A DNA stretch of 55,225 bases. It comes from a virus. Its lineage: Duplodnaviria; Caudoviricetes. A program made the translations under genes and the position numbers. The stretch covers positions 1 through 55,225 of IMG/VR virus record IMGVR_UViG_3300028553_000034; one strand, given 5' to 3'. Below are positions 1 through 55,225 of this stretch, piece by piece; the stretch's first letter is position 1; the number at the start of each line of letters is the position of its first letter. Below the pieces are notes generated by a model that was given only the letters and a program-made list of their open reading frames with translations, did no database searches and was not told where the DNA came from.

Positions 1-2
1 CA

Positions 3-1283
3 CATAAATTTATGGATTCTTTCGGTAATTGGAAGAAGTCTCATGATCTTGAAGCAGGCGATCTAATAAAAGGAATCTCTGGAAATCAAATGATAACTTC
101 TATTAAAGCAATCGGTTTTGGTGAAGTTATGATTATAGAAATTGGAGATGCTCATACATACGTATCAAATGGATTAATTTCACATAATAAAACTAAACAA
201 GGAAATGAAGGTGCTGCTATCGGTGGTGGTTTAGGGAGTGCAATTAAAGCTGTTTCGTGGATCACACAAAAACCTCCAGGTTCTCCTCCAGGAGCATTTA
301 CGGATAAGACAAATAATAACGGTGGATCTGGTAATGATCCTTATGCTAATAAAAACGTTGTTTATGGTCCTCTTGATGTTATTAAGACAATGATGATGAG
401 AGATAAAGGACTTCTTTTTGAACAAGAATTTACTCTTAAATTTGAATATGAACTTCGATCTATAGACGGAATAAATCCAAAAGTAGCTATGATCGATTTA
501 CTTTCCAACGTCTTTGTTATGACGGCTAATAGAGGTGAATTTTGGGGTGGAGATATACGTCACTTCGGTGGAGGTGGTGGAGCAGGGGAATCCTCTAAAA
601 CTGTTGGACCTTTGGGTGATCCAGCTAAATTAATGGCTGGTGATTATATGGGTTATTTCAAATCTCTAACAGATAATATAGGAACCCGAATTAAAGAATT
701 CACGGGAGGTGAAGGTCTTACTCTAGAAGGAATTGCTAATGCTGCTAAAGGTATAGGCGGAAACATGATGTCTAATATCATGGGTGGTGCTATGGATGGT
801 GCTCAAGGAGGTGGAGGAGCTGCAGGTGCTCAGGCAGTAAATTCATTACTTACAGGTGAAGAAACCGGTGAATGGCACGTTATGGTTGGTAATCCTGCAA
901 ATCCTATAGTTTCTATTGGAAACTTGATTCTAGAAAAATCTGAATATCATTTACATGGTGCTTTAGGTGCTGACGATTTCCCCACGAAATTAACGGTTAC
1001 TTGTACTTTAAAACCGGCTAGACCTAGAGATCGTTCAGATATGATGTCAATGTTCCATAGAGGAGGAAGAACTTACACGACATTGAGTCCAGCTGAAAAA
1101 TATCCAGGAAATAAAAAAAATAAAGGAACTAAATCAAAATTCAAAAGTAGTTCTGCTCAAGCTAAACATAAACAAGTGGATCCTAAAGATGCAGAAGAAG
1201 CAGTAAACATGTTATTAGAAAGATTTCCGAATCACAAAAACGTTCATGAATTGTTAGCTCAATCAGCTCAAGGAATTTTTTAA
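3..1283 (+). CDS. 5'-truncated baseplate/tail-associated protein (possible tube-initiator/gp48-gp54-like) containing the C-terminal part of a Hint (intein-like) domain
   Basis: The frame is open from base 3 (HKFMDSFGNWKKSHDLEAGDLI, Hint block-B-like) to HTYVSNGLISHN (blocks F/G). The downstream part is Gly-rich with a beta-rich C-terminal domain. It lies directly upstream of gp53- and gp27-like genes. The tail role is inferred from context. Confidence 0.6.
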   Translation, partial: HKFMDSFGNWKKSHDLEAGDLIKGISGNQMITSIKAIGFGEVMIIEIGDAHTYVSNGLISHNKTKQGNEGAAIGGGLGSAIKAVSWITQKPPGSPPGAFTDKTNNNGGSGNDPYANKNVVYGPLDVIKTMMMRDKGLLFEQEFTLKFEYELRSIDGINPKVAMIDLLSNVFVMTANRGEFWGGDIRHFGGGGGAGESSKTVGPLGDPAKLMAGDYMGYFKSLTDNIGTRIKEFTGGEGLTLEGIANAAKGIGGNMMSNIMGGAMDGAQGGGGAAGAQAVNSLLTGEETGEWHVMVGNPANPIVSIGNLILEKSEYHLHGALGADDFPTKLTVTCTLKPARPRDRSDMMSMFHRGGRTYTTLSPAEKYPGNKKNKGTKSKFKSSSAQAKHKQVDPKDAEEAVNMLLERFPNHKNVHELLAQSAQGIF

Positions 1284-1296
1284 TAAAATTGAAGAT

Positions 1297-1857
1297 ATGT
1301 ACTTAAAACTTATAGACTTAAAGGATGAAATGATTAGAGATGGTGTAACTATGATAGACTTTCTCGAACTTAATCTTGAAGTGAATTACATCTCGAGCGA
1401 TTTTATCATTAAGAGTGTTATCCTCTTAGAAGAAAAACACCTATGTAGACCGGATCTAATTGTATGGGAAAATTATAGAAATTTAGATTATCTAGACGCA
1501 TTTCTAAAATTCAATCAAATATCTAATCCCTTCTCGATGCAACTTTATGATGTAATAATTATTCCTAAAGAATCTACTCTACAAAAATCATATAAAAAAA
1601 TAAATAGGAATTCGAAATTAATAAGGGACACTAAAGCTCTGTTTCTAGATCCAACTAGAGCTAGTAAAAAAGATATAGAAAGAATGAAACAACTTTCTAA
1701 GCTTTCTGCTAAGAGAAAAAATGGATCAGTCGAACCAAAACCGACTAATCTTTTAAGGCCAGGAGAAGTTCCGTTTAGTACAGACGGTAACAGATTGATA
1801 TTTGCTCCTTCTGTTTCGAGTCCGAGATTTCCTACTTCTAACGATACTACACAATGA
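1297..1857 (+). CDS. Baseplate wedge protein, gp53/LysM-like
   Basis: RPDLIVWENYRNLDYLDAFLKFNQISNPFSMQLYDVIIIP matches the RPDLI...Y......LL.FN.I.NPF......I.IP signature of T4 gp53-like proteins. Confidence 0.75.
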   Translation: MYLKLIDLKDEMIRDGVTMIDFLELNLEVNYISSDFIIKSVILLEEKHLCRPDLIVWENYRNLDYLDAFLKFNQISNPFSMQLYDVIIIPKESTLQKSYKKINRNSKLIRDTKALFLDPTRASKKDIERMKQLSKLSAKRKNGSVEPKPTNLLRPGEVPFSTDGNRLIFAPSVSSPRFPTSNDTTQ

Positions 1858-3479
1858 GTACATATGAAAGATCTATAGTCTCTATAATTGAACCGAGCTT
1901 TAAATTAGGAGCAACTTCTCAAGGCAAGATAGTTTTAGACGAAATTTTTATAACAGATACAGAGTCTAAAGAAGCCAAAGACACATATCAAGGTAATATC
2001 CGTCCTTTAGATACAAAAACTTCTTCTAGAGCAGGTTCTGCTATGCCTATTATTGCGATAAATTCCTTAATCTTAGCAGAAAACGAGATCGAAGATTTCG
2101 AAATAGATTTGAGCGATTCCATTCCTAAATTATTAATGAATTTTGTCGACAAAGCTAATCACTTCTCTATTGGTGCTCCTATAGACGGAGATGTTATTTC
2201 TATTTACATTAGACCCGGAGATGCAGACAATCAAAAACCTATAAGAATAGATTTTAACATAGTAAGGATTCTAGGAGATCCTGTTAATAAGTCTTATTTT
2301 ATAGTAGGATCTATGAAAATACATAGATTCTTCTCGGAAACTTTTAAGTCATATCCAGAGAATACATCATTTGAACACCTAATGGATGTTTGTGAAGATA
2401 TCGGTCTAGGATTTGCTTCTAATGAAACATCAACTGATGATAAAATGAAAAGAATTATTCCAGCGGAAACTTATGAAACTTTTGTTAATGAAACGACTTC
2501 TTCTACATATAAAGACGAAGATTCTTTTTTTGATTGGTATTTAGATCCTTATTACTATCTTTGTTTAGTTAATGTTAATAAACAATTTTCTCTAGAAGAT
2601 AAAACTGAAGATGTTAATATATCTGATGCATTTCCTACTTCTGGTGCTCTTGCAGTAGGAGGAGACGAGAGAAATGATAAAGATGGTATTAAAGGTAGTT
2701 TAGTTCTTACTAATTTGAATAATATGGCAGGTAAAAATGTATTCATTGAGGCATATAATTTTGAAAATAATTCAGGTTCTGTTTGGTTAAATAATGGTTA
2801 TCTTCGATATGCTCAATGGTTAAATATAGAAGAAGAAGATATTGAATATCAAAAAGCATTCGTAGATCCTTTTACTACGAAAGGATCAGAAGAAAACTTT
2901 AGACTTCTAAAGGGTCGAAAGGCTGATGGTCCGCCTAATTTTCCAAAACCGCTTTACTTAAAAGAATCCAGGTATAAATGGATGGGTAAACAAGGAGGAA
3001 ACTCTTATGGCGGTAATGTTCATGATAATTATTGCTACGCTCAAGTTCTTAATCATCAAAATCTAGAAGAACTTAAGAAAACTAGATTAATTGTAGATTT
3101 AGCTGGAATGAATCATTATTTGTATAAATATCAAAGGATTCCTGTGATAATTTATGAATCTTCAGTTAATCAAAATGCTGCAAATATGCAAACTAGAGAT
3201 AAAGCTTTAGGTGAATCTGAAGGAACAAAAGATCCAAACACACAAACAGGGATGTTCGCAGGAGCTGGTAATGTATCTTCTAATGAAAAAAGTAAACCGG
3301 ATCCTACTAATGGACCTCAACCTGAAGTTCAAGATCAAATAAAAAATGAATTTTTAAGTGGTTATTATGTTATTGCTGATATGAAATTTACATACGTAAC
3401 TGGTTCTGGTGTAAAACAGAGATTAACTTTAATAAGAAGAGAATGGCCTATACCAGCTAAACATTCACAACAAGGATAA
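1854..3479 (+). CDS. Putative baseplate hub protein (gp27/late control D-like)
   Basis: 541 aa, between gp53-like and gp5-like genes. The C-terminal FLSGYYVIADMKFTY...QRLTLIRR is typical of hub proteins. ATGA overlap with the upstream gene. Confidence 0.6.
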   Translation: MSTYERSIVSIIEPSFKLGATSQGKIVLDEIFITDTESKEAKDTYQGNIRPLDTKTSSRAGSAMPIIAINSLILAENEIEDFEIDLSDSIPKLLMNFVDKANHFSIGAPIDGDVISIYIRPGDADNQKPIRIDFNIVRILGDPVNKSYFIVGSMKIHRFFSETFKSYPENTSFEHLMDVCEDIGLGFASNETSTDDKMKRIIPAETYETFVNETTSSTYKDEDSFFDWYLDPYYYLCLVNVNKQFSLEDKTEDVNISDAFPTSGALAVGGDERNDKDGIKGSLVLTNLNNMAGKNVFIEAYNFENNSGSVWLNNGYLRYAQWLNIEEEDIEYQKAFVDPFTTKGSEENFRLLKGRKADGPPNFPKPLYLKESRYKWMGKQGGNSYGGNVHDNYCYAQVLNHQNLEELKKTRLIVDLAGMNHYLYKYQRIPVIIYESSVNQNAANMQTRDKALGESEGTKDPNTQTGMFAGAGNVSSNEKSKPDPTNGPQPEVQDQIKNEFLSGYYVIADMKFTYVTGSGVKQRLTLIRREWPIPAKHSQQG

Positions 3480-3494
3480 AAATAAAGACTAAAT

Positions 3495-4988
3495 ATGCCA
3501 GCTTTTACAAGATATGCCGATCCGGCAATGAATACTTTTAAGAAGACTAATATGTATTATGAAACTGATCCTTTTTTACGATATCAAGATCCAACATATT
3601 TAGGATTCAAATTTTTCTTCTTATTTGATCAACCTGGATGTGGACTTCTATCGGAATTAGATCTGCCTAATACTGCTCTACGATATCTGATCAACAGAGG
3701 TTATAATTCAAAAGCTGAATATCTTATTAAATTCATACAGCTTTTTAAGAAAATAAATCAAAAAACACCTTGGTTTTTTCAATCAATCGAGGGATTAGAT
3801 GAAGCATGGAAACACCTTTATCAAGATCCAGCTTTCAAACCTATTCTTTCGGCTGATAGAAAAATAATCATAAATTGCTTAGATGAATCCGTTGATATGA
3901 GAATGACTGCTCTTATGGACTTATATCGAAAAGCCTGCTTTGATTGGCCAAATAGACGGGAAATTGTTCCTCTTAATCTTAGAATGTTTAAAGCTTCAGT
4001 TTATGTTTATGAAGGTAGATCATTTAATAAATGGGGGTTCCCTTTCTCTATGTCTCAATATGGTGCAGCTGCAGAAGCAATGATTCCAAATATCTTGAAG
4101 CAAGGTAAGAATGAAATGGATAAGTACTTCGGTCCAGACCCTGTGGATAATAGTGTTATAGGTAATATCATATCTGGTGCAAAAGAAGAAGGATTCAAAG
4201 GTGCATTAGGTGGATTAATGGACAAAAAATCGGATGTTATAAATGATAGTATTTCTAGAATACTTTTCAATTTTGAGTATTGTGAATTTTTACCGGATGA
4301 ATCAAACGGAACAGTAGCAAGTGTATCAAATAAAGACTTTGTACTTAAAGCTCAAAAAATAGCATTTAGTTATAGAAATGTCGGTGAAGATAACATATAC
4401 AGATTTCATCATGATAAAAAGGTTACTGACTTTATTGTTAGTTCTTTAGATGGTCTCGCTTTAGATAAGCCTAGTCTACTTCAAAATGTTCCGGATGCTG
4501 CTGGACCTTATATAAATGGTGCAATAGCTCAAGGAATGTCACAACTCCAACAAGTTCTTTCTAGCACATTAAACAATTTATTTTTAGGTAATGTATATGG
4601 ATTCAATCCTGCAGGTGCAGTATCATCATTAGTAAATGGAGGAGTTAGTGGAGCTATATCTTTAGTAAATGAAATAGGTAAAAATTCTTCAAAGGATAAT
4701 AACACTAAAGATCAAGAAAATGGATTTGCAGATAATCCTCTTACAACTTTCGAATCTTCTTCTGGTGATGGAGTAGGAAGAAATTCATCCTTACTAAACA
4801 AAAAAAATTCATCTAAAGCAACGACTCAAGGATCTTCTCCCGAAAATCCTTCATTAAGTAATAATAGTAATGAATTTGGGAAAGCTAAATTCTTTGATGA
4901 TTTCGTTCCTTCTTTGAGTAATGAAAATGATGTTGATCCTACTACAGGAAATTATGGAGAAGGTTCCGCTTCATTGAATAATGATTAA
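3495..4988 (+). CDS. Virion structural protein (possible tube-fold/baseplate protein) with a low-complexity N/S/D-rich tail
   Basis: 497-aa ORF in the baseplate operon with repeated PSLSN-like C-terminal motifs. Function is inferred from context only. Confidence 0.45.
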   Translation: MPAFTRYADPAMNTFKKTNMYYETDPFLRYQDPTYLGFKFFFLFDQPGCGLLSELDLPNTALRYLINRGYNSKAEYLIKFIQLFKKINQKTPWFFQSIEGLDEAWKHLYQDPAFKPILSADRKIIINCLDESVDMRMTALMDLYRKACFDWPNRREIVPLNLRMFKASVYVYEGRSFNKWGFPFSMSQYGAAAEAMIPNILKQGKNEMDKYFGPDPVDNSVIGNIISGAKEEGFKGALGGLMDKKSDVINDSISRILFNFEYCEFLPDESNGTVASVSNKDFVLKAQKIAFSYRNVGEDNIYRFHHDKKVTDFIVSSLDGLALDKPSLLQNVPDAAGPYINGAIAQGMSQLQQVLSSTLNNLFLGNVYGFNPAGAVSSLVNGGVSGAISLVNEIGKNSSKDNNTKDQENGFADNPLTTFESSSGDGVGRNSSLLNKKNSSKATTQGSSPENPSLSNNSNEFGKAKFFDDFVPSLSNENDVDPTTGNYGEGSASLNND

Positions 4989-4998
4989 GTAAATTACA

Positions 4999-5006
4999 TA
5001 TAAATA
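4999..5006 (+). promoter_or_regulatory. Possible late promoter, T4-type TATAAATA
   Basis: Exact T4 late consensus in the short gap before the gp5-like gene. It is very close to the ATG and the sequence is AT-rich, so this is uncertain. Confidence 0.35.
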
Positions 5007-5010
5007 GAGT

Positions 5011-5778
5011 ATGCCTTTAAAGAACTATTGGAAAGACGATTTAGATTCAACTGCCTGGTTAGGTGAAGTTGTTGATGTTGCGGACCCTCTTAAAATAGGT
5101 AGAGCTAAAGTAAAAGTCTTTGGTAAATTCGATGAAATTCCAAATGATGATATTCCGTGGGCTTATCCAGGTACAAGTAACACTGGAGGATCTGATTCAG
5201 GAGGTGGTTTCTTTTCGGTTCCTAAAGTAGGATCTATTGTTTCTATTCGATTTGATAACGGAAACATATATCATCCTGAATACTTCTTTAATCAAAAAAT
5301 ATCTGTTGAAGTTAAGGAAGAAATAGGAAACTCTTACGAAAACGCGCATATAATAGTTTATGATACCGTGACTGCCGGTGCCGTAAAAATCTTCTTTACT
5401 GAAGCTAAAGGACTTATGTTCGATTATCAACAGACACAAATCAATATAAAAAATGATAAATCTGTTCTAATTCAAACTGCTTCTGGTGATAGTAAAGTAG
5501 AGATTTTGGACGACGGAACCATGAATATCACACAAAAGAATGATATTAATATAACTACTGATAAAGCTGTAAACGTGAAAGCTAAAGATGTTATCATCGA
5601 TCATGCGAGTACTATCGAATTAGGAAAGGGAGCAACCGAGAAAGTTATTCTCGGAAATAAATTTATGACCCTATTCAATTCTCATACACATGTCGGAAAT
5701 TTAGGTGCTCCTACAAGTCCTCCAATTTCACCAATGACATCTGCAGAATTAAGTCAAATGAAAGTAGTAACTAAATAA
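5011..5778 (+). CDS. Baseplate central spike (gp5/gpV-like): OB-fold plus beta-helix with HxH apex, no lysozyme domain
   Basis: WLGEVVDVADPLKIGRAKVKVFG...IPWA...FSVPKVGSIVSIRFDNGNIYHP is the gp5 N-terminal OB-fold signature. The C-terminal HTHVGNLGAPTSPP resembles the metal-binding apex of P2 gpV-type spikes. Confidence 0.85.
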   Translation: MPLKNYWKDDLDSTAWLGEVVDVADPLKIGRAKVKVFGKFDEIPNDDIPWAYPGTSNTGGSDSGGGFFSVPKVGSIVSIRFDNGNIYHPEYFFNQKISVEVKEEIGNSYENAHIIVYDTVTAGAVKIFFTEAKGLMFDYQQTQINIKNDKSVLIQTASGDSKVEILDDGTMNITQKNDINITTDKAVNVKAKDVIIDHASTIELGKGATEKVILGNKFMTLFNSHTHVGNLGAPTSPPISPMTSAELSQMKVVTK

Positions 5779-5780
5779 AT

Positions 5781-6278
5781 ATGGCACTAATTAAATCCAC
5801 ATTAAAAACAGCATTAGAAAATACTCTAAAAACTGAATTAAAAAAAGATTCCGTAAAGACTTCCCTTCGTAAAAATCTAGACGGCGGAGCTTTATTAGGC
5901 GTTAAAACATCAGCTGTAAGTATAACAAAAGCACTTGGAAATATATCGAATGCTTCTATGGTAGTAGGTGCAGGAACCTCAGATAATGTTGCTTCTCAGG
6001 TAGTTGCTAAAGCTTTAGTTAAAAAAATAACAGCGAATGAATGGTCAAATGCTATATCAGATTCCATATGCGAATGGATGTCTTCGGATATTGCACCTAT
6101 TCTCGCAAAAGTTATTTCAGATGAAGTAGATGCTTATCTTAAAAAAGCAATTGTAAAAGTTACAATACCACCTGGACTTGTTGCTCAAGGTGCTGGTCCG
6201 GCCGCTATACCAAATGCACTACCTCTCCCTATAACAGGAGACCCGCTTAATCCTATCCTCAATGGAGGACTCTCTTAA
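5781..6278 (+). CDS. Hypothetical protein (spike-adjacent, probably virion-associated)
   Basis: 165-aa ORF starting 2 nt after the spike stop codon. Confidence 0.55.
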   Translation: MALIKSTLKTALENTLKTELKKDSVKTSLRKNLDGGALLGVKTSAVSITKALGNISNASMVVGAGTSDNVASQVVAKALVKKITANEWSNAISDSICEWMSSDIAPILAKVISDEVDAYLKKAIVKVTIPPGLVAQGAGPAAIPNALPLPITGDPLNPILNGGLS

Positions 6279-6308
6279 TAATTTAATAACCCCTTAAAAT
6301 AAAAATAA

Positions 6309-7484
6309 ATGTCAAGATTACAAAAAGAATTACGAACTGAAGGTATTCCCGGATTTGATTGGATTTCCTATGAGGCTGATTCACCAAAATTAAAACAAAA
6401 CAAATCAATCAAAAAACATTCTGGTGATAAAAGTAAAGTTTACTGTCATTTGCCATATGCACAAGATCTTTATGAGCAGTATTATGGTAAAACACTAGAT
6501 CTAAAAGAACCATTAGAAGGTTCAGTTGTTAATGGTAAAGTTCTATCGGTCGGTGAAGAATTTGCTATTATCGATGTTAATTGGAGAGAAGATGCTATGT
6601 TAGATCTTTCTAAAGAGGATCCATCTTACTTAAAATATATTCAAGAAGGATTCCCTATTGAGGTTCTTATCGAAAGAGTTTCGAAAGTTCCAACTAGACA
6701 TTCATTATCTATTCAAGCTTCATATTCTAAAAATATCCTATCTAAGAAGAAAGATGAAATTATGGCATCTGTCGGCGATCCAGTCGCTTATGCTGCTACA
6801 GTTAAAGAACTTATTCATGGAGGTTATTTCGTTGATATCGACGGAATTAGTTGCTTTATGCCAGGTTCGCTTGGTGGTATGAATAAGTTGGTTAACTTCG
6901 ATTCATTAATAGGTAAAAATATCTACGTAGTTCCAATTAATTACTCGAAAGAGAAAGATTATATTGTTGTTTCTCATAGAGATTATCTTAAAACTCTCAT
7001 CCCACAAAGCATTAAATCTTTACAGTTTGCAACTGAATACACAGGTTTTGTAACGGGAGTTAGTAAACACGGCGTCTTTGTAGAATTCAACGAATGTTTG
7101 ACTGGTCTAATTGCTAAGAAAGATATTTCTAGTGATTCAATGGATGATTTCGAAAATCGTAGAATTAAAGCTGGAGATTCGATTAAATTCTATGTTTCGG
7201 AAATCATTGATAATGATAAAATTGTTTTGAGTCAATCATTACCTGAACCACAAATCAATGCATGGGACGATATAGAAAATCGTTTTAAGATTCCATCTAT
7301 TGTAACAGGTAAAGTTAAAAGAGTTGTTCGATACGGAATCTTCGTTGAAATCGAACCAAAAATCGTAGGTCTCTTACACAAATCACATCTAGACGAAAAT
7401 GATGAATTTGAGGTAGGTCAAGAAATAGAGGTAAAAATAGTAAAAATAGACAAAGAATCTAAGAAAGTCGACTTTACTATGTAA
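6309..7484 (+). CDS. rpsA: Ribosomal protein bS1 homologue (four S1 domains)
   Basis: Four tandem S1/OB repeats in bS1 order: EGSVVNGKVLSVGEEFAIID (D1); GGYFVDIDGISCFMPGSL...IVVSHR (D2); GFVTGVSKHGVFVEF...GLI (D3); AWDDIENRF...GKVKRVVRYGIFVEIEPKIVGLLHKS (D4). Confidence 0.85.
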   Translation: MSRLQKELRTEGIPGFDWISYEADSPKLKQNKSIKKHSGDKSKVYCHLPYAQDLYEQYYGKTLDLKEPLEGSVVNGKVLSVGEEFAIIDVNWREDAMLDLSKEDPSYLKYIQEGFPIEVLIERVSKVPTRHSLSIQASYSKNILSKKKDEIMASVGDPVAYAATVKELIHGGYFVDIDGISCFMPGSLGGMNKLVNFDSLIGKNIYVVPINYSKEKDYIVVSHRDYLKTLIPQSIKSLQFATEYTGFVTGVSKHGVFVEFNECLTGLIAKKDISSDSMDDFENRRIKAGDSIKFYVSEIIDNDKIVLSQSLPEPQINAWDDIENRFKIPSIVTGKVKRVVRYGIFVEIEPKIVGLLHKSHLDENDEFEVGQEIEVKIVKIDKESKKVDFTM

Positions 7485-7491
7485 TTAACTT

Positions 7492-7501
7492 GAATATATA
7501 G
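7492..7501 (+). promoter_or_regulatory. Putative late-type promoter motif GAATATATAG
   Basis: Intergenic copy of a (G)ATA[TAC]ATA motif that recurs before structural and small genes (also 22250, 27012, 33884, 34980, 42093, 43556). Resembles the T4 late promoter TATAAATA. Confidence 0.5.
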
Positions 7502-7517
7502 AAAAAAGAAGGTTACA

Positions 7518-8885
7518 TTGAAATTCGATAGTCTATCATATTCCCCATTATTTGAAAACACTTTAGTGAGAATCATATCGGAATTTAATTCTGATATGAC
7601 TCCTTCTAATGTATTAAAGGGGTTATCCAAAGCATTGAAACGAAAAGTTTCAACCGATGTACCTGGATCTTATAATGCTAACATAAGTCGAGGAGATGAT
7701 GGAGTTTATCGTTTGGAAACTACATTCCTCACGTACAGAGATTCTAGACTTATTTGTCTTAATCTTTTTTCGTGGATTGAAAGAAATGGATTCACAGAAA
7801 AAAATAATAACTTCTTTGTTGATATTAAATTTATCGATAAAGAAGCAGGACCATTCAAAGGAACTCTATTTTTCAAGGGAATCTCTGTTGAAAAAATTGA
7901 TAAACTAAAATTCATTCTAGAATTTAATGAAGATGCTGTTTATAAAGCATTTCCATCTAGAAAATATGGATTCAATACTAAGAGTATTCAGAAATTTGAT
8001 ATTAATCAAAGATTTGTTCCTAAAGAAGAATCTGTAGTAGATCCTAAATTTTATTCGGTTCCAGATACAAAAGAATGTGGAGTAAATTTCGAACTTTTAA
8101 CAGAAGGATTCCTTAGACTTCAATATATAGGAGGTAAGGAATATGAAAAGAAACCTACTGAAATACTCGACATAATTAGTGAATTTTGTGTTGTTTCGTG
8201 GAATTCTACATTTAGATCTCAATACACAAAAGAAAATATCCTAAATTTTGAAAAACTTATTTTGAAACAAAATAAAATAAGAGAATCCTATTTAGATTAC
8301 GCTGTATTCAAACAAAAATTTCCAAAAGTTAATTTCACAGTAGATTTATTAGAAAATCCAAAAACTCTAGATTATTATTATTCTGTTCTTAGGGATAGGA
8401 TCTATGATTTCTTAATTTCAGCAAAATTCAAGGATAATGAATTAGAAATGAATTATGATACGACGCTTTCAGCTTTACAAATAAGAGATGGTGAGATTAA
8501 ATCTACAGGAACTATCAAAGATATTGAATTTGTAAATTGTAAGATTCAATATGGTAATTTTCAAAATTGTGTTTTTTATGATTGTGAAATTACTGATTGT
8601 CGATTAATAGAATGTAACATTTATTTAGATTCTGTGGTTAATAGATGTTTACTAATCAATTCCATGGCAAATAGAACAATTGTGTTAAATAATACAGATG
8701 TTGATGGTATGAATTCTGTATTGAATGCTAAAATGAACGGTGGAGTTTTTTATAAAGGTAAACTAGGAATCTTTGCTGAAATAAGTAAAAATACTACAGT
8801 TATTCAATATGAAAGATTAAAACCTGGGTATTTTGTTGCTGGTGATACTGTAATAATTCCTACGAAAAAATATATTAAGCCATGA
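7518..8885 (+). CDS. Degenerate amidoligase (COOH-NH2 ligase)-like domain fused to a C-terminal pentapeptide/beta-helix-like repeat
   Basis: The motif order ISEF...RLET...WIERNG...VDIKF...KECGVNF...LRLQYIGG parallels phage amidoligase motifs. The C-terminus has Cys-rich repeats (FVNCKI/FQNCVF/YDCEI/TDCRL/IECNI). TTG start. Confidence 0.5.
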   Translation: MKFDSLSYSPLFENTLVRIISEFNSDMTPSNVLKGLSKALKRKVSTDVPGSYNANISRGDDGVYRLETTFLTYRDSRLICLNLFSWIERNGFTEKNNNFFVDIKFIDKEAGPFKGTLFFKGISVEKIDKLKFILEFNEDAVYKAFPSRKYGFNTKSIQKFDINQRFVPKEESVVDPKFYSVPDTKECGVNFELLTEGFLRLQYIGGKEYEKKPTEILDIISEFCVVSWNSTFRSQYTKENILNFEKLILKQNKIRESYLDYAVFKQKFPKVNFTVDLLENPKTLDYYYSVLRDRIYDFLISAKFKDNELEMNYDTTLSALQIRDGEIKSTGTIKDIEFVNCKIQYGNFQNCVFYDCEITDCRLIECNIYLDSVVNRCLLINSMANRTIVLNNTDVDGMNSVLNAKMNGGVFYKGKLGIFAEISKNTTVIQYERLKPGYFVAGDTVIIPTKKYIKP

Positions 8886-9667
8886 GTTTTGAATATGATA
8901 AATGTGAAAATGGTCAACCCTATACAACTGACGAATTTATCGCTTTAGTACAACAGGAAATATCTGTTGCTTGTGCATTGCCATTTACTGTTCCTGTTAA
9001 AGAGATTGAGAGAATTATTAAATTTTCTTCTGAATGGTTCTATAAAAAATACGAAGATGCCGTGGAAGAGAGATTTGTTATTATTCCAAAAACAATGTTT
9101 CAATCCGATGAATTTAAGAAGAGTCGAACAGTTACTGTTCCGGAATGTGTATTTTCTATTTTTGCTGTTAAAAAAATGAGAGAAGATTTCGGTAGAACTT
9201 ACTCTTTCGATGGTACAGGTGACTTTGGTGTTGAACGTTTATTTCTATCTGATTCAGTTTCTATCGGACAGGGAACAGAAAACATGATGTATTATGTACT
9301 TAATTTATCTTGGTTAGATTTAGCGAATCACATAATCAATCACACTGTAAGTTATAATTATAATCGTAATTCTCATAAGTTATTCTTTTCAGGAGAAACT
9401 CCTGATAGAGATTGTGTTTGTCAAGCATATATAAAACTTCCATTTGAATTTCTTTTTGCTGATGAGATATTCTATCGATATGTTGTTGCTAAATGTAAGG
9501 TGCAACTTTCAAGAATTCTAGGTACATTTGCTTTTAATTTACCTGGAAATATAACAATTAATTATGATTTGATTCGAACTGAAGGAACTGATGAGATAAC
9601 AAAAATAGAAGAAGAAATTAAAGCTGACGAAGGAATGGATTTCTTCTTTACATCAGGGGGATCATAG
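8882..9667 (+). CDS. Neck/head-completion protein, gp13-like
   Basis: C-terminal KVQLSRILGTFAFNLPGNITINYDLIRTEGTDEITKIEEEI matches the T4 gp13 family (LPGGVTING..I..EA..EI..LEEE). Size is appropriate. Confidence 0.75.
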   Translation: MSFEYDKCENGQPYTTDEFIALVQQEISVACALPFTVPVKEIERIIKFSSEWFYKKYEDAVEERFVIIPKTMFQSDEFKKSRTVTVPECVFSIFAVKKMREDFGRTYSFDGTGDFGVERLFLSDSVSIGQGTENMMYYVLNLSWLDLANHIINHTVSYNYNRNSHKLFFSGETPDRDCVCQAYIKLPFEFLFADEIFYRYVVAKCKVQLSRILGTFAFNLPGNITINYDLIRTEGTDEITKIEEEIKADEGMDFFFTSGGS

Positions 9668-9735
9668 ATTTGATCAAGAGTAACATTAAGATGACCTCTA
9701 GTGAACTAAAATAATAAAATAATAATATACTATAT

Positions 9736-10134
9736 ATGGCTTTGGATATCTATTTGAGACTGCCACAAGACCCAAATTACAATGCTAATTTTCTAGAAGT
9801 AGAAGATGACATTAGTAATTTTGTTCAAATGATAGAAATGTGTTTGACTACAATCCCTGGAGAAGTTCTAGGCGAGCCTGAATTAGGATGTAATCTTGAA
9901 GGATATCTATGGAATCCATATATAACAGTAGGAACAATAAAAAACGACATAATGTCACAGGTTAGAAGATTTTGCACTAATAGTCAACTTGCTATTCCTT
10001 TCAATGTAAATGTCAATTTCATCAGGGGGGATATCTCTGATTCGATTTTAGTTGACATAGAAGTTGATGGGAGGTCAGTTTTAGGAATTGCCGCATCCCC
10101 TAATCCTGATTCACAAATATCACTTAATGTATAA
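9736..10134 (+). CDS. Baseplate wedge subunit, gp25-like
   Basis: IEMCLTTIPGEVLGEPELGCNLEGYLW is the gp25/GPW signature (T..GE...P.FG.....LF). Lies directly before the gp6-like gene. Confidence 0.85.
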   Translation: MALDIYLRLPQDPNYNANFLEVEDDISNFVQMIEMCLTTIPGEVLGEPELGCNLEGYLWNPYITVGTIKNDIMSQVRRFCTNSQLAIPFNVNVNFIRGDISDSILVDIEVDGRSVLGIAASPNPDSQISLNV

Positions 10135-10136
10135 AG

Positions 10137-11903
10137 ATGAGCAATAACATTCTAAGACCCAATAAACTTAAATTCGGAGAGATATTTCTACAAATAAAAA
10201 ATTATCTTGTAGAAACCTATAATCAAACTGGGGATATATTCTCAGCAGCTTCTCCATATGGACAAATTTTAGTAGTAATGCAAAATTTCGTTCAGTTAAT
10301 TTTCCTCTATTTAGAAGATTCATTAGTCGAATTAAATATCTACACTGCAACAAAAAGGCGATCTATATATGGATTTGCTAGACTTGCAGGACATAACCCA
10401 ACTAGATCTATTTCTGCTGAAGGAACTATAAATGTAAAATGGAAACCTTCAATATCCGAAGTTAATTTCTCTTATGCTACCATACCTGACAAAACTGTAA
10501 TAATTTGTGATTATAATGGCCTTCCTTATATTATTAGGATTTCTAATGATATGGATAATATAAAGATAAAAAAATCAGAAAGGTCTTTCATTCCTCTAAA
10601 AATTATTCAGGGATCTTTGGAACAACAAACAAAGACAGGAACAGGATTAGAACTTCAATCTTTCAGTATTTTAGCAAAGAAAGAAATTGATAATGAAAAT
10701 ATAAAAATAACTGTAAACGGCGACCCATATGAAATAGTCGATTCACTTTATGATATGACTAAAGGCAGTAAACAATGTATGGTTAAAACTGGACTGACTG
10801 ATGGTATCGATATTTATTTTGGAAATCGAGATTTTGGAACTATTCCTAATAGAGGTGCTAATATAACAGTGGAATACATAACAACGGACGGATTTGGTGG
10901 TAACGTATTCGGTAAAACTGATGATATTACATGGAAATGGGCAGATCCTTTATACACAAATACAGGTGAAGAATTAGATCCAAATGAATACATTAACATT
11001 ACTATAAACAAAACAATAGTTCTTGGAGCAGATGCTGAATCCCCTGAATTAACTAAGCTAATAGCTCCTAAAACAAGTAGATCTTTTGTTTTAGCTAATC
11101 CAGAAAATTATGTAAATTTCTTTTCGAGATTCAATTACTCGTATGTTGATGCTTATACAACCTATGATGATGAATATATCGATGATGATAACGTTATCTA
11201 TCTTTTTTTAATTCCAAACATCGAAAAAAGACTCCAAAAAAATTCAGATTATTTTACAACAAATCTTATTAATTTCTATCTAGATGAAGATGAAAAAGCT
11301 GCACTTTATAGATATATTAATTCTTCAGGCCAACAAATCATATCTTCTGAGCTATCAATAATAAATCCCATTCTTACTAAATATGTTATGAATGTTTTTC
11401 TTAGAATTTATGATACTTCCAATCCTGTTTCCGTATCAAACGAAGTTACAACTCAAATAACAGATTATCTTCTAAGAGTAAAAAGAAGAGATAAAATTCC
11501 AAAATCGGATTTGATAGCAATTTTAGAAAACATAAAAGGAATCGATTCTGTTAATCTTTCTTTTATCTCAGAAGTTAATGAGAAGGCTATAATCGATGGA
11601 TATTACTTCAAAAAAATAGAAAGTTTCGATGGAGTAAGAGGAATAAAAACTGTACAGGAAGTAAAAGTTTTAGTTCCTACCAATACCGATCCTAATATCG
11701 GATTAGATGATTTTGGCGATATTGTTATAGGTAAAAATGAAATGCCAGTTATGAGAGGGGGTTGGTATGATCGATTCGGTAATTATTTTGAAGATGGATT
11801 AAGCGATTCAACTTATTCATCAGTGAATATAATTGTTAAAGAAGTCATAAAAGAGACAATAGCTATTAAACAAATGAATGCAAATAAAACAGCACTTAAA
11901 TAA
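10137..11903 (+). CDS. Baseplate wedge subunit, gp6-like
   Basis: ELNIYTATKRRSIYGFARLAGHNPTRSISA, IYFGNRDFGTIP, YITTDG and GADAES are gp6/baseplate J-like motifs. Confidence 0.85.
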   Translation: MSNNILRPNKLKFGEIFLQIKNYLVETYNQTGDIFSAASPYGQILVVMQNFVQLIFLYLEDSLVELNIYTATKRRSIYGFARLAGHNPTRSISAEGTINVKWKPSISEVNFSYATIPDKTVIICDYNGLPYIIRISNDMDNIKIKKSERSFIPLKIIQGSLEQQTKTGTGLELQSFSILAKKEIDNENIKITVNGDPYEIVDSLYDMTKGSKQCMVKTGLTDGIDIYFGNRDFGTIPNRGANITVEYITTDGFGGNVFGKTDDITWKWADPLYTNTGEELDPNEYINITINKTIVLGADAESPELTKLIAPKTSRSFVLANPENYVNFFSRFNYSYVDAYTTYDDEYIDDDNVIYLFLIPNIEKRLQKNSDYFTTNLINFYLDEDEKAALYRYINSSGQQIISSELSIINPILTKYVMNVFLRIYDTSNPVSVSNEVTTQITDYLLRVKRRDKIPKSDLIAILENIKGIDSVNLSFISEVNEKAIIDGYYFKKIESFDGVRGIKTVQEVKVLVPTNTDPNIGLDDFGDIVIGKNEMPVMRGGWYDRFGNYFEDGLSDSTYSSVNIIVKEVIKETIAIKQMNANKTALK

Positions 11904-12151
11904 TGTATAAAGATTCAGTATACACAAAAATATATCAATCTAACGATAAGATAAAAGATACGGGTTATGATTATAGATCTGAAGGGATGATTAATAAATT
12001 CTTTTCAAATCGAATGTTTGGTAATCCTGGAATGGATGGATTTCTTAATAGAATCGAGCCTTATTTTATTGAAATGACAGATTCAGTTAAAGCTATTCAA
12101 TTTTATAACAATTACACACTAGATAAAAACGACGGAAGCATAAATCTATAA
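11903..12151 (+). CDS. Small hypothetical baseplate-region protein
   Basis: 82-aa ORF translationally coupled (TAATG) to the gp6-like gene. Confidence 0.6.
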   Translation: MYKDSVYTKIYQSNDKIKDTGYDYRSEGMINKFFSNRMFGNPGMDGFLNRIEPYFIEMTDSVKAIQFYNNYTLDKNDGSINL

Positions 12152-12152
12152 A

Positions 12153-15100
12153 ATGTACAAATATCTAAACTTTTTCAATAAAAAAGGTGAATACTGCAAT
12201 TTCGAATACCTTGAAGCAAGTGATAAATGGGTTGGTCGTATAGATTTCAATACCGTATCAGAAGGTCTTATTGAAGATTTCCAATTGTATATCATGGAAG
12301 AGGTGTATAATTCTTCTTCGCAATCTTATGAGTATGTATATCCTATAGGATCTACTTCACTCCCTAGCAACGGAGCTACTGCTTATTTTACATCTACAAA
12401 TCCTATAACAGAAATGTTCCTTTATGATTTTGATTTAGGTGCAACTGCAAATACTTTGACTAAGTCGTATTCTATGGAATATAATTTCGATTCTGTTGCG
12501 TATTCGATAGGAACTACAGGAGTTAAAGATGGAATAAAAGAGGTAACAACTATTAATTCAGTTCCAATTCAAGTAAATCTTGGATTTTCTCCAATGACTG
12601 AAAGGGGTTATAGTTCAGTTGTTTTTATCAAAGACGCAGATGATAATATATTTGCTGAAATTCTTTTATATGGCGAAGGTGAAGAAGAAGATCAACGTTT
12701 AAGAGATTGGTTAGCTGCTTTAGGAGGAGATCTTTTACCACAAGATGAATCGATTTTTGATGAATCGGATGTTAATGAAATAAAAACGAATTGGTCTTTA
12801 TTCAATAAGAAGAGAAAGGAAATGTTACTTGAGTATTCTAACATATATCCTTACTTAGGATCTTATAAAGCTCTCATAAATATCATTAAATTCTTCGGTT
12901 ATCAAAATCTAAGAATGAAAGAATACTGGTTAAATGTTGATTCTGAAAGTGTTTATTTCGGTAAATTCAAACAAATGAACATATCCGATGTTTTTACTAA
13001 AGATGCAAATTTCAATAATACGTCTCTCATTCCGAGTAAAATTTATAAGAAAACTAATAAATTCGGTCTTTATTATGACATAACAATAGAATCAGGAGAT
13101 TATGATGATGATGGAATTCCTATAGTCGAAGAAGTTTTTTCATACACACCTCAAGAAATTTTGATTAAAATCTTCGCATTAAAGAAAAAACTTCAAAATT
13201 ATTTCTTGCCTGTAAATGCTAAAATTGTTGATATTATAGGTGAAGCAGTTTACTTTGCTAAATACGATACAAATGTATGGAACGATCAATATAGAATTGA
13301 TAAAATCGAATTGGGACTTAAGCCTTCATTCGAAGTTCTTCCTTCACCTTCCGGATTCTTACAAGATCTAAGATACTTAAATTTCTTCGGATGTCCAGTA
13401 GGTCCAGACCTAACAATAGGAGGCCAAACAAACATTCTTTCCTGGTATGTAACACTTAATCCTAATGGGATTAATGTAGGTGGAATGCCTACACCTTTAG
13501 ATACAGTTCAAACTTTTAGATTTGTTTTTTATATTCCTACAGGAACAACTGCAACAGTAGATACGGTAATTGAAAGAGATCCAAATACAGGGAAATACAT
13601 ATATACTGATTCAGAAGTAGCAGATTTGATTATTAAATCTCTTAGGGATGATTCATATGTTGGATCTAATTTTACGATATATCAAGAAGGAGGTGATTCA
13701 GGAACTATTAGAATTGTACAAAAAGAAGCAATAGGTGATGGATCAATTTATGTTACTTGGATGAGTAATACTTCAGGATCTTTCCCACAGGCAACTATAC
13801 AATATACAGTTCCGACAATATCAGGTGGTGGAGGAACCGCAGCCTCTATAAACGTTTCGACTGGACCTTCAGGCTCTTTTGGAGCCTCAGGTGCACCTAT
13901 AAGTTATTTTGCTGATTGTTTCTTAGGTTATTTTGATAAAGCAAATATACCAATAAGACAATTAAACGACGACGAAGATATTCCAATTGGATATCCAATC
14001 ACACTTAACAATAAAACTTTCGATATTAATTGGGATGATGCTAATGTAACCTTCAATCAAATCGATCTAGTTGGACCCACTAGTGGAACTCTATATGGAT
14101 CTTTTAATTTATCTCAAACTATCTCAGGTTGGACGTCATCTCCAGGATCAACGAGTAATCCTATATACGTCGGAGCAACAGGCTTTCCTACTTTGTTTCC
14201 CTCCCAATTCAATTACAGTTGGCAAAGCCTTGGTTATTATGGATATTACGAAATGCAATGGATTATAACTAAGGTTGCTGATGATACTCCTGCTTTCTCT
14301 TTTGATAGTGGAAAAATTGGAATAGAAGATGGAGATAATTATCCTGTGATCCTCCCTTATGTAGGATTCTATAAAGTAGAACTTTACATGTGGGATAGTT
14401 ATAATACGAAATCTTTCTTAATTAATGAAGATATGATTGAAGTTAAAATGAAAGAATCTGACTTTATCGGATGGTATCAATTCAGAGAACTCGATTATAA
14501 ATTAAACACAAGAAAATACGATGTACAGTTAGATTTTATTCCGCCCCCTCCATTGAATGGAATAACACCTCTTAAACCTCTATTAACTTGGGACGAATAT
14601 GCATCTACTTGGGATCTTCCTTTACACCCAAATGAATCAATTGATATGGCAGATATGAGTTATAATTCTCTAGACTCATCTGAATTTTACAAAACAATCA
14701 CGGATCCTTCAAACAATCCTCTAGTTGATAGATTCCCTTACACATATAATTTGATGAGTCTTCTTCCAAAATGGGATGATCTTTATCATCTTTGGTGGGA
14801 TGGAATAGGAACTAAAATAACTCAATGGGAAATTAAGAATGTAACAGGTCCTACTGCTCATATATTTATGACTAAAGGAAATACAATTCTAGATGTTAAT
14901 TCTATCGATGTTCATTATGAACAAGGACCCACTGGTTATACAGGAGCTACAGGAGCTACAGGATCTACTGGATCTACTGGGGATATTATTGTTTCTAATG
15001 CAAATAGAAGAACATATCAATATGACGGAACAAATTGGGTCTACATAATCGATGTTGTTGATTCTTATGAGATAACAGGACTTATAGGATCTACTGCGGA

Positions 15101-15968
15101 TAATATGTTATCAATAGTAAAGGAACTTAATCAAATAATGCCTTTTGATGGAATAAATCATCCTTTCTTAAATGATTTCATCTATTATTACAATGAAGAT
15201 TATGATAGCAACTATCAATTAATTCCTTATATTCGATCAGTTTCTAAAGACTTCGATCGAGGAGGAAGACACAAAATTAAATTGGATGGTGCAACAGGAG
15301 ATAATAAATCGTATGAGACTGTTTATTTTGGATATGTCGGTGATATCCCTACACATTTTGAAATTTATAAGATTGAGTCTCTAGGACCGACAGGTAGCAT
15401 ATTAATAAATGGAATGAGTTCTCCTTATTTAATTGGATCAACTTCTTTAATGGATTTAGCTGATGAACTTAACGGACCTACTGCTCAAGGAGTAGATGGA
15501 ATAAATAATTTTCAATACAACCTTGTTCTAGGATATTCAGGAGCTACAGGACCTACAACTTCCTCTATAACTCCTAGCGAGATAAAAATTCAAGCTATCT
15601 CAAAAGCATTTACTAGTCCAAGTGAAACAACAGTTGAATTTGTAGATATTATTGGAACTTCGTATGGTAGATCAATAATTAAAAATCCAACATGGGATGA
15701 AGTAAGAATTCTTAAATATGCACAAAATTTACCTCTATGTACAGTGGTTAATTTCACATATGATAACTCTGTAATAAACGGAAAGAAGAATCCTAAATGG
15801 AAACTTACAAAAGAAGGAGATTCGAACTTCACGGATATATACTACAATAATAAGTATTTCTCCTATATGTTCAACGAAAAGGGTAGTTACACCGTTTCAC
15901 TTGAGCTAGAAGATACAAACGGTAATAAGAAATCAGTAACAAAAAAAGAAATAATAAAAATAATTTAA
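12153..15968 (+). CDS. Large baseplate wedge protein (gp7-like region) with Ig/PKD-like domains
   Basis: YLGSYKALINIIKFFGY resembles the gp7/tail protein I KGT..AI...L...G motif. GFYKVELY and GSYTVSLELEDTNGN are PKD-like ends. Follows gp6. Confidence 0.6.
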   Translation: MYKYLNFFNKKGEYCNFEYLEASDKWVGRIDFNTVSEGLIEDFQLYIMEEVYNSSSQSYEYVYPIGSTSLPSNGATAYFTSTNPITEMFLYDFDLGATANTLTKSYSMEYNFDSVAYSIGTTGVKDGIKEVTTINSVPIQVNLGFSPMTERGYSSVVFIKDADDNIFAEILLYGEGEEEDQRLRDWLAALGGDLLPQDESIFDESDVNEIKTNWSLFNKKRKEMLLEYSNIYPYLGSYKALINIIKFFGYQNLRMKEYWLNVDSESVYFGKFKQMNISDVFTKDANFNNTSLIPSKIYKKTNKFGLYYDITIESGDYDDDGIPIVEEVFSYTPQEILIKIFALKKKLQNYFLPVNAKIVDIIGEAVYFAKYDTNVWNDQYRIDKIELGLKPSFEVLPSPSGFLQDLRYLNFFGCPVGPDLTIGGQTNILSWYVTLNPNGINVGGMPTPLDTVQTFRFVFYIPTGTTATVDTVIERDPNTGKYIYTDSEVADLIIKSLRDDSYVGSNFTIYQEGGDSGTIRIVQKEAIGDGSIYVTWMSNTSGSFPQATIQYTVPTISGGGGTAASINVSTGPSGSFGASGAPISYFADCFLGYFDKANIPIRQLNDDEDIPIGYPITLNNKTFDINWDDANVTFNQIDLVGPTSGTLYGSFNLSQTISGWTSSPGSTSNPIYVGATGFPTLFPSQFNYSWQSLGYYGYYEMQWIITKVADDTPAFSFDSGKIGIEDGDNYPVILPYVGFYKVELYMWDSYNTKSFLINEDMIEVKMKESDFIGWYQFRELDYKLNTRKYDVQLDFIPPPPLNGITPLKPLLTWDEYASTWDLPLHPNESIDMADMSYNSLDSSEFYKTITDPSNNPLVDRFPYTYNLMSLLPKWDDLYHLWWDGIGTKITQWEIKNVTGPTAHIFMTKGNTILDVNSIDVHYEQGPTGYTGATGATGSTGSTGDIIVSNANRRTYQYDGTNWVYIIDVVDSYEITGLIGSTADNMLSIVKELNQIMPFDGINHPFLNDFIYYYNEDYDSNYQLIPYIRSVSKDFDRGGRHKIKLDGATGDNKSYETVYFGYVGDIPTHFEIYKIESLGPTGSILINGMSSPYLIGSTSLMDLADELNGPTAQGVDGINNFQYNLVLGYSGATGPTTSSITPSEIKIQAISKAFTSPSETTVEFVDIIGTSYGRSIIKNPTWDEVRILKYAQNLPLCTVVNFTYDNSVINGKKNPKWKLTKEGDSNFTDIYYNNKYFSYMFNEKGSYTVSLELEDTNGNKKSVTKKEIIKII

Positions 15969-15969
15969 C

Positions 15970-16539
15970 ATGGCAATCACAACAACAACATTGAACGGAA
16001 CAGATTCAGTATCGGCTTCAAGGATTACCCTTAATGACAACTTTAATACAATTAAGGAGGCATTAAACGATGTATTGAGCATTATTGACATTGCAACAGG
16101 AAAAATAAATAACTACGGATACGGGAGTAATAATGATATGGAAACTGAAGATCTTATTGTTAGAGGATCTGTTAGTGGTGGTATTAATGTTATATCTGGG
16201 AATGTAGCTGTAGGTGCAGGAAATGTCGTTATAGGTGCAAACAATTATCTACAAATTGGTGCAGGGACTAATTCTATTTATTTTGAAAAATTAACTAAAA
16301 CCTATGCAGTTTCTGGATCTATTCCAACTATCAACTTTTCCGGTAGTGGAGTTACAGGACCAACTGCTTCAGGACCTGTTGGTTATATGACATTACCTAG
16401 AATGACTACTGCGGATATTAATTCTATCGTAAGTCCTCTTGAAGGATCTATCGTATACGATTTAACATTAAATGCTTTTGTAGGATGTACTGGATCTAGT
16501 GCAACTGCTGGTGGTAGTAACTGGGCAATTTTATCATAA
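15970..16539 (+). CDS. Virion structural protein (short fibre-like)
   Basis: N-terminal DSVSASRITLNDNF (fibre anchor-like) and C-terminal LPRMTT...GSIVYD, a motif often seen in fibre proteins. Confidence 0.55.
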   Translation: MAITTTTLNGTDSVSASRITLNDNFNTIKEALNDVLSIIDIATGKINNYGYGSNNDMETEDLIVRGSVSGGINVISGNVAVGAGNVVIGANNYLQIGAGTNSIYFEKLTKTYAVSGSIPTINFSGSGVTGPTASGPVGYMTLPRMTTADINSIVSPLEGSIVYDLTLNAFVGCTGSSATAGGSNWAILS

Positions 16540-16555
16540 AAATAAAAATAATTGA

Positions 16556-18625
16556 ATGGCAACTCCGCTAATTAATGCGTTAAGAGTCCAAGGTGGAACG
16601 TTTTACACATTTACTTCGGCATCAAATGATATTTCAAAAACATTTACTGATGACGATGCTAGATTTGTATTCTCTAAATTCGCCTTATTAGATATCCCTG
16701 ACGTTGCAACTCCTACGTCAAATCAAAATTACATCGTATGGGAAGCTTTAGGTGTATTAAATAGTCCCGGTCCTACATCGTATCCAAATTCATCAGTTCC
16801 TTCAGCTGATATTAATTCTGATAATAACATAAATCTAGCACAATCTTTTCAAAATTACGTTTTGAATTTAGAACAGCTAATTTTAGACGGAAGTAATAAT
16901 CTAGCTCAGGCTTATGATATGAGTCAAAAATGGTCAACTTCAGAAAGATTATTTTGGAAGTGGATGGCTAACATAAATGCTATGCGATTCAGAACTGCTA
17001 CTGCTGCTGAATCAACAGTTACAAATAGATTCACCGAAGAAGATCAATCTACTTTCTATAAGCGAGTTGTTAAATATATAGGGGATGTTGATATTGTCAA
17101 TTCCGTTTCAAGGGATGGTCATTCATATAGCGAAGTTTATCTTAATGTTCCTGTAACACACGGTAATACACCTCTTGTACTATTCAAAACATACCAAGAT
17201 TCTAATTATGCTCCAGGTAGACAATGGAGCAACGGTAACGTTTATCTCGAAGGAAGAAATGCCGGATCCGTTCACCCTACTGGACTTTCGATGATAGCTT
17301 ATTATGATAATGATGTTATAGATGCATATCTTTCAGAAGGAACTTTTGGAAATCCTACAAATACTTCTCTTTATGCAGCAGCAACTGCATTATCTCTAAA
17401 ACCTGTTCTACTTTCTGGAATGGACGGAATTATTCTTGATACTGATGCTGATTCATATAAACCGATTGTAGATGATCCAAATATCTCTTTAATATCAGAA
17501 TTCAATGCTTCTGATGCTTCTGGGGATTTCGCATTCAATGCCGCACTCGTTTATTATGACGTTTATAGTTCATCAAATCCTATGGATCGAGCAAGAAACC
17601 TATATGGAATTCTTGTTTTAGACGATTATGTTAATCAAGTATCAGCACCATCTTACCTTAAAAGATTCGATAAATATAAACCTAATAAAATTACGAAACT
17701 TAACGGTAACGGATACGGTTTGAAATTGAATGTTAAATTCGATACTTCTGCTGATAATGTAGGTGTTGAAACTATCATTAATGATTATAACACATTCTCA
17801 ATGGATCTATTCATTGATGCTTCAACGAGAATGCAAGAAGCTGCTGAAATGTTCTTATCTCAAAATCTACAGATTATTGAAATTAAGCAACAAATATCGG
17901 CTTTACAACAATACTATTTCTCACAGGGTGATATCACGGGACTTTCTCAAAGATTATCCGCTTTAGAATCTTCTTTGAATAATGCTCAATTAGCTTTTCA
18001 ATCAAGTACAACTTTACTCGATTTGATTAATATGAATGCAGATAATATCAATTTGATCGTCTCTGGAAATTTATCAACTAATTTAACTTACAACACAGAT
18101 GTTCTTAAAGGAGGGGATGGTATTCTACTTGATAAATCAGTTCCTAATCAAGTAAAAATAATTAATCGTACTCAGGCTTATAACAACTTTATGTTATGTG
18201 GTAATTCATCTAATAATATCGAAACTACTACGAGTAACGGACAAAATTATGCAACTACAAATCTTGTTGATAATAACATTCTTGTATTAGGAACATTTAC
18301 AAATTCATTTAGACAAACTAATCAAAACCCAGATCCTGTAACAGGAATTGAAACTTTCGCTGATACTGTGTATATAAATATAGACGATAAAAATGTTAGA
18401 TGGAAGAATGGACAAATGCTTAAATTTGTTTTTAATGAGAAAATAAATAATGGCGGTTTCAATATCATATTCAGAACAGATTCACAAAATGCTTTAGGTA
18501 ATGGAACTTATGGAAAAATAATGACTATTATTTCTCCTGCAATGTTACTTTCTGATAGACCTATATTTGAAATTTACTGCACAGACGAAAATCAATATCT
18601 ATTTAACGTAGACGTAATAAGATAA
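16556..18625 (+). CDS. Large virion structural protein with a coiled-coil segment
   Basis: 689-aa ORF in the structural operon with a heptad-like stretch (IIEIKQQISALQQ...LSQRLSALESSL). Confidence 0.55.
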   Translation: MATPLINALRVQGGTFYTFTSASNDISKTFTDDDARFVFSKFALLDIPDVATPTSNQNYIVWEALGVLNSPGPTSYPNSSVPSADINSDNNINLAQSFQNYVLNLEQLILDGSNNLAQAYDMSQKWSTSERLFWKWMANINAMRFRTATAAESTVTNRFTEEDQSTFYKRVVKYIGDVDIVNSVSRDGHSYSEVYLNVPVTHGNTPLVLFKTYQDSNYAPGRQWSNGNVYLEGRNAGSVHPTGLSMIAYYDNDVIDAYLSEGTFGNPTNTSLYAAATALSLKPVLLSGMDGIILDTDADSYKPIVDDPNISLISEFNASDASGDFAFNAALVYYDVYSSSNPMDRARNLYGILVLDDYVNQVSAPSYLKRFDKYKPNKITKLNGNGYGLKLNVKFDTSADNVGVETIINDYNTFSMDLFIDASTRMQEAAEMFLSQNLQIIEIKQQISALQQYYFSQGDITGLSQRLSALESSLNNAQLAFQSSTTLLDLINMNADNINLIVSGNLSTNLTYNTDVLKGGDGILLDKSVPNQVKIINRTQAYNNFMLCGNSSNNIETTTSNGQNYATTNLVDNNILVLGTFTNSFRQTNQNPDPVTGIETFADTVYINIDDKNVRWKNGQMLKFVFNEKINNGGFNIIFRTDSQNALGNGTYGKIMTIISPAMLLSDRPIFEIYCTDENQYLFNVDVIR

Positions 18626-18626
18626 C

Positions 18627-21600
18627 ATGGATACTAAATACTCACTAACAACACTATTAAACGACCTCTTAAGGTTACAGAACAATTCATATCAGATTAT
18701 CTCTAAGGTATCTGATTTGGTATCTTCTAAATCAGACACTATTGAAATGCCTGTATTGGATGCTAATGGCGTAATTCAATCTGTTCAGGTTCCTTCTTTC
18801 GGAGCTATTAAAGATCAACTTACTCGTCTGGAATCAGATGTTAAATCCATTGCAGGAATAGGTGAAACCGAATCTTCAGTTAGACTTTCGGATGGATCTT
18901 TTAGAAAAATCCTAGTTAGTAATTTTCAAAGAGAAGCTGCAGATATTAAATCTATGCCAGTTCCTATTTCTTTTAACACAAAAGAAAATTGGTTTTTTGA
19001 ATCTTTTTTGAATCCTCTTCTTTATGTTTCTTTTAATTTAGGCGATCAAGTTAAATACAACACCGAAAACGTCGAAGTTTCTCGTTATATTCTAAATATA
19101 AATAGTGATGCACAAAAACAATCATTTAACAATAACTTCTTAAGTAAAGCAGACATTCAATATGAAAATTTCGCTAAGGTTCTTATTGCTAATGGAATAA
19201 CCTACTTCTTAGATCAAGACGTAGTTCCTTTACCTCCTAGATCATTAAGATATTTTGGTAACTTTGCAGTAACAAAAATTACTGACGATACAGTTACTGA
19301 ACAAATTGATAATGTTAATTATTCAAAAAGAGTTATTAGAGTTCAACTTGATTCTTTAACTTATAACGATTCACAATCTGAATTTTTAGGAACACAATCT
19401 CTTAAAATTGGAGATTCCCTTATCGTTAATTCGGGAAGACAAAATACTCGATATGAGATTACACAAATCGAATCTTCTACGAGAACTGTAGGTGTTAGAT
19501 TAATTGAAGGTGCAGATCCTATTACAATCGGAACCAATATATTCTCAATTTATTCAGCTGATGAATCTCCTGTTAATGTAAATGTTAATATAGGATTCGA
19601 TGAATATACCGTTGTCTTCATTAAACCTATTGATCCGGATTCTAAAATTTCAGCTGTAAATTGGTCTCCTGGTGTTGGATTCTATACATCAGACCTAAAA
19701 ACTAAAAATGATGTTGGTGAAGATATTGCACTTAGCACATATTATCAAAATGAGGTTGTTGATTTTGGATCTTATCTTTATTCAATAGCTAAAGATGGAG
19801 TAATTCCTACTTCTTTAGGTATCGAACCAGATTCTCCGGATTTGAATGTAGAGAATTTCAAAGTTGTTCAGGTTAATCAACACCTAACAGACAATTCTGT
19901 TCTTTCGGATTTGAAAAAACTCCAATCGGATAAACAAAGAATTCAATCGGATCTAAGATCAACGGATAAATCTATTAAAGAACTTAGATCGAAGATTCAA
20001 ACTACGCAATACGCATCTCAGCAATTAAAAGAAACTGATCAAAATCAATTAAGTACTTTGATCAATCAAAGAGATTCCCTTTCGTCTCTCTTTTCTTCTA
20101 CTATTGATGATATTAATACTATTGGAGTTTCTAATTCGGTTGATCAACTTACGCCTAAATATAGAATTAGAGGATTCTTCCCTATGCCTATTGCAAAATC
20201 CTCGGATAGAACATCCCCTCAAGAAGTTGTACAATTTATTGTACAATATAGATATTTAAGTAAAGAAGGTGGAGCTAATCAACCTGAACAAATCAATTTC
20301 TTGGATCAGGACGGACAAACTCGTAGAGGAACTTTTTCTACTTGGGTAGAAGTTCGATCTGAAGTAAGACAAAGAAAAACCGACCCTACAACAGGTCAAG
20401 TAACTTGGGCTATTGAAGATCTAGAAAATGCTGATTCAGTTAATATAAATTCGGTAGATATTCCAATCTCATTTGGTGAATCTGTAGAATTTAGAATTAA
20501 ATCTCTTTCTGAATCCGGATGGCCAGTATCCCCTAAGGAATCTGAATTTTCAGAAATTATGAAAATAGAATTTCCTCCAGAATTCGAATCTTCTCCAGAT
20601 GCCGGATCTATTCTTTCCGAAGCAAATGATGAGAAAGTAAGAGTTGAGCTACAACAAGATCTTGATGCATTAGGTATAAAGAAACACGTTGCAAATCAAT
20701 TCGAACAAAATGGAAAATTCTTTGCTCATCCATCAACCGAAATTTCTTCTGGATTCTTATCTCCTGAACAAAATGTTATTGCTCTTTTTGATAAGCTAAT
20801 AGCAATGGATTCAGAAATCGCTAGATTGACTGCATTATTAGAAGCTTCGAGAGGTGTTCTTGTTGTTAGAGTAATCGACGAAGCTGGAACAGAATATCAA
20901 GTTCAATCTAATACAACGTTGAAACTTTTTGCTGGAAATTATAAGGATGAGGTTGCACAAAGAACAGTTAAAAAAGGTGCAATTATTTCTAAGAATTATT
21001 TTGTTAAAATGTTTAATGATTCCGCAAGTTCTCTTGAAATGTATGCTAGATATTGGGGAAATCGAATTTATAAAGCTAATGAATCTTGGTCAGGTGGAAC
21101 AGCTTACAATTCAAACGACACAGATTATAATTTAACGAGAAGATATGATCGAGTTCCTTTAGGACTTTCTAATCCTTCATTAGATGATGTATCTTCTTAT
21201 GGATTTGTTAGGGAACTTCCACAACAATCTTCTCAAGTTCTTGGTGAATTTATTTCTTCTAGATATGTTTCTATTGATGGCAAATCTAATCTTTATGGTG
21301 CTGTTAGTGGAGCTACAAATGGTGTTATTGATGCATTTTCTCAAACTTCTAATTCTTCGCCTTATTTTGCTTCTAATATCGATGATTTAGAATGGATAAA
21401 TGATCTTACTATACAAGATGCTATATCATCTACTGCTGGTATTGGATCTTCTGCATCTGATTTTATTTGGAAAGGATCTTTAACTGGACCTACAACAATT
21501 TCGAACGTGATTCCTTTATTAGATGGATCCGTAATTAACGATTATGATGATACAATTCTTATTCATATCGATCATCCTGCTATAGATGATTGGAATCTTG

Positions 21601-22250
21601 AATCAGATCCTAATTCAGCTGCTAATTTAGATGTAAGAAATTCTATTTTAGGAAATGTTATTTCTGGTTCTACTGGATCTCTATATCAAACTCCTTTATT
21701 TTTTGAAGGTGTAGGTGGAACAGGAGATCGATACGCTAAAATAGCTTTTGATGTAAATGATCAATATCTTTTAGGACCTAAATCTGTTGGTTGTTATTTG
21801 TTTATGAATCCTACTTCACATTCAGATATAGTTGTTGATGGATCAGATTCCCTATCAGTTAGAAGAATTACTTTTGGTGAAGAACAAGCAATAACTATTC
21901 CTATTACTTTCCAATATAGAATGACAGATTATTTTGGAGTTGGAAATGTAGGTATTGGTAACATTTCTGGAGTTAGAAACTTTTCTAAAAATGCTAATTT
22001 AGTTTACACAAAGAAAATAGGTTTCGATATATACAGCAATCCAATCAATAAAGAAAGGTTTTCTTTTGATATAGAGGTAACAGCTAGATATTATTCTAGA
22101 ACTATCGTTGGAAAAGATCTTCCTTCTAGAACATTCGATACTGCATTGGATGATTTGAATAAAACAATCAAGTCAATAACACCTAGAACTACTAGGAACG
22201 AAACTCCTGTACAGCTTAGAGGTACCAAAGGTGGAGATTCGAATAGATAG
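18627..22250 (+). CDS. Large virion structural protein with coiled coils and an FN3-like segment
   Basis: 1207-aa ORF with a central coiled coil. VEFRIKSLSESGWP...SEFS resembles an FN3 C-terminus. Confidence 0.55.
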   Translation: MDTKYSLTTLLNDLLRLQNNSYQIISKVSDLVSSKSDTIEMPVLDANGVIQSVQVPSFGAIKDQLTRLESDVKSIAGIGETESSVRLSDGSFRKILVSNFQREAADIKSMPVPISFNTKENWFFESFLNPLLYVSFNLGDQVKYNTENVEVSRYILNINSDAQKQSFNNNFLSKADIQYENFAKVLIANGITYFLDQDVVPLPPRSLRYFGNFAVTKITDDTVTEQIDNVNYSKRVIRVQLDSLTYNDSQSEFLGTQSLKIGDSLIVNSGRQNTRYEITQIESSTRTVGVRLIEGADPITIGTNIFSIYSADESPVNVNVNIGFDEYTVVFIKPIDPDSKISAVNWSPGVGFYTSDLKTKNDVGEDIALSTYYQNEVVDFGSYLYSIAKDGVIPTSLGIEPDSPDLNVENFKVVQVNQHLTDNSVLSDLKKLQSDKQRIQSDLRSTDKSIKELRSKIQTTQYASQQLKETDQNQLSTLINQRDSLSSLFSSTIDDINTIGVSNSVDQLTPKYRIRGFFPMPIAKSSDRTSPQEVVQFIVQYRYLSKEGGANQPEQINFLDQDGQTRRGTFSTWVEVRSEVRQRKTDPTTGQVTWAIEDLENADSVNINSVDIPISFGESVEFRIKSLSESGWPVSPKESEFSEIMKIEFPPEFESSPDAGSILSEANDEKVRVELQQDLDALGIKKHVANQFEQNGKFFAHPSTEISSGFLSPEQNVIALFDKLIAMDSEIARLTALLEASRGVLVVRVIDEAGTEYQVQSNTTLKLFAGNYKDEVAQRTVKKGAIISKNYFVKMFNDSASSLEMYARYWGNRIYKANESWSGGTAYNSNDTDYNLTRRYDRVPLGLSNPSLDDVSSYGFVRELPQQSSQVLGEFISSRYVSIDGKSNLYGAVSGATNGVIDAFSQTSNSSPYFASNIDDLEWINDLTIQDAISSTAGIGSSASDFIWKGSLTGPTTISNVIPLLDGSVINDYDDTILIHIDHPAIDDWNLESDPNSAANLDVRNSILGNVISGSTGSLYQTPLFFEGVGGTGDRYAKIAFDVNDQYLLGPKSVGCYLFMNPTSHSDIVVDGSDSLSVRRITFGEEQAITIPITFQYRMTDYFGVGNVGIGNISGVRNFSKNANLVYTKKIGFDIYSNPINKERFSFDIEVTARYYSRTIVGKDLPSRTFDTALDDLNKTIKSITPRTTRNETPVQLRGTKGGDSNR

Positions 22251-22269
22251 AATAAATAATTGAAATGAG

Positions 22270-25200
22270 ATGCCTAATCAAATACTTAAAAGAAGTTCCT
22301 TCGGATTACTTAGAACAAATCCTAAGCTAACTACTAATATAAAAATAATTGCCGATTCAAAGAATAGAATCTATTTAGAGACTATTGACGCAAATCCACT
22401 TTTAAGTAAATCAATATACAAAGGTTTTGAAGTTAGTGGTAACGGATCATATTCTTTCGATTTAAGAAGATTTTTTTCTCAAGGTAGTAGAACTCTACCA
22501 GAAGATATCGCATACAGTATTTTTGAAGAAGATCCCTCAACATCCGTAAAAGATAGATTCAATAAGCAATACGATTTCACTTATGGATATGGTATGTACC
22601 CTAAAAACAGTCGTTTATATTCCGAAGAATACTCTCTCTTTGCACCAATTTGGGTCGAGAAAGATTCTATTCCTGATTATTTCTTAATTTTCAAGATGGA
22701 CGATCCTGTTACTTTTAATTCTTTACCATATTCTACAACAAATCTAGATACAAATCCTCTACTTAATACATTAGTAGAAGATCCTTCTAATTTCTTTGAT
22801 AATGTATTAAAGAAAGCAAGAATAATCAAGAAATTTGATTTGACTGATAAGACTGAAATTGGTAAATATATTAGAAATCACGTAAATGATCCTAGTTTTC
22901 CGGAATCACCTTTTTATTCTTCATTGAATAAAGGGGAAAATTCTTATTGGAATGGAATATCATATAGAAAAGGTGGATTTGGATCTATTGGTTCTGATAT
23001 CTATTTAGATTATACACTAATTGATAAGACTTTTATAGAATCAGAAGATTTTATAACTGACGGATTCAAAAGAAATAGTGTTATTTGTGCTAATCTTCTT
23101 AATATGGAATTTCTATTTGATGATGAAGAACAAATAGAATATACATTTGGTAGATATTTTGGTCTTTACGTTAGTGAAGTCGAATTAGGTAAATTTGAAA
23201 TTAGTAAAGATCGACTTTTTGATGACAGATTCAATGAACAAACACAAACTCCACAATCGAATGAAAAGGTTATTGGTGTTTCTACTTCTGTTAAAGATGA
23301 TATTCAATATAACGTAAATGGAATAAAAATATATCCACAAATTGGAGCTTCTGGACCTTATTCAGGACGTTTGATGACTTGGTCAGAACTTCAAAATGTT
23401 AGATTTGGTTATGTTAAAGATCGAAATAGTAATTTCTATTCGATCGATAATGTTACTAATTGGTCAACATTAAATCCACTTACTAATACATCCGATACAG
23501 ATTATTTGAGAATTAAGAATAAAACGGTAAATTGGAAAAATTTTAGTGGATTTGAATCGCCTTTTACCTATATTCCTTCCATAAAAACTGACGTAAAGGG
23601 TAGACCGGCTATTGCATTTAAGTTAATTTCTGCACCAAACGACGGTGATGAAATTAGAGTACAATATACGGATTGGACGAATCCAAAAGAATCTCCTTAT
23701 ATAGATAATCACACAGTAAAAGGAAATTCTACTCTTCCTTCAGGAACTATAAGTGGATTAACTTTTAGTACTAATGGAACTTTGAAAGATATTTCTATTG
23801 CTATAGTTGCATCAATAAATCAGATACAAAATTATTCTAACGAGATTCAAGCATTTCAATCTTTTTATATCAATGGAGAGATTTTAATCTTTGCTAGAAT
23901 TAATTCCGAGAATTGGAACAAATTAAAAATATCTTTATTTAGTGATGCTTCTATATTCCCTTTCTTACTTTCAAATGAATTTATTGATGAACAATCGACA
24001 TTAACATATCAATCTTCACCTATAGCATTAAGTCCTATTTCAGCAGGAAAATTATTAATATCTAATTTCGAAGGAGGTAATAATCAATCGGAATCAAGAG
24101 CAATAATAGAGAGAAAATATATTCAAGAATTCATAGATCCTATTGATGATATTTTTATTAAGACTACTTCTGGATATAATACAACAGATGATTATGGTCT
24201 TTATCTAGACGAACCAATCTATAACGATAATGGAGAAATTATAGGGTTCAAAAACTATGATAAATACTATGTAATTAATCTCATTGACAATAAACAGAAG
24301 ATTGAATTTGGATCTTCTAGCAAATTATCACTTTATAAGAAAGCGTTGAATTCTAATGGATATCTTTCTATTTTCCCTATAAAAGATTTTGATTTTGATT
24401 TCAATAATACGGATTATAAAAAAGATGCTGATTCTTCACCTTCTGGACTTTATGATTGGTATATCAGTGGTACAGGAGGAACTGGAAATATACCTACTTT
24501 CAATTATCCGACTTTAGGACCCACTTCACAATCATTCATATATCAACTAATAGGACCTACTTCCCCCTTTGTTCAAAATGGAGGATTTCAATCTCTTATT
24601 GGATATCAAGATGATCTAAATGATACTGTAGATCCTGTTGTTAATGAATATGATCGTCTCAAAGAAAATTATGTTACTCAATTAGCTCTTTCTTCTAGAG
24701 TAGTTCCATTCATAAACAAATGGGTATATGATAATGAATCAACCGACGTTAGAGAAAATGGATATCGACTAAACGTGGATCAAGCAATGGGATATAATAA
24801 CTTTTCTCCGGATTTTGATCAAGTAGAAAAGACGACTAAATTCTTTACTCATGAGTGGTATTACTTACAGAAATATCCGCCTTATATGGATTTTAATCAG
24901 AAGCTAGAATCATTTTCGTATTTTGATAACGATCTTTATTTCCCAGATCTTCCTATTATTGGATCGCCTGGATCTACTTCCACATATTTAGGTCTTACTG
25001 GAGCTAGTGGAGCTTCAGCTAATTTACTTTCGATCGAAGAAGATTATTTCTTATCATATTTCACTAGAGAAACCGTAGATGGATTAGCGATACCTAGGGA
25101 TTTTAAGTATTCACTATTTAGTGGATCCTCTAATTCAAAGGCCGCAGAAACTCTTTTTAGAGGAATTAAAGTTGAGGTTTTAGATCGATCGGAATTTAGT

Positions 25201-27078
25201 TCAATTAATTATAATCGAGATTCTCTTAAATACGTCTATAACGAAAAATATAACAATTACAAATTTTCTGCTGTTCTTACTTATGGTAATGCAGGATCTC
25301 AGATTACTGTTATAAAAAATGATAAATGGAAATCAATAACTCTGATTATTCAATGTGATTTCTCAGATCTTCTATTTCAATATGAAGATACGAATACTTC
25401 AGAGATACACCAATTTATAGATAGATCATTACTTTATACTGTTGATGATAAATTTCAGCTTAATGCTGGAGATTTAGAATATAAAGACAATCCAATTTCT
25501 GGAAAAATAGTCGATTGGATAGATAATGGATCTTATTTTGAAGTGATAATGGGTATTGATAATGTTGGAAATTTACCTAATCTTACTTCAGAAATTACAC
25601 AAAATGAAAACGGTAGTTATAATACAATTTCAGTTTCAGCTAATTCACTCACATATATCTTCAATGATATTTACGACATAACAGCAAATACATTTAAGTG
25701 TACTTCAATAAGTGGATTACCTCTATTACCAAATCCTGCTACACCGAACGGAACATATAATTTATCAACTTTACTTTCTATTACTTGGCAACCGTTTACT
25801 GCTTTAAGAAATTCACCTTTAGAAACAAATCCTATTTATGATGCAGGCGGTTATAATGCTTATAGATCTTTAATTGATTCAATATCTTTCTCGACTATTC
25901 AATCTTCAATAAATCTTGGAGATAATGAGATTCGATATATTTCGGTTTCAAAAACAGGATTAATCGAGGAAAATACTTTTGTTATTTCTTTAGTAAGACC
26001 GGATTATCCAATTAAATCATCTTACCTAAAAAGAGAAGCTCTTAGGAAAACGTCTTTGGATTCCCAACAAAATCAATCTATTCTAGGATATACGATCGGA
26101 TCTTTAGATCGAATTTCTTTTAATCCGATAGTAAGATATAGAGGAAATTATACGCCTAGATGGAAAAATATCTTTCAATTCGTTGATATGAATGATCTTA
26201 AGTTAGAAGGATTAGATTATTTCAATATACAAATACTTACTGAATTAGCTTGGATCAAAGACAATAATTTAGGTAAGATTAAGAATTTATATTTCAATAA
26301 AGTAAACACAGAAAATCCTAACATTATTTTATCTAATAATCTTAATACGAATTCAGAGAGATTCATATATCCTTTAATAGGTGACGTATCAATTGATTTC
26401 TCAGATTTTTATGTATTCCGATCTAATTGGGATCCTTTTTACTACAAAAAATACATCAAAAATAACATTTTTGAAAATGTAATAGGAACTAGAGAACCTA
26501 AAGAAGAAAAATCATTCTTTGCATCTAAAGCAATTTCTATTCCGACTGAAATACGATTAGAAACATTTCCTTTAGGAATATCTACATCACAAGATGTTAT
26601 AGATGCTGGGTCATTACAAAATATAAATTCTGGAATAATAGAAAAAAGAATAATTACTTCATCAAAAACAGAATTAGATCTTAGTATATTAGTTACGAAA
26701 TCTTTATCTGATTGGTTAATAACTGACGGATTTGGTGTGGAATTCTATAAATTTATCGATCCAAATTATTCATTCGGTGATCTTATATTAGATGATGACA
26801 TAAAAACTTATATACAAGAAAATATATTTCAAAGATATGCAATTAAAGAAGTTATCCTTTGGGAGAAGACTTGGCTTCCTTCTAAAGGCGTAAATGATCT
26901 TCCACAAATAGCTATAAATTTAACAGATATCCAAAAAATTCAAAACGGATATCTAAAAAGCAAGAATTTCAAAGTTATCATTGATGAAAGTGGTGGACTT
27001 AATTTTAAGGTGATATATACAGTACCTAAAGATAAAAGAACCTCAATATCGATAACAGTTGTACTTGAGAAAAAATAA
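22270..27078 (+). CDS. Very large virion structural protein of unknown function
   Basis: 1602-aa uninterrupted ORF in the tail/baseplate operon. Confidence 0.55.
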   Translation: MPNQILKRSSFGLLRTNPKLTTNIKIIADSKNRIYLETIDANPLLSKSIYKGFEVSGNGSYSFDLRRFFSQGSRTLPEDIAYSIFEEDPSTSVKDRFNKQYDFTYGYGMYPKNSRLYSEEYSLFAPIWVEKDSIPDYFLIFKMDDPVTFNSLPYSTTNLDTNPLLNTLVEDPSNFFDNVLKKARIIKKFDLTDKTEIGKYIRNHVNDPSFPESPFYSSLNKGENSYWNGISYRKGGFGSIGSDIYLDYTLIDKTFIESEDFITDGFKRNSVICANLLNMEFLFDDEEQIEYTFGRYFGLYVSEVELGKFEISKDRLFDDRFNEQTQTPQSNEKVIGVSTSVKDDIQYNVNGIKIYPQIGASGPYSGRLMTWSELQNVRFGYVKDRNSNFYSIDNVTNWSTLNPLTNTSDTDYLRIKNKTVNWKNFSGFESPFTYIPSIKTDVKGRPAIAFKLISAPNDGDEIRVQYTDWTNPKESPYIDNHTVKGNSTLPSGTISGLTFSTNGTLKDISIAIVASINQIQNYSNEIQAFQSFYINGEILIFARINSENWNKLKISLFSDASIFPFLLSNEFIDEQSTLTYQSSPIALSPISAGKLLISNFEGGNNQSESRAIIERKYIQEFIDPIDDIFIKTTSGYNTTDDYGLYLDEPIYNDNGEIIGFKNYDKYYVINLIDNKQKIEFGSSSKLSLYKKALNSNGYLSIFPIKDFDFDFNNTDYKKDADSSPSGLYDWYISGTGGTGNIPTFNYPTLGPTSQSFIYQLIGPTSPFVQNGGFQSLIGYQDDLNDTVDPVVNEYDRLKENYVTQLALSSRVVPFINKWVYDNESTDVRENGYRLNVDQAMGYNNFSPDFDQVEKTTKFFTHEWYYLQKYPPYMDFNQKLESFSYFDNDLYFPDLPIIGSPGSTSTYLGLTGASGASANLLSIEEDYFLSYFTRETVDGLAIPRDFKYSLFSGSSNSKAAETLFRGIKVEVLDRSEFSSINYNRDSLKYVYNEKYNNYKFSAVLTYGNAGSQITVIKNDKWKSITLIIQCDFSDLLFQYEDTNTSEIHQFIDRSLLYTVDDKFQLNAGDLEYKDNPISGKIVDWIDNGSYFEVIMGIDNVGNLPNLTSEITQNENGSYNTISVSANSLTYIFNDIYDITANTFKCTSISGLPLLPNPATPNGTYNLSTLLSITWQPFTALRNSPLETNPIYDAGGYNAYRSLIDSISFSTIQSSINLGDNEIRYISVSKTGLIEENTFVISLVRPDYPIKSSYLKREALRKTSLDSQQNQSILGYTIGSLDRISFNPIVRYRGNYTPRWKNIFQFVDMNDLKLEGLDYFNIQILTELAWIKDNNLGKIKNLYFNKVNTENPNIILSNNLNTNSERFIYPLIGDVSIDFSDFYVFRSNWDPFYYKKYIKNNIFENVIGTREPKEEKSFFASKAISIPTEIRLETFPLGISTSQDVIDAGSLQNINSGIIEKRIITSSKTELDLSILVTKSLSDWLITDGFGVEFYKFIDPNYSFGDLILDDDIKTYIQENIFQRYAIKEVILWEKTWLPSKGVNDLPQIAINLTDIQKIQNGYLKSKNFKVIIDESGGLNFKVIYTVPKDKRTSISITVVLEKK

Positions 27079-27089
27079 ATACGTAAATA

Positions 27090-30000
27090 ATGCCAATAGT
27101 AATTAAGGAATTATTTCCTTCGGATCCTTTATCGGAAGCACTAGAGAAAATAAATTTTAACTTCGATCAACTTATTTTAGCTGGAGGAGGTCCTCAAGGA
27201 CCTCTAGGTCCTATAGGAGTTCCTGGAATACCTGGACCTCAAGGAGAAAGAGGAGATCATTGGCAAGTAGGAACAACTGCTCCTACTGCTGATCATGGAC
27301 CTAATTATGGAGCTCTTAAGGATTTTGATTTTTGGATTAGTGCAACAGGTCAAGTTTATTATTGGAGTATTGGTTCTACATCTTGGGTTAATTCAGGAAC
27401 AAATTTAACAGGACCTCAAGGTGCAAGTGGTGCAACTGGAGGATCTTTCGAAATAGGAATGTATCAAGGATCTACAGGAAATGCTAATACACCTCTTTCG
27501 ATTCCTCCAGTAGGACCTACAAATTATACTCCCGGTTCTGGTGGTGCTACCACTGTTGCTTCAGGTGGAGTAGATTTTATTATTCCAGTTAACATCAATA
27601 AGAATTCATTTTTCCTAGGAGATGGTGGTTGGGCATATTCAAAATTAAATAACTTCGGTGTTTATGATGTTACTATTCCAGGTAACATTCAAAGACTTAT
27701 ACCGAAACAAGTTATAATACAAACTGCAATAGATTCAACTGGTCTAGGAGGTTTAACTATAGGTGCATATGGAGCTACGAGTGCAATTGGTGCTACTCAA
27801 TCTAATTATGAAGGAGTTTCTACTGAAGTAACCGATGCTCTTAACTTCTTTACTGCAGGATTTGCTTATACTAATACAGCTGGTCAATACTCGCATCAAT
27901 TCCGAATGAGAACAGGAACTATAAACCTAGAGATTCAAGCAGGAGATAATAACTTTGCTGCTCTAGCTGCAGGGAAAACACCGGATCTTATTCTTAGATC
28001 GAATAGAACTTTAATTAAAGATTTTACTTCTAATCAAATTACAATAGGTGCTACCTCTACTATGTTTAGAGAAAAGGCTGCAATTGGATATTCATCAATT
28101 CCTACATTTGATAGTAATTCAACTTTAGATAATTCAGGAATAATGCGTTCTAGAGGAGATATTTATGTAGGAGCTTTGAATGGCCTTGCAAATACTATAC
28201 ATATAGGATATGCAAGAACTTCGGATGGATCTGCTTCTTTAAATCTTTATACTAACGGTTCTACACCGACAACTTCTACTTTTTCGATAGGAAGAGTTAA
28301 TGGAGTTAATGGAGTAGCGACTATAGATCAAACAGGAACAGGCGCTCTACAAATAAATTCAACAACTTCAGGCAGTTACATAAATTTAGTAGCTAATCAT
28401 CTAAGTGGACATATTCGTTTTAGTAATTCTTCAGGTTCAGAAATAGCTAGAATTGATACAGTAAATTCAAGAGTAGGAATAGGAACTTCTTCCCCTTCGA
28501 ATACATTAGATGTAGTAGGTTCCTCTATGGGATTAAGAGCAGGAATTTATGGTACATCAAATTCCATAGAATTTATAAATTCTATAGGATCTCCAATAAG
28601 TTCAAGGATAGCTTTTGGTTCTGATGGATCAAGTTGGAATTTAGCATTTGCTAAGAATGTAGCCGGAACTTATACTGATTTGATGACATTACAAACAAAT
28701 GGTAATTTTGGAATAGGAACAACAACACCTAATGATCGTTTAGAAGTTAAAGATGGAGGAATTATAGTAAATACAACTACGATTCTTAATTATTCTAATG
28801 GATATGGAATTCAATTTAACAATAATACTTCATTTTATTCAGGAATAAAATCTTATACTAGTACTCCTGCAAATAACATGGGTCTTTCTTTCTTTAGTTC
28901 TAATGCTGGATCTTCAGTTGAATCGATGAGAATACAACCGAATGGATTCATAAGTATAGGTCCATCAGCACACCAAAACGTTCCTGAATATAGAATTCAT
29001 ATACAAGGAGACGAAGAAAATTCTATTTTAATTAGATCAAGAAATACAACAATCGGAACACAAAATAATATCCTATTACAAAGATCAAATCTTTCAGCTG
29101 CTACACCTAATGCATATGCTTTAGGTGGATTAAGCTTTGGTGGTTATAATGGAACTACTTGGACTTCTGGATACAACGGTGGATCGCAAATTCTTTCTTA
29201 TTCTTCAGGTACATGGACAGCAACTTCTAATCCATCAGATCTAAGATTCTCGACTACTCCTATTAATACAATTGCTACAGTTGAAAGAATGAGAATTTCG
29301 AATTCAGGAAATATATCAGTTGGTTCTCAAGGAAATGCAACTTTTAATTTAGAATTTCAAGGAAATGCAAATAAAATTATAGGTGTAAGTGGTGCTAATA
29401 CAGGGGATGGATTTGATTTGGATGTAAGAGGTGGTCAATCAGGAGTAACGGTCGATGCAAATGGCGGAATCCTTAATTTGTATATGGGACAATCTAGAGG
29501 ATCCGGTAATTCGAGTATTGGGTTTTGGGGATTAGGAATAGGTGGAATTGCGTCTTCTAATTTAAGAACATACGAACAAAAAGCCATAATGAATGAAAAT
29601 GGAAATTGGGCTTTTGGTAGTATAACCCCTTCGTCTTCTAAAATAGATCTTCTAGGATCTTTAAGAATAAGAAGCTCTTCGTCTAATAATAACGTTCTCG
29701 CAAACGGTCTGAGATTTAATTCAGATGACGACACTTATGAATCCGAAATAAGAGCATATCAAGGATCCAGTAATTCTCGATTAGGACTTTCTTTTAGAAC
29801 TACTGATAATTCTTCTACGACATCAGAACGTATGCGACTAAATCCAGATGGAGGAATTCAAATGATGAATGATACACTTGTAACTGAAGGATCATTTACA
29901 ATCTCCGTTCTCACTCCTACTACAATTATTGACGCTTCATATCAAAATGTTATTAATATAGCCTCGGATGATAAAGATAGAATAATTTATTTTAGTAGAG

Positions 30001-30254
30001 ATGATGATTCTGGTGGAGGAATAATACAAGGATCTATGGTAATGGAAGTTCTTATTGGAGTAAATACAATATATCACGCTGTACTTGCTTATGATTTTTT
30101 AAGTCCTGCACAGGGAAGAAAAACAGCAGCTAATGCTTCTTATAGTTTTGTTTTACCTAGTGGATTATCTTCTATTGTCAGATATAAAAGAATAGCATTT
30201 CAAACTACGGGAACTCTATCTTATAGTGCAAAATCATTAAGATTTGGAAAATAA
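27090..30254 (+). CDS. Tail fibre / receptor-binding protein
   Basis: N-terminal EKINFNFDQL anchor, collagen-like GPQGPLGPIGVPGIPGPQGERG, and repeated ERMRI..SGNVGIGT..P-type fibre modules (RVGIGTSSP, NFGIGTTTP, ERMRISNSGNI, ERMRLNPDG). Confidence 0.8.
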   Translation: MPIVIKELFPSDPLSEALEKINFNFDQLILAGGGPQGPLGPIGVPGIPGPQGERGDHWQVGTTAPTADHGPNYGALKDFDFWISATGQVYYWSIGSTSWVNSGTNLTGPQGASGATGGSFEIGMYQGSTGNANTPLSIPPVGPTNYTPGSGGATTVASGGVDFIIPVNINKNSFFLGDGGWAYSKLNNFGVYDVTIPGNIQRLIPKQVIIQTAIDSTGLGGLTIGAYGATSAIGATQSNYEGVSTEVTDALNFFTAGFAYTNTAGQYSHQFRMRTGTINLEIQAGDNNFAALAAGKTPDLILRSNRTLIKDFTSNQITIGATSTMFREKAAIGYSSIPTFDSNSTLDNSGIMRSRGDIYVGALNGLANTIHIGYARTSDGSASLNLYTNGSTPTTSTFSIGRVNGVNGVATIDQTGTGALQINSTTSGSYINLVANHLSGHIRFSNSSGSEIARIDTVNSRVGIGTSSPSNTLDVVGSSMGLRAGIYGTSNSIEFINSIGSPISSRIAFGSDGSSWNLAFAKNVAGTYTDLMTLQTNGNFGIGTTTPNDRLEVKDGGIIVNTTTILNYSNGYGIQFNNNTSFYSGIKSYTSTPANNMGLSFFSSNAGSSVESMRIQPNGFISIGPSAHQNVPEYRIHIQGDEENSILIRSRNTTIGTQNNILLQRSNLSAATPNAYALGGLSFGGYNGTTWTSGYNGGSQILSYSSGTWTATSNPSDLRFSTTPINTIATVERMRISNSGNISVGSQGNATFNLEFQGNANKIIGVSGANTGDGFDLDVRGGQSGVTVDANGGILNLYMGQSRGSGNSSIGFWGLGIGGIASSNLRTYEQKAIMNENGNWAFGSITPSSSKIDLLGSLRIRSSSSNNNVLANGLRFNSDDDTYESEIRAYQGSSNSRLGLSFRTTDNSSTTSERMRLNPDGGIQMMNDTLVTEGSFTISVLTPTTIIDASYQNVINIASDDKDRIIYFSRDDDSGGGIIQGSMVMEVLIGVNTIYHAVLAYDFLSPAQGRKTAANASYSFVLPSGLSSIVRYKRIAFQTTGTLSYSAKSLRFGK

Positions 30255-30261
30255 TATAAAT

Positions 30262-31077
30262 ATGACAAAATTTTTAATTCAATTCAAAGAATGGATCAAA
30301 GATCCAAAACATCAAAGAAATTTGACTATAGTTATTGCAATTATAGTTATTCTTCTTATGCGTAGATGTTCTCCTTCGGATGGAGATGTAAACACTTTAC
30401 GTCAAAACGTTTTTGCTCTTAATGATTCAATAAGAGCATATAAGACGAAAACAGGAACTCTTGTTTATGAAAAGGGAGCTTTGATCTCAGAAAATGGAAA
30501 TCTTAAAAACCTAAATAAAGGTCTTTCAGATGAAGTTAAATACCTAAAAGACAATCCAATCGTTATCATAAAAACAAAAATAGTTGTTAAACATGATACG
30601 ATAGAGATTCCTGTTTATATTAGTACACCAATCTATCATCAAGATGGATCAGTTTCTAGAGAACTTAAATGGAGCTACGACAAAGATTTCGGTAAAGGAA
30701 ATAGTAGAAAACTTTCAGGGAAACTTGATATTACGGTCGATACTTCTATGAATCTAACTTCTACTCCTGTGCATATAACAGACGATGAATTCAGTATGGC
30801 AATTACTACTGGACTAACAGAAAATAAAGATGGACTTCTTGAAATTTTTGTTAAATCTGATTATCCTGGATTTAGTGTTAGTTCAATGGATGGAGCTCTA
30901 ATAGATCCTAAAAAATCAGAAGTTCTGAAAAAATACTTCCCACCCAAAAGATGGGCTTTGGGTATTTATGGAGGATTTGGTCCTTACGTAGATCCCTTTA
31001 ACGCAAAAATCGGTATGGGAGTTCAACTAGGAATTGGTCTTCAATACAACATAATTCAATGGAACTTTAAAAAATAA
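30262..31077 (+). CDS. Membrane-anchored coiled-coil protein with a C-terminal amphipathic beta-hairpin (spanin-like candidate)
   Basis: Hydrophobic LTIVIAIIVILLM followed by RRC, then a coiled coil, then KRWALGIYGGFG...GVQLGIGLQYNIIQW. ATG at 30262 is preferred to TTG at 30244. Confidence 0.5.
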   Translation: MTKFLIQFKEWIKDPKHQRNLTIVIAIIVILLMRRCSPSDGDVNTLRQNVFALNDSIRAYKTKTGTLVYEKGALISENGNLKNLNKGLSDEVKYLKDNPIVIIKTKIVVKHDTIEIPVYISTPIYHQDGSVSRELKWSYDKDFGKGNSRKLSGKLDITVDTSMNLTSTPVHITDDEFSMAITTGLTENKDGLLEIFVKSDYPGFSVSSMDGALIDPKKSEVLKKYFPPKRWALGIYGGFGPYVDPFNAKIGMGVQLGIGLQYNIIQWNFKK

Positions 31078-33320
31078 TGGCAACATCATCTAAATACATA
31101 CAGGTTTCTTCATCGGTTTTGATGGAGTACATATACTCAGATCAGGATGTAATTAACGATCCTGGTAATGAATTTAGAATATCTACTTCAACAGCTCCTA
31201 TTTGGAAAATGAGTAATGGACATTCTAATGAAGATCAAATTTTGAATGCAGATTCTTCTGAGATTATTCAAGATGGTCTTCCTATAGGAACTGCTAATGT
31301 TAGAAATCGAGCTTTCGCTGCAATTCTACCTTATAAAGGTGCATCATTAGATATAAATAAGCTTGTATTCTATAATGATTACGATCCGCTTCTTACATCT
31401 ACACCCAGTTTACCTATAACATTTACAAATCCACAAGCTCCTGTATATGATACAATCAGATTACATCTTGTTCAAGGATTCAATTTTGAAGATAATTTCG
31501 GTCTAGTTCTTTCAATCAAATGTAAAAAGAAAGATGATACTAATTTAGTTCTAGCAAATTATTCATATAATAAGGAAGATTCTTCTTTTGAGATTATAAA
31601 TCCAAATCCTTTCTTCTTTAGTGGTAAAGTTTATAGTTCTTATGTTGAGCTAAGAGTTCTTTCTCTTTACAATCTTATTTATGATTATTGGTTAGGTGTT
31701 CTTTCTGGAGATACTGTAGTTGAAAGAATCACTAATTTCAATGGAATAATGCGTAGTCAACTTATCTCTGTTTATTTCGGATGGGTTAGTGATCGTGAAA
31801 TTAATGACGGACAAGAATACTTAAATATATATGACACAAAAGCCATAGATCTACCCGTCAGGGATCAATTCTCTTCGATTTCTGCATTTATTGAAGAATC
31901 GTCAGATGGCGATTATATAGAATTTTATGCAACTTATAATGGATCCATTATAGAGAATTACATTCTAGATTTGAATAATAGTGGATATGATTTCATTCTT
32001 CTTCACGATTTGGTAATATCAGAATATGTTTATGATAATACATCTTCGACTTATTCTTGGATTAAAACAGATGATCTTCAAATTTCTCAGATTGATGAAT
32101 ATGACAAACCTAATTTTTATCGACCAATTATAAAAAATAATTCGGCTATAGCGTATAAAATAGATTATGTTGTTCGTTTATACAACAGACAAGATAATTC
32201 ACAAGTTTGGAAAACTTCCTCGATGATTTCACAATCAGCAGCTAAATATGGTAGAAAACTTAAGTCTATTGCTTTAGGAACAAATCCAATACAAACTAAA
32301 ATATACAACCAGAATGTTATTAAGGATATTCAAATCAATAGAATAACTGAACCGGTTTTGAATAGTACAAAATATGTTACATCATTCTCTACGAATTCTG
32401 AAATTTCTATAACAACTGAAACGGTAAATCCATCTTCTTCAGGTGATACTACTTTACAAAATACAGGAACATCAAATCAACAAATTTATAGCAATGGATT
32501 AGGCAGAGTTCTTATACCAGAATCTGTAGCTTTCTTGAAATTTACTTTATTTCAAAAAGAAAATGGACAAAATACGAGAATGAATCTCGCAGGTCTTGGA
32601 GATTTGTATATTGTTTTTGATTCGTCTCAAGGTGAAAATTTAGAATTTATAGAATTCCCTAATCAATATACATCTAAGGGAGGTGGAGAAGTAATTTTCC
32701 GTCTTTCCGAGAATGATACTCGTAGAGTTTTAGCTTTAGCAAATAGATCATTTAGAATCTTTATAGAAAATGATCAAAAAGATAGAACATTCCTTTATGC
32801 AGGAGATTTCTTCTCAACATCAGAATTTCAAGATATTCAAAAGAATAGTAAGATTGCAGATTTAGAAACTCAAGTAGTAACTTTAACATCTCAATTACAA
32901 GGAGTAAATTCAGTCGTAGATCAACAAAAAACAACTATCGATTCTTTGAATTCGACAAATCAACAGTTACAATCAGCAGCTAATCAACCTGTATTAACTC
33001 CTGTAACTGCAACAACAACGGTTGAAGATGTAATTTCACAAACTAATTCTATGATAGAACAGAAAGATCAACAGATCAATTCAATGAATTCTACTATAGA
33101 ACAATTAAACGGACAAATATCTTCACTTACTTCAACTATGAATGCTACATTACAAGCAATTTCACAGATTAATGGATTACAAAATGTAGCTAATGATGTT
33201 ACATCAACTCCGACAGCAACTGAATCTAATACATCTGTCGGAAATAAGCTAATCCGAAAAGCTTTAGCTAACATAAAGAGTACACCGGCTTCGAGTCAAA
33301 AACCTAACGAGACACAATGA
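31077..33320 (+). CDS. Virion structural protein with a Q/T/S-rich C-terminal coiled coil
   Basis: 747-aa ORF coupled to its neighbours, with a long heptad region near the C-terminus. Confidence 0.55.
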   Translation: MATSSKYIQVSSSVLMEYIYSDQDVINDPGNEFRISTSTAPIWKMSNGHSNEDQILNADSSEIIQDGLPIGTANVRNRAFAAILPYKGASLDINKLVFYNDYDPLLTSTPSLPITFTNPQAPVYDTIRLHLVQGFNFEDNFGLVLSIKCKKKDDTNLVLANYSYNKEDSSFEIINPNPFFFSGKVYSSYVELRVLSLYNLIYDYWLGVLSGDTVVERITNFNGIMRSQLISVYFGWVSDREINDGQEYLNIYDTKAIDLPVRDQFSSISAFIEESSDGDYIEFYATYNGSIIENYILDLNNSGYDFILLHDLVISEYVYDNTSSTYSWIKTDDLQISQIDEYDKPNFYRPIIKNNSAIAYKIDYVVRLYNRQDNSQVWKTSSMISQSAAKYGRKLKSIALGTNPIQTKIYNQNVIKDIQINRITEPVLNSTKYVTSFSTNSEISITTETVNPSSSGDTTLQNTGTSNQQIYSNGLGRVLIPESVAFLKFTLFQKENGQNTRMNLAGLGDLYIVFDSSQGENLEFIEFPNQYTSKGGGEVIFRLSENDTRRVLALANRSFRIFIENDQKDRTFLYAGDFFSTSEFQDIQKNSKIADLETQVVTLTSQLQGVNSVVDQQKTTIDSLNSTNQQLQSAANQPVLTPVTATTTVEDVISQTNSMIEQKDQQINSMNSTIEQLNGQISSLTSTMNATLQAISQINGLQNVANDVTSTPTATESNTSVGNKLIRKALANIKSTPASSQKPNETQ

Positions 33321-33883
33321 TCTTACAAAGTAGAAACGACTTATTCAAAATAGAACTTCCTAGAGTTTTTATTCCAAAGGAAGTAAAAGACCGTTATACG
33401 CCTTATTTGTTTAGAATGCCTACTCCTGTTACCGATGTTTCAGATGTAATAAATTGGTCTATACAATCGATTTCGATTCCTAATTTTAATTACGAACCGA
33501 TAGAACAAGTTAAACCTGGAAATGCACCTCAAGCAAAAGGAACTACTAGAAAATGGAGACAAGCACTTTCACATGAGATGCTTATCGATCGAACTTTTAC
33601 TATAACTTTTCAATTACTAGACGGAAATGTTAATTATTGGATAATGCTAGAAACATTCTTCTATTGGTATGATTTCCAAACAACGAAACCTTATACAATG
33701 GATATTCCACTTCATATATTTGATACTGAAGGTGTAAGAATGTATTCAGTACAATTTCACGATTGTCTATTTACAGGATTAAATCAATTTACTCTTTCTT
33801 ACTCAGATATGTCACCAGAATTTAGAACTTTTGAAGCTACTTTTGCTTTCAATGAAATGAAAATGGATTTCCCTGTTGTATAA
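33317..33883 (+). CDS. Tail-tube-fold protein (gp19/gp3-like)
   Basis: IQSISIP...FTITFQL...W...LHIFD...VQFHDC..TGLN...LSY....RTFEATFAF is the T4 tail tube/terminator pattern. Confidence 0.7.
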   Translation: MILQSRNDLFKIELPRVFIPKEVKDRYTPYLFRMPTPVTDVSDVINWSIQSISIPNFNYEPIEQVKPGNAPQAKGTTRKWRQALSHEMLIDRTFTITFQLLDGNVNYWIMLETFFYWYDFQTTKPYTMDIPLHIFDTEGVRMYSVQFHDCLFTGLNQFTLSYSDMSPEFRTFEATFAFNEMKMDFPVV

Positions 33884-33891
33884 GATACATA
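33884..33891 (+). promoter_or_regulatory. Putative late-type promoter motif GATACATA
   Basis: Fills the 12-nt intergenic gap before 33896 and belongs to the recurrent motif family. Confidence 0.4.
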
Positions 33892-33895
33892 TACT

Positions 33896-34261
33896 ATGAA
33901 AACATTTAAAGAATACTTAATCGAATCAGGAACATTCTCAGACATTGAGATATGGATGATGAATGAAAATCTGAAGTCTGAGCTGACCGAAGATGAAGAA
34001 AAAAAAGTAGATGAAGCAGTAAAAAAATTCTGTGAAGAATACTTAGAAAAAAGTAAAGGACTTAAAGAATTTAATGAAGAACTAACAAACGAAGGTTTCT
34101 TAGGTTCCGTTATTGGAGGACTTACTGGATTTGCTCTCGGATCTTCTGTTGGTAAAATTATTGCAAATGTTCTAGGAATAGAAAGAGGAGTTGTTTTTGA
34201 CTTATTAACTAGTCGACTTGTTGGTGCTGCTTTAGGTGCTGCAATCGGCAAAAGATTCTAA
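33896..34261 (+). CDS. Putative internal head protein with a CTS-like leader and a glycine-zipper hydrophobic C-terminus
   Basis: Starts MKTFKEYLIE (compare T4 CTS MKTYQEFIAE). C-terminal half is GFLGSVIGGLTGFALGSSVG...LVGAALGAAIG. Confidence 0.6.
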   Translation: MKTFKEYLIESGTFSDIEIWMMNENLKSELTEDEEKKVDEAVKKFCEEYLEKSKGLKEFNEELTNEGFLGSVIGGLTGFALGSSVGKIIANVLGIERGVVFDLLTSRLVGAALGAAIGKRF

Positions 34262-34262
34262 T

Positions 34263-34877
34263 ATGATTATTGGTATAGATTTTTCAATAAATTCAACAGC
34301 GGTAGCGATTAAGACGACGAAAGATAAATTTCTACTTTTTTCATTCGTTCCGAATTACAATCCAAAGCTAAAAGGATTTCAATTACATAAGATTCTTCAC
34401 GAATCAAAAACTGTTACAATTACTTCATATAATAAAGATAATCTTATTAAAGATGCTATAGAAGATCAGGCGATCAAATTGAGGAACGCTGATGCACTAT
34501 CTAATGAGATTATAGAGATATTCAATTACACAGGAATCGTTCCTACAGAGATCAGAATTGAAGGATTTTCGTTTGGATCTAAGGGAAATTCTTTCATTGA
34601 TATGATTACATTTAACACATTCTTAAAGGTCAAGCTCATTCAGAAGTTTGGACATATAATCCGAGTTATCTCCCCTAAGTCAATAAAGAAAGCTTACACA
34701 GGAAACGGTAATGCTTCTAAATGTGATATGCTCAGATCCTTTATGGAAAAATCCGATAGTAAGCTTAGAAATGAAATAGAAAAATTAAATATCGTAATAG
34801 AAGGGGAATTCAATATACCTAAGCCTTTAGATGACTTAGTGGATGCCATAGCACTAACTCTTATTGAGGTGGAATAA
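34263..34877 (+). CDS. RuvC-like Holliday junction resolvase
   Basis: MIIGIDFSINSTAV (first catalytic Asp), IRIEGFSFGS, SPKSIKK..TGNGNASK..M and DDLVDAI are RuvC/RNase H-fold motifs. ATG at 34263. Confidence 0.85.
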   Translation: MIIGIDFSINSTAVAIKTTKDKFLLFSFVPNYNPKLKGFQLHKILHESKTVTITSYNKDNLIKDAIEDQAIKLRNADALSNEIIEIFNYTGIVPTEIRIEGFSFGSKGNSFIDMITFNTFLKVKLIQKFGHIIRVISPKSIKKAYTGNGNASKCDMLRSFMEKSDSKLRNEIEKLNIVIEGEFNIPKPLDDLVDAIALTLIEVE

Positions 34878-34936
34878 CTAACTGAAGTGGATCCTTGTCG
34901 TAACTGTTATCCTTTTACTTAAACAACCATTAATGG

Positions 34937-34965
34937 TTATATGTATTCTAGATGGAGTGAGTTTC
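34937..34965 (-). promoter_or_regulatory. Putative early/middle-type promoter on the minus strand (GAAAC-N17-CATATAA)
   Basis: The reverse complement reads GAAACTCactccatctagaATACATATAA, the same layout as the gp32 upstream element GAAACTCtaatcaatatagATACATATAA. Confidence 0.55.
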
Positions 34966-34979
34966 AAAATTCAACTTGA

Positions 34980-34987
34980 GATAAATA
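34980..34987 (+). promoter_or_regulatory. Putative late-type promoter motif GATAAATA
   Basis: Intergenic, about 20 nt upstream of the ATG at 35008. One mismatch from T4 TATAAATA. Confidence 0.5.
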
Positions 34988-35007
34988 AAATATAAAAAAA
35001 ATTGACT

Positions 35008-35346
35008 ATGAAAAACATAATGGATTTTGACGAATTTATCAACGAAGGGGATAAAGGACAAGGACATAAGAGAGCTCCAGGTGATCCTAAAGAAGATGGA
35101 CTTTATACAGGAGGAGGTAAGTATGCTCTAAAAGGAACTGGATATGCAAATGCTGCAAAAGCCGAATCTACTTGTAAACAGTTAGATGGACTAGAGAAAA
35201 AAGGAGAACATATGTGGGCAATGTCAGTTGCTACAACCATGTTGAATAGAGCTGAAAAACATCAACATCAAACACCAGAAATGCGAGATGCTATTAAGGT
35301 ATTTAAAGCCTGGATTGAAAAGAATAGAACAACTGGAAAAAAATAA
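35008..35346 (+). CDS. Hypothetical protein with a CTS-like leader
   Basis: Starts MKNIMDFDEFINE|G. ATG at 35008. Confidence 0.65.
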   Translation: MKNIMDFDEFINEGDKGQGHKRAPGDPKEDGLYTGGGKYALKGTGYANAAKAESTCKQLDGLEKKGEHMWAMSVATTMLNRAEKHQHQTPEMRDAIKVFKAWIEKNRTTGKK

Positions 35347-35352
35347 GAAATT

Positions 35353-35502
35353 ATGCCTACACCTGAATGGTTATATCAACAAAATGCTAAAAAACGACGT
35401 CAGAGGGAAGAAGAAGCTAGATTACAAATGATTCAACTTCTCCTACTTAATGATGATATTACTACAGTTACTGGCATAGGAGGAACAGGAGCAACTGCTT
35501 AA
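35353..35502 (+). CDS. Small 49-aa protein (not in the ORF track)
   Basis: ATG...TAA fills the gap between neighbouring genes almost exactly: MPTPEWLYQQNAKKRRQREEEARLQMIQLLLLNDDITTVTGIGGTGATA. Confidence 0.6.
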   Translation: MPTPEWLYQQNAKKRRQREEEARLQMIQLLLLNDDITTVTGIGGTGATA

Positions 35503-35503
35503 T

Positions 35504-35854
35504 ATGCTAAATCCGAATCTAATCAATTTTGAAAGTTATAGAGATAACTACGATGATCTACTTGAAACCAAGGAAGATTATTTTATCTTCGTTAGAGCAC
35601 TAACTGAGAAGAATTATGATATATTTAAGTCACAAATCAATCCAAAAAATTTGAAAAGATCTTGGAAAGCTAATCATTTAGATCATATCTATTCGATATC
35701 TCAAGCATTCAAAGATCAAATAAATCCCTTTTTTATAGCACATCCTTGCAATCTTCAAATGTTAAAGGCCAAGGAAAATAAGAAGAAAAATGCTAAATGT
35801 GGACATACCACAGACGAGCTATTTGAAAAAATAAATCAATTCGGATACGTATGA
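35504..35854 (+). CDS. Small HNH/His-Me finger nuclease-like protein
   Basis: HLDHIYSI...HPCNLQMLKAKENKKKNAKC fits the HNH motif (DH...N...N). Confidence 0.65.
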   Translation: MLNPNLINFESYRDNYDDLLETKEDYFIFVRALTEKNYDIFKSQINPKNLKRSWKANHLDHIYSISQAFKDQINPFFIAHPCNLQMLKAKENKKKNAKCGHTTDELFEKINQFGYV

Positions 35855-36408
35855 ATCAATTCTTAAAATATGACGAATTCTTATTAGAATTCAAAATGCC
35901 ATCTATGAAATGGGTAGATTTCGATTTGAATAAAGTAGACGATGAGGGAATGGAATTAATATGGAAGATGTATTCTGATACCTATTCTCAAGCAGGCATG
36001 GATTTTTCTGCATCTGATTATCGTGAAATTCGTTCTAAATATAAAGCCACTTTTCTAAAAGATGTTGATCGAGATAAATTACCAGATGCATTTATCATTT
36101 ACAAAGAAACTCCTTACGGTAACAAAATTGCTTTGCTAGGTACCAATGGAATAAAAGAAGCTAAAAGGGATATGGTAAAGAAGATTCTAGAATTGGTTAA
36201 TACTCGAGGTTGGTACATTGAGGCTTCATTAAGAATGGAAGAACTTTTATCATCCTCAAAAGCTCCAGTAGTAACCGATGAAAAGGCCATTAAAGATATA
36301 GTTGGAGCTGATAAAAAACCAGAAATGCAGAAAGATGGGTATTACACGAGATTACTATCCAAGGCCAATAAAAGAATAACCAAGAGAATTTACGGCATAC
36401 TTCGATGA
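35851..36408 (+). CDS. Hypothetical protein with a CTS-like leader
   Basis: Starts MNQFLKYDEFLLE. ATGA-coupled on both sides. Confidence 0.65.
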   Translation: MNQFLKYDEFLLEFKMPSMKWVDFDLNKVDDEGMELIWKMYSDTYSQAGMDFSASDYREIRSKYKATFLKDVDRDKLPDAFIIYKETPYGNKIALLGTNGIKEAKRDMVKKILELVNTRGWYIEASLRMEELLSSSKAPVVTDEKAIKDIVGADKKPEMQKDGYYTRLLSKANKRITKRIYGILR

Positions 36409-36743
36409 AAAATCTACCTACATACGATGAGTATCTAATTACCGAAAAAAAATGGGAGAAAGAAGTTAAATCTTCACATTTGGTTTCTATGGAATATGAT
36501 TCCGATACTGAAGTTTTAGAAATAGAATTTCACGACGGATCAAAATATAAATATAGTGAAGTTCCTAAATCCGTTTGGAGAGAACTTTCTTTAGAAAAGA
36601 ACCTCCTTCAAAAAATTGGAGGTGGTATAGCGAAAGGAGCTAGAAAACTTTTTGGAAAGGATGCCGTAGAGGAAGGAACTTTTGGAACGAGATTTTGGTC
36701 TCTAATACGTAAAGGTGATTATAAATATGAAAAAATAAGTTAG
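36405..36743 (+). CDS. KTSC-domain protein with a CTS-like leader
   Basis: VKSSHLVSMEYDSDTEVLEIEFHDGSKYKYSEVPKSVWREL is the KTSC signature. Starts MKNLPTYDEYLITE. Confidence 0.8.
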   Translation: MKNLPTYDEYLITEKKWEKEVKSSHLVSMEYDSDTEVLEIEFHDGSKYKYSEVPKSVWRELSLEKNLLQKIGGGIAKGARKLFGKDAVEEGTFGTRFWSLIRKGDYKYEKIS

Positions 36744-36750
36744 AGGAGAA

Positions 36751-36779
36751 GAAACTCTAATCAATATAGATACATATAA
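36751..36779 (+). promoter_or_regulatory. Putative promoter for gp32 (GAAAC-N17-CATATAA, with embedded GATACATA)
   Basis: Located at the start of the long non-coding leader. Related AAAC/AAATC...CATAT(A/T)A elements occur before primase (38829-38857), uvsX (52860-52886) and helicase (54406-54431). Confidence 0.55.
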
Positions 36780-36789
36780 TATCTAATTA

Positions 36790-36924
36790 GTAAATAAAAA
36801 GTAAGTAAGGTACCCAAAGTAAGTGATAATCCTACAACGAACATTAATCCGGAGTAGTAAGTAATTGTAAGTGAATCTCTTAACTGTAAGTTCATATAAA
36901 TAATAACGTAAATAAAAAAGTAAA
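36790..36924 (+). repeat. Dispersed GTAA(GT) repeats in the gp32 5' leader
   Basis: GTAAGT at 36801, 36819, 36857, 36867 and 36886, plus GTAA at 36790, 36805, 36861, 36908 and 36920. Confidence 0.7.
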
Positions 36925-36929
36925 GCAAA

Positions 36930-37880
36930 ATGGAAAATTTAGACATTTTTAATTTGAGCCTCGACAATTTCAAATCCGAGGAAAAACAAACAAGTGGAAC
37001 TGACATCTATAAAACAGATCCAAAAAATTCAAAAGACTCTATTTATAGAGCAGTTATTAGATTCATTCCGAATCTTAATAATCCTAAAAAATCTATCGTA
37101 AGAAAATACTCCTATTGGTTAGAAAATGCCGAAGGTAGTGGATTCTACGCAGATTGTCCTTCATCTGTTCCAGGTGAAAAATCAGTTATCCAAGATACTT
37201 TCTGGAAACTTTACAAATCTGAATCAGCATTCGAAAAGAAACAAGCTGAAAAAATTAAACGTAAAGAGTATTACTACTCATATGTTTTGATTGTAAAGGA
37301 TCCACAACGTCCTGAATTGGAAAACACAGTTCAATTATTCCGTTTCCCTAGAGCCGTTAAGAAACTTATCGATGCTCAAATTCAACCATCTGCTGAAGAT
37401 ATCGAAATGGGAATCGAACCAACAAACATCTTCGACTTCTTTCAAGGAAAAGACTTCCAATTAAAAGTAACCATGAAAGGTGGATATTGGAATTATGATG
37501 AATGTAAATTCGGAAATACTCCAGCAGCTGTTAAACTTAATGGTGCTCAAATGGAAAACAACGAAGAATGTCGTAAAATGATCATGGGAATTTATACAGG
37601 TGCTTCTGCTTTAGAAGATCAAGAATTTAAACCATGGACTAATGAACTTCGTGAAAAGGTATTCAATTACATCGCAGAACTTACAGGATCTAATCCAGGT
37701 GCTGCTTATCAAGCTGTTTCTTCTCCAACTCCTGTTAAATCGGTTACTCCTCCTATGGCAGGAACTACTGAAACTCAGATTGTTAAAGAAACACCATCTA
37801 TTAATTCCGCCTCGAAAGATGCCGGTAATTCAAATGACTCAGATATTGAATCTTGGTTACAAGAATTCGATATTAAATAA
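36930..37880 (+). CDS. gp32: Single-stranded DNA-binding protein, T4 gp32-like
   Basis: AVIRFIP, RKEYYYSYVLIVKDPQRPELE...LFRF, NIFDFFQGKDFQLKV...YWNYDECKF and an acidic C-terminal tail. Confidence 0.9.
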   Translation: MENLDIFNLSLDNFKSEEKQTSGTDIYKTDPKNSKDSIYRAVIRFIPNLNNPKKSIVRKYSYWLENAEGSGFYADCPSSVPGEKSVIQDTFWKLYKSESAFEKKQAEKIKRKEYYYSYVLIVKDPQRPELENTVQLFRFPRAVKKLIDAQIQPSAEDIEMGIEPTNIFDFFQGKDFQLKVTMKGGYWNYDECKFGNTPAAVKLNGAQMENNEECRKMIMGIYTGASALEDQEFKPWTNELREKVFNYIAELTGSNPGAAYQAVSSPTPVKSVTPPMAGTTETQIVKETPSINSASKDAGNSNDSDIESWLQEFDIK

Positions 37881-37893
37881 ATCAAATTTAATC

Positions 37894-37926
37894 AAAAGGA
37901 CATCTCTATCGAGGTGTCCTTTTTTT
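37894..37926 (+). terminator. Rho-independent terminator after gp32
   Basis: AAAAGGACATCTC-TATC-GAGGTGTCCTTTT stem-loop followed by a T run. Confidence 0.85.
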
Positions 37927-37937
37927 ATTCAAAAACT

Positions 37938-38858
37938 ATGAAAGGAATCGTATTAGCCGGTGGTAAAGGAACTAGATTACTCCCTATCACTATAACTCAA
38001 GTAAAACAGCTTTTGCCTGTTTATGACAAACCAATGATATATTACCCTATCTCTATTTTGATGCTTGCCGGAATCAAAGAGATTATGATTATTACAAATC
38101 CAGAAGACGTTCATTCAATGAAAAAACTTCTAGGAGATGGATCTGAATTAGGATGTAAATTTGAATATGAAGTACAAACCGAAGCAAGAGGAATAGCTGA
38201 TGCTTTTATTATCGCTGAAGATTTTATAGGATCTGATCCTGTTTGTTTAATTCTAGGAGATAATATCTTCTACTCTTCAGGATTAGCAGGTCTTCTTAAA
38301 ACTAAAACAAAGGAATGGGATGGATTTCGTGGAGTTTCACGAGCTAAAGGGGCTTGTGTTTTCGCTTATCACGTTAGTGATCCGGAACGTTATGGTGTAG
38401 TAGAATTCGATACTATGAATAGAGTTGTTTCTATCGAAGAAAAACCTAAAAAACCAAAATCTAGCTTTGCTATTCCAGGACTCTATTTTTACGATAATAA
38501 AGTTGTTGAAATGGCGAAAAATCTAAAACCTTCACGAAGAGGTGAATTAGAAATAACTGATATTAATCAGTTATATTTAGATGAAGGAAATCTACATGTT
38601 GCTCAATTACAAAGAGGGACTGCCTGGTTAGATACGGGAACTTTCGAATCACTAATGGAAGCAGGGCAATTTATTCATATGATTGAAAAAAGACAAGGAC
38701 AAAAAGTTGGATGTATCGAAGAGATTGCATATAAAATGGGTTGGATTAATGAAAATCAACTAAAGTCTATAGCTAAGAAATATGAAAAAAGTGGATATGG
38801 TGAATATCTAACTTCTATTGCTGAAAATAAACCCTTACACATACACGGTACATATTAA
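37938..38858 (+). CDS. rmlA: Glucose-1-phosphate thymidylyltransferase
   Basis: MKGIVLAGGKGTRLLPIT...KQLLPVYDKPMIYYP, LILGDNIF, ERYGVVEF, EEKP, RGELEITD and AWLDTGT. ATG at 37938. Confidence 0.95.
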   Translation: MKGIVLAGGKGTRLLPITITQVKQLLPVYDKPMIYYPISILMLAGIKEIMIITNPEDVHSMKKLLGDGSELGCKFEYEVQTEARGIADAFIIAEDFIGSDPVCLILGDNIFYSSGLAGLLKTKTKEWDGFRGVSRAKGACVFAYHVSDPERYGVVEFDTMNRVVSIEEKPKKPKSSFAIPGLYFYDNKVVEMAKNLKPSRRGELEITDINQLYLDEGNLHVAQLQRGTAWLDTGTFESLMEAGQFIHMIEKRQGQKVGCIEEIAYKMGWINENQLKSIAKKYEKSGYGEYLTSIAENKPLHIHGTY

Positions 38859-38863
38859 AAATA

Positions 38864-39928
38864 ATGGAAATAACTGAACAGAAAAAATTACAGATTAATG
38901 CTAAGGTCGAAAATATCATAAAATCAGAATTCTCAGGAGTAAAGGGAGAAGTAAGATTTTTTAGAGATAGACTTAACTTTGCATGTCCTTATTGTGGGGA
39001 TTCTACGAATGAACACAAAAAACGTGCTAATATCTATTGGGCAAATCTAATGTATCATTGCTTCAATGATGGTTGTAAAAAGCACACTAATCTTGTAAAT
39101 TTCTATAAAGATTTTAACAGTCCTGTTCAAAATACTGATGAATTAACGTTCTTTTTAGATTATATACGTGAACATCGTGTATCAACGGTAACTAAGGAAT
39201 ATCTTGAACTCAACACATTTCAAAATCTTGTTGAATTCGGTATTCCTTACGAAACCGTCAAATCAAAACTAAGACTCTTACATCCTTCTGAAGATATGAC
39301 TATTGAAAAATATCTTAAAGCTCGATTCATGCATTTCAAAATGGATCACTTCCTTTACGATAAAAAGAAAGATCAGCTATATGTTCTCAATCTAACTCCA
39401 GATAAAACTAAAATTCTAGGATGGCAGATTAGAAACTTTCAAGAAAACAGAGCTAAATACGTCAGTTTCAATATAGAAAAAATAAACTATCTACTTTTCG
39501 GTCGAGGCATCGAAGATCGATCAGAAGACGAAATAATTAAGTTAAATACTATGAGTCTTTACTTCGGTATTCTATCTGCTGATTTCTCTAAGAATGTTAC
39601 TATATTTGAAGGTGTTATTGATTCCTTTTTACAACCAAATTCAATAGCTATAACAGGTGCAGACAAACCTACTGAAATGTTTGACGATATAACAACAATA
39701 CGATATCTTTTCGATAACGATAATGCAGGAAGAAGAGTTATGGAAGCAAAACTTAAAAAAAGAAAAAATGTCTTCATGTGGAATAAGCTCGTTAGAGATT
39801 TCAAAGTAAGAGAACAAGTTAAAGATCTAAATGATCTATTCATCTACTGTTGGAAAAACAAAAACGAAGCAATTAAAAATCTCGATAAATACTTTACACA
39901 TGAACCACTGGACATCCGAAGCGTATAG
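38864..39928 (+). CDS. gp61: DNA primase, T4 gp61-like
   Basis: Zn finger NFACPYCGDS...YHCFN..C, TOPRIM IFEGVIDS and FDND..G, and C-terminal KDLND. Confidence 0.85.
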   Translation: MEITEQKKLQINAKVENIIKSEFSGVKGEVRFFRDRLNFACPYCGDSTNEHKKRANIYWANLMYHCFNDGCKKHTNLVNFYKDFNSPVQNTDELTFFLDYIREHRVSTVTKEYLELNTFQNLVEFGIPYETVKSKLRLLHPSEDMTIEKYLKARFMHFKMDHFLYDKKKDQLYVLNLTPDKTKILGWQIRNFQENRAKYVSFNIEKINYLLFGRGIEDRSEDEIIKLNTMSLYFGILSADFSKNVTIFEGVIDSFLQPNSIAITGADKPTEMFDDITTIRYLFDNDNAGRRVMEAKLKKRKNVFMWNKLVRDFKVREQVKDLNDLFIYCWKNKNEAIKNLDKYFTHEPLDIRSV

Positions 39929-39932
39929 TGCT

Positions 39933-40136
39933 ATGGAAAATGAACTCGAAAAATTCTTCGAATCTTCTAAGAAAGGAAACATTAAGCTTATTGTCGATTT
40001 TGATATAGACGATAAGAAAGTTGAAGCAAATCCTTTCGAAATAGAAAGCATAAAATATAAAACTAAAAAGGTAAAAAAGGGATCTATCTTAGATCTAAAA
40101 AGCCGAAATAAAAAAGAAGATAATTCCCTATTCTAA
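39933..40136 (+). CDS. Hypothetical protein
   Basis: ATG at 39933 just after the primase stop, coupled to the next gene. Confidence 0.55.
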   Translation: MENELEKFFESSKKGNIKLIVDFDIDDKKVEANPFEIESIKYKTKKVKKGSILDLKSRNKKEDNSLF

Positions 40137-40582
40137 TGACCGAAGAAGAAAGAAAAGTAAACGATATAGACGAAGCCCTCGAAAAGGAACGTGTAGAATA
40201 TGGTCATAAGCTTTCTGAACTTATTTCAAAAATAAATAAGATAGATCAAATACCAGAAGCTCAAGTATTTATGCTTTCTTATCGACATATGTTTGTTGAA
40301 AAGGCAGCTAAATATCGATCAGCCGTTTATAAAAAGAAAACAAACGATCAGAATTTTAGAAAACTAAGATTCGAATACTATAAAACTCAACATGATGTCC
40401 GATTGGATTATCGTGAAATAAACCAATTCATCGATTCGGATATGTCTATGAGAACTCGACAAACAGAGCTTCTAGATAATCAGATTTTATTTTTTAATCA
40501 ATGTATCGAAACGGTGGATAAAATGGGATTTGCTATTAGAAATAGAATTTCTATAGAAGAATTCCATCACAAAAACTTTTAG
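40136..40582 (+). CDS. uvsY: Recombination mediator UvsY-like
   Basis: 148-aa helical protein with EYY...INQFIDSD...MGFAIRNRI, directly upstream of UvsW. Confidence 0.65.
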   Translation: MTEEERKVNDIDEALEKERVEYGHKLSELISKINKIDQIPEAQVFMLSYRHMFVEKAAKYRSAVYKKKTNDQNFRKLRFEYYKTQHDVRLDYREINQFIDSDMSMRTRQTELLDNQILFFNQCIETVDKMGFAIRNRISIEEFHHKNF

Positions 40583-40584
40583 AA

Positions 40585-42117
40585 ATGAAATGGACACTAA
40601 CACACAATGATAGAATCCTAACATTAACTGAAGCAACTGGATTAGAAATTGATCAACTCAATTTATCATTTAGAAGACAAACAGCTAATGCAAAATGGGA
40701 TCCGAGAGTAAAAAAAGGTTGGTGGGACGGTTATATCTCATACTTCAAATCTGACAGATATCTACCATCAGGTCTTTGGTCAGAAGTTGTAGATATTTGT
40801 AAGCTATATAATTTTGAACTTCATATAGAAGGAATTGAAAATAAATTTGATAGAGATATCGATCAAGAAGAATTTCAATCCTGGGTTGATGAAAAATGGT
40901 CAGATGTAGAAGAAAGAAAACCTAGAGATTATCAAGTTAATACAGTTTTTAATATCATTAAATATCAAAATTGCTTAGCTGAACTCGCAACTTCTGCAGG
41001 AAAGACTTTGATTACCTATATGACAATTGCTTATCTTCTAGAAACTAAAAAAGCTAGAAAGGTTTTAATGATTGTTCCGACAGTAGACCTTGTAGTGCAA
41101 GGAACTGAGGATTTTTATCAATATAACGAAGAATCGTGTAAATTGAAAATTGACATTCAACAAATTTTTGCTGGATCTGTAATTAGAGAAAAATCAAATA
41201 TAGTTATAGGAACATATCAATCACTTGTAAAGAAAGATAAAACTTATTTTGATCAATTTGATACGGTAATAGTCGATGAAACTCACAAAGCTAAATCAGC
41301 AAGTATTAAAACGATTTTAGAAAAATGTGAAAATGCAGGAAGAAAATTTGGTCTATCAGGAACAATTCCAAAACCAGGAACTTTAGATAGATTAACTCTT
41401 ATGGCATATACAGGTCCTGTGATTACTTCAATTAGAGCAGATTATTTAATGGAACAAGGACATATTACACCTTGTGAAGTTTATGTTATCGAAATGGATT
41501 ATGCTCGTCCTGAAGTAAAAGATGGATTCAAAATGTTATTTCAAAGATCCGAAGAAGATCGAAAGAAACTTCTTAATCTAGAACAACAATATGCTATTCA
41601 ATCAGAGGTAAGATTAGAATTCATTACAGATATGATTCTAAAGAACAATAAGAATTCATTGGTTCTTTTCTATCGAATTGAATACGGTAACAAAATATAT
41701 GATAAGCTTAGAGAAAAAACTGATAGAAAAATCTTTTACATCGATGGCTCTGTTAATAAAGATCTTAGAGAATATCAGAAAGATATGTTAGAAGAAGGTG
41801 AAGGAAAAATTATGATTGCATCATTTGGAACCTTCTCTACTGGAATCAACGTTAAAAACATACACACTATTTACTTAACTGAATCATTCAAATCTGAAGT
41901 AATTATTAGACAATCTATTGGTAGAGGACTTAGAAAACATGCAGATAAGAAGAAGCTGGTAATTATCGACTTTGTAGATGATTATTGTACTGGTAAATTT
42001 AAGAACTATCTTTATAAACATTCAGAAGTTAGACAAGCTATATACGATGATCAGAATTTCCCTTACAGTATAAGACGTATGGACTTGAAGAAGATATATA
42101 GTAAAAATAGTGAATAA
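40585..42117 (+). CDS. uvsW: SF2 DNA helicase UvsW-like
   Basis: PRDYQ, ATSAGKT, DETH, GLSGT, FSTGINVK and QSIGRGLR motifs. Confidence 0.92.
   Translation: MKWTLTHNDRILTLTEATGLEIDQLNLSFRRQTANAKWDPRVKKGWWDGYISYFKSDRYLPSGLWSEVVDICKLYNFELHIEGIENKFDRDIDQEEFQSWVDEKWSDVEERKPRDYQVNTVFNIIKYQNCLAELATSAGKTLITYMTIAYLLETKKARKVLMIVPTVDLVVQGTEDFYQYNEESCKLKIDIQQIFAGSVIREKSNIVIGTYQSLVKKDKTYFDQFDTVIVDETHKAKSASIKTILEKCENAGRKFGLSGTIPKPGTLDRLTLMAYTGPVITSIRADYLMEQGHITPCEVYVIEMDYARPEVKDGFKMLFQRSEEDRKKLLNLEQQYAIQSEVRLEFITDMILKNNKNSLVLFYRIEYGNKIYDKLREKTDRKIFYIDGSVNKDLREYQKDMLEEGEGKIMIASFGTFSTGINVKNIHTIYLTESFKSEVIIRQSIGRGLRKHADKKKLVIIDFVDDYCTGKFKNYLYKHSEVRQAIYDDQNFPYSIRRMDLKKIYSKNSE
42093..42100 (+). promoter_or_regulatory. 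Putative late-type promoter motif GATATATA
   Basis: In the 3' end of uvsW, about 18 nt upstream of the first gene of the second small-gene cluster. Confidence 0.5.
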
Positions 42118-42118
42118 A

Positions 42119-42331
42119 ATGGCTTTGCTTAAATACAGAACATTTGCAAAATTAAGAACAGAGGCTAAGGAAAATAAGCTTCGTGAAACCGCTGCACAAA
42201 ATTTCAAAAAGATATTCAACGAAAATCTTTCTAAATATGGTGCTAAAGATCCCTCCGAACTTGACGAAGAACAACTTACTGAATTCTTGGAAACAATGAA
42301 AAGTTATAAAAACGCTCAAAACGGAAAGTAA
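42119..42331 (+). CDS. Small hypothetical protein (possible head-associated)
   Basis: ATG at 42119. LSKYGAKDPSELDEEQLTEF resembles a motif recalled from T4-like phage small proteins. Confidence 0.55.
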   Translation: MALLKYRTFAKLRTEAKENKLRETAAQNFKKIFNENLSKYGAKDPSELDEEQLTEFLETMKSYKNAQNGK

Positions 42332-43557
42332 TGGCAGAAATTTTATCCCTAAGACAGGTATATCTAAAAGAAGGAATGCCCTTCGTTAATAAACTACTAG
42401 ATGGATTTGTTGTTGTTAGTGAAAAGCTTAATGCTACTAGATTTTGCTTCGAATATAACGGACCTAAGGGAATTAAATTCTTCAAAAAAGATGGACCTAT
42501 AACATCTATCGATAGAACGATGTCTTCACTTTATGAAGCACCTATTCGTTTTATTGAATCTCTTCCTAAAGAAGATATGATGAAACTTCCTATCGGATTC
42601 AAATTTGGTCTTCGTTATTTTCATAATACAAAACCTGCTAATATAGTTTATGATAAAATTCCTCTAAACGGTCTCGTCTTAACTGATATTAAAAATCCTA
42701 CAGGTAAAATCATAGATGATGTATCAATTCTTAATGGAATATCGGATCTTCTAAGAGTAGAAAAACCTCCTGTTATTTGGTATGGTAAGTTAGATAAATC
42801 ACAAAAAACTAGAATCTTAGAATATCTTAGAACTCAAGAAGATGAGCTAATAAAAAGATTTTCTACAGATTCATTCACTAAATATATCATATCAATTCTT
42901 AATCCCGAGATTGAAGCTACAGCTCTTAAAAACGATATAGAAAAACCTATCGATTCTATCATCTTCAAATTTATTTCAGATGATACTAGTGAAGTTTTCC
43001 ATTCAAAAGTAATAGATCCTGTAATTACACAAATCAATCGATCTAATGATGAAGAAAGAGAACCTCAAGATCTTTATGGAATTATTCTTTCTGATCTTGT
43101 TGAATATATCAAAGTAACAGGACTTCAAAAATATGGTCTTAAAGAAGAAGGAGAAGATGCTAGATATTTAGAACTTGTTTGTCAAATCTTTTCACAATAC
43201 ATGAAAAAATATGGCTATAAATATAACGGAATTGAAATAGATCCTCTTTCTTTTGCATCGGTTCCTGAATTCGATCTTAATACAGGATTCATTAAAGATC
43301 AAAAAGTTAGAGATCTAATTAAAGAATCTACAATCAACAAGCACATCTTCAAAATTCTTATGAGTTCTTTCTCTAAACCGAAGAAAAAACCTAGCGGAAC
43401 TGTTACTCAAATGCTTATTGATGATACTATAGATCTAGCTAAGAAAATTAAAGATAAAGTTTTAGAAACCAAAAAAGTAGGTGAATCTAATTCTTTTCCT
43501 ACATATGAAGAATTCTTCACTAAAAAGACGGATGATTCTCGAGGAATCAAACTTTGA
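42331..43557 (+). CDS. Divergent ATP-dependent ligase/nucleotidyltransferase-fold (RNA ligase-like) protein
   Basis: VVVSEKLNATRF resembles ligase motif I (EKxDG/EKxHG). PPVIWYG and IDSIIFK resemble later motifs in degenerate form. Confidence 0.5.
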   Translation: MAEILSLRQVYLKEGMPFVNKLLDGFVVVSEKLNATRFCFEYNGPKGIKFFKKDGPITSIDRTMSSLYEAPIRFIESLPKEDMMKLPIGFKFGLRYFHNTKPANIVYDKIPLNGLVLTDIKNPTGKIIDDVSILNGISDLLRVEKPPVIWYGKLDKSQKTRILEYLRTQEDELIKRFSTDSFTKYIISILNPEIEATALKNDIEKPIDSIIFKFISDDTSEVFHSKVIDPVITQINRSNDEEREPQDLYGIILSDLVEYIKVTGLQKYGLKEEGEDARYLELVCQIFSQYMKKYGYKYNGIEIDPLSFASVPEFDLNTGFIKDQKVRDLIKESTINKHIFKILMSSFSKPKKKPSGTVTQMLIDDTIDLAKKIKDKVLETKKVGESNSFPTYEEFFTKKTDDSRGIKL

Positions 43558-43563
43558 TATATA
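43556..43563 (+). promoter_or_regulatory. Putative late-type promoter motif GATATATA
   Basis: TTGATATATAGAAAAA, nearly identical to TTGAATATATAGAAAAA at about 7490. Confidence 0.55.
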
Positions 43564-43588
43564 GAAAAACAAATAAAAACACATTAAA

Positions 43589-44455
43589 ATGGAAAAAAAT
43601 CTTAACGAAGGTAGAACCCAAATCAAAAGACAGTACGGCCAGTACGCAAAAATTAAGGTAAATGAAAAAGCACCAATAAGAAACAAAGTTATTGGTTTCG
43701 TAGGAAAACGTTTTGTTACTGAGGAAGAAATGAAAAATTTCTTATCTAAAATGAATGAGGATTCTGGAAAAACTTTTGATGATAAAAAATGGTTCGGTAG
43801 AAATCAAAGATATTTTGAGTCTTTTGAAAATAGAGGACAAAAGGTTATCACTCTTTCTAAATACGGAAAACGTGTTCTAGAAATGATTGGTAAGACTACA
43901 CAAAAACAATCGATCAATGAATGTGTAGGTCTTTTCAAAAATATCAGATTAAATGAGGCGTTTGTTAATCCTTCTCCTTGTGAATTACTACAAGATACAT
44001 TAAAAGGTTTTTCTGAATCAGATGATGATAGTATTGACATTACAGTTTTAACTAAAGGATATGAAACTATCGCTAAATTGTTAAAAGGAAATATGAAAAC
44101 TGTTGTTTCTGAAATGGAAGAGGGTGAATATGAACTTTGCAAAGCTTTGGCTGTAGGCCTTGATAAAAGAGCTACAGGTGGAATCACTGATACTGGAAAA
44201 CGTAAAAATGAATCCCCTGAAGGATCTAACGTTTCCATCGTTAACAGAGGACAAATTAACTCAGCTTTTACGAGTAATTCTCTTCCACGTGAAGTAATTG
44301 TTTATCATATTGGAGATATAAAAGTAGACGTTGCAACTTGGGTAGATGGAGATGAATATGCAGAATTCGATCACGTAGCATTTCTTAAAAAAGACGAAAA
44401 GAAACTTATTTCTTGGGTAAATAAAAACATGTCAGAAGACGACATGGAATACTAA
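43589..44455 (+). CDS. Hypothetical two-domain protein with LNE/INE motifs
   Basis: 288-aa ORF. LNE|G, INE|C and LNE|A resemble prohead protease sites. Confidence 0.6.
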   Translation: MEKNLNEGRTQIKRQYGQYAKIKVNEKAPIRNKVIGFVGKRFVTEEEMKNFLSKMNEDSGKTFDDKKWFGRNQRYFESFENRGQKVITLSKYGKRVLEMIGKTTQKQSINECVGLFKNIRLNEAFVNPSPCELLQDTLKGFSESDDDSIDITVLTKGYETIAKLLKGNMKTVVSEMEEGEYELCKALAVGLDKRATGGITDTGKRKNESPEGSNVSIVNRGQINSAFTSNSLPREVIVYHIGDIKVDVATWVDGDEYAEFDHVAFLKKDEKKLISWVNKNMSEDDMEY

Positions 44456-44456
44456 A

Positions 44457-44723
44457 ATGTTAAATCTACCTACATACGAACAATACTTAATAACCGAAGC
44501 TTTAGATGATTCTAAGGTTTCGGATGTTAAGAAGTTAGTTTCTGAAAAACTAAGAACTGTTGTTGAATATACAAAATCTTCTGAAGTTTTCAAATGTGTA
44601 GGTCTTGCTCTTAAATATCCTGAAGTTCTTGAAGATATTCTTAAGGCAGAAGGTTTTGAAGCAAAAAATATAAAACTCATTGGAGCTCAATTCTCTGGTG
44701 ATACAGAATTTCAAATTAAATAA
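44457..44723 (+). CDS. Hypothetical protein with a CTS-like leader
   Basis: Starts MLNLPTYEQYLITE|A, almost the same leader as the KTSC gene. Confidence 0.65.
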   Translation: MLNLPTYEQYLITEALDDSKVSDVKKLVSEKLRTVVEYTKSSEVFKCVGLALKYPEVLEDILKAEGFEAKNIKLIGAQFSGDTEFQIK

Positions 44724-44731
44724 AACGAGAT

Positions 44732-45061
44732 ATGAAAATTAAATCATTCAAAGAATTCTTAAATGAATCACTTAACGAAGCAGGCGATGTAGCTTATTGG
44801 AAACAATATGAAAAAGGAACTCCAGTTGGCGAAGAAGATTATGGTAAAAAAGTAGCTAAAAACGAAAAAGAGCTAGATGCACTTTATGACGAAGTAGTAA
44901 TGTGGTGGGATACTGAATCTGAACATCCGAATACACGTTCTCCGTTCGGTCAATCTAAACAATGCGAAGAACTTAGAGGTGTAGCAAAACAATATCTTAA
45001 AAAATACAAATCCATTAACGGAAGAGTTATCGACGCAATGGTATCTCAGAATTACATCTAA
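44732..45061 (+). CDS. Hypothetical protein with a CTS-like leader
   Basis: Starts MKIKSFKEFLNESLNE|A. Confidence 0.65.
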   Translation: MKIKSFKEFLNESLNEAGDVAYWKQYEKGTPVGEEDYGKKVAKNEKELDALYDEVVMWWDTESEHPNTRSPFGQSKQCEELRGVAKQYLKKYKSINGRVIDAMVSQNYI

Positions 45062-45065
45062 TAAG

Positions 45066-45338
45066 ATGCCAAAAAGAAAACATACACCCATGTCTACATA
45101 CGAAGATTTTCTAAAAGAAAATTCTGCAGCAGCAACTGTTAGTTCAGTTGGTGGAATGGGTTCCCCTTCAATGCCAGGAAATCCAGGAACTCAGAATGAC
45201 TATGTCACTCAAGAAACAGGATCTGGTGATATTCCTTATACGTTGTCTAAAGGACAACCAAAGAAAATGAAGAAATCCTCCTTCGTAAGATTCAAAGATT
45301 TTATCAAAGGTAGTGAAGAACTAAGATCGGCCGTATAA
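45066..45338 (+). CDS. Small disordered protein with CTS-like motifs at both ends
   Basis: MSTYEDFLKE near the N-terminus, GSGDIP in the middle, VRFKDFIK at the C-terminus. Confidence 0.6.
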   Translation: MPKRKHTPMSTYEDFLKENSAAATVSSVGGMGSPSMPGNPGTQNDYVTQETGSGDIPYTLSKGQPKKMKKSSFVRFKDFIKGSEELRSAV

Positions 45339-45373
45339 GGTTTGCCGGCCGAATAAATTTATAACAATGGACA

Positions 45374-45586
45374 GTGACCCTGAGAAACAGAAACAATCAA
45401 GGAAAAAAACTAAGAACTCTTGTTCTTGTTTTAGCAACATTCTTCAACCCTCTTGGGTTCGATGCCCTATTCCATCTGGTGATGACGTGGACGGGATCAT
45501 ATTGGATTACGGATGCAATTTTTTATGGCGTATCGGGATTGCTCTTTGGGCTGTATTTTTTGTTGTCGAAACGTGCAAAATCATAA
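45374..45586 (+). CDS. Small membrane protein (two predicted hydrophobic segments)
   Basis: TLVLVLATFFNPLGFDALF and ITDAIFYGVSGLLFGLYFLL. GTG start. Fully overlapped by a second open frame at 45367-45594. Confidence 0.55.
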   Translation: MTLRNRNNQGKKLRTLVLVLATFFNPLGFDALFHLVMTWTGSYWITDAIFYGVSGLLFGLYFLLSKRAKS

Positions 45587-45610
45587 TAAAATAACTCTTA
45601 ACATATTTTG

Positions 45611-45640
45611 CAAAGGTCCATCAAAAATGGACTTTTGTTG
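45611..45640 (+). terminator. Probable intrinsic terminator
   Basis: CAAAGGTCCAT-CAAAA-ATGGACTTTTG stem-loop at the boundary before the dUTPase/replication block. Confidence 0.6.
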
Positions 45641-45690
45641 TCTAGTATTGATCCTATTCAACTCGGATGTTCATAATAAAATAAAAAAAC

Positions 45691-46182
45691 ATGAAGTATA
45701 TCAAAATTCGAGATGTTAAATCTCCTACAAGAGGTACACCACATTCAGCAGGAATTGATTTCTATATTCCTAACGAATGGAACAATGGTGAATCTTATCA
45801 TCTAAGACCCGGCGGAAGTCTTCTTATTCCTTCAGGCGTTAAGTTAAAAGTTCCTAACGGACATGCTCTTATTGCATTCAATAAATCCGGAGTTGCAACA
45901 AAAAAAGGTGTTATTGTTGGTGCTTGTGTAGTCGATGAAGATTATCAAGGTGAACTACATTTACATATAATAAATATAAATCAACCTATCGAATCATTTG
46001 GTGAAACCGCTTATTCGTCTGATCCAGGATTTGTAGACATTATTCCAGGAGAAAAGTTAATGCAATTCATTATTGTGCCTGTAAATTACGTTGATCCTAT
46101 TGAAGTACAAACACTTGAAGAATTATTTCCTGAAGAATCTCAAAGAGGTGAAGGTGGATTCGGTTCAACGGGAATTAAATAA
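45691..46182 (+). CDS. dut: dUTPase (trimeric)
   Basis: SAGIDF, KSG, VDEDYQGE, Q motif and RGEGGFGSTG cover all five motifs. Confidence 0.95.
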   Translation: MKYIKIRDVKSPTRGTPHSAGIDFYIPNEWNNGESYHLRPGGSLLIPSGVKLKVPNGHALIAFNKSGVATKKGVIVGACVVDEDYQGELHLHIININQPIESFGETAYSSDPGFVDIIPGEKLMQFIIVPVNYVDPIEVQTLEELFPEESQRGEGGFGSTGIK

Positions 46183-46194
46183 ACTATAAATAAA

Positions 46195-46404
46195 ATGGAC
46201 TTACAAACAAAAGGATTAAATCCTAAAGATACAACAGCTGTTCAATGTGAACTATGTAAAGAAGAAAAATTCGAGGAAGTTACTTTTATTCGTAAAGCTT
46301 CTCGACTTCTAACAGGTGCTGCAAATGATACATATATCCCAGTACCGACATTCCAATGTAAATCATGCGGTCATATAAATAAAGAATTCATACCTAAATT
46401 TTAA
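46195..46404 (+). CDS. Small Zn-ribbon protein
   Basis: CELC...CKSCGH. Confidence 0.7.
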   Translation: MDLQTKGLNPKDTTAVQCELCKEEKFEEVTFIRKASRLLTGAANDTYIPVPTFQCKSCGHINKEFIPKF

Positions 46405-46407
46405 TAA

Positions 46408-47787
46408 ATGATCCTAGAAGTTGAAAACAACGAAAATCAAGTAATCATTTCTTATTTCGATAAGGAAGGAAGAATAAAAATTAAAGATTATCGATTAGAT
46501 AATTGTCCAAATTGGAAAGTTTGCTCAGATTCAGATCCTCGTAGAGATCCAGAATTCAAAAATTGGAATGGTAGATCTGTAAAGAAACAAAATTCTCCAC
46601 GATTCAATAAATTCTCTATATATGAATTTATCGATACTCTCCCAGAAGATGAAAAGGCAGAAATAACAGCTCTTAACTTTCCCAAAATTCAATCAATAGA
46701 TATTGAAACTGAAGTCATTGATTCATTCCCTGTTCCTGAAATTGCTCGGGAAAGAATCACAACTATTGCTATTGCAACTGAAGCTAATGCAACTATTGTT
46801 TTAGGATGGAAACCTATTTCTAAAGAACAAGAAAAGATGATCTTCGACAAACATCGAGAATATCTAAAAGAATATGGCGAATGGAATTTCAAATATATTT
46901 GTTTCGAAGACGAATATAACATGATGTATACTTTCATAAATAAATTCATACCAAATTTCAGTTTAATGATAGGTTGGAACTTTATTGGATTCGATTGGAA
47001 ATACATATATAATAGATGCAAGAAAATAGGTATCGACGTTTCTAGATGTTCGCCATCTAAGAAAATCTATGGCAAAGATAATATCCCAACTCACGTAGGA
47101 ATTATCGATTATTTAGATGTTTATCGTCGATGGGACCGAACAGTTGCAATCAAAGAAAATAACACTTTAGATTTCGTAGGAAATGCTGTTCTTGGAGTAA
47201 CTAAATTAAAATATGAAGGAACTCTGCAAGAACTATACGAAAATGATTATGACAAATATGTACTTTACAATGCTATTGATGCTGCGATAGTTTGTTTAAT
47301 ACATAAAAAACTTAAAACAATTAATGCGATTCTTACAATGTCTTGTCTTTGTAATTTGTCCATATATCGAGCATCTTCAGCTGTTAATCTTACTGAAGCT
47401 CTTCTTTGGAAAGGATATTATGATAGAAAATTGGTTATAGCAGACGAAAGAGGAGATTCAGTTAGAGGAGTTTATGAAGGTGCTTACGTAAAAGAACCAG
47501 AGGTAGGGATATTCAGAGCTGCAACATGTTATGATTATGCTTCTCTATATCCATCTGTAATGAGACAATATAACGTATCACCTGAATCATTCATAACGAA
47601 AACTCAAGATCCTGCAACATTAGAAAAATATAGAAACGACGAAAATTATATCGTTTCTGTAACAGGTGCTATTTATGATAACAAAGATACTTCCGTATTA
47701 AAAGAAATTCTTACGGATCTATATACAAAACGTAAAAAGTTCAAGAATCGTCATTTAGATATCGAACGATTATTAGTAAAAAAATAA
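46408..47787 (+). CDS. gp43A: Family B DNA polymerase, N-terminal subunit (3'-5' exonuclease plus motif A)
   Basis: DIET (ExoI), GWNFIGFD (ExoII), YNAID (ExoIII), YEGAYV and DYASLYPS (motif A). Ends after the first fingers helix (LYTKRKKFK). Confidence 0.9.
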   Translation: MILEVENNENQVIISYFDKEGRIKIKDYRLDNCPNWKVCSDSDPRRDPEFKNWNGRSVKKQNSPRFNKFSIYEFIDTLPEDEKAEITALNFPKIQSIDIETEVIDSFPVPEIARERITTIAIATEANATIVLGWKPISKEQEKMIFDKHREYLKEYGEWNFKYICFEDEYNMMYTFINKFIPNFSLMIGWNFIGFDWKYIYNRCKKIGIDVSRCSPSKKIYGKDNIPTHVGIIDYLDVYRRWDRTVAIKENNTLDFVGNAVLGVTKLKYEGTLQELYENDYDKYVLYNAIDAAIVCLIHKKLKTINAILTMSCLCNLSIYRASSAVNLTEALLWKGYYDRKLVIADERGDSVRGVYEGAYVKEPEVGIFRAATCYDYASLYPSVMRQYNVSPESFITKTQDPATLEKYRNDENYIVSVTGAIYDNKDTSVLKEILTDLYTKRKKFKNRHLDIERLLVKK

Positions 47788-47795
47788 AAAAATAC

Positions 47796-48794
47796 ATGGG
47801 ACTTTTTGATGAAAGAATAGAATATAAACCTTTTGAATATCCAGAATACTACACAGAAGGATGGTTAAAACAAGCGCAAGCTTTTTGGTTACATACAGAA
47901 ATATCCATGCAAGGTGATGTAAAAGATTGGAAAGAAAATTTATCAGCATCTGAGAAAAATCTAGTAGGAAACATCTTACTTGGATTTGCACAAACAGAAT
48001 GTGCTGTTTCTGATTATTGGACAGGGATGGTAACTAAATGGTTTCCAAAACATGAGATTAAGCAAATGGCTATGTTATTTGGATCTCAAGAAACTATACA
48101 TGCAACTGCATATTCATACCTAAATGAAACTCTAGGTCTAGAAGATTTCAAAGGATTTATGCATGAACCTACGATCGCAAACAAATTTGAATTTCTACTT
48201 TCAACTGAAGCAGATTGGACCCCTGAAGATTTAAGAACCTCCTTAAAAGCAAGAAGAGATGTTGCAAAATCTTTAGCTATCTTTTCTGCTTTTGCTGAAG
48301 GAGTTTCCCTTTATTCTTCTTTTGCTGTTTTATATAGCTTTCAAATGAGAAATCTACTTAAAGGAATCGGTCAACAAATGAAATGGTCAGTAAGAGACGA
48401 ATCTCTACATTCACGTATGGGATGTCAACTATTCAATCATGTATGTGAAGAATATCCAGAATTAAGAGAAAGTGTTCAGAAAGAAGTAATTTATGCTTCT
48501 AAATTAATGGTTGAAATGGAACATCGTTTCATCGATAAAATTTTCGAAGATGGTGATTTAGAAAATCTAAAATCCGAAGATGTTAAAAACTTCATCAGTA
48601 GAAGAGCAAATGAAAAACTTGCGGAATTAGAATATTCGCCTATTTTCGAATATGATATCGAATCCGCTAATCAACTTGAATGGTTCTATCATCTAACAGG
48701 AGGAGTAACACATACTGACTTCTTTGCAATCAGACCTACAGATTATGCCAAAGCAGGTGAAGATGAAAATTGGTCAGACGAAGAATTATGGTAA
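47796..48794 (+). CDS. nrdB: Ribonucleotide reductase class I beta subunit
   Basis: FW...E, ETIHATAY (radical Tyr), EGVSLYSSF and RDESLH, with C-terminal DFFA.RPT.Y. Confidence 0.95.
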   Translation: MGLFDERIEYKPFEYPEYYTEGWLKQAQAFWLHTEISMQGDVKDWKENLSASEKNLVGNILLGFAQTECAVSDYWTGMVTKWFPKHEIKQMAMLFGSQETIHATAYSYLNETLGLEDFKGFMHEPTIANKFEFLLSTEADWTPEDLRTSLKARRDVAKSLAIFSAFAEGVSLYSSFAVLYSFQMRNLLKGIGQQMKWSVRDESLHSRMGCQLFNHVCEEYPELRESVQKEVIYASKLMVEMEHRFIDKIFEDGDLENLKSEDVKNFISRRANEKLAELEYSPIFEYDIESANQLEWFYHLTGGVTHTDFFAIRPTDYAKAGEDENWSDEELW

Positions 48795-48815
48795 ATTAAT
48801 AAAAAAATAAAAAAT

Positions 48816-50615
48816 ATGATAGGTAACGCAGATTCAATAGCTGAATCATTAGGTTGGGAAGTTGGAGTAGATTATCCAATTTGGGGCCACACAGAAACTT
48901 ACTTAAAAACTATAAGCAAAGGCTATTTATTAGCAGGTGAAAAACCAAAAGATGCTTATTGGCGAGTTTGTACAACAGTAGCTAAAAGACTAGGAAAACC
49001 AGAAATGGCTTCTAAGTTTTTTGATTATGTTTTTAAAGGATGGTTAAATCTTGCCACTCCTGTTTTATCAAACACAGGAACCGAAAGAGGATTACCTATT
49101 TCGTGTTTTGGTATCGATGTTGCAGATTCTATTTTCGATATAGGAACAAAGAATTTAGAACTTATGTTACTAGCTAAACATGGAGGTGGTGTAGGAATTG
49201 GAATTAATCAAATAAGACCTGCAGGAACAGTTATAAAAAACAATGGAACTTCAGATGGTGTTGTTCCTTTTTGTAAGATATATGATTCAACTATATTAGC
49301 AACAAGTCAAGGTTCAGTTAGAAGAGGTGCTGCTTCAGTAAATATGGATATTGAACATAATGATTTTTGGGAATGGTTAGAAATTAGAGAACCTAAAGGT
49401 GATGTTAATCGTCAATCTCTTAATCTTCATCAATGTGTTGTGATATCGGATTCTTTTATGCAAAAGGTAGAATTAGGCGATAAAGAATCTAGATCTAAAT
49501 GGTCAGCAGTTCTTCGTAAACGTAGATCTACAGGAGAACCTTATATTATGTACAAAGGAAATGTTAATCGATCAAATCCCGAAGCATATTCAAAAAATGG
49601 ATTAAAAGTCTATATGACTAATATATGTTCGGAAATTACTCTACATACGGACGAATCTCATTCTTTTGTTTGTTGTTTAAGTTCTATTAATCTTGCAAAA
49701 TATAGCGAATGGAAAGATACAGATCTAATTTATACTTCTACGTGGTTTTTAGATGGTGTCCTTGAAGAATTTATTCAGAAAGCAAAATATATGTCAGGGT
49801 TTTCTAATTCAGTTCGTTCTGCAGAAAAAGGTCGAGCTTTAGGTCTTGGAGTTCTTGGTTGGCATACATATCTTCAAGAGAAAGGACTTCCATTTGAAGG
49901 TCTTCTTGCTCAATACGAAACAAGAAAAATCTTCTCACAACTTAAACTTGAATCTGAACGAGCAAGTAGAGATATGGCAAGAGAATATGGAGAACCACTT
50001 TGGTGTATCGGAACAGGAATGAGAAATTCACATTTAAGAGCTATTGCTCCAACAGTTTCTAATTCCAAACTAAGTGGAAATGTTTCTCCTGGAATCGAAC
50101 CATGGGCAGCTAATGTATTCACTGAACAAACTGCAAAAGGAACTTTCATTCGTAAAAATCCTACATTAGAAAGAGCCCTTAAGAAAATAAAGAAAAACAA
50201 CAAAGAAATTTGGGATCAAATACTTTCAGATGGAGGGTCTGTTCAAGGTCTAGATTTTCTTGACGGATGGTTCTTTAATGATAGCAATTTAGTTAACTCA
50301 GAAAAAATTATTGATATGACAGATTCTGAAAGGGCTGATCTAATTCCATTCAAAGACGTATTCAAAACTTTCAAAGAAATTAATCAATTAGAACTAGTTA
50401 AACAAGCAGGTTTGAGACAACAATATATAGATCAATCTGTTTCTTTGAATCTTGCTTTCCCAACTGAAGCTACACCTAAATTCATTAATCAAGTTCATAT
50501 GGAAGCTTATAAACAAGGAATAAAAACTCTTTACTATATGCGAACTGAATCAGTTCTTCGAGGAGATATAGCTATTAAAGCTCTTGATGAAAGCTGTTTA
50601 TCGTGTGATGGATAA
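48816..50615 (+). CDS. nrdA: Ribonucleotide reductase class I alpha subunit (short, no ATP cone)
   Basis: ATPVLSN, ISCF, GGGVG, RRGA, TNICSEI, CCLSS, APTVSNS, DQSVSLN, KTLYYMR and C-terminal CLSCDG. Confidence 0.95.
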   Translation: MIGNADSIAESLGWEVGVDYPIWGHTETYLKTISKGYLLAGEKPKDAYWRVCTTVAKRLGKPEMASKFFDYVFKGWLNLATPVLSNTGTERGLPISCFGIDVADSIFDIGTKNLELMLLAKHGGGVGIGINQIRPAGTVIKNNGTSDGVVPFCKIYDSTILATSQGSVRRGAASVNMDIEHNDFWEWLEIREPKGDVNRQSLNLHQCVVISDSFMQKVELGDKESRSKWSAVLRKRRSTGEPYIMYKGNVNRSNPEAYSKNGLKVYMTNICSEITLHTDESHSFVCCLSSINLAKYSEWKDTDLIYTSTWFLDGVLEEFIQKAKYMSGFSNSVRSAEKGRALGLGVLGWHTYLQEKGLPFEGLLAQYETRKIFSQLKLESERASRDMAREYGEPLWCIGTGMRNSHLRAIAPTVSNSKLSGNVSPGIEPWAANVFTEQTAKGTFIRKNPTLERALKKIKKNNKEIWDQILSDGGSVQGLDFLDGWFFNDSNLVNSEKIIDMTDSERADLIPFKDVFKTFKEINQLELVKQAGLRQQYIDQSVSLNLAFPTEATPKFINQVHMEAYKQGIKTLYYMRTESVLRGDIAIKALDESCLSCDG

Positions 50616-50632
50616 AAAACTAATTAACAAAT

Positions 50633-50664
50633 GAAGGGAGATGCAAATCTCCCTTTTGTTTTTT
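50633..50664 (+). terminator. Rho-independent terminator after nrdA
   Basis: AAGGGAGAT-GCAA-ATCTCCCTT stem with a GNRA loop, followed by a T-rich run. Confidence 0.85.
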
Positions 50665-50677
50665 ACATAAAATAAAT

Positions 50678-50896
50678 ATGGAAAATCCTGTATACGTATT
50701 AACTAAACCAAAAGCTAGACAAACAATAGAAGTCTTCGTAGATAAATCTATGGATGCCGATGGATGGTTTTTTGAAATCCGATACATCGAAAAGAAAACA
50801 AACAAAACAGCCCATTCACATTGTGTAATAAAAAAAGACCTAGAATCTTGGTTAAGATCACTTCAAAGTGAAGGATGGATTATGGAAACAAAATAA
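50678..50896 (+). CDS. Hypothetical protein
   Basis: 72-aa ORF with an A-rich leader. Confidence 0.6.
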   Translation: MENPVYVLTKPKARQTIEVFVDKSMDADGWFFEIRYIEKKTNKTAHSHCVIKKDLESWLRSLQSEGWIMETK

Positions 50897-50912
50897 ACAT
50901 ATAAAAATAAAA

Positions 50913-51662
50913 ATGAAAGTAAAAGTAACAAAAGTATCAGTTGCCCATCTTAATGGACTGATTCGAAAAATGTTGTTAATGGATACGTCGTTATACATTA
51001 ATATCAACAAAGATCAAGTATGGTCATCTGTCTATACACCAACTAAAGATGTTGTTAAATCGTTTTCTATGCCGACTTCAGATGTTTTTACATTTGAAAG
51101 CCCAATAGAAGAAACAATTAAGCTATCATTCTTTTCAGGATCTAGATTAGCAAATTGTATAGGACACTTCGATCCACATCATTTACAAATGGAAATATCA
51201 ATCTTCAAAGACGAAGACGAAGGGGTTTTCTATGCTGATAAAATGATTCTTCGTGATCAAAAACTAAAGATTGAAATTCATTGTCAAGATATTTCATTAG
51301 GTTTCACTTCAATGACAGAAGATCAAGTTACTCGAGCATTCGATAAATCTTCAGAGCTATTTCAATTCCAGTATTCAAAAGAAGACTTTACAAAAGTATC
51401 ATCTCTAATTTCTTTAGATAAATCAGAACTTCTAAAAATTACAGGTGAATCCGATGGAATTCATATTAAAACAGATGCATTCGATATCATTATAGATGAT
51501 AATCAAAAAATCAGCGATGGAATTCAAAAATCAACTTTCAAATCATTCTTTGAACGAGTAGATAAAGAAACATATCACGTTTCTGTTTGTGAAAACAAGC
51601 TAATTTTAACTTCTCAAGAAACAAATACTACAATCGCATTAAATCTTGCAATAACGGAATAA
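50913..51662 (+). CDS. Probable sliding clamp (gp45/PCNA-like)
   Basis: About 249 aa, acidic, with an alternating alpha/beta two-domain pattern, directly upstream of the polymerase C-terminal subunit. No unambiguous motif. ATG at 50913. Confidence 0.5.
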   Translation: MKVKVTKVSVAHLNGLIRKMLLMDTSLYININKDQVWSSVYTPTKDVVKSFSMPTSDVFTFESPIEETIKLSFFSGSRLANCIGHFDPHHLQMEISIFKDEDEGVFYADKMILRDQKLKIEIHCQDISLGFTSMTEDQVTRAFDKSSELFQFQYSKEDFTKVSSLISLDKSELLKITGESDGIHIKTDAFDIIIDDNQKISDGIQKSTFKSFFERVDKETYHVSVCENKLILTSQETNTTIALNLAITE

Positions 51663-51663
51663 T

Positions 51664-52851
51664 ATGAATATAGAAAACTTAACGGATGAAGATATTCGAG
51701 GTTTAATCAAAGCAGATCTATCAGAAGAAGATATAGAACTTCTAAAAAAAGAATCCCTTAATTGTTATTCATTCGAACAAAGTATCAAACTTGCGATTAA
51801 CAGTATCTATGGTGCCTTTGCTAATGAATACTTTCATTTTTATAACATAGCAATCGCAGAAACAGTTACTCTTCAAGGTCAAGATGCAATCAAATACACT
51901 GAAAGATTAATTGAAAAATACTTCTCAGAATTTTTTCATCGAGATAAACCTTTACTAGCAGCTCTAGGTGTTAAAGAAGATCAAGTGGTTCCTCCTATTA
52001 AAGGAAAGGTATGGAAATATACAGATACCGATTCAGGTTACTTAATTTTCGAAGAATGTATCGAAGCTGTTAATTGGCAAGGGTCTGTAAAAGATTTTGT
52101 TTTAACACTTAACAATTTCCGATTAGCTGCTTATGTTAAGAAAGTTCTTGATGATTACGCAAAAGTAAATAACACAGAAAACTACTTAGATTTCGAATTA
52201 GAAACTATTGCAGAAAATGCTATATGGGTAGCAAAGAAAAAATACGTTCAAAATATCATTTGGAAAGATGGTAAGGAATATGAACCTTTAAGTTATATCA
52301 AAACTACAGGATTAGAAATTATTCAATCGAGTACACCTCCTTTCTGTCGAGAAAAACTTATTGAAATTGTAAAATTCATCTTCTCGAAGAAAAAATTAAC
52401 AGTAAAAGATAACGCTGAACTCGTAGGTCTAATCAAAGAAATAAAGAAAGAATTCAAGCTTTCTAATATCGAAAAGATTTCCATGTCTCGTGGAATATCC
52501 GATTATCGTAAATTTATTCTAAATGATACCGATACATTCGAAATGAATTCTGGATGTCCTATTCATATTCGAGCAGGTGGTTATCATAATTACCTACTAC
52601 ATCAAAGTGGAATGAAAGGTAAATATGAACTTATTGGTGCCGGTGGTAAAGTAAAATGGTATCATGCAGCCGATGATTTTTGTAATGTTTTCGCTTACAA
52701 ACCAGGTCAATTCCCTATGGAATTCGCTCCTAAAATGGATATAGAAGGACAATTTAGATCGACCATTATTGATCCTCTAAATCGAATTATCGTTCCAGCA
52801 GGATTACCTCCACTCAATCCTTCATTAGCTTATACGGTAAGTTTATTCTAA
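51664..52851 (+). CDS. gp43B: Family B DNA polymerase, C-terminal subunit (motifs B, C and thumb)
   Basis: EQSIKLAINSIYGA (motif B), AETVTLQGQ, YTDTDS (motif C), KKKY and GLEIIQSSTP. Confidence 0.92.
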   Translation: MNIENLTDEDIRGLIKADLSEEDIELLKKESLNCYSFEQSIKLAINSIYGAFANEYFHFYNIAIAETVTLQGQDAIKYTERLIEKYFSEFFHRDKPLLAALGVKEDQVVPPIKGKVWKYTDTDSGYLIFEECIEAVNWQGSVKDFVLTLNNFRLAAYVKKVLDDYAKVNNTENYLDFELETIAENAIWVAKKKYVQNIIWKDGKEYEPLSYIKTTGLEIIQSSTPPFCREKLIEIVKFIFSKKKLTVKDNAELVGLIKEIKKEFKLSNIEKISMSRGISDYRKFILNDTDTFEMNSGCPIHIRAGGYHNYLLHQSGMKGKYELIGAGGKVKWYHAADDFCNVFAYKPGQFPMEFAPKMDIEGQFRSTIIDPLNRIIVPAGLPPLNPSLAYTVSLF

Positions 52852-52907
52852 CTTATTAAAAATCAAGCATCTAATTAATCATATAATATAAAAAATTAAA
52901 AGTAAAT

Positions 52908-54092
52908 ATGGCAAAAGAATTTTCAATTGGTGAGCTTCAAAAGGAGCTACGAAAAATAAATCCATTTGGGGACGTTATCAGTAAGTCTGATTTCTCTAAA
53001 ATTACTGAATGGATTCCGTCAGGTAATTATCACTTAAATGCAGTCTTCAGTGGAGATTTATTTGGTGGTATTCCAAACAATAGAACAATCTGTTTAGCGG
53101 GTGATTCAGGAACAGGAAAAACATTCCTTCTTCTTAACATGGTTGCACAGGCTCAGAAAATGGGTTATTATGTAATTTATTACGATACTGAAGGTGCTGT
53201 AGATGTTGATAACATTCAAGCATTCGGTGTGGATCCTGAAAGATTCGATCATCAACCAGTTTCTGATTTAGCAAAATTCAGAACCTCAATTACTACATTG
53301 ACTAAAAAGTTAATGGAAGCTAAAGAGAAAGGATTTACGACTCCTAAGATCTTTATTGCACTTGATTCTTTAGGAATGCTTGCAACTACAAAAGAAATAG
53401 ATGATGCAATCAGCGGTAATACAGCAGCCGATATGACTCGTGCAAAATCCATTAGATCTTTATTCCGTATCATTACTTCAGATTTAACAGGATTACAAAT
53501 TCCTTTTGTCTTTACTAATCACACATATGCTTCAACAGGTATGTTCCCTACAATTAACCTTTCAGGTGGTGGAGGATTAGTTTATTCGGCTTCGGTTATT
53601 CTTGCTCTTTCGAAAGCACAAATTAAAGATGGTGCTATACAAACAGGAATTATCGTTTCTGTTAAGACTTTAAAGAATCGTTTTGGTAAACCAATTCCTA
53701 TTAAATTCCATATTCGTTGGGATCGAGGAATGAATCCTTATATTGGAATGGAAGAATATATGTCATGGGATAATTGCGGTATTCAAAAAGGAAACATCCA
53801 TCCACAAAAAGATTATGATAAATGGACTGAGGCTGAAAAGGAAAAATCAAGACCATTTCAAATCGACGGAGATACAGTTTACTTTATGCCAAGAGATACT
53901 GCAAGAAATTATATCGTTAAACACTTAGGAAGAGGAGTTTCTGCACAAGAGCTATTTACCGATATGGTTTGGACTCAAGAAGTACTCGAATTAATCAATG
54001 AAAAATGCATCAAAGCTAAATTCTCTTATGGAATCGATTCTGATGAAACCCCTGAAATCGAAAATTTCCTTTCTGATTTAGACGAAGATTAA
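52908..54092 (+). CDS. uvsX: RecA-like recombinase UvsX
   Basis: LAGDSGTGKT Walker A, YYDTE, LDSLG, TNHTY, SGGGG..YSAS and KNRF. Confidence 0.92.
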   Translation: MAKEFSIGELQKELRKINPFGDVISKSDFSKITEWIPSGNYHLNAVFSGDLFGGIPNNRTICLAGDSGTGKTFLLLNMVAQAQKMGYYVIYYDTEGAVDVDNIQAFGVDPERFDHQPVSDLAKFRTSITTLTKKLMEAKEKGFTTPKIFIALDSLGMLATTKEIDDAISGNTAADMTRAKSIRSLFRIITSDLTGLQIPFVFTNHTYASTGMFPTINLSGGGGLVYSASVILALSKAQIKDGAIQTGIIVSVKTLKNRFGKPIPIKFHIRWDRGMNPYIGMEEYMSWDNCGIQKGNIHPQKDYDKWTEAEKEKSRPFQIDGDTVYFMPRDTARNYIVKHLGRGVSAQELFTDMVWTQEVLELINEKCIKAKFSYGIDSDETPEIENFLSDLDED

Positions 54093-54095
54093 GCC

Positions 54096-54407
54096 ATGTT
54101 TGATAAAGAAAAAATCAAAATAAAATACATCATCGGAACCTATAAGGATGAATTAAATTATCCGACAATAGAAGATTTCGAATATCTAATAAAAAATTGG
54201 TATTGGAATGAAGGTGGTCACCATTTTATTCATTCATATCGAGCTATAACAGAAACAGGTAATCTTGTTTTTACTGATGTAGTTCTAAAAGAAAAACTTG
54301 ATGGAGATGAGGAGTCAGCAATTAGACTCCTCAAATCTCTTGAGGAATCCGGAAGAATCAAACTAAACAAAGCTACTAAGTTTACCAACTACTATGAGCT
54401 TATGTAA
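54096..54407 (+). CDS. Hypothetical protein
   Basis: 103-aa ORF between uvsX and the helicase, the position gp40 occupies in T4. No motif evidence for gp40. Confidence 0.6.
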   Translation: MFDKEKIKIKYIIGTYKDELNYPTIEDFEYLIKNWYWNEGGHHFIHSYRAITETGNLVFTDVVLKEKLDGDEESAIRLLKSLEESGRIKLNKATKFTNYYELM

Positions 54408-54451
54408 ACCTTAACTCAGGAATTCATATAATTTTTATAAACAATTTAATT

Positions 54452-55225
54452 ATGATCGGATCTTCAGACTTCGAAAAAATCTTCTATCTATACGTTAGAA
54501 ACAATCCAAATTACCTCAGATCTGTTTCTCAAGATTTCTTCGAAAGCGATGAAATAGGAACTTTATTTACTATCGATAAAACATTCAATGATCGATTTAG
54601 TACTGTTCCTACAAAGGAACAATTAAAAGCAATAGCTAAACAAGAAAAATTCTCGAGTCAACTTTCAGAAAAAATTATCGATATCATATTCGATGAACCT
54701 ATTGATTCATATGATGAAAAATGGGTAAAGGAAACTTCTGAATCTTGGATCCTTTGGAAAAATCTAGATAAATCTCTTATCGATACATTAGAATTCGTTA
54801 AGACTGTTAAGGTAACGCCTAATAACGTAATGGAAATCGTTAATAAGGTTAAAAATCTAATTAACGAAAGAAATAATCTTACATTCAATGAATCTTTAGG
54901 TCGTGATTTCTTCGACGTGGAATCACATATACCAGAAGCAAATTCTAAAATCACAACAGGTCATAATTGGATTGATCATTTTACAGGTGGTTATAGAACA
55001 AAATCTCTTATTGTTTATGCAGGTGAACAAAACATCGGTAAATCAATTTGGTTAGCAAATGATGCTGTAAATTACGTAAAAGCAGGATATGATGTCGCTG
55101 TCATTACTGCAGAAATGGCAGAAATAGATTTCACTTATCGTATAGGATCTAATCTTCTTAATATACCAATCTCAGATTATGAAAAATATGCTAAAAATCC
55201 AGATCAAATTAAATCTAAATTAGCT
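54452..55225 (+). CDS. gp41: Replicative DnaB-like helicase, T4 gp41-like (3'-truncated, not in the ORF track)
   Basis: Manual translation from ATG 54452: MIGSSDFEKIFYLY...ITTGHNWIDHFTGG...LIVYAGEQNIGKSIWLAN (Walker A)...ITAEMAE (motif H1a). Open to the window end. Confidence 0.88.
   Translation, partial: MIGSSDFEKIFYLYVRNNPNYLRSVSQDFFESDEIGTLFTIDKTFNDRFSTVPTKEQLKAIAKQEKFSSQLSEKIIDIIFDEPIDSYDEKWVKETSESWILWKNLDKSLIDTLEFVKTVKVTPNNVMEIVNKVKNLINERNNLTFNESLGRDFFDVESHIPEANSKITTGHNWIDHFTGGYRTKSLIVYAGEQNIGKSIWLANDAVNYVKAGYDVAVITAEMAEIDFTYRIGSNLLNIPISDYEKYAKNPDQIKSKLA

Follow-up and report, generated by a model that had tools for sequence, protein, structure and literature searches.

Phage S1 genes, and the hypothesis that they act in translation, have been in print since 2020, when Al-Shayeb et al. 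described in Nature a 'possible rpS1' in huge phages, in which Shine-Dalgarno (SD) sequences are rare, and proposed a role in translation initiation (PMC7162821); a preliminary description of the DNA studied here had also pointed to reported S1 homologues in some huge phages. [quoted passage not shown] For cellular bS1, the F. johnsoniae 30S structure (2026) places residues 4-40 as a helix-loop-helix on uS2 and uS8, with the helix FLANFNWHNF at uS8, and the same article presents an in vitro initiation and cryo-EM system and describes the dependence of SD-less, A-rich leaders on bS1 in Bacteroidia (PMC13000457). In E. coli S1, residues Phe5, Asp39 and Lys43 make contacts with S2 (PMC4288201). 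Bacteroidia ribosomes take no account of SD sequences and need bS1 and upstream adenines instead, and the translation strategy of their phages is the question of interest.

The window, by which we mean the whole 55,225-nt stretch of DNA that was analysed (IMG/VR virus record IMGVR_UViG_3300028553_000034), derives from a large freshwater phage in which the S1 gene lies among tail genes. Similar to the 'possible rpS1' described in the 2020 article, the product is a phage multi-S1-domain protein from an SD-poor genome, whereas the clade of the window is one of T4-like jumbo phages with relatives of 246-294 kb and not of phages >460 kb. The nearest named relatives come from records of the huge-phage kind, namely LR756500 (43.5% identity) and LR745206 and LR756501/2/4 (29-34%), and the tree groups all of them with the window protein. 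The value of the locus is incremental, as one more well-conserved member of the phage S1 lineage; it also ties the conserved N-terminal motif to the uS8 contact in a solved structure (PMC13000457).

Gene neighbourhood and domain make-up

The S1 gene and its neighbours share one strand and are separated by intergenic gaps of 30 and 33 nt (Table 1). The preliminary description had placed the gene between the spike and neck genes, and this was borne out by the hub/spike gene upstream and the head-tail adaptor and wedge genes downstream. The gene order around S1 was kept in 22/22 related viral loci, with S1 identities of 47-95%, and also in the 462-kb record LR756500. The small ORF adjoining the gene upstream was detected in 4/22 of these loci. 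A tRNA scan of the window found none, and megablast of window positions 1-20000 against phages gave no match.

Table 1. Features of the S1 locus and of the encoded protein, in window coordinates
Feature	Position	Strand	Remarks
gp5-type baseplate hub/spike with OB domain, upstream	5011..5778	+	PHROG 37871 1.7e-17, PHROG 430 2.7e-15, Pfam PF04717 (Phage_base_V)
Small uncharacterised ORF adjoining S1 gene upstream	5781..6278	+	no PHROG/Pfam family found; poorly conserved
S1-gene leader, 30 nt intergenic	6279..6308	+	A-rich, no SD motif, no space for own promoter
Phage bS1 homologue gene	6309..7484	+	391-aa ORF, ATG to stop (stop codon included), confirmed by translation; family, PDB sequence and fold matches
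Helix 1, residues 16-23 (FDWISYEA)	6354..6377	+	Bacteroidia-type aromatic helix; alignment A1, helix 18-23 in AF2 model
Lysine-rich inter-helix loop, residues 25-43	6381..6437	+	longer than in Bacteroidia-type bS1 of L028
V-Y/F strand and helix 2 (Q52, Y55, Y58, G60), residues 44-65	6438..6503	+	counterpart of S2-binding E. coli S1 N-terminal helix
Domain 1, degenerate S1 barrel, residues 70-140	6516..6728	+	invariant loop W92-R93-E94-D95; matches D1
Domain 2, residues 158-225	6780..6983	+	bS1-D2 type block CFMPGSLGG; most conserved domain (0.85)
Domain 3, canonical S1 RNA-binding barrel, residues 240-310	7026..7238	+	PF00575, AF2 model
Domain 4, canonical S1 RNA-binding barrel, residues 328-391	7290..7481	+	best Pfam S1 match, 59.8 bits
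Uncharacterised downstream neighbour	7518..8885	+	syntenic in every related locus examined
Head-tail adaptor (neck) gene	8882..9667	+	PHROG 211, 1.9e-12
Baseplate wedge gene, gp6-like	10137..11903	+	PHROG 219, 6.8e-29

By sequence homology the 391-aa protein is a shortened bS1 homologue rather than a generic S1-domain protein, in agreement with the identity first given to it. The Pfam S1 family (PF00575) matched it in three stretches (E = 6.9e-33), and the three matches to this family across the whole 55-kb record all lie within the S1 reading frame. The best 11 of 24 NCBIfam families were bS1 models, and residues 55-389 were spanned by bS1 models only. One of these, TIGR00717 (rpsA), aligned query residues 55-389 with model positions 3-340 of 516 (E = 8.9e-47); because the alignment covers only this part of the model, domains D5-D6 are absent, as had been stated. 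The TIGR00717 score of 159.8 bits lies far below the curated cut-off (577), and the cut-off of no bS1 model was reached. A sequence search of the PDB gave as its best match the 591-aa bS1 chain 9zcd_A (E = 1.6e-30), a fold search returned ribosome-bound bS1 chains as its best matches (top 9gut_B, E = 5.9e-24), and residues 6-343 of E. coli bS1, represented in the PDB by 6h4n_y among others, were collinear with query residues 56-388 in a HMMER alignment.

A single-sequence AF2 fold was unusable (pLDDT 34) and was replaced by a run with alignment A2. The AF2 model from the 117-sequence alignment (pLDDT 79.9) has barrels at residues 73-138, 161-222, 243-308 and 330-390, giving an overall make-up of two N-terminal helices followed by four S1 barrels. 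Domain identity was probed by searching each domain alone against 63 cellular bS1 proteins. Among the 62 targets matched by domain 1, the match fell on cellular D1 in 60, and domain 2 matched cellular D2 in 63/63. Domain 3 was most similar to cellular D5 (54 targets) or D4 (9) and never to D3, while domain 4 preferred D4 (49), followed by D5 (13) and D3 (1). The D1-D4 order of the preliminary description thus stands for the four barrels and for the specific identity of D1 and D2, but not for the last two domains; in the domain-wise search these resembled D4/D5 rather than D3, and the label 'D3-D4' is therefore positional only. The phage protein has two RNA-binding C-terminal S1 domains compared with three or four (D3-D6) in bS1, and its domain 3 carries Ala at the position of the near-invariant His357 of domain 4.

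The N-terminal anchor and predicted uS2 contact

The N-terminus was compared across the 117 family members. Trp18 is present in 117/117, Asp17 in 111/117 and the F[DN]W motif in 90/117, and the following inter-helix loop has a median length of 20 aa with 34% K+R and 9% D+E. In the window protein, FDWISYE (residues 16-22) aligns with the motif of a Bacteroidia-type bS1 (L028, record H7; ~25% identical overall) and of the Lak proteins. The preliminary description had likened the N-terminus to the F[DN]W start of Bacteroidota bS1, and this was borne out: the motif occurred in 25/32 sampled bS1 proteins of the class Bacteroidia, a class label taken from the title of the MAG record that served as sample centre, and in 0/42 others, namely 0/30 bS1 of the phylum's other classes (the 30 top-scoring loci under a model favouring non-Bacteroidia classes) and 0/12 Clostridia-like proteins. 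A class-level Bacteroidia sample was needed because the phylum-level sample gave no motif carriers. Helix 1, FDWISYEA, is the counterpart of the F. johnsoniae bS1 helix FLANFNWHNF, and the in silico evidence supports the notion that the phage protein keeps a Bacteroidia-type N-terminal anchor.

Similar to the Bacteroidia bS1 described for F. johnsoniae, the phage protein combines a helix-loop-helix bearing F[DN]W..[YF] and a second, Tyr-bearing helix with D1-D2 type domains, canonical S1 RNA-binding domains and SD-less, A-rich leaders (PMC13000457). Contrary to Bacteroidia bS1, it has 391 aa and four domains, compared with six domains and frames of ~590-690 aa, and a lysine-rich loop of ~20 residues separates the anchor helices. 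The FDW helix is absent from LR756500 and from four phages of >600 kb, and E. coli bS1 has neither helix 1 nor the uS8 contact.

The second helix and the first domain point to uS2. Gln52, Tyr55, Trp92, Glu94 and Asp95 are invariant in the 117 members, with Tyr58 kept in 114/117, Arg93 in 116/117 and Asp89 in 90/117. The HMMER alignment pairs E. coli Phe5, Asp39 and Lys43 with phage Tyr55, Asp89 and Arg93, so that the aromatic, acidic and basic characters of the three sites are all retained; E. coli Phe9 aligns with the variable Tyr59, whereas the conserved phage aromatic is Tyr58. We modelled F. johnsoniae uS2 with phage residues 1-150, and the complex gave an ipSAE of 0.74 compared with 0.00 for the best of three controls. 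The mark of 0.74 was reached by 58/80 solved complexes and 2/110 mismatched pairs, counts that hold only roughly here because our own alignment was used for the uS2 complex model. Three runs shared at least 66% of contacts with a partner pLDDT of at least 75, and the predicted interface comprised residues 41-46, 50-65 and 79-97 of the phage protein and, on the side of uS2, residues 16-19, 32-37 and 204-209. The prediction thus delivers the uS2 interface expected of a bS1, on the same surfaces as in E. coli S1; the residue numbers of the predicted uS2 contacts resemble those of the contact sites in E. coli, a comparison that is indicative only as the uS2 proteins were unaligned (PMC4288201). 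A complex of this kind has already been solved, and the score may reflect memory of the E. coli S1-S2 structures and hence likeness, not proof of binding. Taken with the conserved residues, the model leaves ribosome docking of the phage S1 well supported in silico.

Relation to cellular and other phage S1 proteins

A tree of D1-D4 was computed from 104 rows cut to 82, dropping seven with an out-of-register best HMMER domain (L029, L038, L080, L081, L082, L086 and L119) and, by taking every second one, 15 of 30 'other class' rows. A branch with SH-aLRT 100 had all 25 of the 25 phage-type rows on the same side, and this branch separates the phage S1 group by ~2.5 changes per site from every cellular bS1 sampled. 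The window protein sits within this separate group and is not nested inside host bS1. A clade of phage and Bacteroidia proteins was not rejected (p-AU 0.612) and scored 5.47 lnL units above the quick free tree. Because the phage branch is so long, the function of phage S1 may have drifted from that of cellular bS1. Recent horizontal capture of the gene was considered and set aside because the gene matches the phage mean in GC and GC3 and the branch is long. A profile search of genome contigs with the phage protein alone returned 64 pattern matches and 0 relatives, and a search with alignment A1 (a single phage-type pattern) returned only five MAG contigs, probably binned phage DNA, and no direct cellular relatives.

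Members of the phage S1 group, huge-phage and Lak homologues included, measure 357-391 aa, and the window protein fits this huge-phage/Lak lineage, whose members run to ~360-400 aa and combine D1-D2 with two S1 domains of the RNA-binding type. The S1 proteins of the Lak megaphages, which are Prevotella phages (Lak-A/B/C, MK2500xx) and whose host is a Bacteroidia member according to the record, share with it the FDW/FNW helix, the lysine-rich loop, helix 2 and the tree group. They differ in being 369 aa long and in ending in an acidic tail, with just three S1 domains and 27-28% identity to the window protein, and by PHROGs the Lak-C1 gene adjoins a tRNA-His guanylyltransferase and not a baseplate gene. 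A tblastn search of the S1 neighbourhoods of the >600-kb and Lak phages detected none of the window's neighbour genes, and the LR745206 neighbourhood shares one uncharacterised family, phrog_29329. The ribosomal protein bS21 (PF01165) was found in 0/5 long relatives of the window, LR756500 included.

Leaders, proposed role and alternatives

The preliminary description had characterised the phage leaders as A-rich and SD-less, and counts over the window genes confirm this. A core SD motif (GGAG/GAGG/AGGA at -20..-4) precedes 2/43 genes, compared with 11.4% of random 17-mers, and A makes up 58-67% of positions -10..-14, compared with 36.6% overall. The position of the S1 gene in the structural module suggests late expression. 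The T4 late-promoter consensus word TATAAATA had 13 matches against 12.0 expected and therefore gave no T4 late-promoter signal. Between 4500 and 10500 we found 23 sigma-70-type promoters (30.8 expected) and five terminator-like sites (2.1 expected), two of them inside the S1 coding sequence; both counts are uninformative on timing. Contigs from four RNA libraries over 4500-9700 are no proof of transcription, strand, ends or level, and the parts of this region without contig cover are equally uninformative.

On balance we think it probable, from the sequences and models above, that the protein is a phage-adapted, shortened bS1 that docks on the host 30S subunit; since the ribosome-docking parts are kept, it probably steers host ribosomes to phage messages. 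The N-terminal helix-loop-helix and domains 1-2 would occupy the normal bS1 site, with helix 1 (FDW..Y) directed to uS8 and both helix 2 (Y55/Y58) and R93-E94-D95 of the D1 loop to uS2, and the two canonical S1 domains would grip A-rich leaders of mRNAs in single-stranded form. A freshwater bacterium of the class Bacteroidia is the probable host, with ribosomes that would ignore SD sequences and need bS1 for SD-less initiation. Made with the tail and neck proteins, the phage S1 would add to or compete with host bS1 and thereby sustain or bias initiation on phage mRNAs; the replacement of host bS1 and the bias to phage leaders that were first proposed for it may come about in this manner.

A broader version, which we put forward tentatively, joins a 'mini-bS1' for Bacteroidia ribosomes with the idea that a Bacteroidia bS1 was captured once, long ago. 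The protein would then hold the ribosome by a two-point anchor on uS8 and uS2, with the lysine-rich loop adding rRNA contacts, and would outcompete loosely bound host bS1 late in infection, re-tuning the ribosome to phage leaders. The S1 proteins of T4-like jumbo, Lak and >600-kb phages would go back to one capture, after which the gene would have moved between unrelated huge-phage lineages and some would have shed the uS8 helix.

We regard as rather unlikely an RNA-binding factor acting off the ribosome (a free RNA chaperone, an mRNA protector or the cofactor of a phage enzyme, much as host S1 serves Q-beta replicase or T4 RegB), whose bS1-like N-terminal half would bind a phage partner. Domains 1-2 of host S1, with the same S2-touching residues, also bind Q-beta replicase (PMC4288201), host bS1 has a part in activating T4 RegB and in the function of lambda beta (PMC13157829), and the phage group has moved far away from cellular bS1. 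Contrary to such a role, however, the Bacteroidia-specific helix that touches uS8 is retained, down to Trp18 in every member, and the uS2-type surface is invariant and was placed on uS2 in the model, each control scoring 0.00. A candidate partner enzyme was not identified in the window.

Quite improbable, in our judgement, is a competitive blocker that docks at the bS1 site mainly to displace host bS1 and shut down host translation. The docking evidence serves this reading as well as the favoured one, cellular bS1 has four RNA-binding domains and the phage protein has lost two of them, and in E. coli S1 fragments from the N-terminus act as dominant negatives. However, majority fractions over the 117 members (0.65 for D1, 0.85 for D2, 0.71 for domain 3 and 0.83 for domain 4) place domains 3 and 4 among the best conserved, which argues that RNA binding is under selection, and the phage genes carry the same SD-less, A-rich leaders that need bS1 in Bacteroidia, so that a pure blocker would harm the phage too. 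A virion or assembly protein, with S1/OB barrels recruited into the baseplate-neck region and possibly delivered with the DNA, seems highly improbable: the site between hub and neck genes is fixed in the 22 related loci and LR756500, the neighbours are closely spaced on one strand and OB folds are common in hub proteins (PF04717 in the neighbour), but the collinear bS1 homology reaches into the ribosome anchor, the Lak-C1 homologue lies away from structural genes and no PHROG structural family matched the protein. As a putative bS1 that keeps both host-specific anchors, the phage protein provides ribosome reprogramming with a concrete candidate that can be cloned.

Domain composition of the phage S1

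The ORF matches its preliminary description as a phage bS1 homologue, an observation borne out by Pfam, NCBIfam, and PDB sequence and fold matches. Pfam finds S1 domains in the ORF with an E-value of 6.9e-33, and since all three PF00575 matches in the whole record fall inside it, the neighbourhood encodes no additional S1 domains. Of 24 NCBIfam families, the best 11 are all bS1 models and are the only ones to cover residues 55-389; TIGR00717 aligns over model positions 3-340 of 516 (E 8.9e-47), although all bS1 scores lie far under the curated cut-offs (159.8 vs 577 bits for TIGR00717). The top PDB sequence match is a 591-aa bS1 (9zcd_A, E 1.6e-30), and HMMER aligns residues 6-343 of E. coli bS1 to residues 56-388 of the query. 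An AF2 model built on the 117-sequence alignment of the phage family (pLDDT 79.9) has N-terminal helices at 18-23 and 51-59 followed by four barrels at 73-138, 161-222, 243-308, and 330-390. In Foldseek this model matches ribosome-bound bS1 chains best, with 9gut_B at the top (E 5.9e-24).

We searched each phage domain singly against 63 cellular six-domain bS1 proteins. Domain 1 matched D1 best in 60 of the 62 targets with a match and domain 2 matched D2 in 63/63, so the ribosome-binding half is specifically bS1-like. Domain 3 was best on D5 (54 targets) or D4 (9) and never on D3, while domain 4 preferred D4 (49) over D5 (13) and D3 (1). The D1-D4 order proposed earlier therefore holds for D1 and D2 and is not supported for the identity of D3-D4; the RNA-binding half is made up of two canonical S1 domains for which the label "D3-D4" is positional only.

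The N-terminal anchor and a predicted uS2 complex

Upstream of the barrels, the F[DN]W motif of helix 1, which the preliminary description had likened to the Bacteroidota bS1 N-terminus, holds in real sequences. It is present in 25/32 bS1 proteins from a class sample centred on a MAG with the title Flavobacteriaceae, on which the class name Bacteroidia rests, in 0/30 from other classes in the sample of that phylum, and in 0/12 Clostridia-like IspH-S1 fusions. Across the phage family W18 is kept in 117/117 members, D17 in 111/117, and F16 in 91/117, with an aromatic residue or His at position 21 in 114/117. The window's GFDWISYE, the DFDWEAYE or FDWEAYE of its clade, and the SFDWSPYD or SFNWTPYE of the Lak megaphages align with NFDWDAFE at the start of a full-length cellular-type bS1 of 597 aa from L028, an unverified "Bacteriophage sp." record (MT835643.1) that groups inside Bacteroidia in our tree. 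According to excerpts of a 2026 cryo-EM study of the F. johnsoniae 30S subunit (PMC13000457), residues 4-40 of bS1 fold into a helix-loop-helix that binds uS2 and uS8 stably, and the helix at uS8 carries FLANFNWHNF. On that account, the phage helix-1 motif is the counterpart of a structurally defined, Bacteroidia-specific ribosome contact.

Helix 2 is the counterpart of the N-terminal helix of E. coli bS1, and it is here that the HMMER alignment begins, with Y55 opposite Phe5. Among the 117 family members Q52 and Y55 never vary, Y58 is retained in 114 and G60 in 115, and the D1 loop W92-R93-E94-D95 is invariant or almost so. D89 and R93 align to E. coli Asp39 and Lys43, which together with Phe5 and Phe9 make S2 contacts in the portion of PMC4288201 consulted. 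The loop between the helices (median 20 residues, 34% Lys+Arg) is longer in the phage family than in the cellular bS1 of L028.

For a complex prediction, F. johnsoniae uS2 (Swiss-Prot RS2_FLAJ1) was paired with the phage family alignment over residues 1-150. Three runs scored 0.74, 0.74, and 0.73, compared with 0.00 for the best of three controls; in calibration 58/80 solved complexes and 2/110 mismatched pairs reached the 0.74 mark, a guide that is only rough here as our own alignment was used. The runs share at least 66% of contacts, with a partner pLDDT of at least 75. The predicted interface comprises phage residues 26-28, 41-46, 50-65, 79-97, and 133-134 and uS2 residues 7-19, 26-45, 75-79, and 204-209. 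By residue number, with the uS2 proteins unaligned, the latter coincide with the E. coli S2 contacts His15, Phe16, His18, Phe32, Asn203-Asp205, and Arg208 listed in that same portion of PMC4288201. Helix 1 takes no part in the modelled interface, which is what a position at uS8 would predict. Because E. coli S1-S2 complexes are solved, the passing model is possibly memory, and what it shows is likeness to S1-S2 complexes, not binding. Predicted docking of the phage S1 on the ribosome is well supported in silico; displacement of host bS1 and a bias toward particular mRNAs would be further steps that we infer, and the interpretation as a whole is partly supported.

Gene neighbourhood, conservation, and expression

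With its 55,225 bases the window makes up a complete IMG/VR virus record, of 19% estimated completeness, and is a fragment of a T4-like jumbo phage given that near-complete relatives measure 246-294 kb. Each of the 44 ORFs taken as genes is on the + strand, and a tRNA scan of 1-55225 found no tRNA gene. Tail, baseplate, and fibre proteins are encoded in bases 1-34,000; T4-like replication proteins follow in 34,000-55,000 (RuvC-like resolvase, gp32-like SSB, primase, helicase, dUTPase, ribonucleotide reductase, and family-B DNA polymerase). The polymerase is split over two ORFs ~3.9 kb apart, between which lie the genes for the small and large ribonucleotide reductase subunits and an ORF without assigned function.

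Positions of features in the window
Feature	Position	Remark
gp5-type hub	5011-5778	
Phage S1	6309-7484	+ strand, ATG, 391 aa
Head-tail adaptor	8882-9667	
Wedge subunits	9736-10134 and 10137-11903	
Tail-region protein	18627-22250	1207 aa; phrog_29329 (E 1.1e-156), function unknown
Tail-fibre-like protein	27090-30254	
Tube-like protein	33317-33883	
DNA polymerase, N-terminal part	46408-47787	PHROG 2062/262, profile positions 101-488
ORF without assigned function	50868-51662	
DNA polymerase, C-terminal part	51664-52851	PHROG 1918/262, positions 498-838

The S1 gene is separated from its flanking genes by 30 and 33 nt, and its GC (32.7%) and GC3 (21.4%) equal the phage means (32.6% and 19.3%). The gene order is hub, S1, ORF 7518, adaptor, ORF 9736, wedge. 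The five genes from S1 onward are kept in 22/22 related viral loci, with S1 identities of 47-95%, and the hub lies upstream in 20/20 loci reaching that far. The 462-kb huge-phage record LR756500 has hub, S1 (43.5% identity), ORF 7518, and adaptor in the same order. S1 is conserved to the same degree as its structural neighbours in related loci, and domains 2 and 4 are its best-conserved parts (majority fraction 0.85 and 0.83). The address between hub and neck genes is not universal; next to S1 in the four phages of >600 kb and in Lak, tblastn detected no neighbour gene from the window. In Lak-B2 (S1 gene 7959-9068) and Lak-C1 (7941-9050) a tRNA-His guanylyltransferase gene lies within ~600 bases downstream, in Lak-C1 as the next gene, and the Lak homologue has just three S1 domains, then an acidic, alanine-rich tail. 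The 635-kb phage LR745206 has a homologue of the phrog_29329 protein (34-2727 of locus L024, E 9.1e-88) ~5 kb upstream of its S1 gene; it may be a structural protein common to very different huge phages.

A core SD word occurs at -20..-4 in 2/43 genes, compared with 11.4% of random 17-mers, while A reaches 58-67% at -10..-14 (36.6% overall) and G is depleted. Such an SD-poor, A-rich start context is the one described for Bacteroidia in excerpts of PMC13000457 and in abstracts. In 23 metatranscriptome runs from 20 studies with freshwater, lake, or sediment labels, 5-17% of the locus's sampled words were found. Contigs 90-99% alike cover the S1 gene in 4/4 runs examined (four studies), and some span both S1 junctions (6273-7800 in X1 record 3, 5865-7141 in X2 record 11). 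These contigs give neither strand nor level and the libraries may contain DNA; they hint that S1 is transcribed in freshwater relatives. Late timing we infer solely from the gene's place; the T4 late-promoter word TATAAATA and a sigma-70 scan gave no signal for timing.

Origin of the gene

A quick IQ-TREE analysis of the D1-D4 region (LG+C20+F+G4, 82 rows x 328 columns) started from 104 rows and left out seven with the best domain out of register, among them L038, and 15 (every second one) of the 30 rows from other classes. All 25 phage-type proteins, comprising the window's clade (14), LR756500, the four phages of >600 kb, Lak, and five MAG-binned contigs, are set apart by a branch with SH-aLRT 100 and lie ~2.5 changes per site from each of the 57 cellular bS1, among which the 32 Bacteroidia rows group in a single clade (support 99). 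Long branches meet at the phage/cellular join, as the tool warned, and the AU test did not reject a tree placing phage and Bacteroidia together (p 0.612; 5.47 lnL units above the quick free tree), so the donor cannot be read from the barrels. It is the N-terminal motif that points to Bacteroidia as the donor class.

"Possible rpS1" in huge phages was reported by Al-Shayeb et al. 2020 (PMC7162821), who stressed how difficult it is to confirm a true rpS1. S1 was left out of consideration as ambiguous by Mizuno et al. 2019 (PMC6375957), and a 2026 paper describes bS1 in cyanophage PhiMa05 (PMC13157829). The limited literature collection searched contained no bench test of a phage S1. New here are the match of conserved helix 1 to the uS8-contacting helix known from cryo-EM, the class-level distribution of its motif, the domain-wise test, the AU test, and the passing uS2 model.

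Pattern-limited scans of 185,579 species genomes found no close relatives besides the five MAG contigs (L031-L035), binned as Flavobacteriaceae, Flavobacteriales, uncultured bacterium, Candidatus Muiribacterium, and Clostridium sp. The tree places all five within the phage group, with L035 (the 'Clostridium' contig) near Lak-C1 and L032 near LR745206. These contigs are probably phage DNA that ended up in bacterial bins, which makes their bin names weak as host evidence. The 'uncultured bacterium' MAG with phage-type contig L033 also contains L038 (G003:C13), where an open frame of 358 aa matches positions 19-342 of the rpsA model; this would be either a short cellular S1 or a second one of phage type. 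Cellular-type rpsA also occurs in two records filed as phage, L028 and the 'Acinetobacter phage MD-2021a' contig CAKLQH020000011.1, the latter with rpsA between cmk and himD; both look like bacterial chromosomal DNA.

Follow-up and report, generated by a model that had tools for sequence, protein, structure and literature searches.

In a stretch of viral DNA of 55,225 nt (hereafter the window), ORFs 12153, 22270 and 27090 of a large, uncultured myophage code for three outer tail proteins that are each enriched in the unit G-[P,A,S]-Thr. This recurring motif is very probably the collagen-type Gly-X-Thr unit (GPT, GAT, GST), the building block of threonine-rich bacterial collagen. The chance that at least some of the sites in the window are glycosylated, with the units as the likely Thr O-glycosylation acceptors, is put at slightly less than even. 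Protein similarity links the phage to the Lak and LR7565xx huge phages as well as to jumbo phages that infect Flavobacteriia, and a megablast search of region 12153-22250 against phage records returned no nucleotide relatives.

Enrichment of the motif in three tail proteins

The six ORFs between positions 12153 and 30254 (6012 aa) contain 51 copies of G[APS][TS], compared with 17.04 expected from 2000 residue shuffles within each protein, none of which reached the observed count. The copies listed in the first-pass annotation were all found in the ORFs named there, including the TGATA sequence at the end of the 49-aa ORF 35353-35502, and the motif is enriched beyond composition. With the same within-protein shuffles, G[APS][TS]G was found 17 times (1.61 expected) and G[AP]T 25 times (3.35 expected). 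Shuffling in blocks of 20 or 40 residues gave expectations of 19.4 and 19.2 copies of G[APS][TS], respectively, with 51 reached in 0/1000 cases. Among the 8000 tripeptides, GPT (12 vs 1.48) and GAT (13 vs 1.91) ranked first and second in over-representation, and GST was present 11 times (4.0 expected). Of the motif as first proposed, G-[APS]-[TS], the Thr form stands, whereas a Ser as third residue shows no enrichment (G[APS]S, 15 vs 9.7). G-X-T with any middle residue besides Pro, Ala and Ser was counted 27 times (29.9 expected). No enrichment was found for GTS (3 vs 4.0), GSS (8 vs 5.3), GMT (0 vs 0.55) or GVT (2 vs 1.9), the triplets that make up the long tracts found in the relatives themselves.

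The order G-[AP]-T and its cyclic permutations [AP]-T-G (12 copies) and T-G-[AP] (10 copies) all exceed the 3.4 copies expected for each, and the three non-cyclic orders of the same residues were found 2, 3 and 5 times (3.4 expected each). The residue at position +3 is G, S or A at 39 of the 51 sites. The codon pattern for the motif occurs 36 times in frame, twice in the two other frames and five times on the opposite strand; since it is almost always in frame, the signal lies at the protein level, and a DNA-level cause was ruled out.

Recurrence had initially been described for six virion proteins. It holds for the three carriers, which are singly enriched, whereas ORFs 15970, 16556 and 18627 are at expectation (Table 1). 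The 12 proteins encoded upstream contain 3 copies (6.4 expected) and the 34 encoded downstream contain 6 (9.4 expected); as both counts lie below expectation, the motif is indeed rare in the replication proteins, as had been noted by eye. Composition or chance in Gly-, Thr- and Ser-rich fibre proteins is a very improbable source of these numbers. It would fit the composition of ORF 27090 (12.9% Gly, 21.7% Ser/Thr) and the three ORFs at expectation, but neither whole-protein nor block shuffles attain the observed count, two motif triplets head the tripeptide ranking, residue orders outside the cyclic set, the reversed one included, occur about as often as expected, and the enrichment recurs in five orthologues and a sister lineage.

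Table 1. Positions of the motif-bearing ORFs, their repeat features and the RmlA gene in the window (counts are observed vs expected numbers of G[APS][TS]).
Feature	Coordinates	Strand	Remarks
Main carrier, distal baseplate/tail protein, 1271 aa, 21 G[APS][TS] sites	12153..15968	+	21 vs 2.8, 0/2000 shuffles
Micro-run GPS-GSF-GAS-GAP, aa 571-582 of ORF 12153	13863..13898	+	Loop, pLDDT below 50
Six-triplet run GPT-GYT-GAT-GAT-GST-GST-G, aa 925-943 of ORF 12153	14925..14981	+	Modelled coil, pLDDT 66-68
9-bp tandem repeat coding for GAT-GPT, aa 1130-1135 of ORF 12153	15538..15557	+	TRF: period 9, 2.2 copies
ORFs 15970, 16556 and 18627, motif copies at chance level	15970..22250	+	2 vs 1.2, 1 vs 1.2, 4 vs 2.6
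Distal tail protein, 1602 aa, 8 sites	22270..27078	+	8 vs 2.6, 13/2000 shuffles
Tail-fibre-like protein, 1054 aa, 15 sites	27090..30254	+	15 vs 6.6, 2/2000 shuffles
Pro-rich collagen-like stem GPQ-GPL-GPI-GVP-GIP-GPQ-GER-GDH, eight triplets, aa 34-57 of ORF 27090	27189..27260	+	
Micro-run GPQ-GAS-GAT-G, aa 108-117 of ORF 27090	27411..27440	+	9-bp repeat 27420-27439
RmlA (glucose-1-phosphate thymidylyltransferase), judged outside the motif system	37914..38858	+	TIGR01207, 442.8 bits

Collagen register and identity of the unit

A Gly residue is found three positions before or after the motif, corresponding to the period-3 register of collagen, at 26 of the 51 copies (3.0 expected). The other 25 copies are isolated (14.2 expected; 10/2000 shuffles), and isolated G[AP]T alone was counted 13 times (2.8 expected; 0/2000 shuffles). 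The motif is thus about equally divided between regular repeats and lone units, and the initial view that most copies are isolated did not hold. An excess of G-x-x-G spacing was detected in ORFs 12153, 22270 and 27090 (z 5.2, 2.0 and 2.4, respectively). The in-register copies form short runs of 2 to 8 triplets, several of which are 9-bp tandem duplications, with arrays located at 14939-14977 (4.3 copies, 93% matches, overlapping the six-triplet run of ORF 12153), 15538-15557, 27188-27217 (at the stem of ORF 27090) and 27420-27439. Single units are mostly followed by Gly, Ser or Ala. When the six-triplet run was left out, ORF 12153 still contained 16 sites (2.5 expected); the sites of ORF 22270 comprise four in register and four isolated ones.

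At least six contiguous Gly-X-Y triplets, the definition of a collagen-like domain used in PMC11923368, are present only at aa 925-942 of ORF 12153 (6 triplets) and aa 34-57 of ORF 27090 (8 triplets). The remaining sites are single units or lie in runs of 2-4 triplets, so that most copies fall outside this definition. Because the runs are too short, the Pfam Collagen family (PF01391) gave no match at E <= 0.01 in any of the six ORFs. According to the same source, collagen-like domains of bacteria and viruses contain anomalously many TGP and TGA triplets, and (Gly-Pro-Thr)10 is reported to stay unfolded unless its Thr residues are glycosylated (PMC11923368, citing Bann 2000). The first-pass annotation had regarded the motif as a sequon without precedent; it is instead the Thr-rich collagen triplet, whose glycosylation is documented for BclA3/SgtA and BclA (PMC7157674, PMC7793302, PMC11923368). 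A three-copy complex prediction for aa 885-1208 of ORF 12153, performed without controls, returned a score of 0.00 and gives no verdict.

Structural context and turnover of the sites

The AlphaFold2 model of ORF 12153 (pLDDT 77.4) shows a multi-domain, beta-rich protein. Mapping of the sites onto this predicted structure, as had been suggested, placed 18 of the 20 modelled sites in coil (52% coil overall). The sites occupy a beta-hairpin turn (aa 899), helix N-caps (aa 979 and 1095), a helix C-cap (aa 1108) and loops. ORF 12153 has no Pfam match. When its 1200-residue model was compared with the PDB by Foldseek, nothing but generic strings of beta-sandwich domains came up (TMq <= 0.07), and a profile search of PDB sequences yielded weak PKD-like matches limited to the C-terminus (E 0.015-0.13). 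For ORF 27090, which matches phrog_9942 'tail fiber protein' (E 5.9e-08), no sequence relative was found in the PDB.

Orthologues of ORF 12153 with 92-47% identity keep 16-18 sites, and those with 32-37% identity have 0-2. Each of the six clade orthologues has 16-21 sites; together these are distributed over 42 site clusters, of which 18 are present in one orthologue only and 11 in at least four. The GAS/GPS-G position of the micro-run at aa 571-582 and the second GAT-GPT unit (aa 1130-1135) are kept in 6/6 clade orthologues, and the eight-triplet stem of ORF 27090 is also found in the orthologue from the related genome G001. Partial orthologues of ORF 22270 contain 8, 9, 10 and 5 sites (2.0-2.7 expected), and members of the sister lineage have 28 and 24 sites, mostly isolated. 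Enrichment was observed in 8 of 107 homologous representatives, in line with the suggestion that homologues might carry clade-specific motifs. Within three residues of an indel column lie 68 of 105 sites, whereas the proportion is 25% for residues in general and 39% for Gly. The model and the alignments together support a location of the sites in probably exposed, indel-prone loops. Relatives keep the number of sites in each protein, but the positions of these sites turn over, which suggests that selection acts on the units, not on fixed positions.

RmlA and other sugar genes

The window encodes RmlA, as annotated initially, with a score that passes the curated equivalog cut-off of TIGR01207 (360.65 bits; Table 1). 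The first intermediate on the way to dTDP-rhamnose is the product of this enzyme. The rmlA gene is located between those for gp32 and primase, in the replication module; at this junction G004 has it, whereas G001 and G003, two relatives with the motif, lack it. The proposed role in virion glycosylation was rejected on the grounds of this patchy insertion, and RmlA is an accessory gene unrelated to the motif. Neither a glycosyltransferase domain nor rmlB, rmlC or rmlD (epimerase/dehydratase, dTDP-sugar isomerase and RmlD domains), which the first-pass annotation had named as further components to look for, was detected in a scan that covered 48 of the 52 ORFs of the window, all but four of 49-75 aa. 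ORF 30244-31077 was considered as a hidden glycosyltransferase and dismissed, its look-alikes in the Atlas being DUF6808/DUF6549 viral proteins.

Genome G001 has a suggestive sugar island at 234-239 kb, with genes for two NAD epimerase/dehydratases and a 300-aa GT2 protein; a collagen-like ORF follows about 4 kb downstream. This 300-aa protein also has a relative in the motif-free genome LR756500.

A predicted protein glycosyltransferase in related phages

Syntenic relatives encode a predicted protein-type glycosyltransferase with a GT-A and a TPR-like domain and the fold of SunS and ThuS. In G001 it is represented by a 409-aa GT2 protein, for which an orthologue with 45.6% identity was found in G008 but not in LR756500. 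The model of the G001 protein (pLDDT 90.8) consists of a GT-A domain followed by ten helices, and residues D121, D123 and E124 do not vary among 48 sequences. The best full-length matches in the PDB are SunS and ThuS (E 3.5e-17, probability 1.00, TMq 0.60), with 392-404 aligned columns for full-length chains at 16-20% sequence identity; the titles of the respective entries (7MSN, 7MSP, 7MSK) describe glycosyltransferases of glycocins, which are ribosomal peptides. Pfam gave no TPR match for the G001 enzymes even at E <= 1, and PF07719 was found in 1 of 120 relatives. In the G001 enzyme, the putative TPR-like helical repeat domain is visible only in the model.

The enzyme gene lies at 146 kb in G001 and at 124 kb in G008, far from the tail module. 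Flanking runs of at least six G-X-Y triplets were found at 33 of 79 enzyme-centred viral loci, compared with 2 of 80 loci centred on the small subunit of RNR (Fisher p 3.4e-10, with loci and genomes that are not phylogenetically independent); as the control gene belongs to the replication module, part of this contrast may reflect structural-module context. The 79 loci correspond to 25 enzyme clusters at 70% identity, 11 of which have a run. The median distance from enzyme to nearest run was 1411 bp, with 28/33 runs within 2 kb and 31/33 on the same strand, and the commonest triplets near the enzyme loci were GPT (102), GAT (81) and GST (38). The enzyme-free genomes PAU, PTm1, MaF61, MA9V-1 and LR756500 have no G-X-Y run of at least six triplets and no enrichment, whereas the enzyme-bearing G001 and LR756501 have 5 and 13 ORFs with such runs, respectively. 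Four long collagen-like ORFs of G001 are composed of G-X-T. Presence of the enzyme does not imply enrichment of the motif: in the enzyme-bearing genomes G011 (5 vs 3.2), G013 (2 vs 1.4) and G014 (4 vs 2.5), the member of the ORF 12153 family has about the expected number of sites, while it is weakly enriched in LR756501 (6 vs 1.9) and modestly so in G015-G020 (7-10 vs 3.8-4.6).

Interpretation of the motif

Given the excess of the motif and the type of sugar-adding enzyme encoded by relatives, the sites may be points of sugar attachment. In the mechanism envisaged, a protein O-glycosyltransferase with GT-A + TPR architecture, encoded by the phage, would use exposed Thr residues of the G-[PAS]-T units as acceptors. 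Its gene would be located beyond the 55-kb fragment, as judged from the syntenic genomes G001 and G008, and the fibre proteins would be modified in the cytoplasm, either ahead of assembly or in its course. The outcome would be a glycan coat on the distal tail, and in the longer runs the modification might in addition stabilise a Pro-poor triple helix. Exposed loops, kept density, clade specificity and the relatives' enzyme speak for the acceptor sites postulated in the first-pass annotation, whereas the exclusion of RmlA, the result of the glycosyltransferase scan of the window and the half of the copies in register speak against them. The Thr acceptor interpretation is therefore partly supported, by evidence that is indirect and mostly comes from relatives. 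As a more tentative generalisation, held to be possible at rather less than an even chance, widespread phage GT-A+TPR glycosyltransferases would use Gly-[Pro/Ala/Ser]-Thr as a short acceptor sequon. They would modify the long collagen-like fibres and, in certain lineages including the present one, also single units spread by selection across exposed loops of unrelated outer tail proteins, giving rise to an evolvable glycan coat on the apparatus for host recognition.

Alternatively, the units could be unmodified structural elements of the collagen type (spacers, turns or helix caps) that require no trans-acting enzyme, were born by 9-bp slippage, are tolerated in loops and share their triplet vocabulary with long collagen-like fibres. 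This is a serious possibility, rated somewhat less probable than glycosylation. Collagen register and slippage explain half of the copies and all tandem arrays without any modification, and the same reading accommodates the position of sites at a hairpin turn, helix caps and loops, their association with indel columns, the restriction of long collagen-like ORFs to motif-bearing as opposed to motif-free genomes, the negative glycosyltransferase scan of 48/52 window ORFs, and the collagen-like fibres of E. coli prophages, which are trimeric and not glycosylated (PMC3368898). Slippage, however, gives runs, yet isolated G[AP]T is in excess and the sites fall into 42 clusters. Distant orthologues with the same domains place other residues in these turns, so the fold does not demand GPT, and the triplets that build the relatives' long tracts show no enrichment. 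A steady density with positional turnover in eight lineages is unexpected for neutral remnants, and the reported dependence of (Gly-Pro-Thr)10 folding on Thr glycosylation (PMC11923368, citing Bann 2000) also argues against unmodified units.

Another trans-acting reader, such as a decoration or assembly protein docking on G-[PAS]-T loops or a different Thr modification, would also suit the clade specificity of the enrichment, a density that is conserved despite turnover and the exposure of the loops, and neighbours without known function exist, e.g. 15970-16539 and 30244-31077 (DUF6808/DUF6549-like in the Atlas). This explanation is considered unlikely: no candidate reader was found, and the GT-A+TPR family is the only factor associated with the triplets.

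If Thr glycosylation applies, the phage tail proteins would carry a sequence-readable glycosylation code, so that sugar-coated virion surfaces could be predicted from the genome, with relevance to host recognition, protease resistance, recognition by host or animal immunity and phage fibre engineering; the SgtA/BclA3 principle of Firmicute spores would then also apply to viruses whose hosts are of the Bacteroidota type. Should the Thr residues be unmodified, the units represent ordinary collagen-type micro-repeats in phage fibres and are a useful warning that such triplets account for apparent 'sequons'.

Comparison with known systems

Literature searches listed no description of glycosylated collagen-like phage tail fibres. 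SunS and ThuS, the closest structural matches of the relatives' enzyme, act on peptides rather than polysaccharides and make S-links to Cys on small bacteriocin peptides, in contrast to the O-links to Thr proposed here. The periplasmic O-glycosylation motif of Bacteroidota, Asp-Ser/Thr-aliphatic, differs from G-[PAS]-T and acts outside the cytoplasm. Mycobacteriophages modify their own virion proteins by means of phage-encoded glycosyltransferases (PMC12619734, citing Freeman 2023); the glycans are attached to the C-termini of capsid and tail-tube subunits, with no Gly-X-Thr or collagen-like context mentioned in the part of that source devoted to them.

EPclA and EPclB of E. coli O157:H7 prophages contain collagen triple-helix segments in trimeric fibre proteins (PMC3368898), and a comparable Pro-rich stem of eight triplets is present near the N-terminus of ORF 27090. 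Their segments are long and rich in Pro and charge (GPK, GPQ, GPA), and the recombinant protein is described there as unglycosylated, whereas the units in the window are GPT, GAT and GST, mostly as micro-runs or single copies. The Thr-rich collagen-like region of Bacillus anthracis BclA carries O-linked rhamnose-containing (rhamnose-anthrose) oligosaccharides (PMC7793302, citing Daubenspeck 2004). It resembles the window in its Thr-rich collagen-like units and in the presence of RmlA of the dTDP-rhamnose path, but the window has rmlA only, in the replication module, and two motif-bearing relatives are missing it.

Clostridioides difficile SgtA, a GT-A + TPR protein, uses Thr of GPT triplets as acceptor, including that of short synthetic peptides with GPT repeats, which receive O-GlcNAc in vitro; its gene is located directly upstream of that for the collagen-like exosporium substrate, BclA3 (PMC7157674). 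The present case differs in that it concerns a phage with no such enzyme among the ORFs scanned in the 55-kb window, that enzyme and substrate genes are not adjacent in the window, G001 or G008, and that many of the units are single or in runs of 2-6 triplets and lie within loops of beta-rich proteins instead of forming a long collagen-like region. The likeness lies in the GT-A + TPR-like build of the phage enzyme family (compared by architecture), in the GPT-type acceptor units of the window's candidate substrates (GPT, GAT and GST being enriched), and in the proximity of the enzyme to GPT/GAT/GST collagen-like genes, at a median of 1.4 kb, in 33/79 viral loci.

Organization of the window and its relatives

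The genome of the window phage is represented by the 55,225-base contig only, which has a G+C content of ~32% and carries every called gene on the plus strand. Searches with tblastn returned the huge phage LR756500 and other LR7565xx huge phages, Lak phages, Sphingomonas phage PAU and phages of Tenacibaculum, Flavobacterium and Chryseobacterium; no nucleotide-level relative was found among phage records. The IMG/VR relative G001 (a contig of 246 kb that bears terminal repeats and is estimated to be 80% complete) is syntenic with the entire window. The S1-domain protein has a counterpart of 65% identity in G001, and an RNA-binding fold amid baseplate genes is an odd location. Between the two polymerase ORFs lie ~3.9 kb that accommodate the genes for the two subunits of ribonucleotide reductase as well as two small ORFs, an arrangement likewise present in G001.

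Positions of features in the window and in related contigs (L022, L027 and L055, sub-regions of the relatives)
Feature	Position	Strand	Remarks
Baseplate hub and wedge	5011-11903	+	Family matches
391-aa ORF	6309-7484	+	S1 RNA-binding domains (PF00575, E 6.9e-33, two stretches); within baseplate gene block
Distal tail proteins	12153-33320	+	Large ORFs, mostly without named family; ORF 27090 has a PHROG match annotated 'tail fiber protein'
Triplet runs, ORF 12153			GPS-GSF-GAS-GAP; GPT-GYT-GAT-GAT-GST-GST; GAT-GPT
Triplet runs, ORF 27090			Eight-triplet Pro-rich stem at start, then GPQ-GAS-GAT
Perfect 9-bp tandem repeat, 2.4 copies	28294-28315		Inside ORF 27090; encodes GVN-GVN in frame, not of the G-X-T type
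Replication module	from 36930	+	gp32, RmlA, primase, UvsW-like helicase, dUTPase, family-B polymerase in two ORFs, ribonucleotide reductase, RecA/UvsX-like protein, DnaB-like helicase
RmlA	37914-38858	+	True RfbA equivalog, between gp32 and primase
Family-B DNA polymerase, first ORF	46408-47787	+	Exonuclease and start of polymerase domain
Family-B DNA polymerase, second ORF	51664-52851	+	Remaining polymerase domain
5'-open 919-aa ORF with GSS/GTS tract	L055 (G005 19980-36690), first 2761 bases	reverse	
410-aa ORF	G001 137499-138731 (L022:17499-18731)		RuBisCO large-chain catalytic domain (PF00016, E 1.2e-32); adjoins NTP-transferase and oxidoreductases
Sugar island	G001 232743-238813 (L027:12743-18813)		Weak GT1-like ORF, two NAD-dependent epimerase/dehydratases, unknown 372-aa ORF, 300-aa GT2

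Enrichment and identity of the motif

The first-pass annotation had listed copies of a G-[APS]-[TS] motif in six tail ORFs (12153, 15970, 16556, 18627, 22270 and 27090), all of which were present. Together, these ORFs contain 51 copies, with 17.0 expected (a number reached in none of 2000 shuffles), and 25 copies of G[AP]T, with 3.35 expected; the enrichment was unchanged when residues were shuffled within blocks of 20 or 40, and GPT and GAT ranked as the top two among 8000 tripeptides. Chance is thus an extremely improbable source of the motif. Taken individually, ORFs 12153, 22270 and 27090 were enriched and the other three were not, and the motif itself had to be narrowed, with the second position accepting only Pro, Ala and Ser as proposed and the third favouring Thr, not Ser. 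The 12 proteins encoded upstream of the tail ORFs and the 34 encoded downstream lay at or below expectation, in keeping with the rarity noted for the replication proteins. The codon pattern of the motif occurred 36 times in frame, twice off-frame and five times on the opposite strand, so that the signal resides in the reading frame rather than in the DNA.

The G-X-T order and its two cyclic permutations were found in 25, 12 and 10 copies and the three non-cyclic orders in 2, 3 and 5 copies (3.4 expected each), an order specificity characteristic of a period-3 frame. A Gly lies at a distance of three residues in 26 of the 51 copies (3.0 expected), 39 of the 51 are followed directly by G, S or A, and the excess of G-x-x-G is confined to the three enriched ORFs. 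Beneath the triplet runs of ORFs 12153 and 27090, Tandem Repeats Finder detected 9-bp arrays, the nonamers being directly repeated in the DNA. Based on order, Gly spacing, runs and arrays, the unit is a Thr-rich collagen triplet, and its identity as a collagen-type Gly-X-Thr unit is in our opinion settled.

Conservation and structural setting of the sites

Orthologues of ORF 12153 were identified at seven IMG/VR loci. Those with 92-47% identity contain 16-18 sites each (~2.7 expected), whereas those with 32-37% identity and the one in LR756500 contain 0-2; in a sister lineage with shared gene order, 28 and 24 sites were counted (~4.5 expected). Among 107 representatives of at least 600 aa with homology to the C-terminal 712 residues of ORF 12153, eight were enriched, several of them with mainly isolated units. 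The number of units per protein is constant over eight lineages. Positions turn over: the sites of six clade orthologues fall into 42 clusters, with 18 present in a single orthologue and 11 in at least four, and an indel column lies within three residues of 68 of 105 sites, compared with 25% of all residues. AlphaFold modelling of ORF 12153 residues 72-1271 (50-row alignment, mean pLDDT 77.4) put 18 of 20 modelled sites in coil (52% coil overall); the sites occupy a hairpin turn, helix caps or loops of low confidence.

Collagen-like genes and a candidate glycosyltransferase

In G001, the motif is enriched in six of 291 ORFs identified with a simple ORF caller, the remaining 285 lying near expectation; four of the six encode long collagen-like proteins composed of GPT, GAT, GST, GVT and GMT. 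In the 92% relative G005, a long collagen-like GSS/GTS tract devoid of proline is found where the contig ends, ~14 kb upstream of the position that matches the window start. Such a gene is probably also located upstream of position 1 in the window's own phage, and the repeat may cause the assembly breaks there. LR756500 (462 kb, 595 ORFs) showed neither enrichment nor a G-X-Y run of at least five triplets.

A glycosyltransferase had been sought in the window, and G001 contains three GT2 genes. One, located at L023:5902-7131 of G001, encodes a 409-aa protein belonging to a large family, with an orthologue in the sister lineage G008 and none in LR756500. In its model (pLDDT 90.8), ten helices follow a GT-A domain; Pfam detected no TPR in the protein, and over its full length it is matched best in the PDB by SunS and ThuS, glycosyltransferases of glycocins (E 3.5e-17). 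The G001 sugar island is situated ~4 kb upstream of a collagen-like ORF of 495 aa; an Hsp20 gene separates the two.

Among viral loci, which are not phylogenetically independent, G-X-Y runs of at least six triplets flanked 33 of 79 centred on this GT-A+TPR family and 2 of 80 centred on the ribonucleotide reductase small subunit. The nearest run lay at a median distance of 1411 bp, on the same strand in 31 of 33 cases; GPT, GAT and GST were the commonest triplets, and 11 of 25 enzyme clusters (70% identity) had such a neighbour. Five genomes lacking the enzyme (PAU, PTm1, MaF61, MA9V-1 and LR756500) have neither collagen-like ORFs nor enrichment, and the enzyme-bearing G001 and LR756501 have both, the genomes compared not being phylogenetically independent. 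In the enzyme-bearing records G011, G013 and G014, the ORF 12153-family member lacks enrichment, which counts against a simple rule linking enzyme and enrichment, and in five other enzyme-bearing records and LR756501 its enrichment is only modest.

The RmlA gene, previously connected with the motif, is considered separate from it, because the gp32-primase junction lacks RmlA in the motif-bearing G001 and G003 (it is present in G004) and because no rmlB, rmlC, rmlD or glycosyltransferase domain was found among the 48 of 52 window ORFs scanned. Candidate roles of RmlA include DNA modification and nucleotide-sugar supply, among others.

Interpretation and comparison with known systems

A clade-specific reader of the Gly-X-Thr unit would explain the dispersed positions, the constant unit number and the restriction to GPT, GAT and GST; the GT-A+TPR enzyme is the sole candidate found. 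Judged from sequence, putative glycosylation of at least some window sites is a plausible reading, held tentatively: the enzyme is absent from the window ORFs scanned, its gene is non-adjacent in the nearest relatives, its presence is insufficient for enrichment, and the comparisons are not phylogenetically independent. That the units are purely structural is possible, if somewhat doubtful. Slippage accounts for the runs, but it leaves unexplained the 42 dispersed positions, the constancy across eight lineages and the triplet restriction, given that GTS, GSS, GMT and GVT, the triplets of the relatives' long tracts, are not enriched. Another reader or another modification is improbable.

Among the papers listed by literature searches, supplements aside, none describes the pairing of Gly-X-Thr fibres with an enzyme of the phage, or single Gly-X-Thr units as dispersed sites. 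Collagen segments in phage fibres are already known (PMC3368898), and, according to a survey of 2025, collagen-like domains of bacteria and viruses contain TGP and TGA triplets at an anomalously high frequency, with a stabilising role of Thr glycosylation under discussion there (PMC11923368). In Firmicute spores, GPT collagen-like regions are known to be glycosylated on Thr (PMC7157674, PMC7793302), and SgtA of C. difficile, which is built from a GT-A domain and TPR repeats, transfers O-GlcNAc onto Thr of GPT repeats (PMC7157674).
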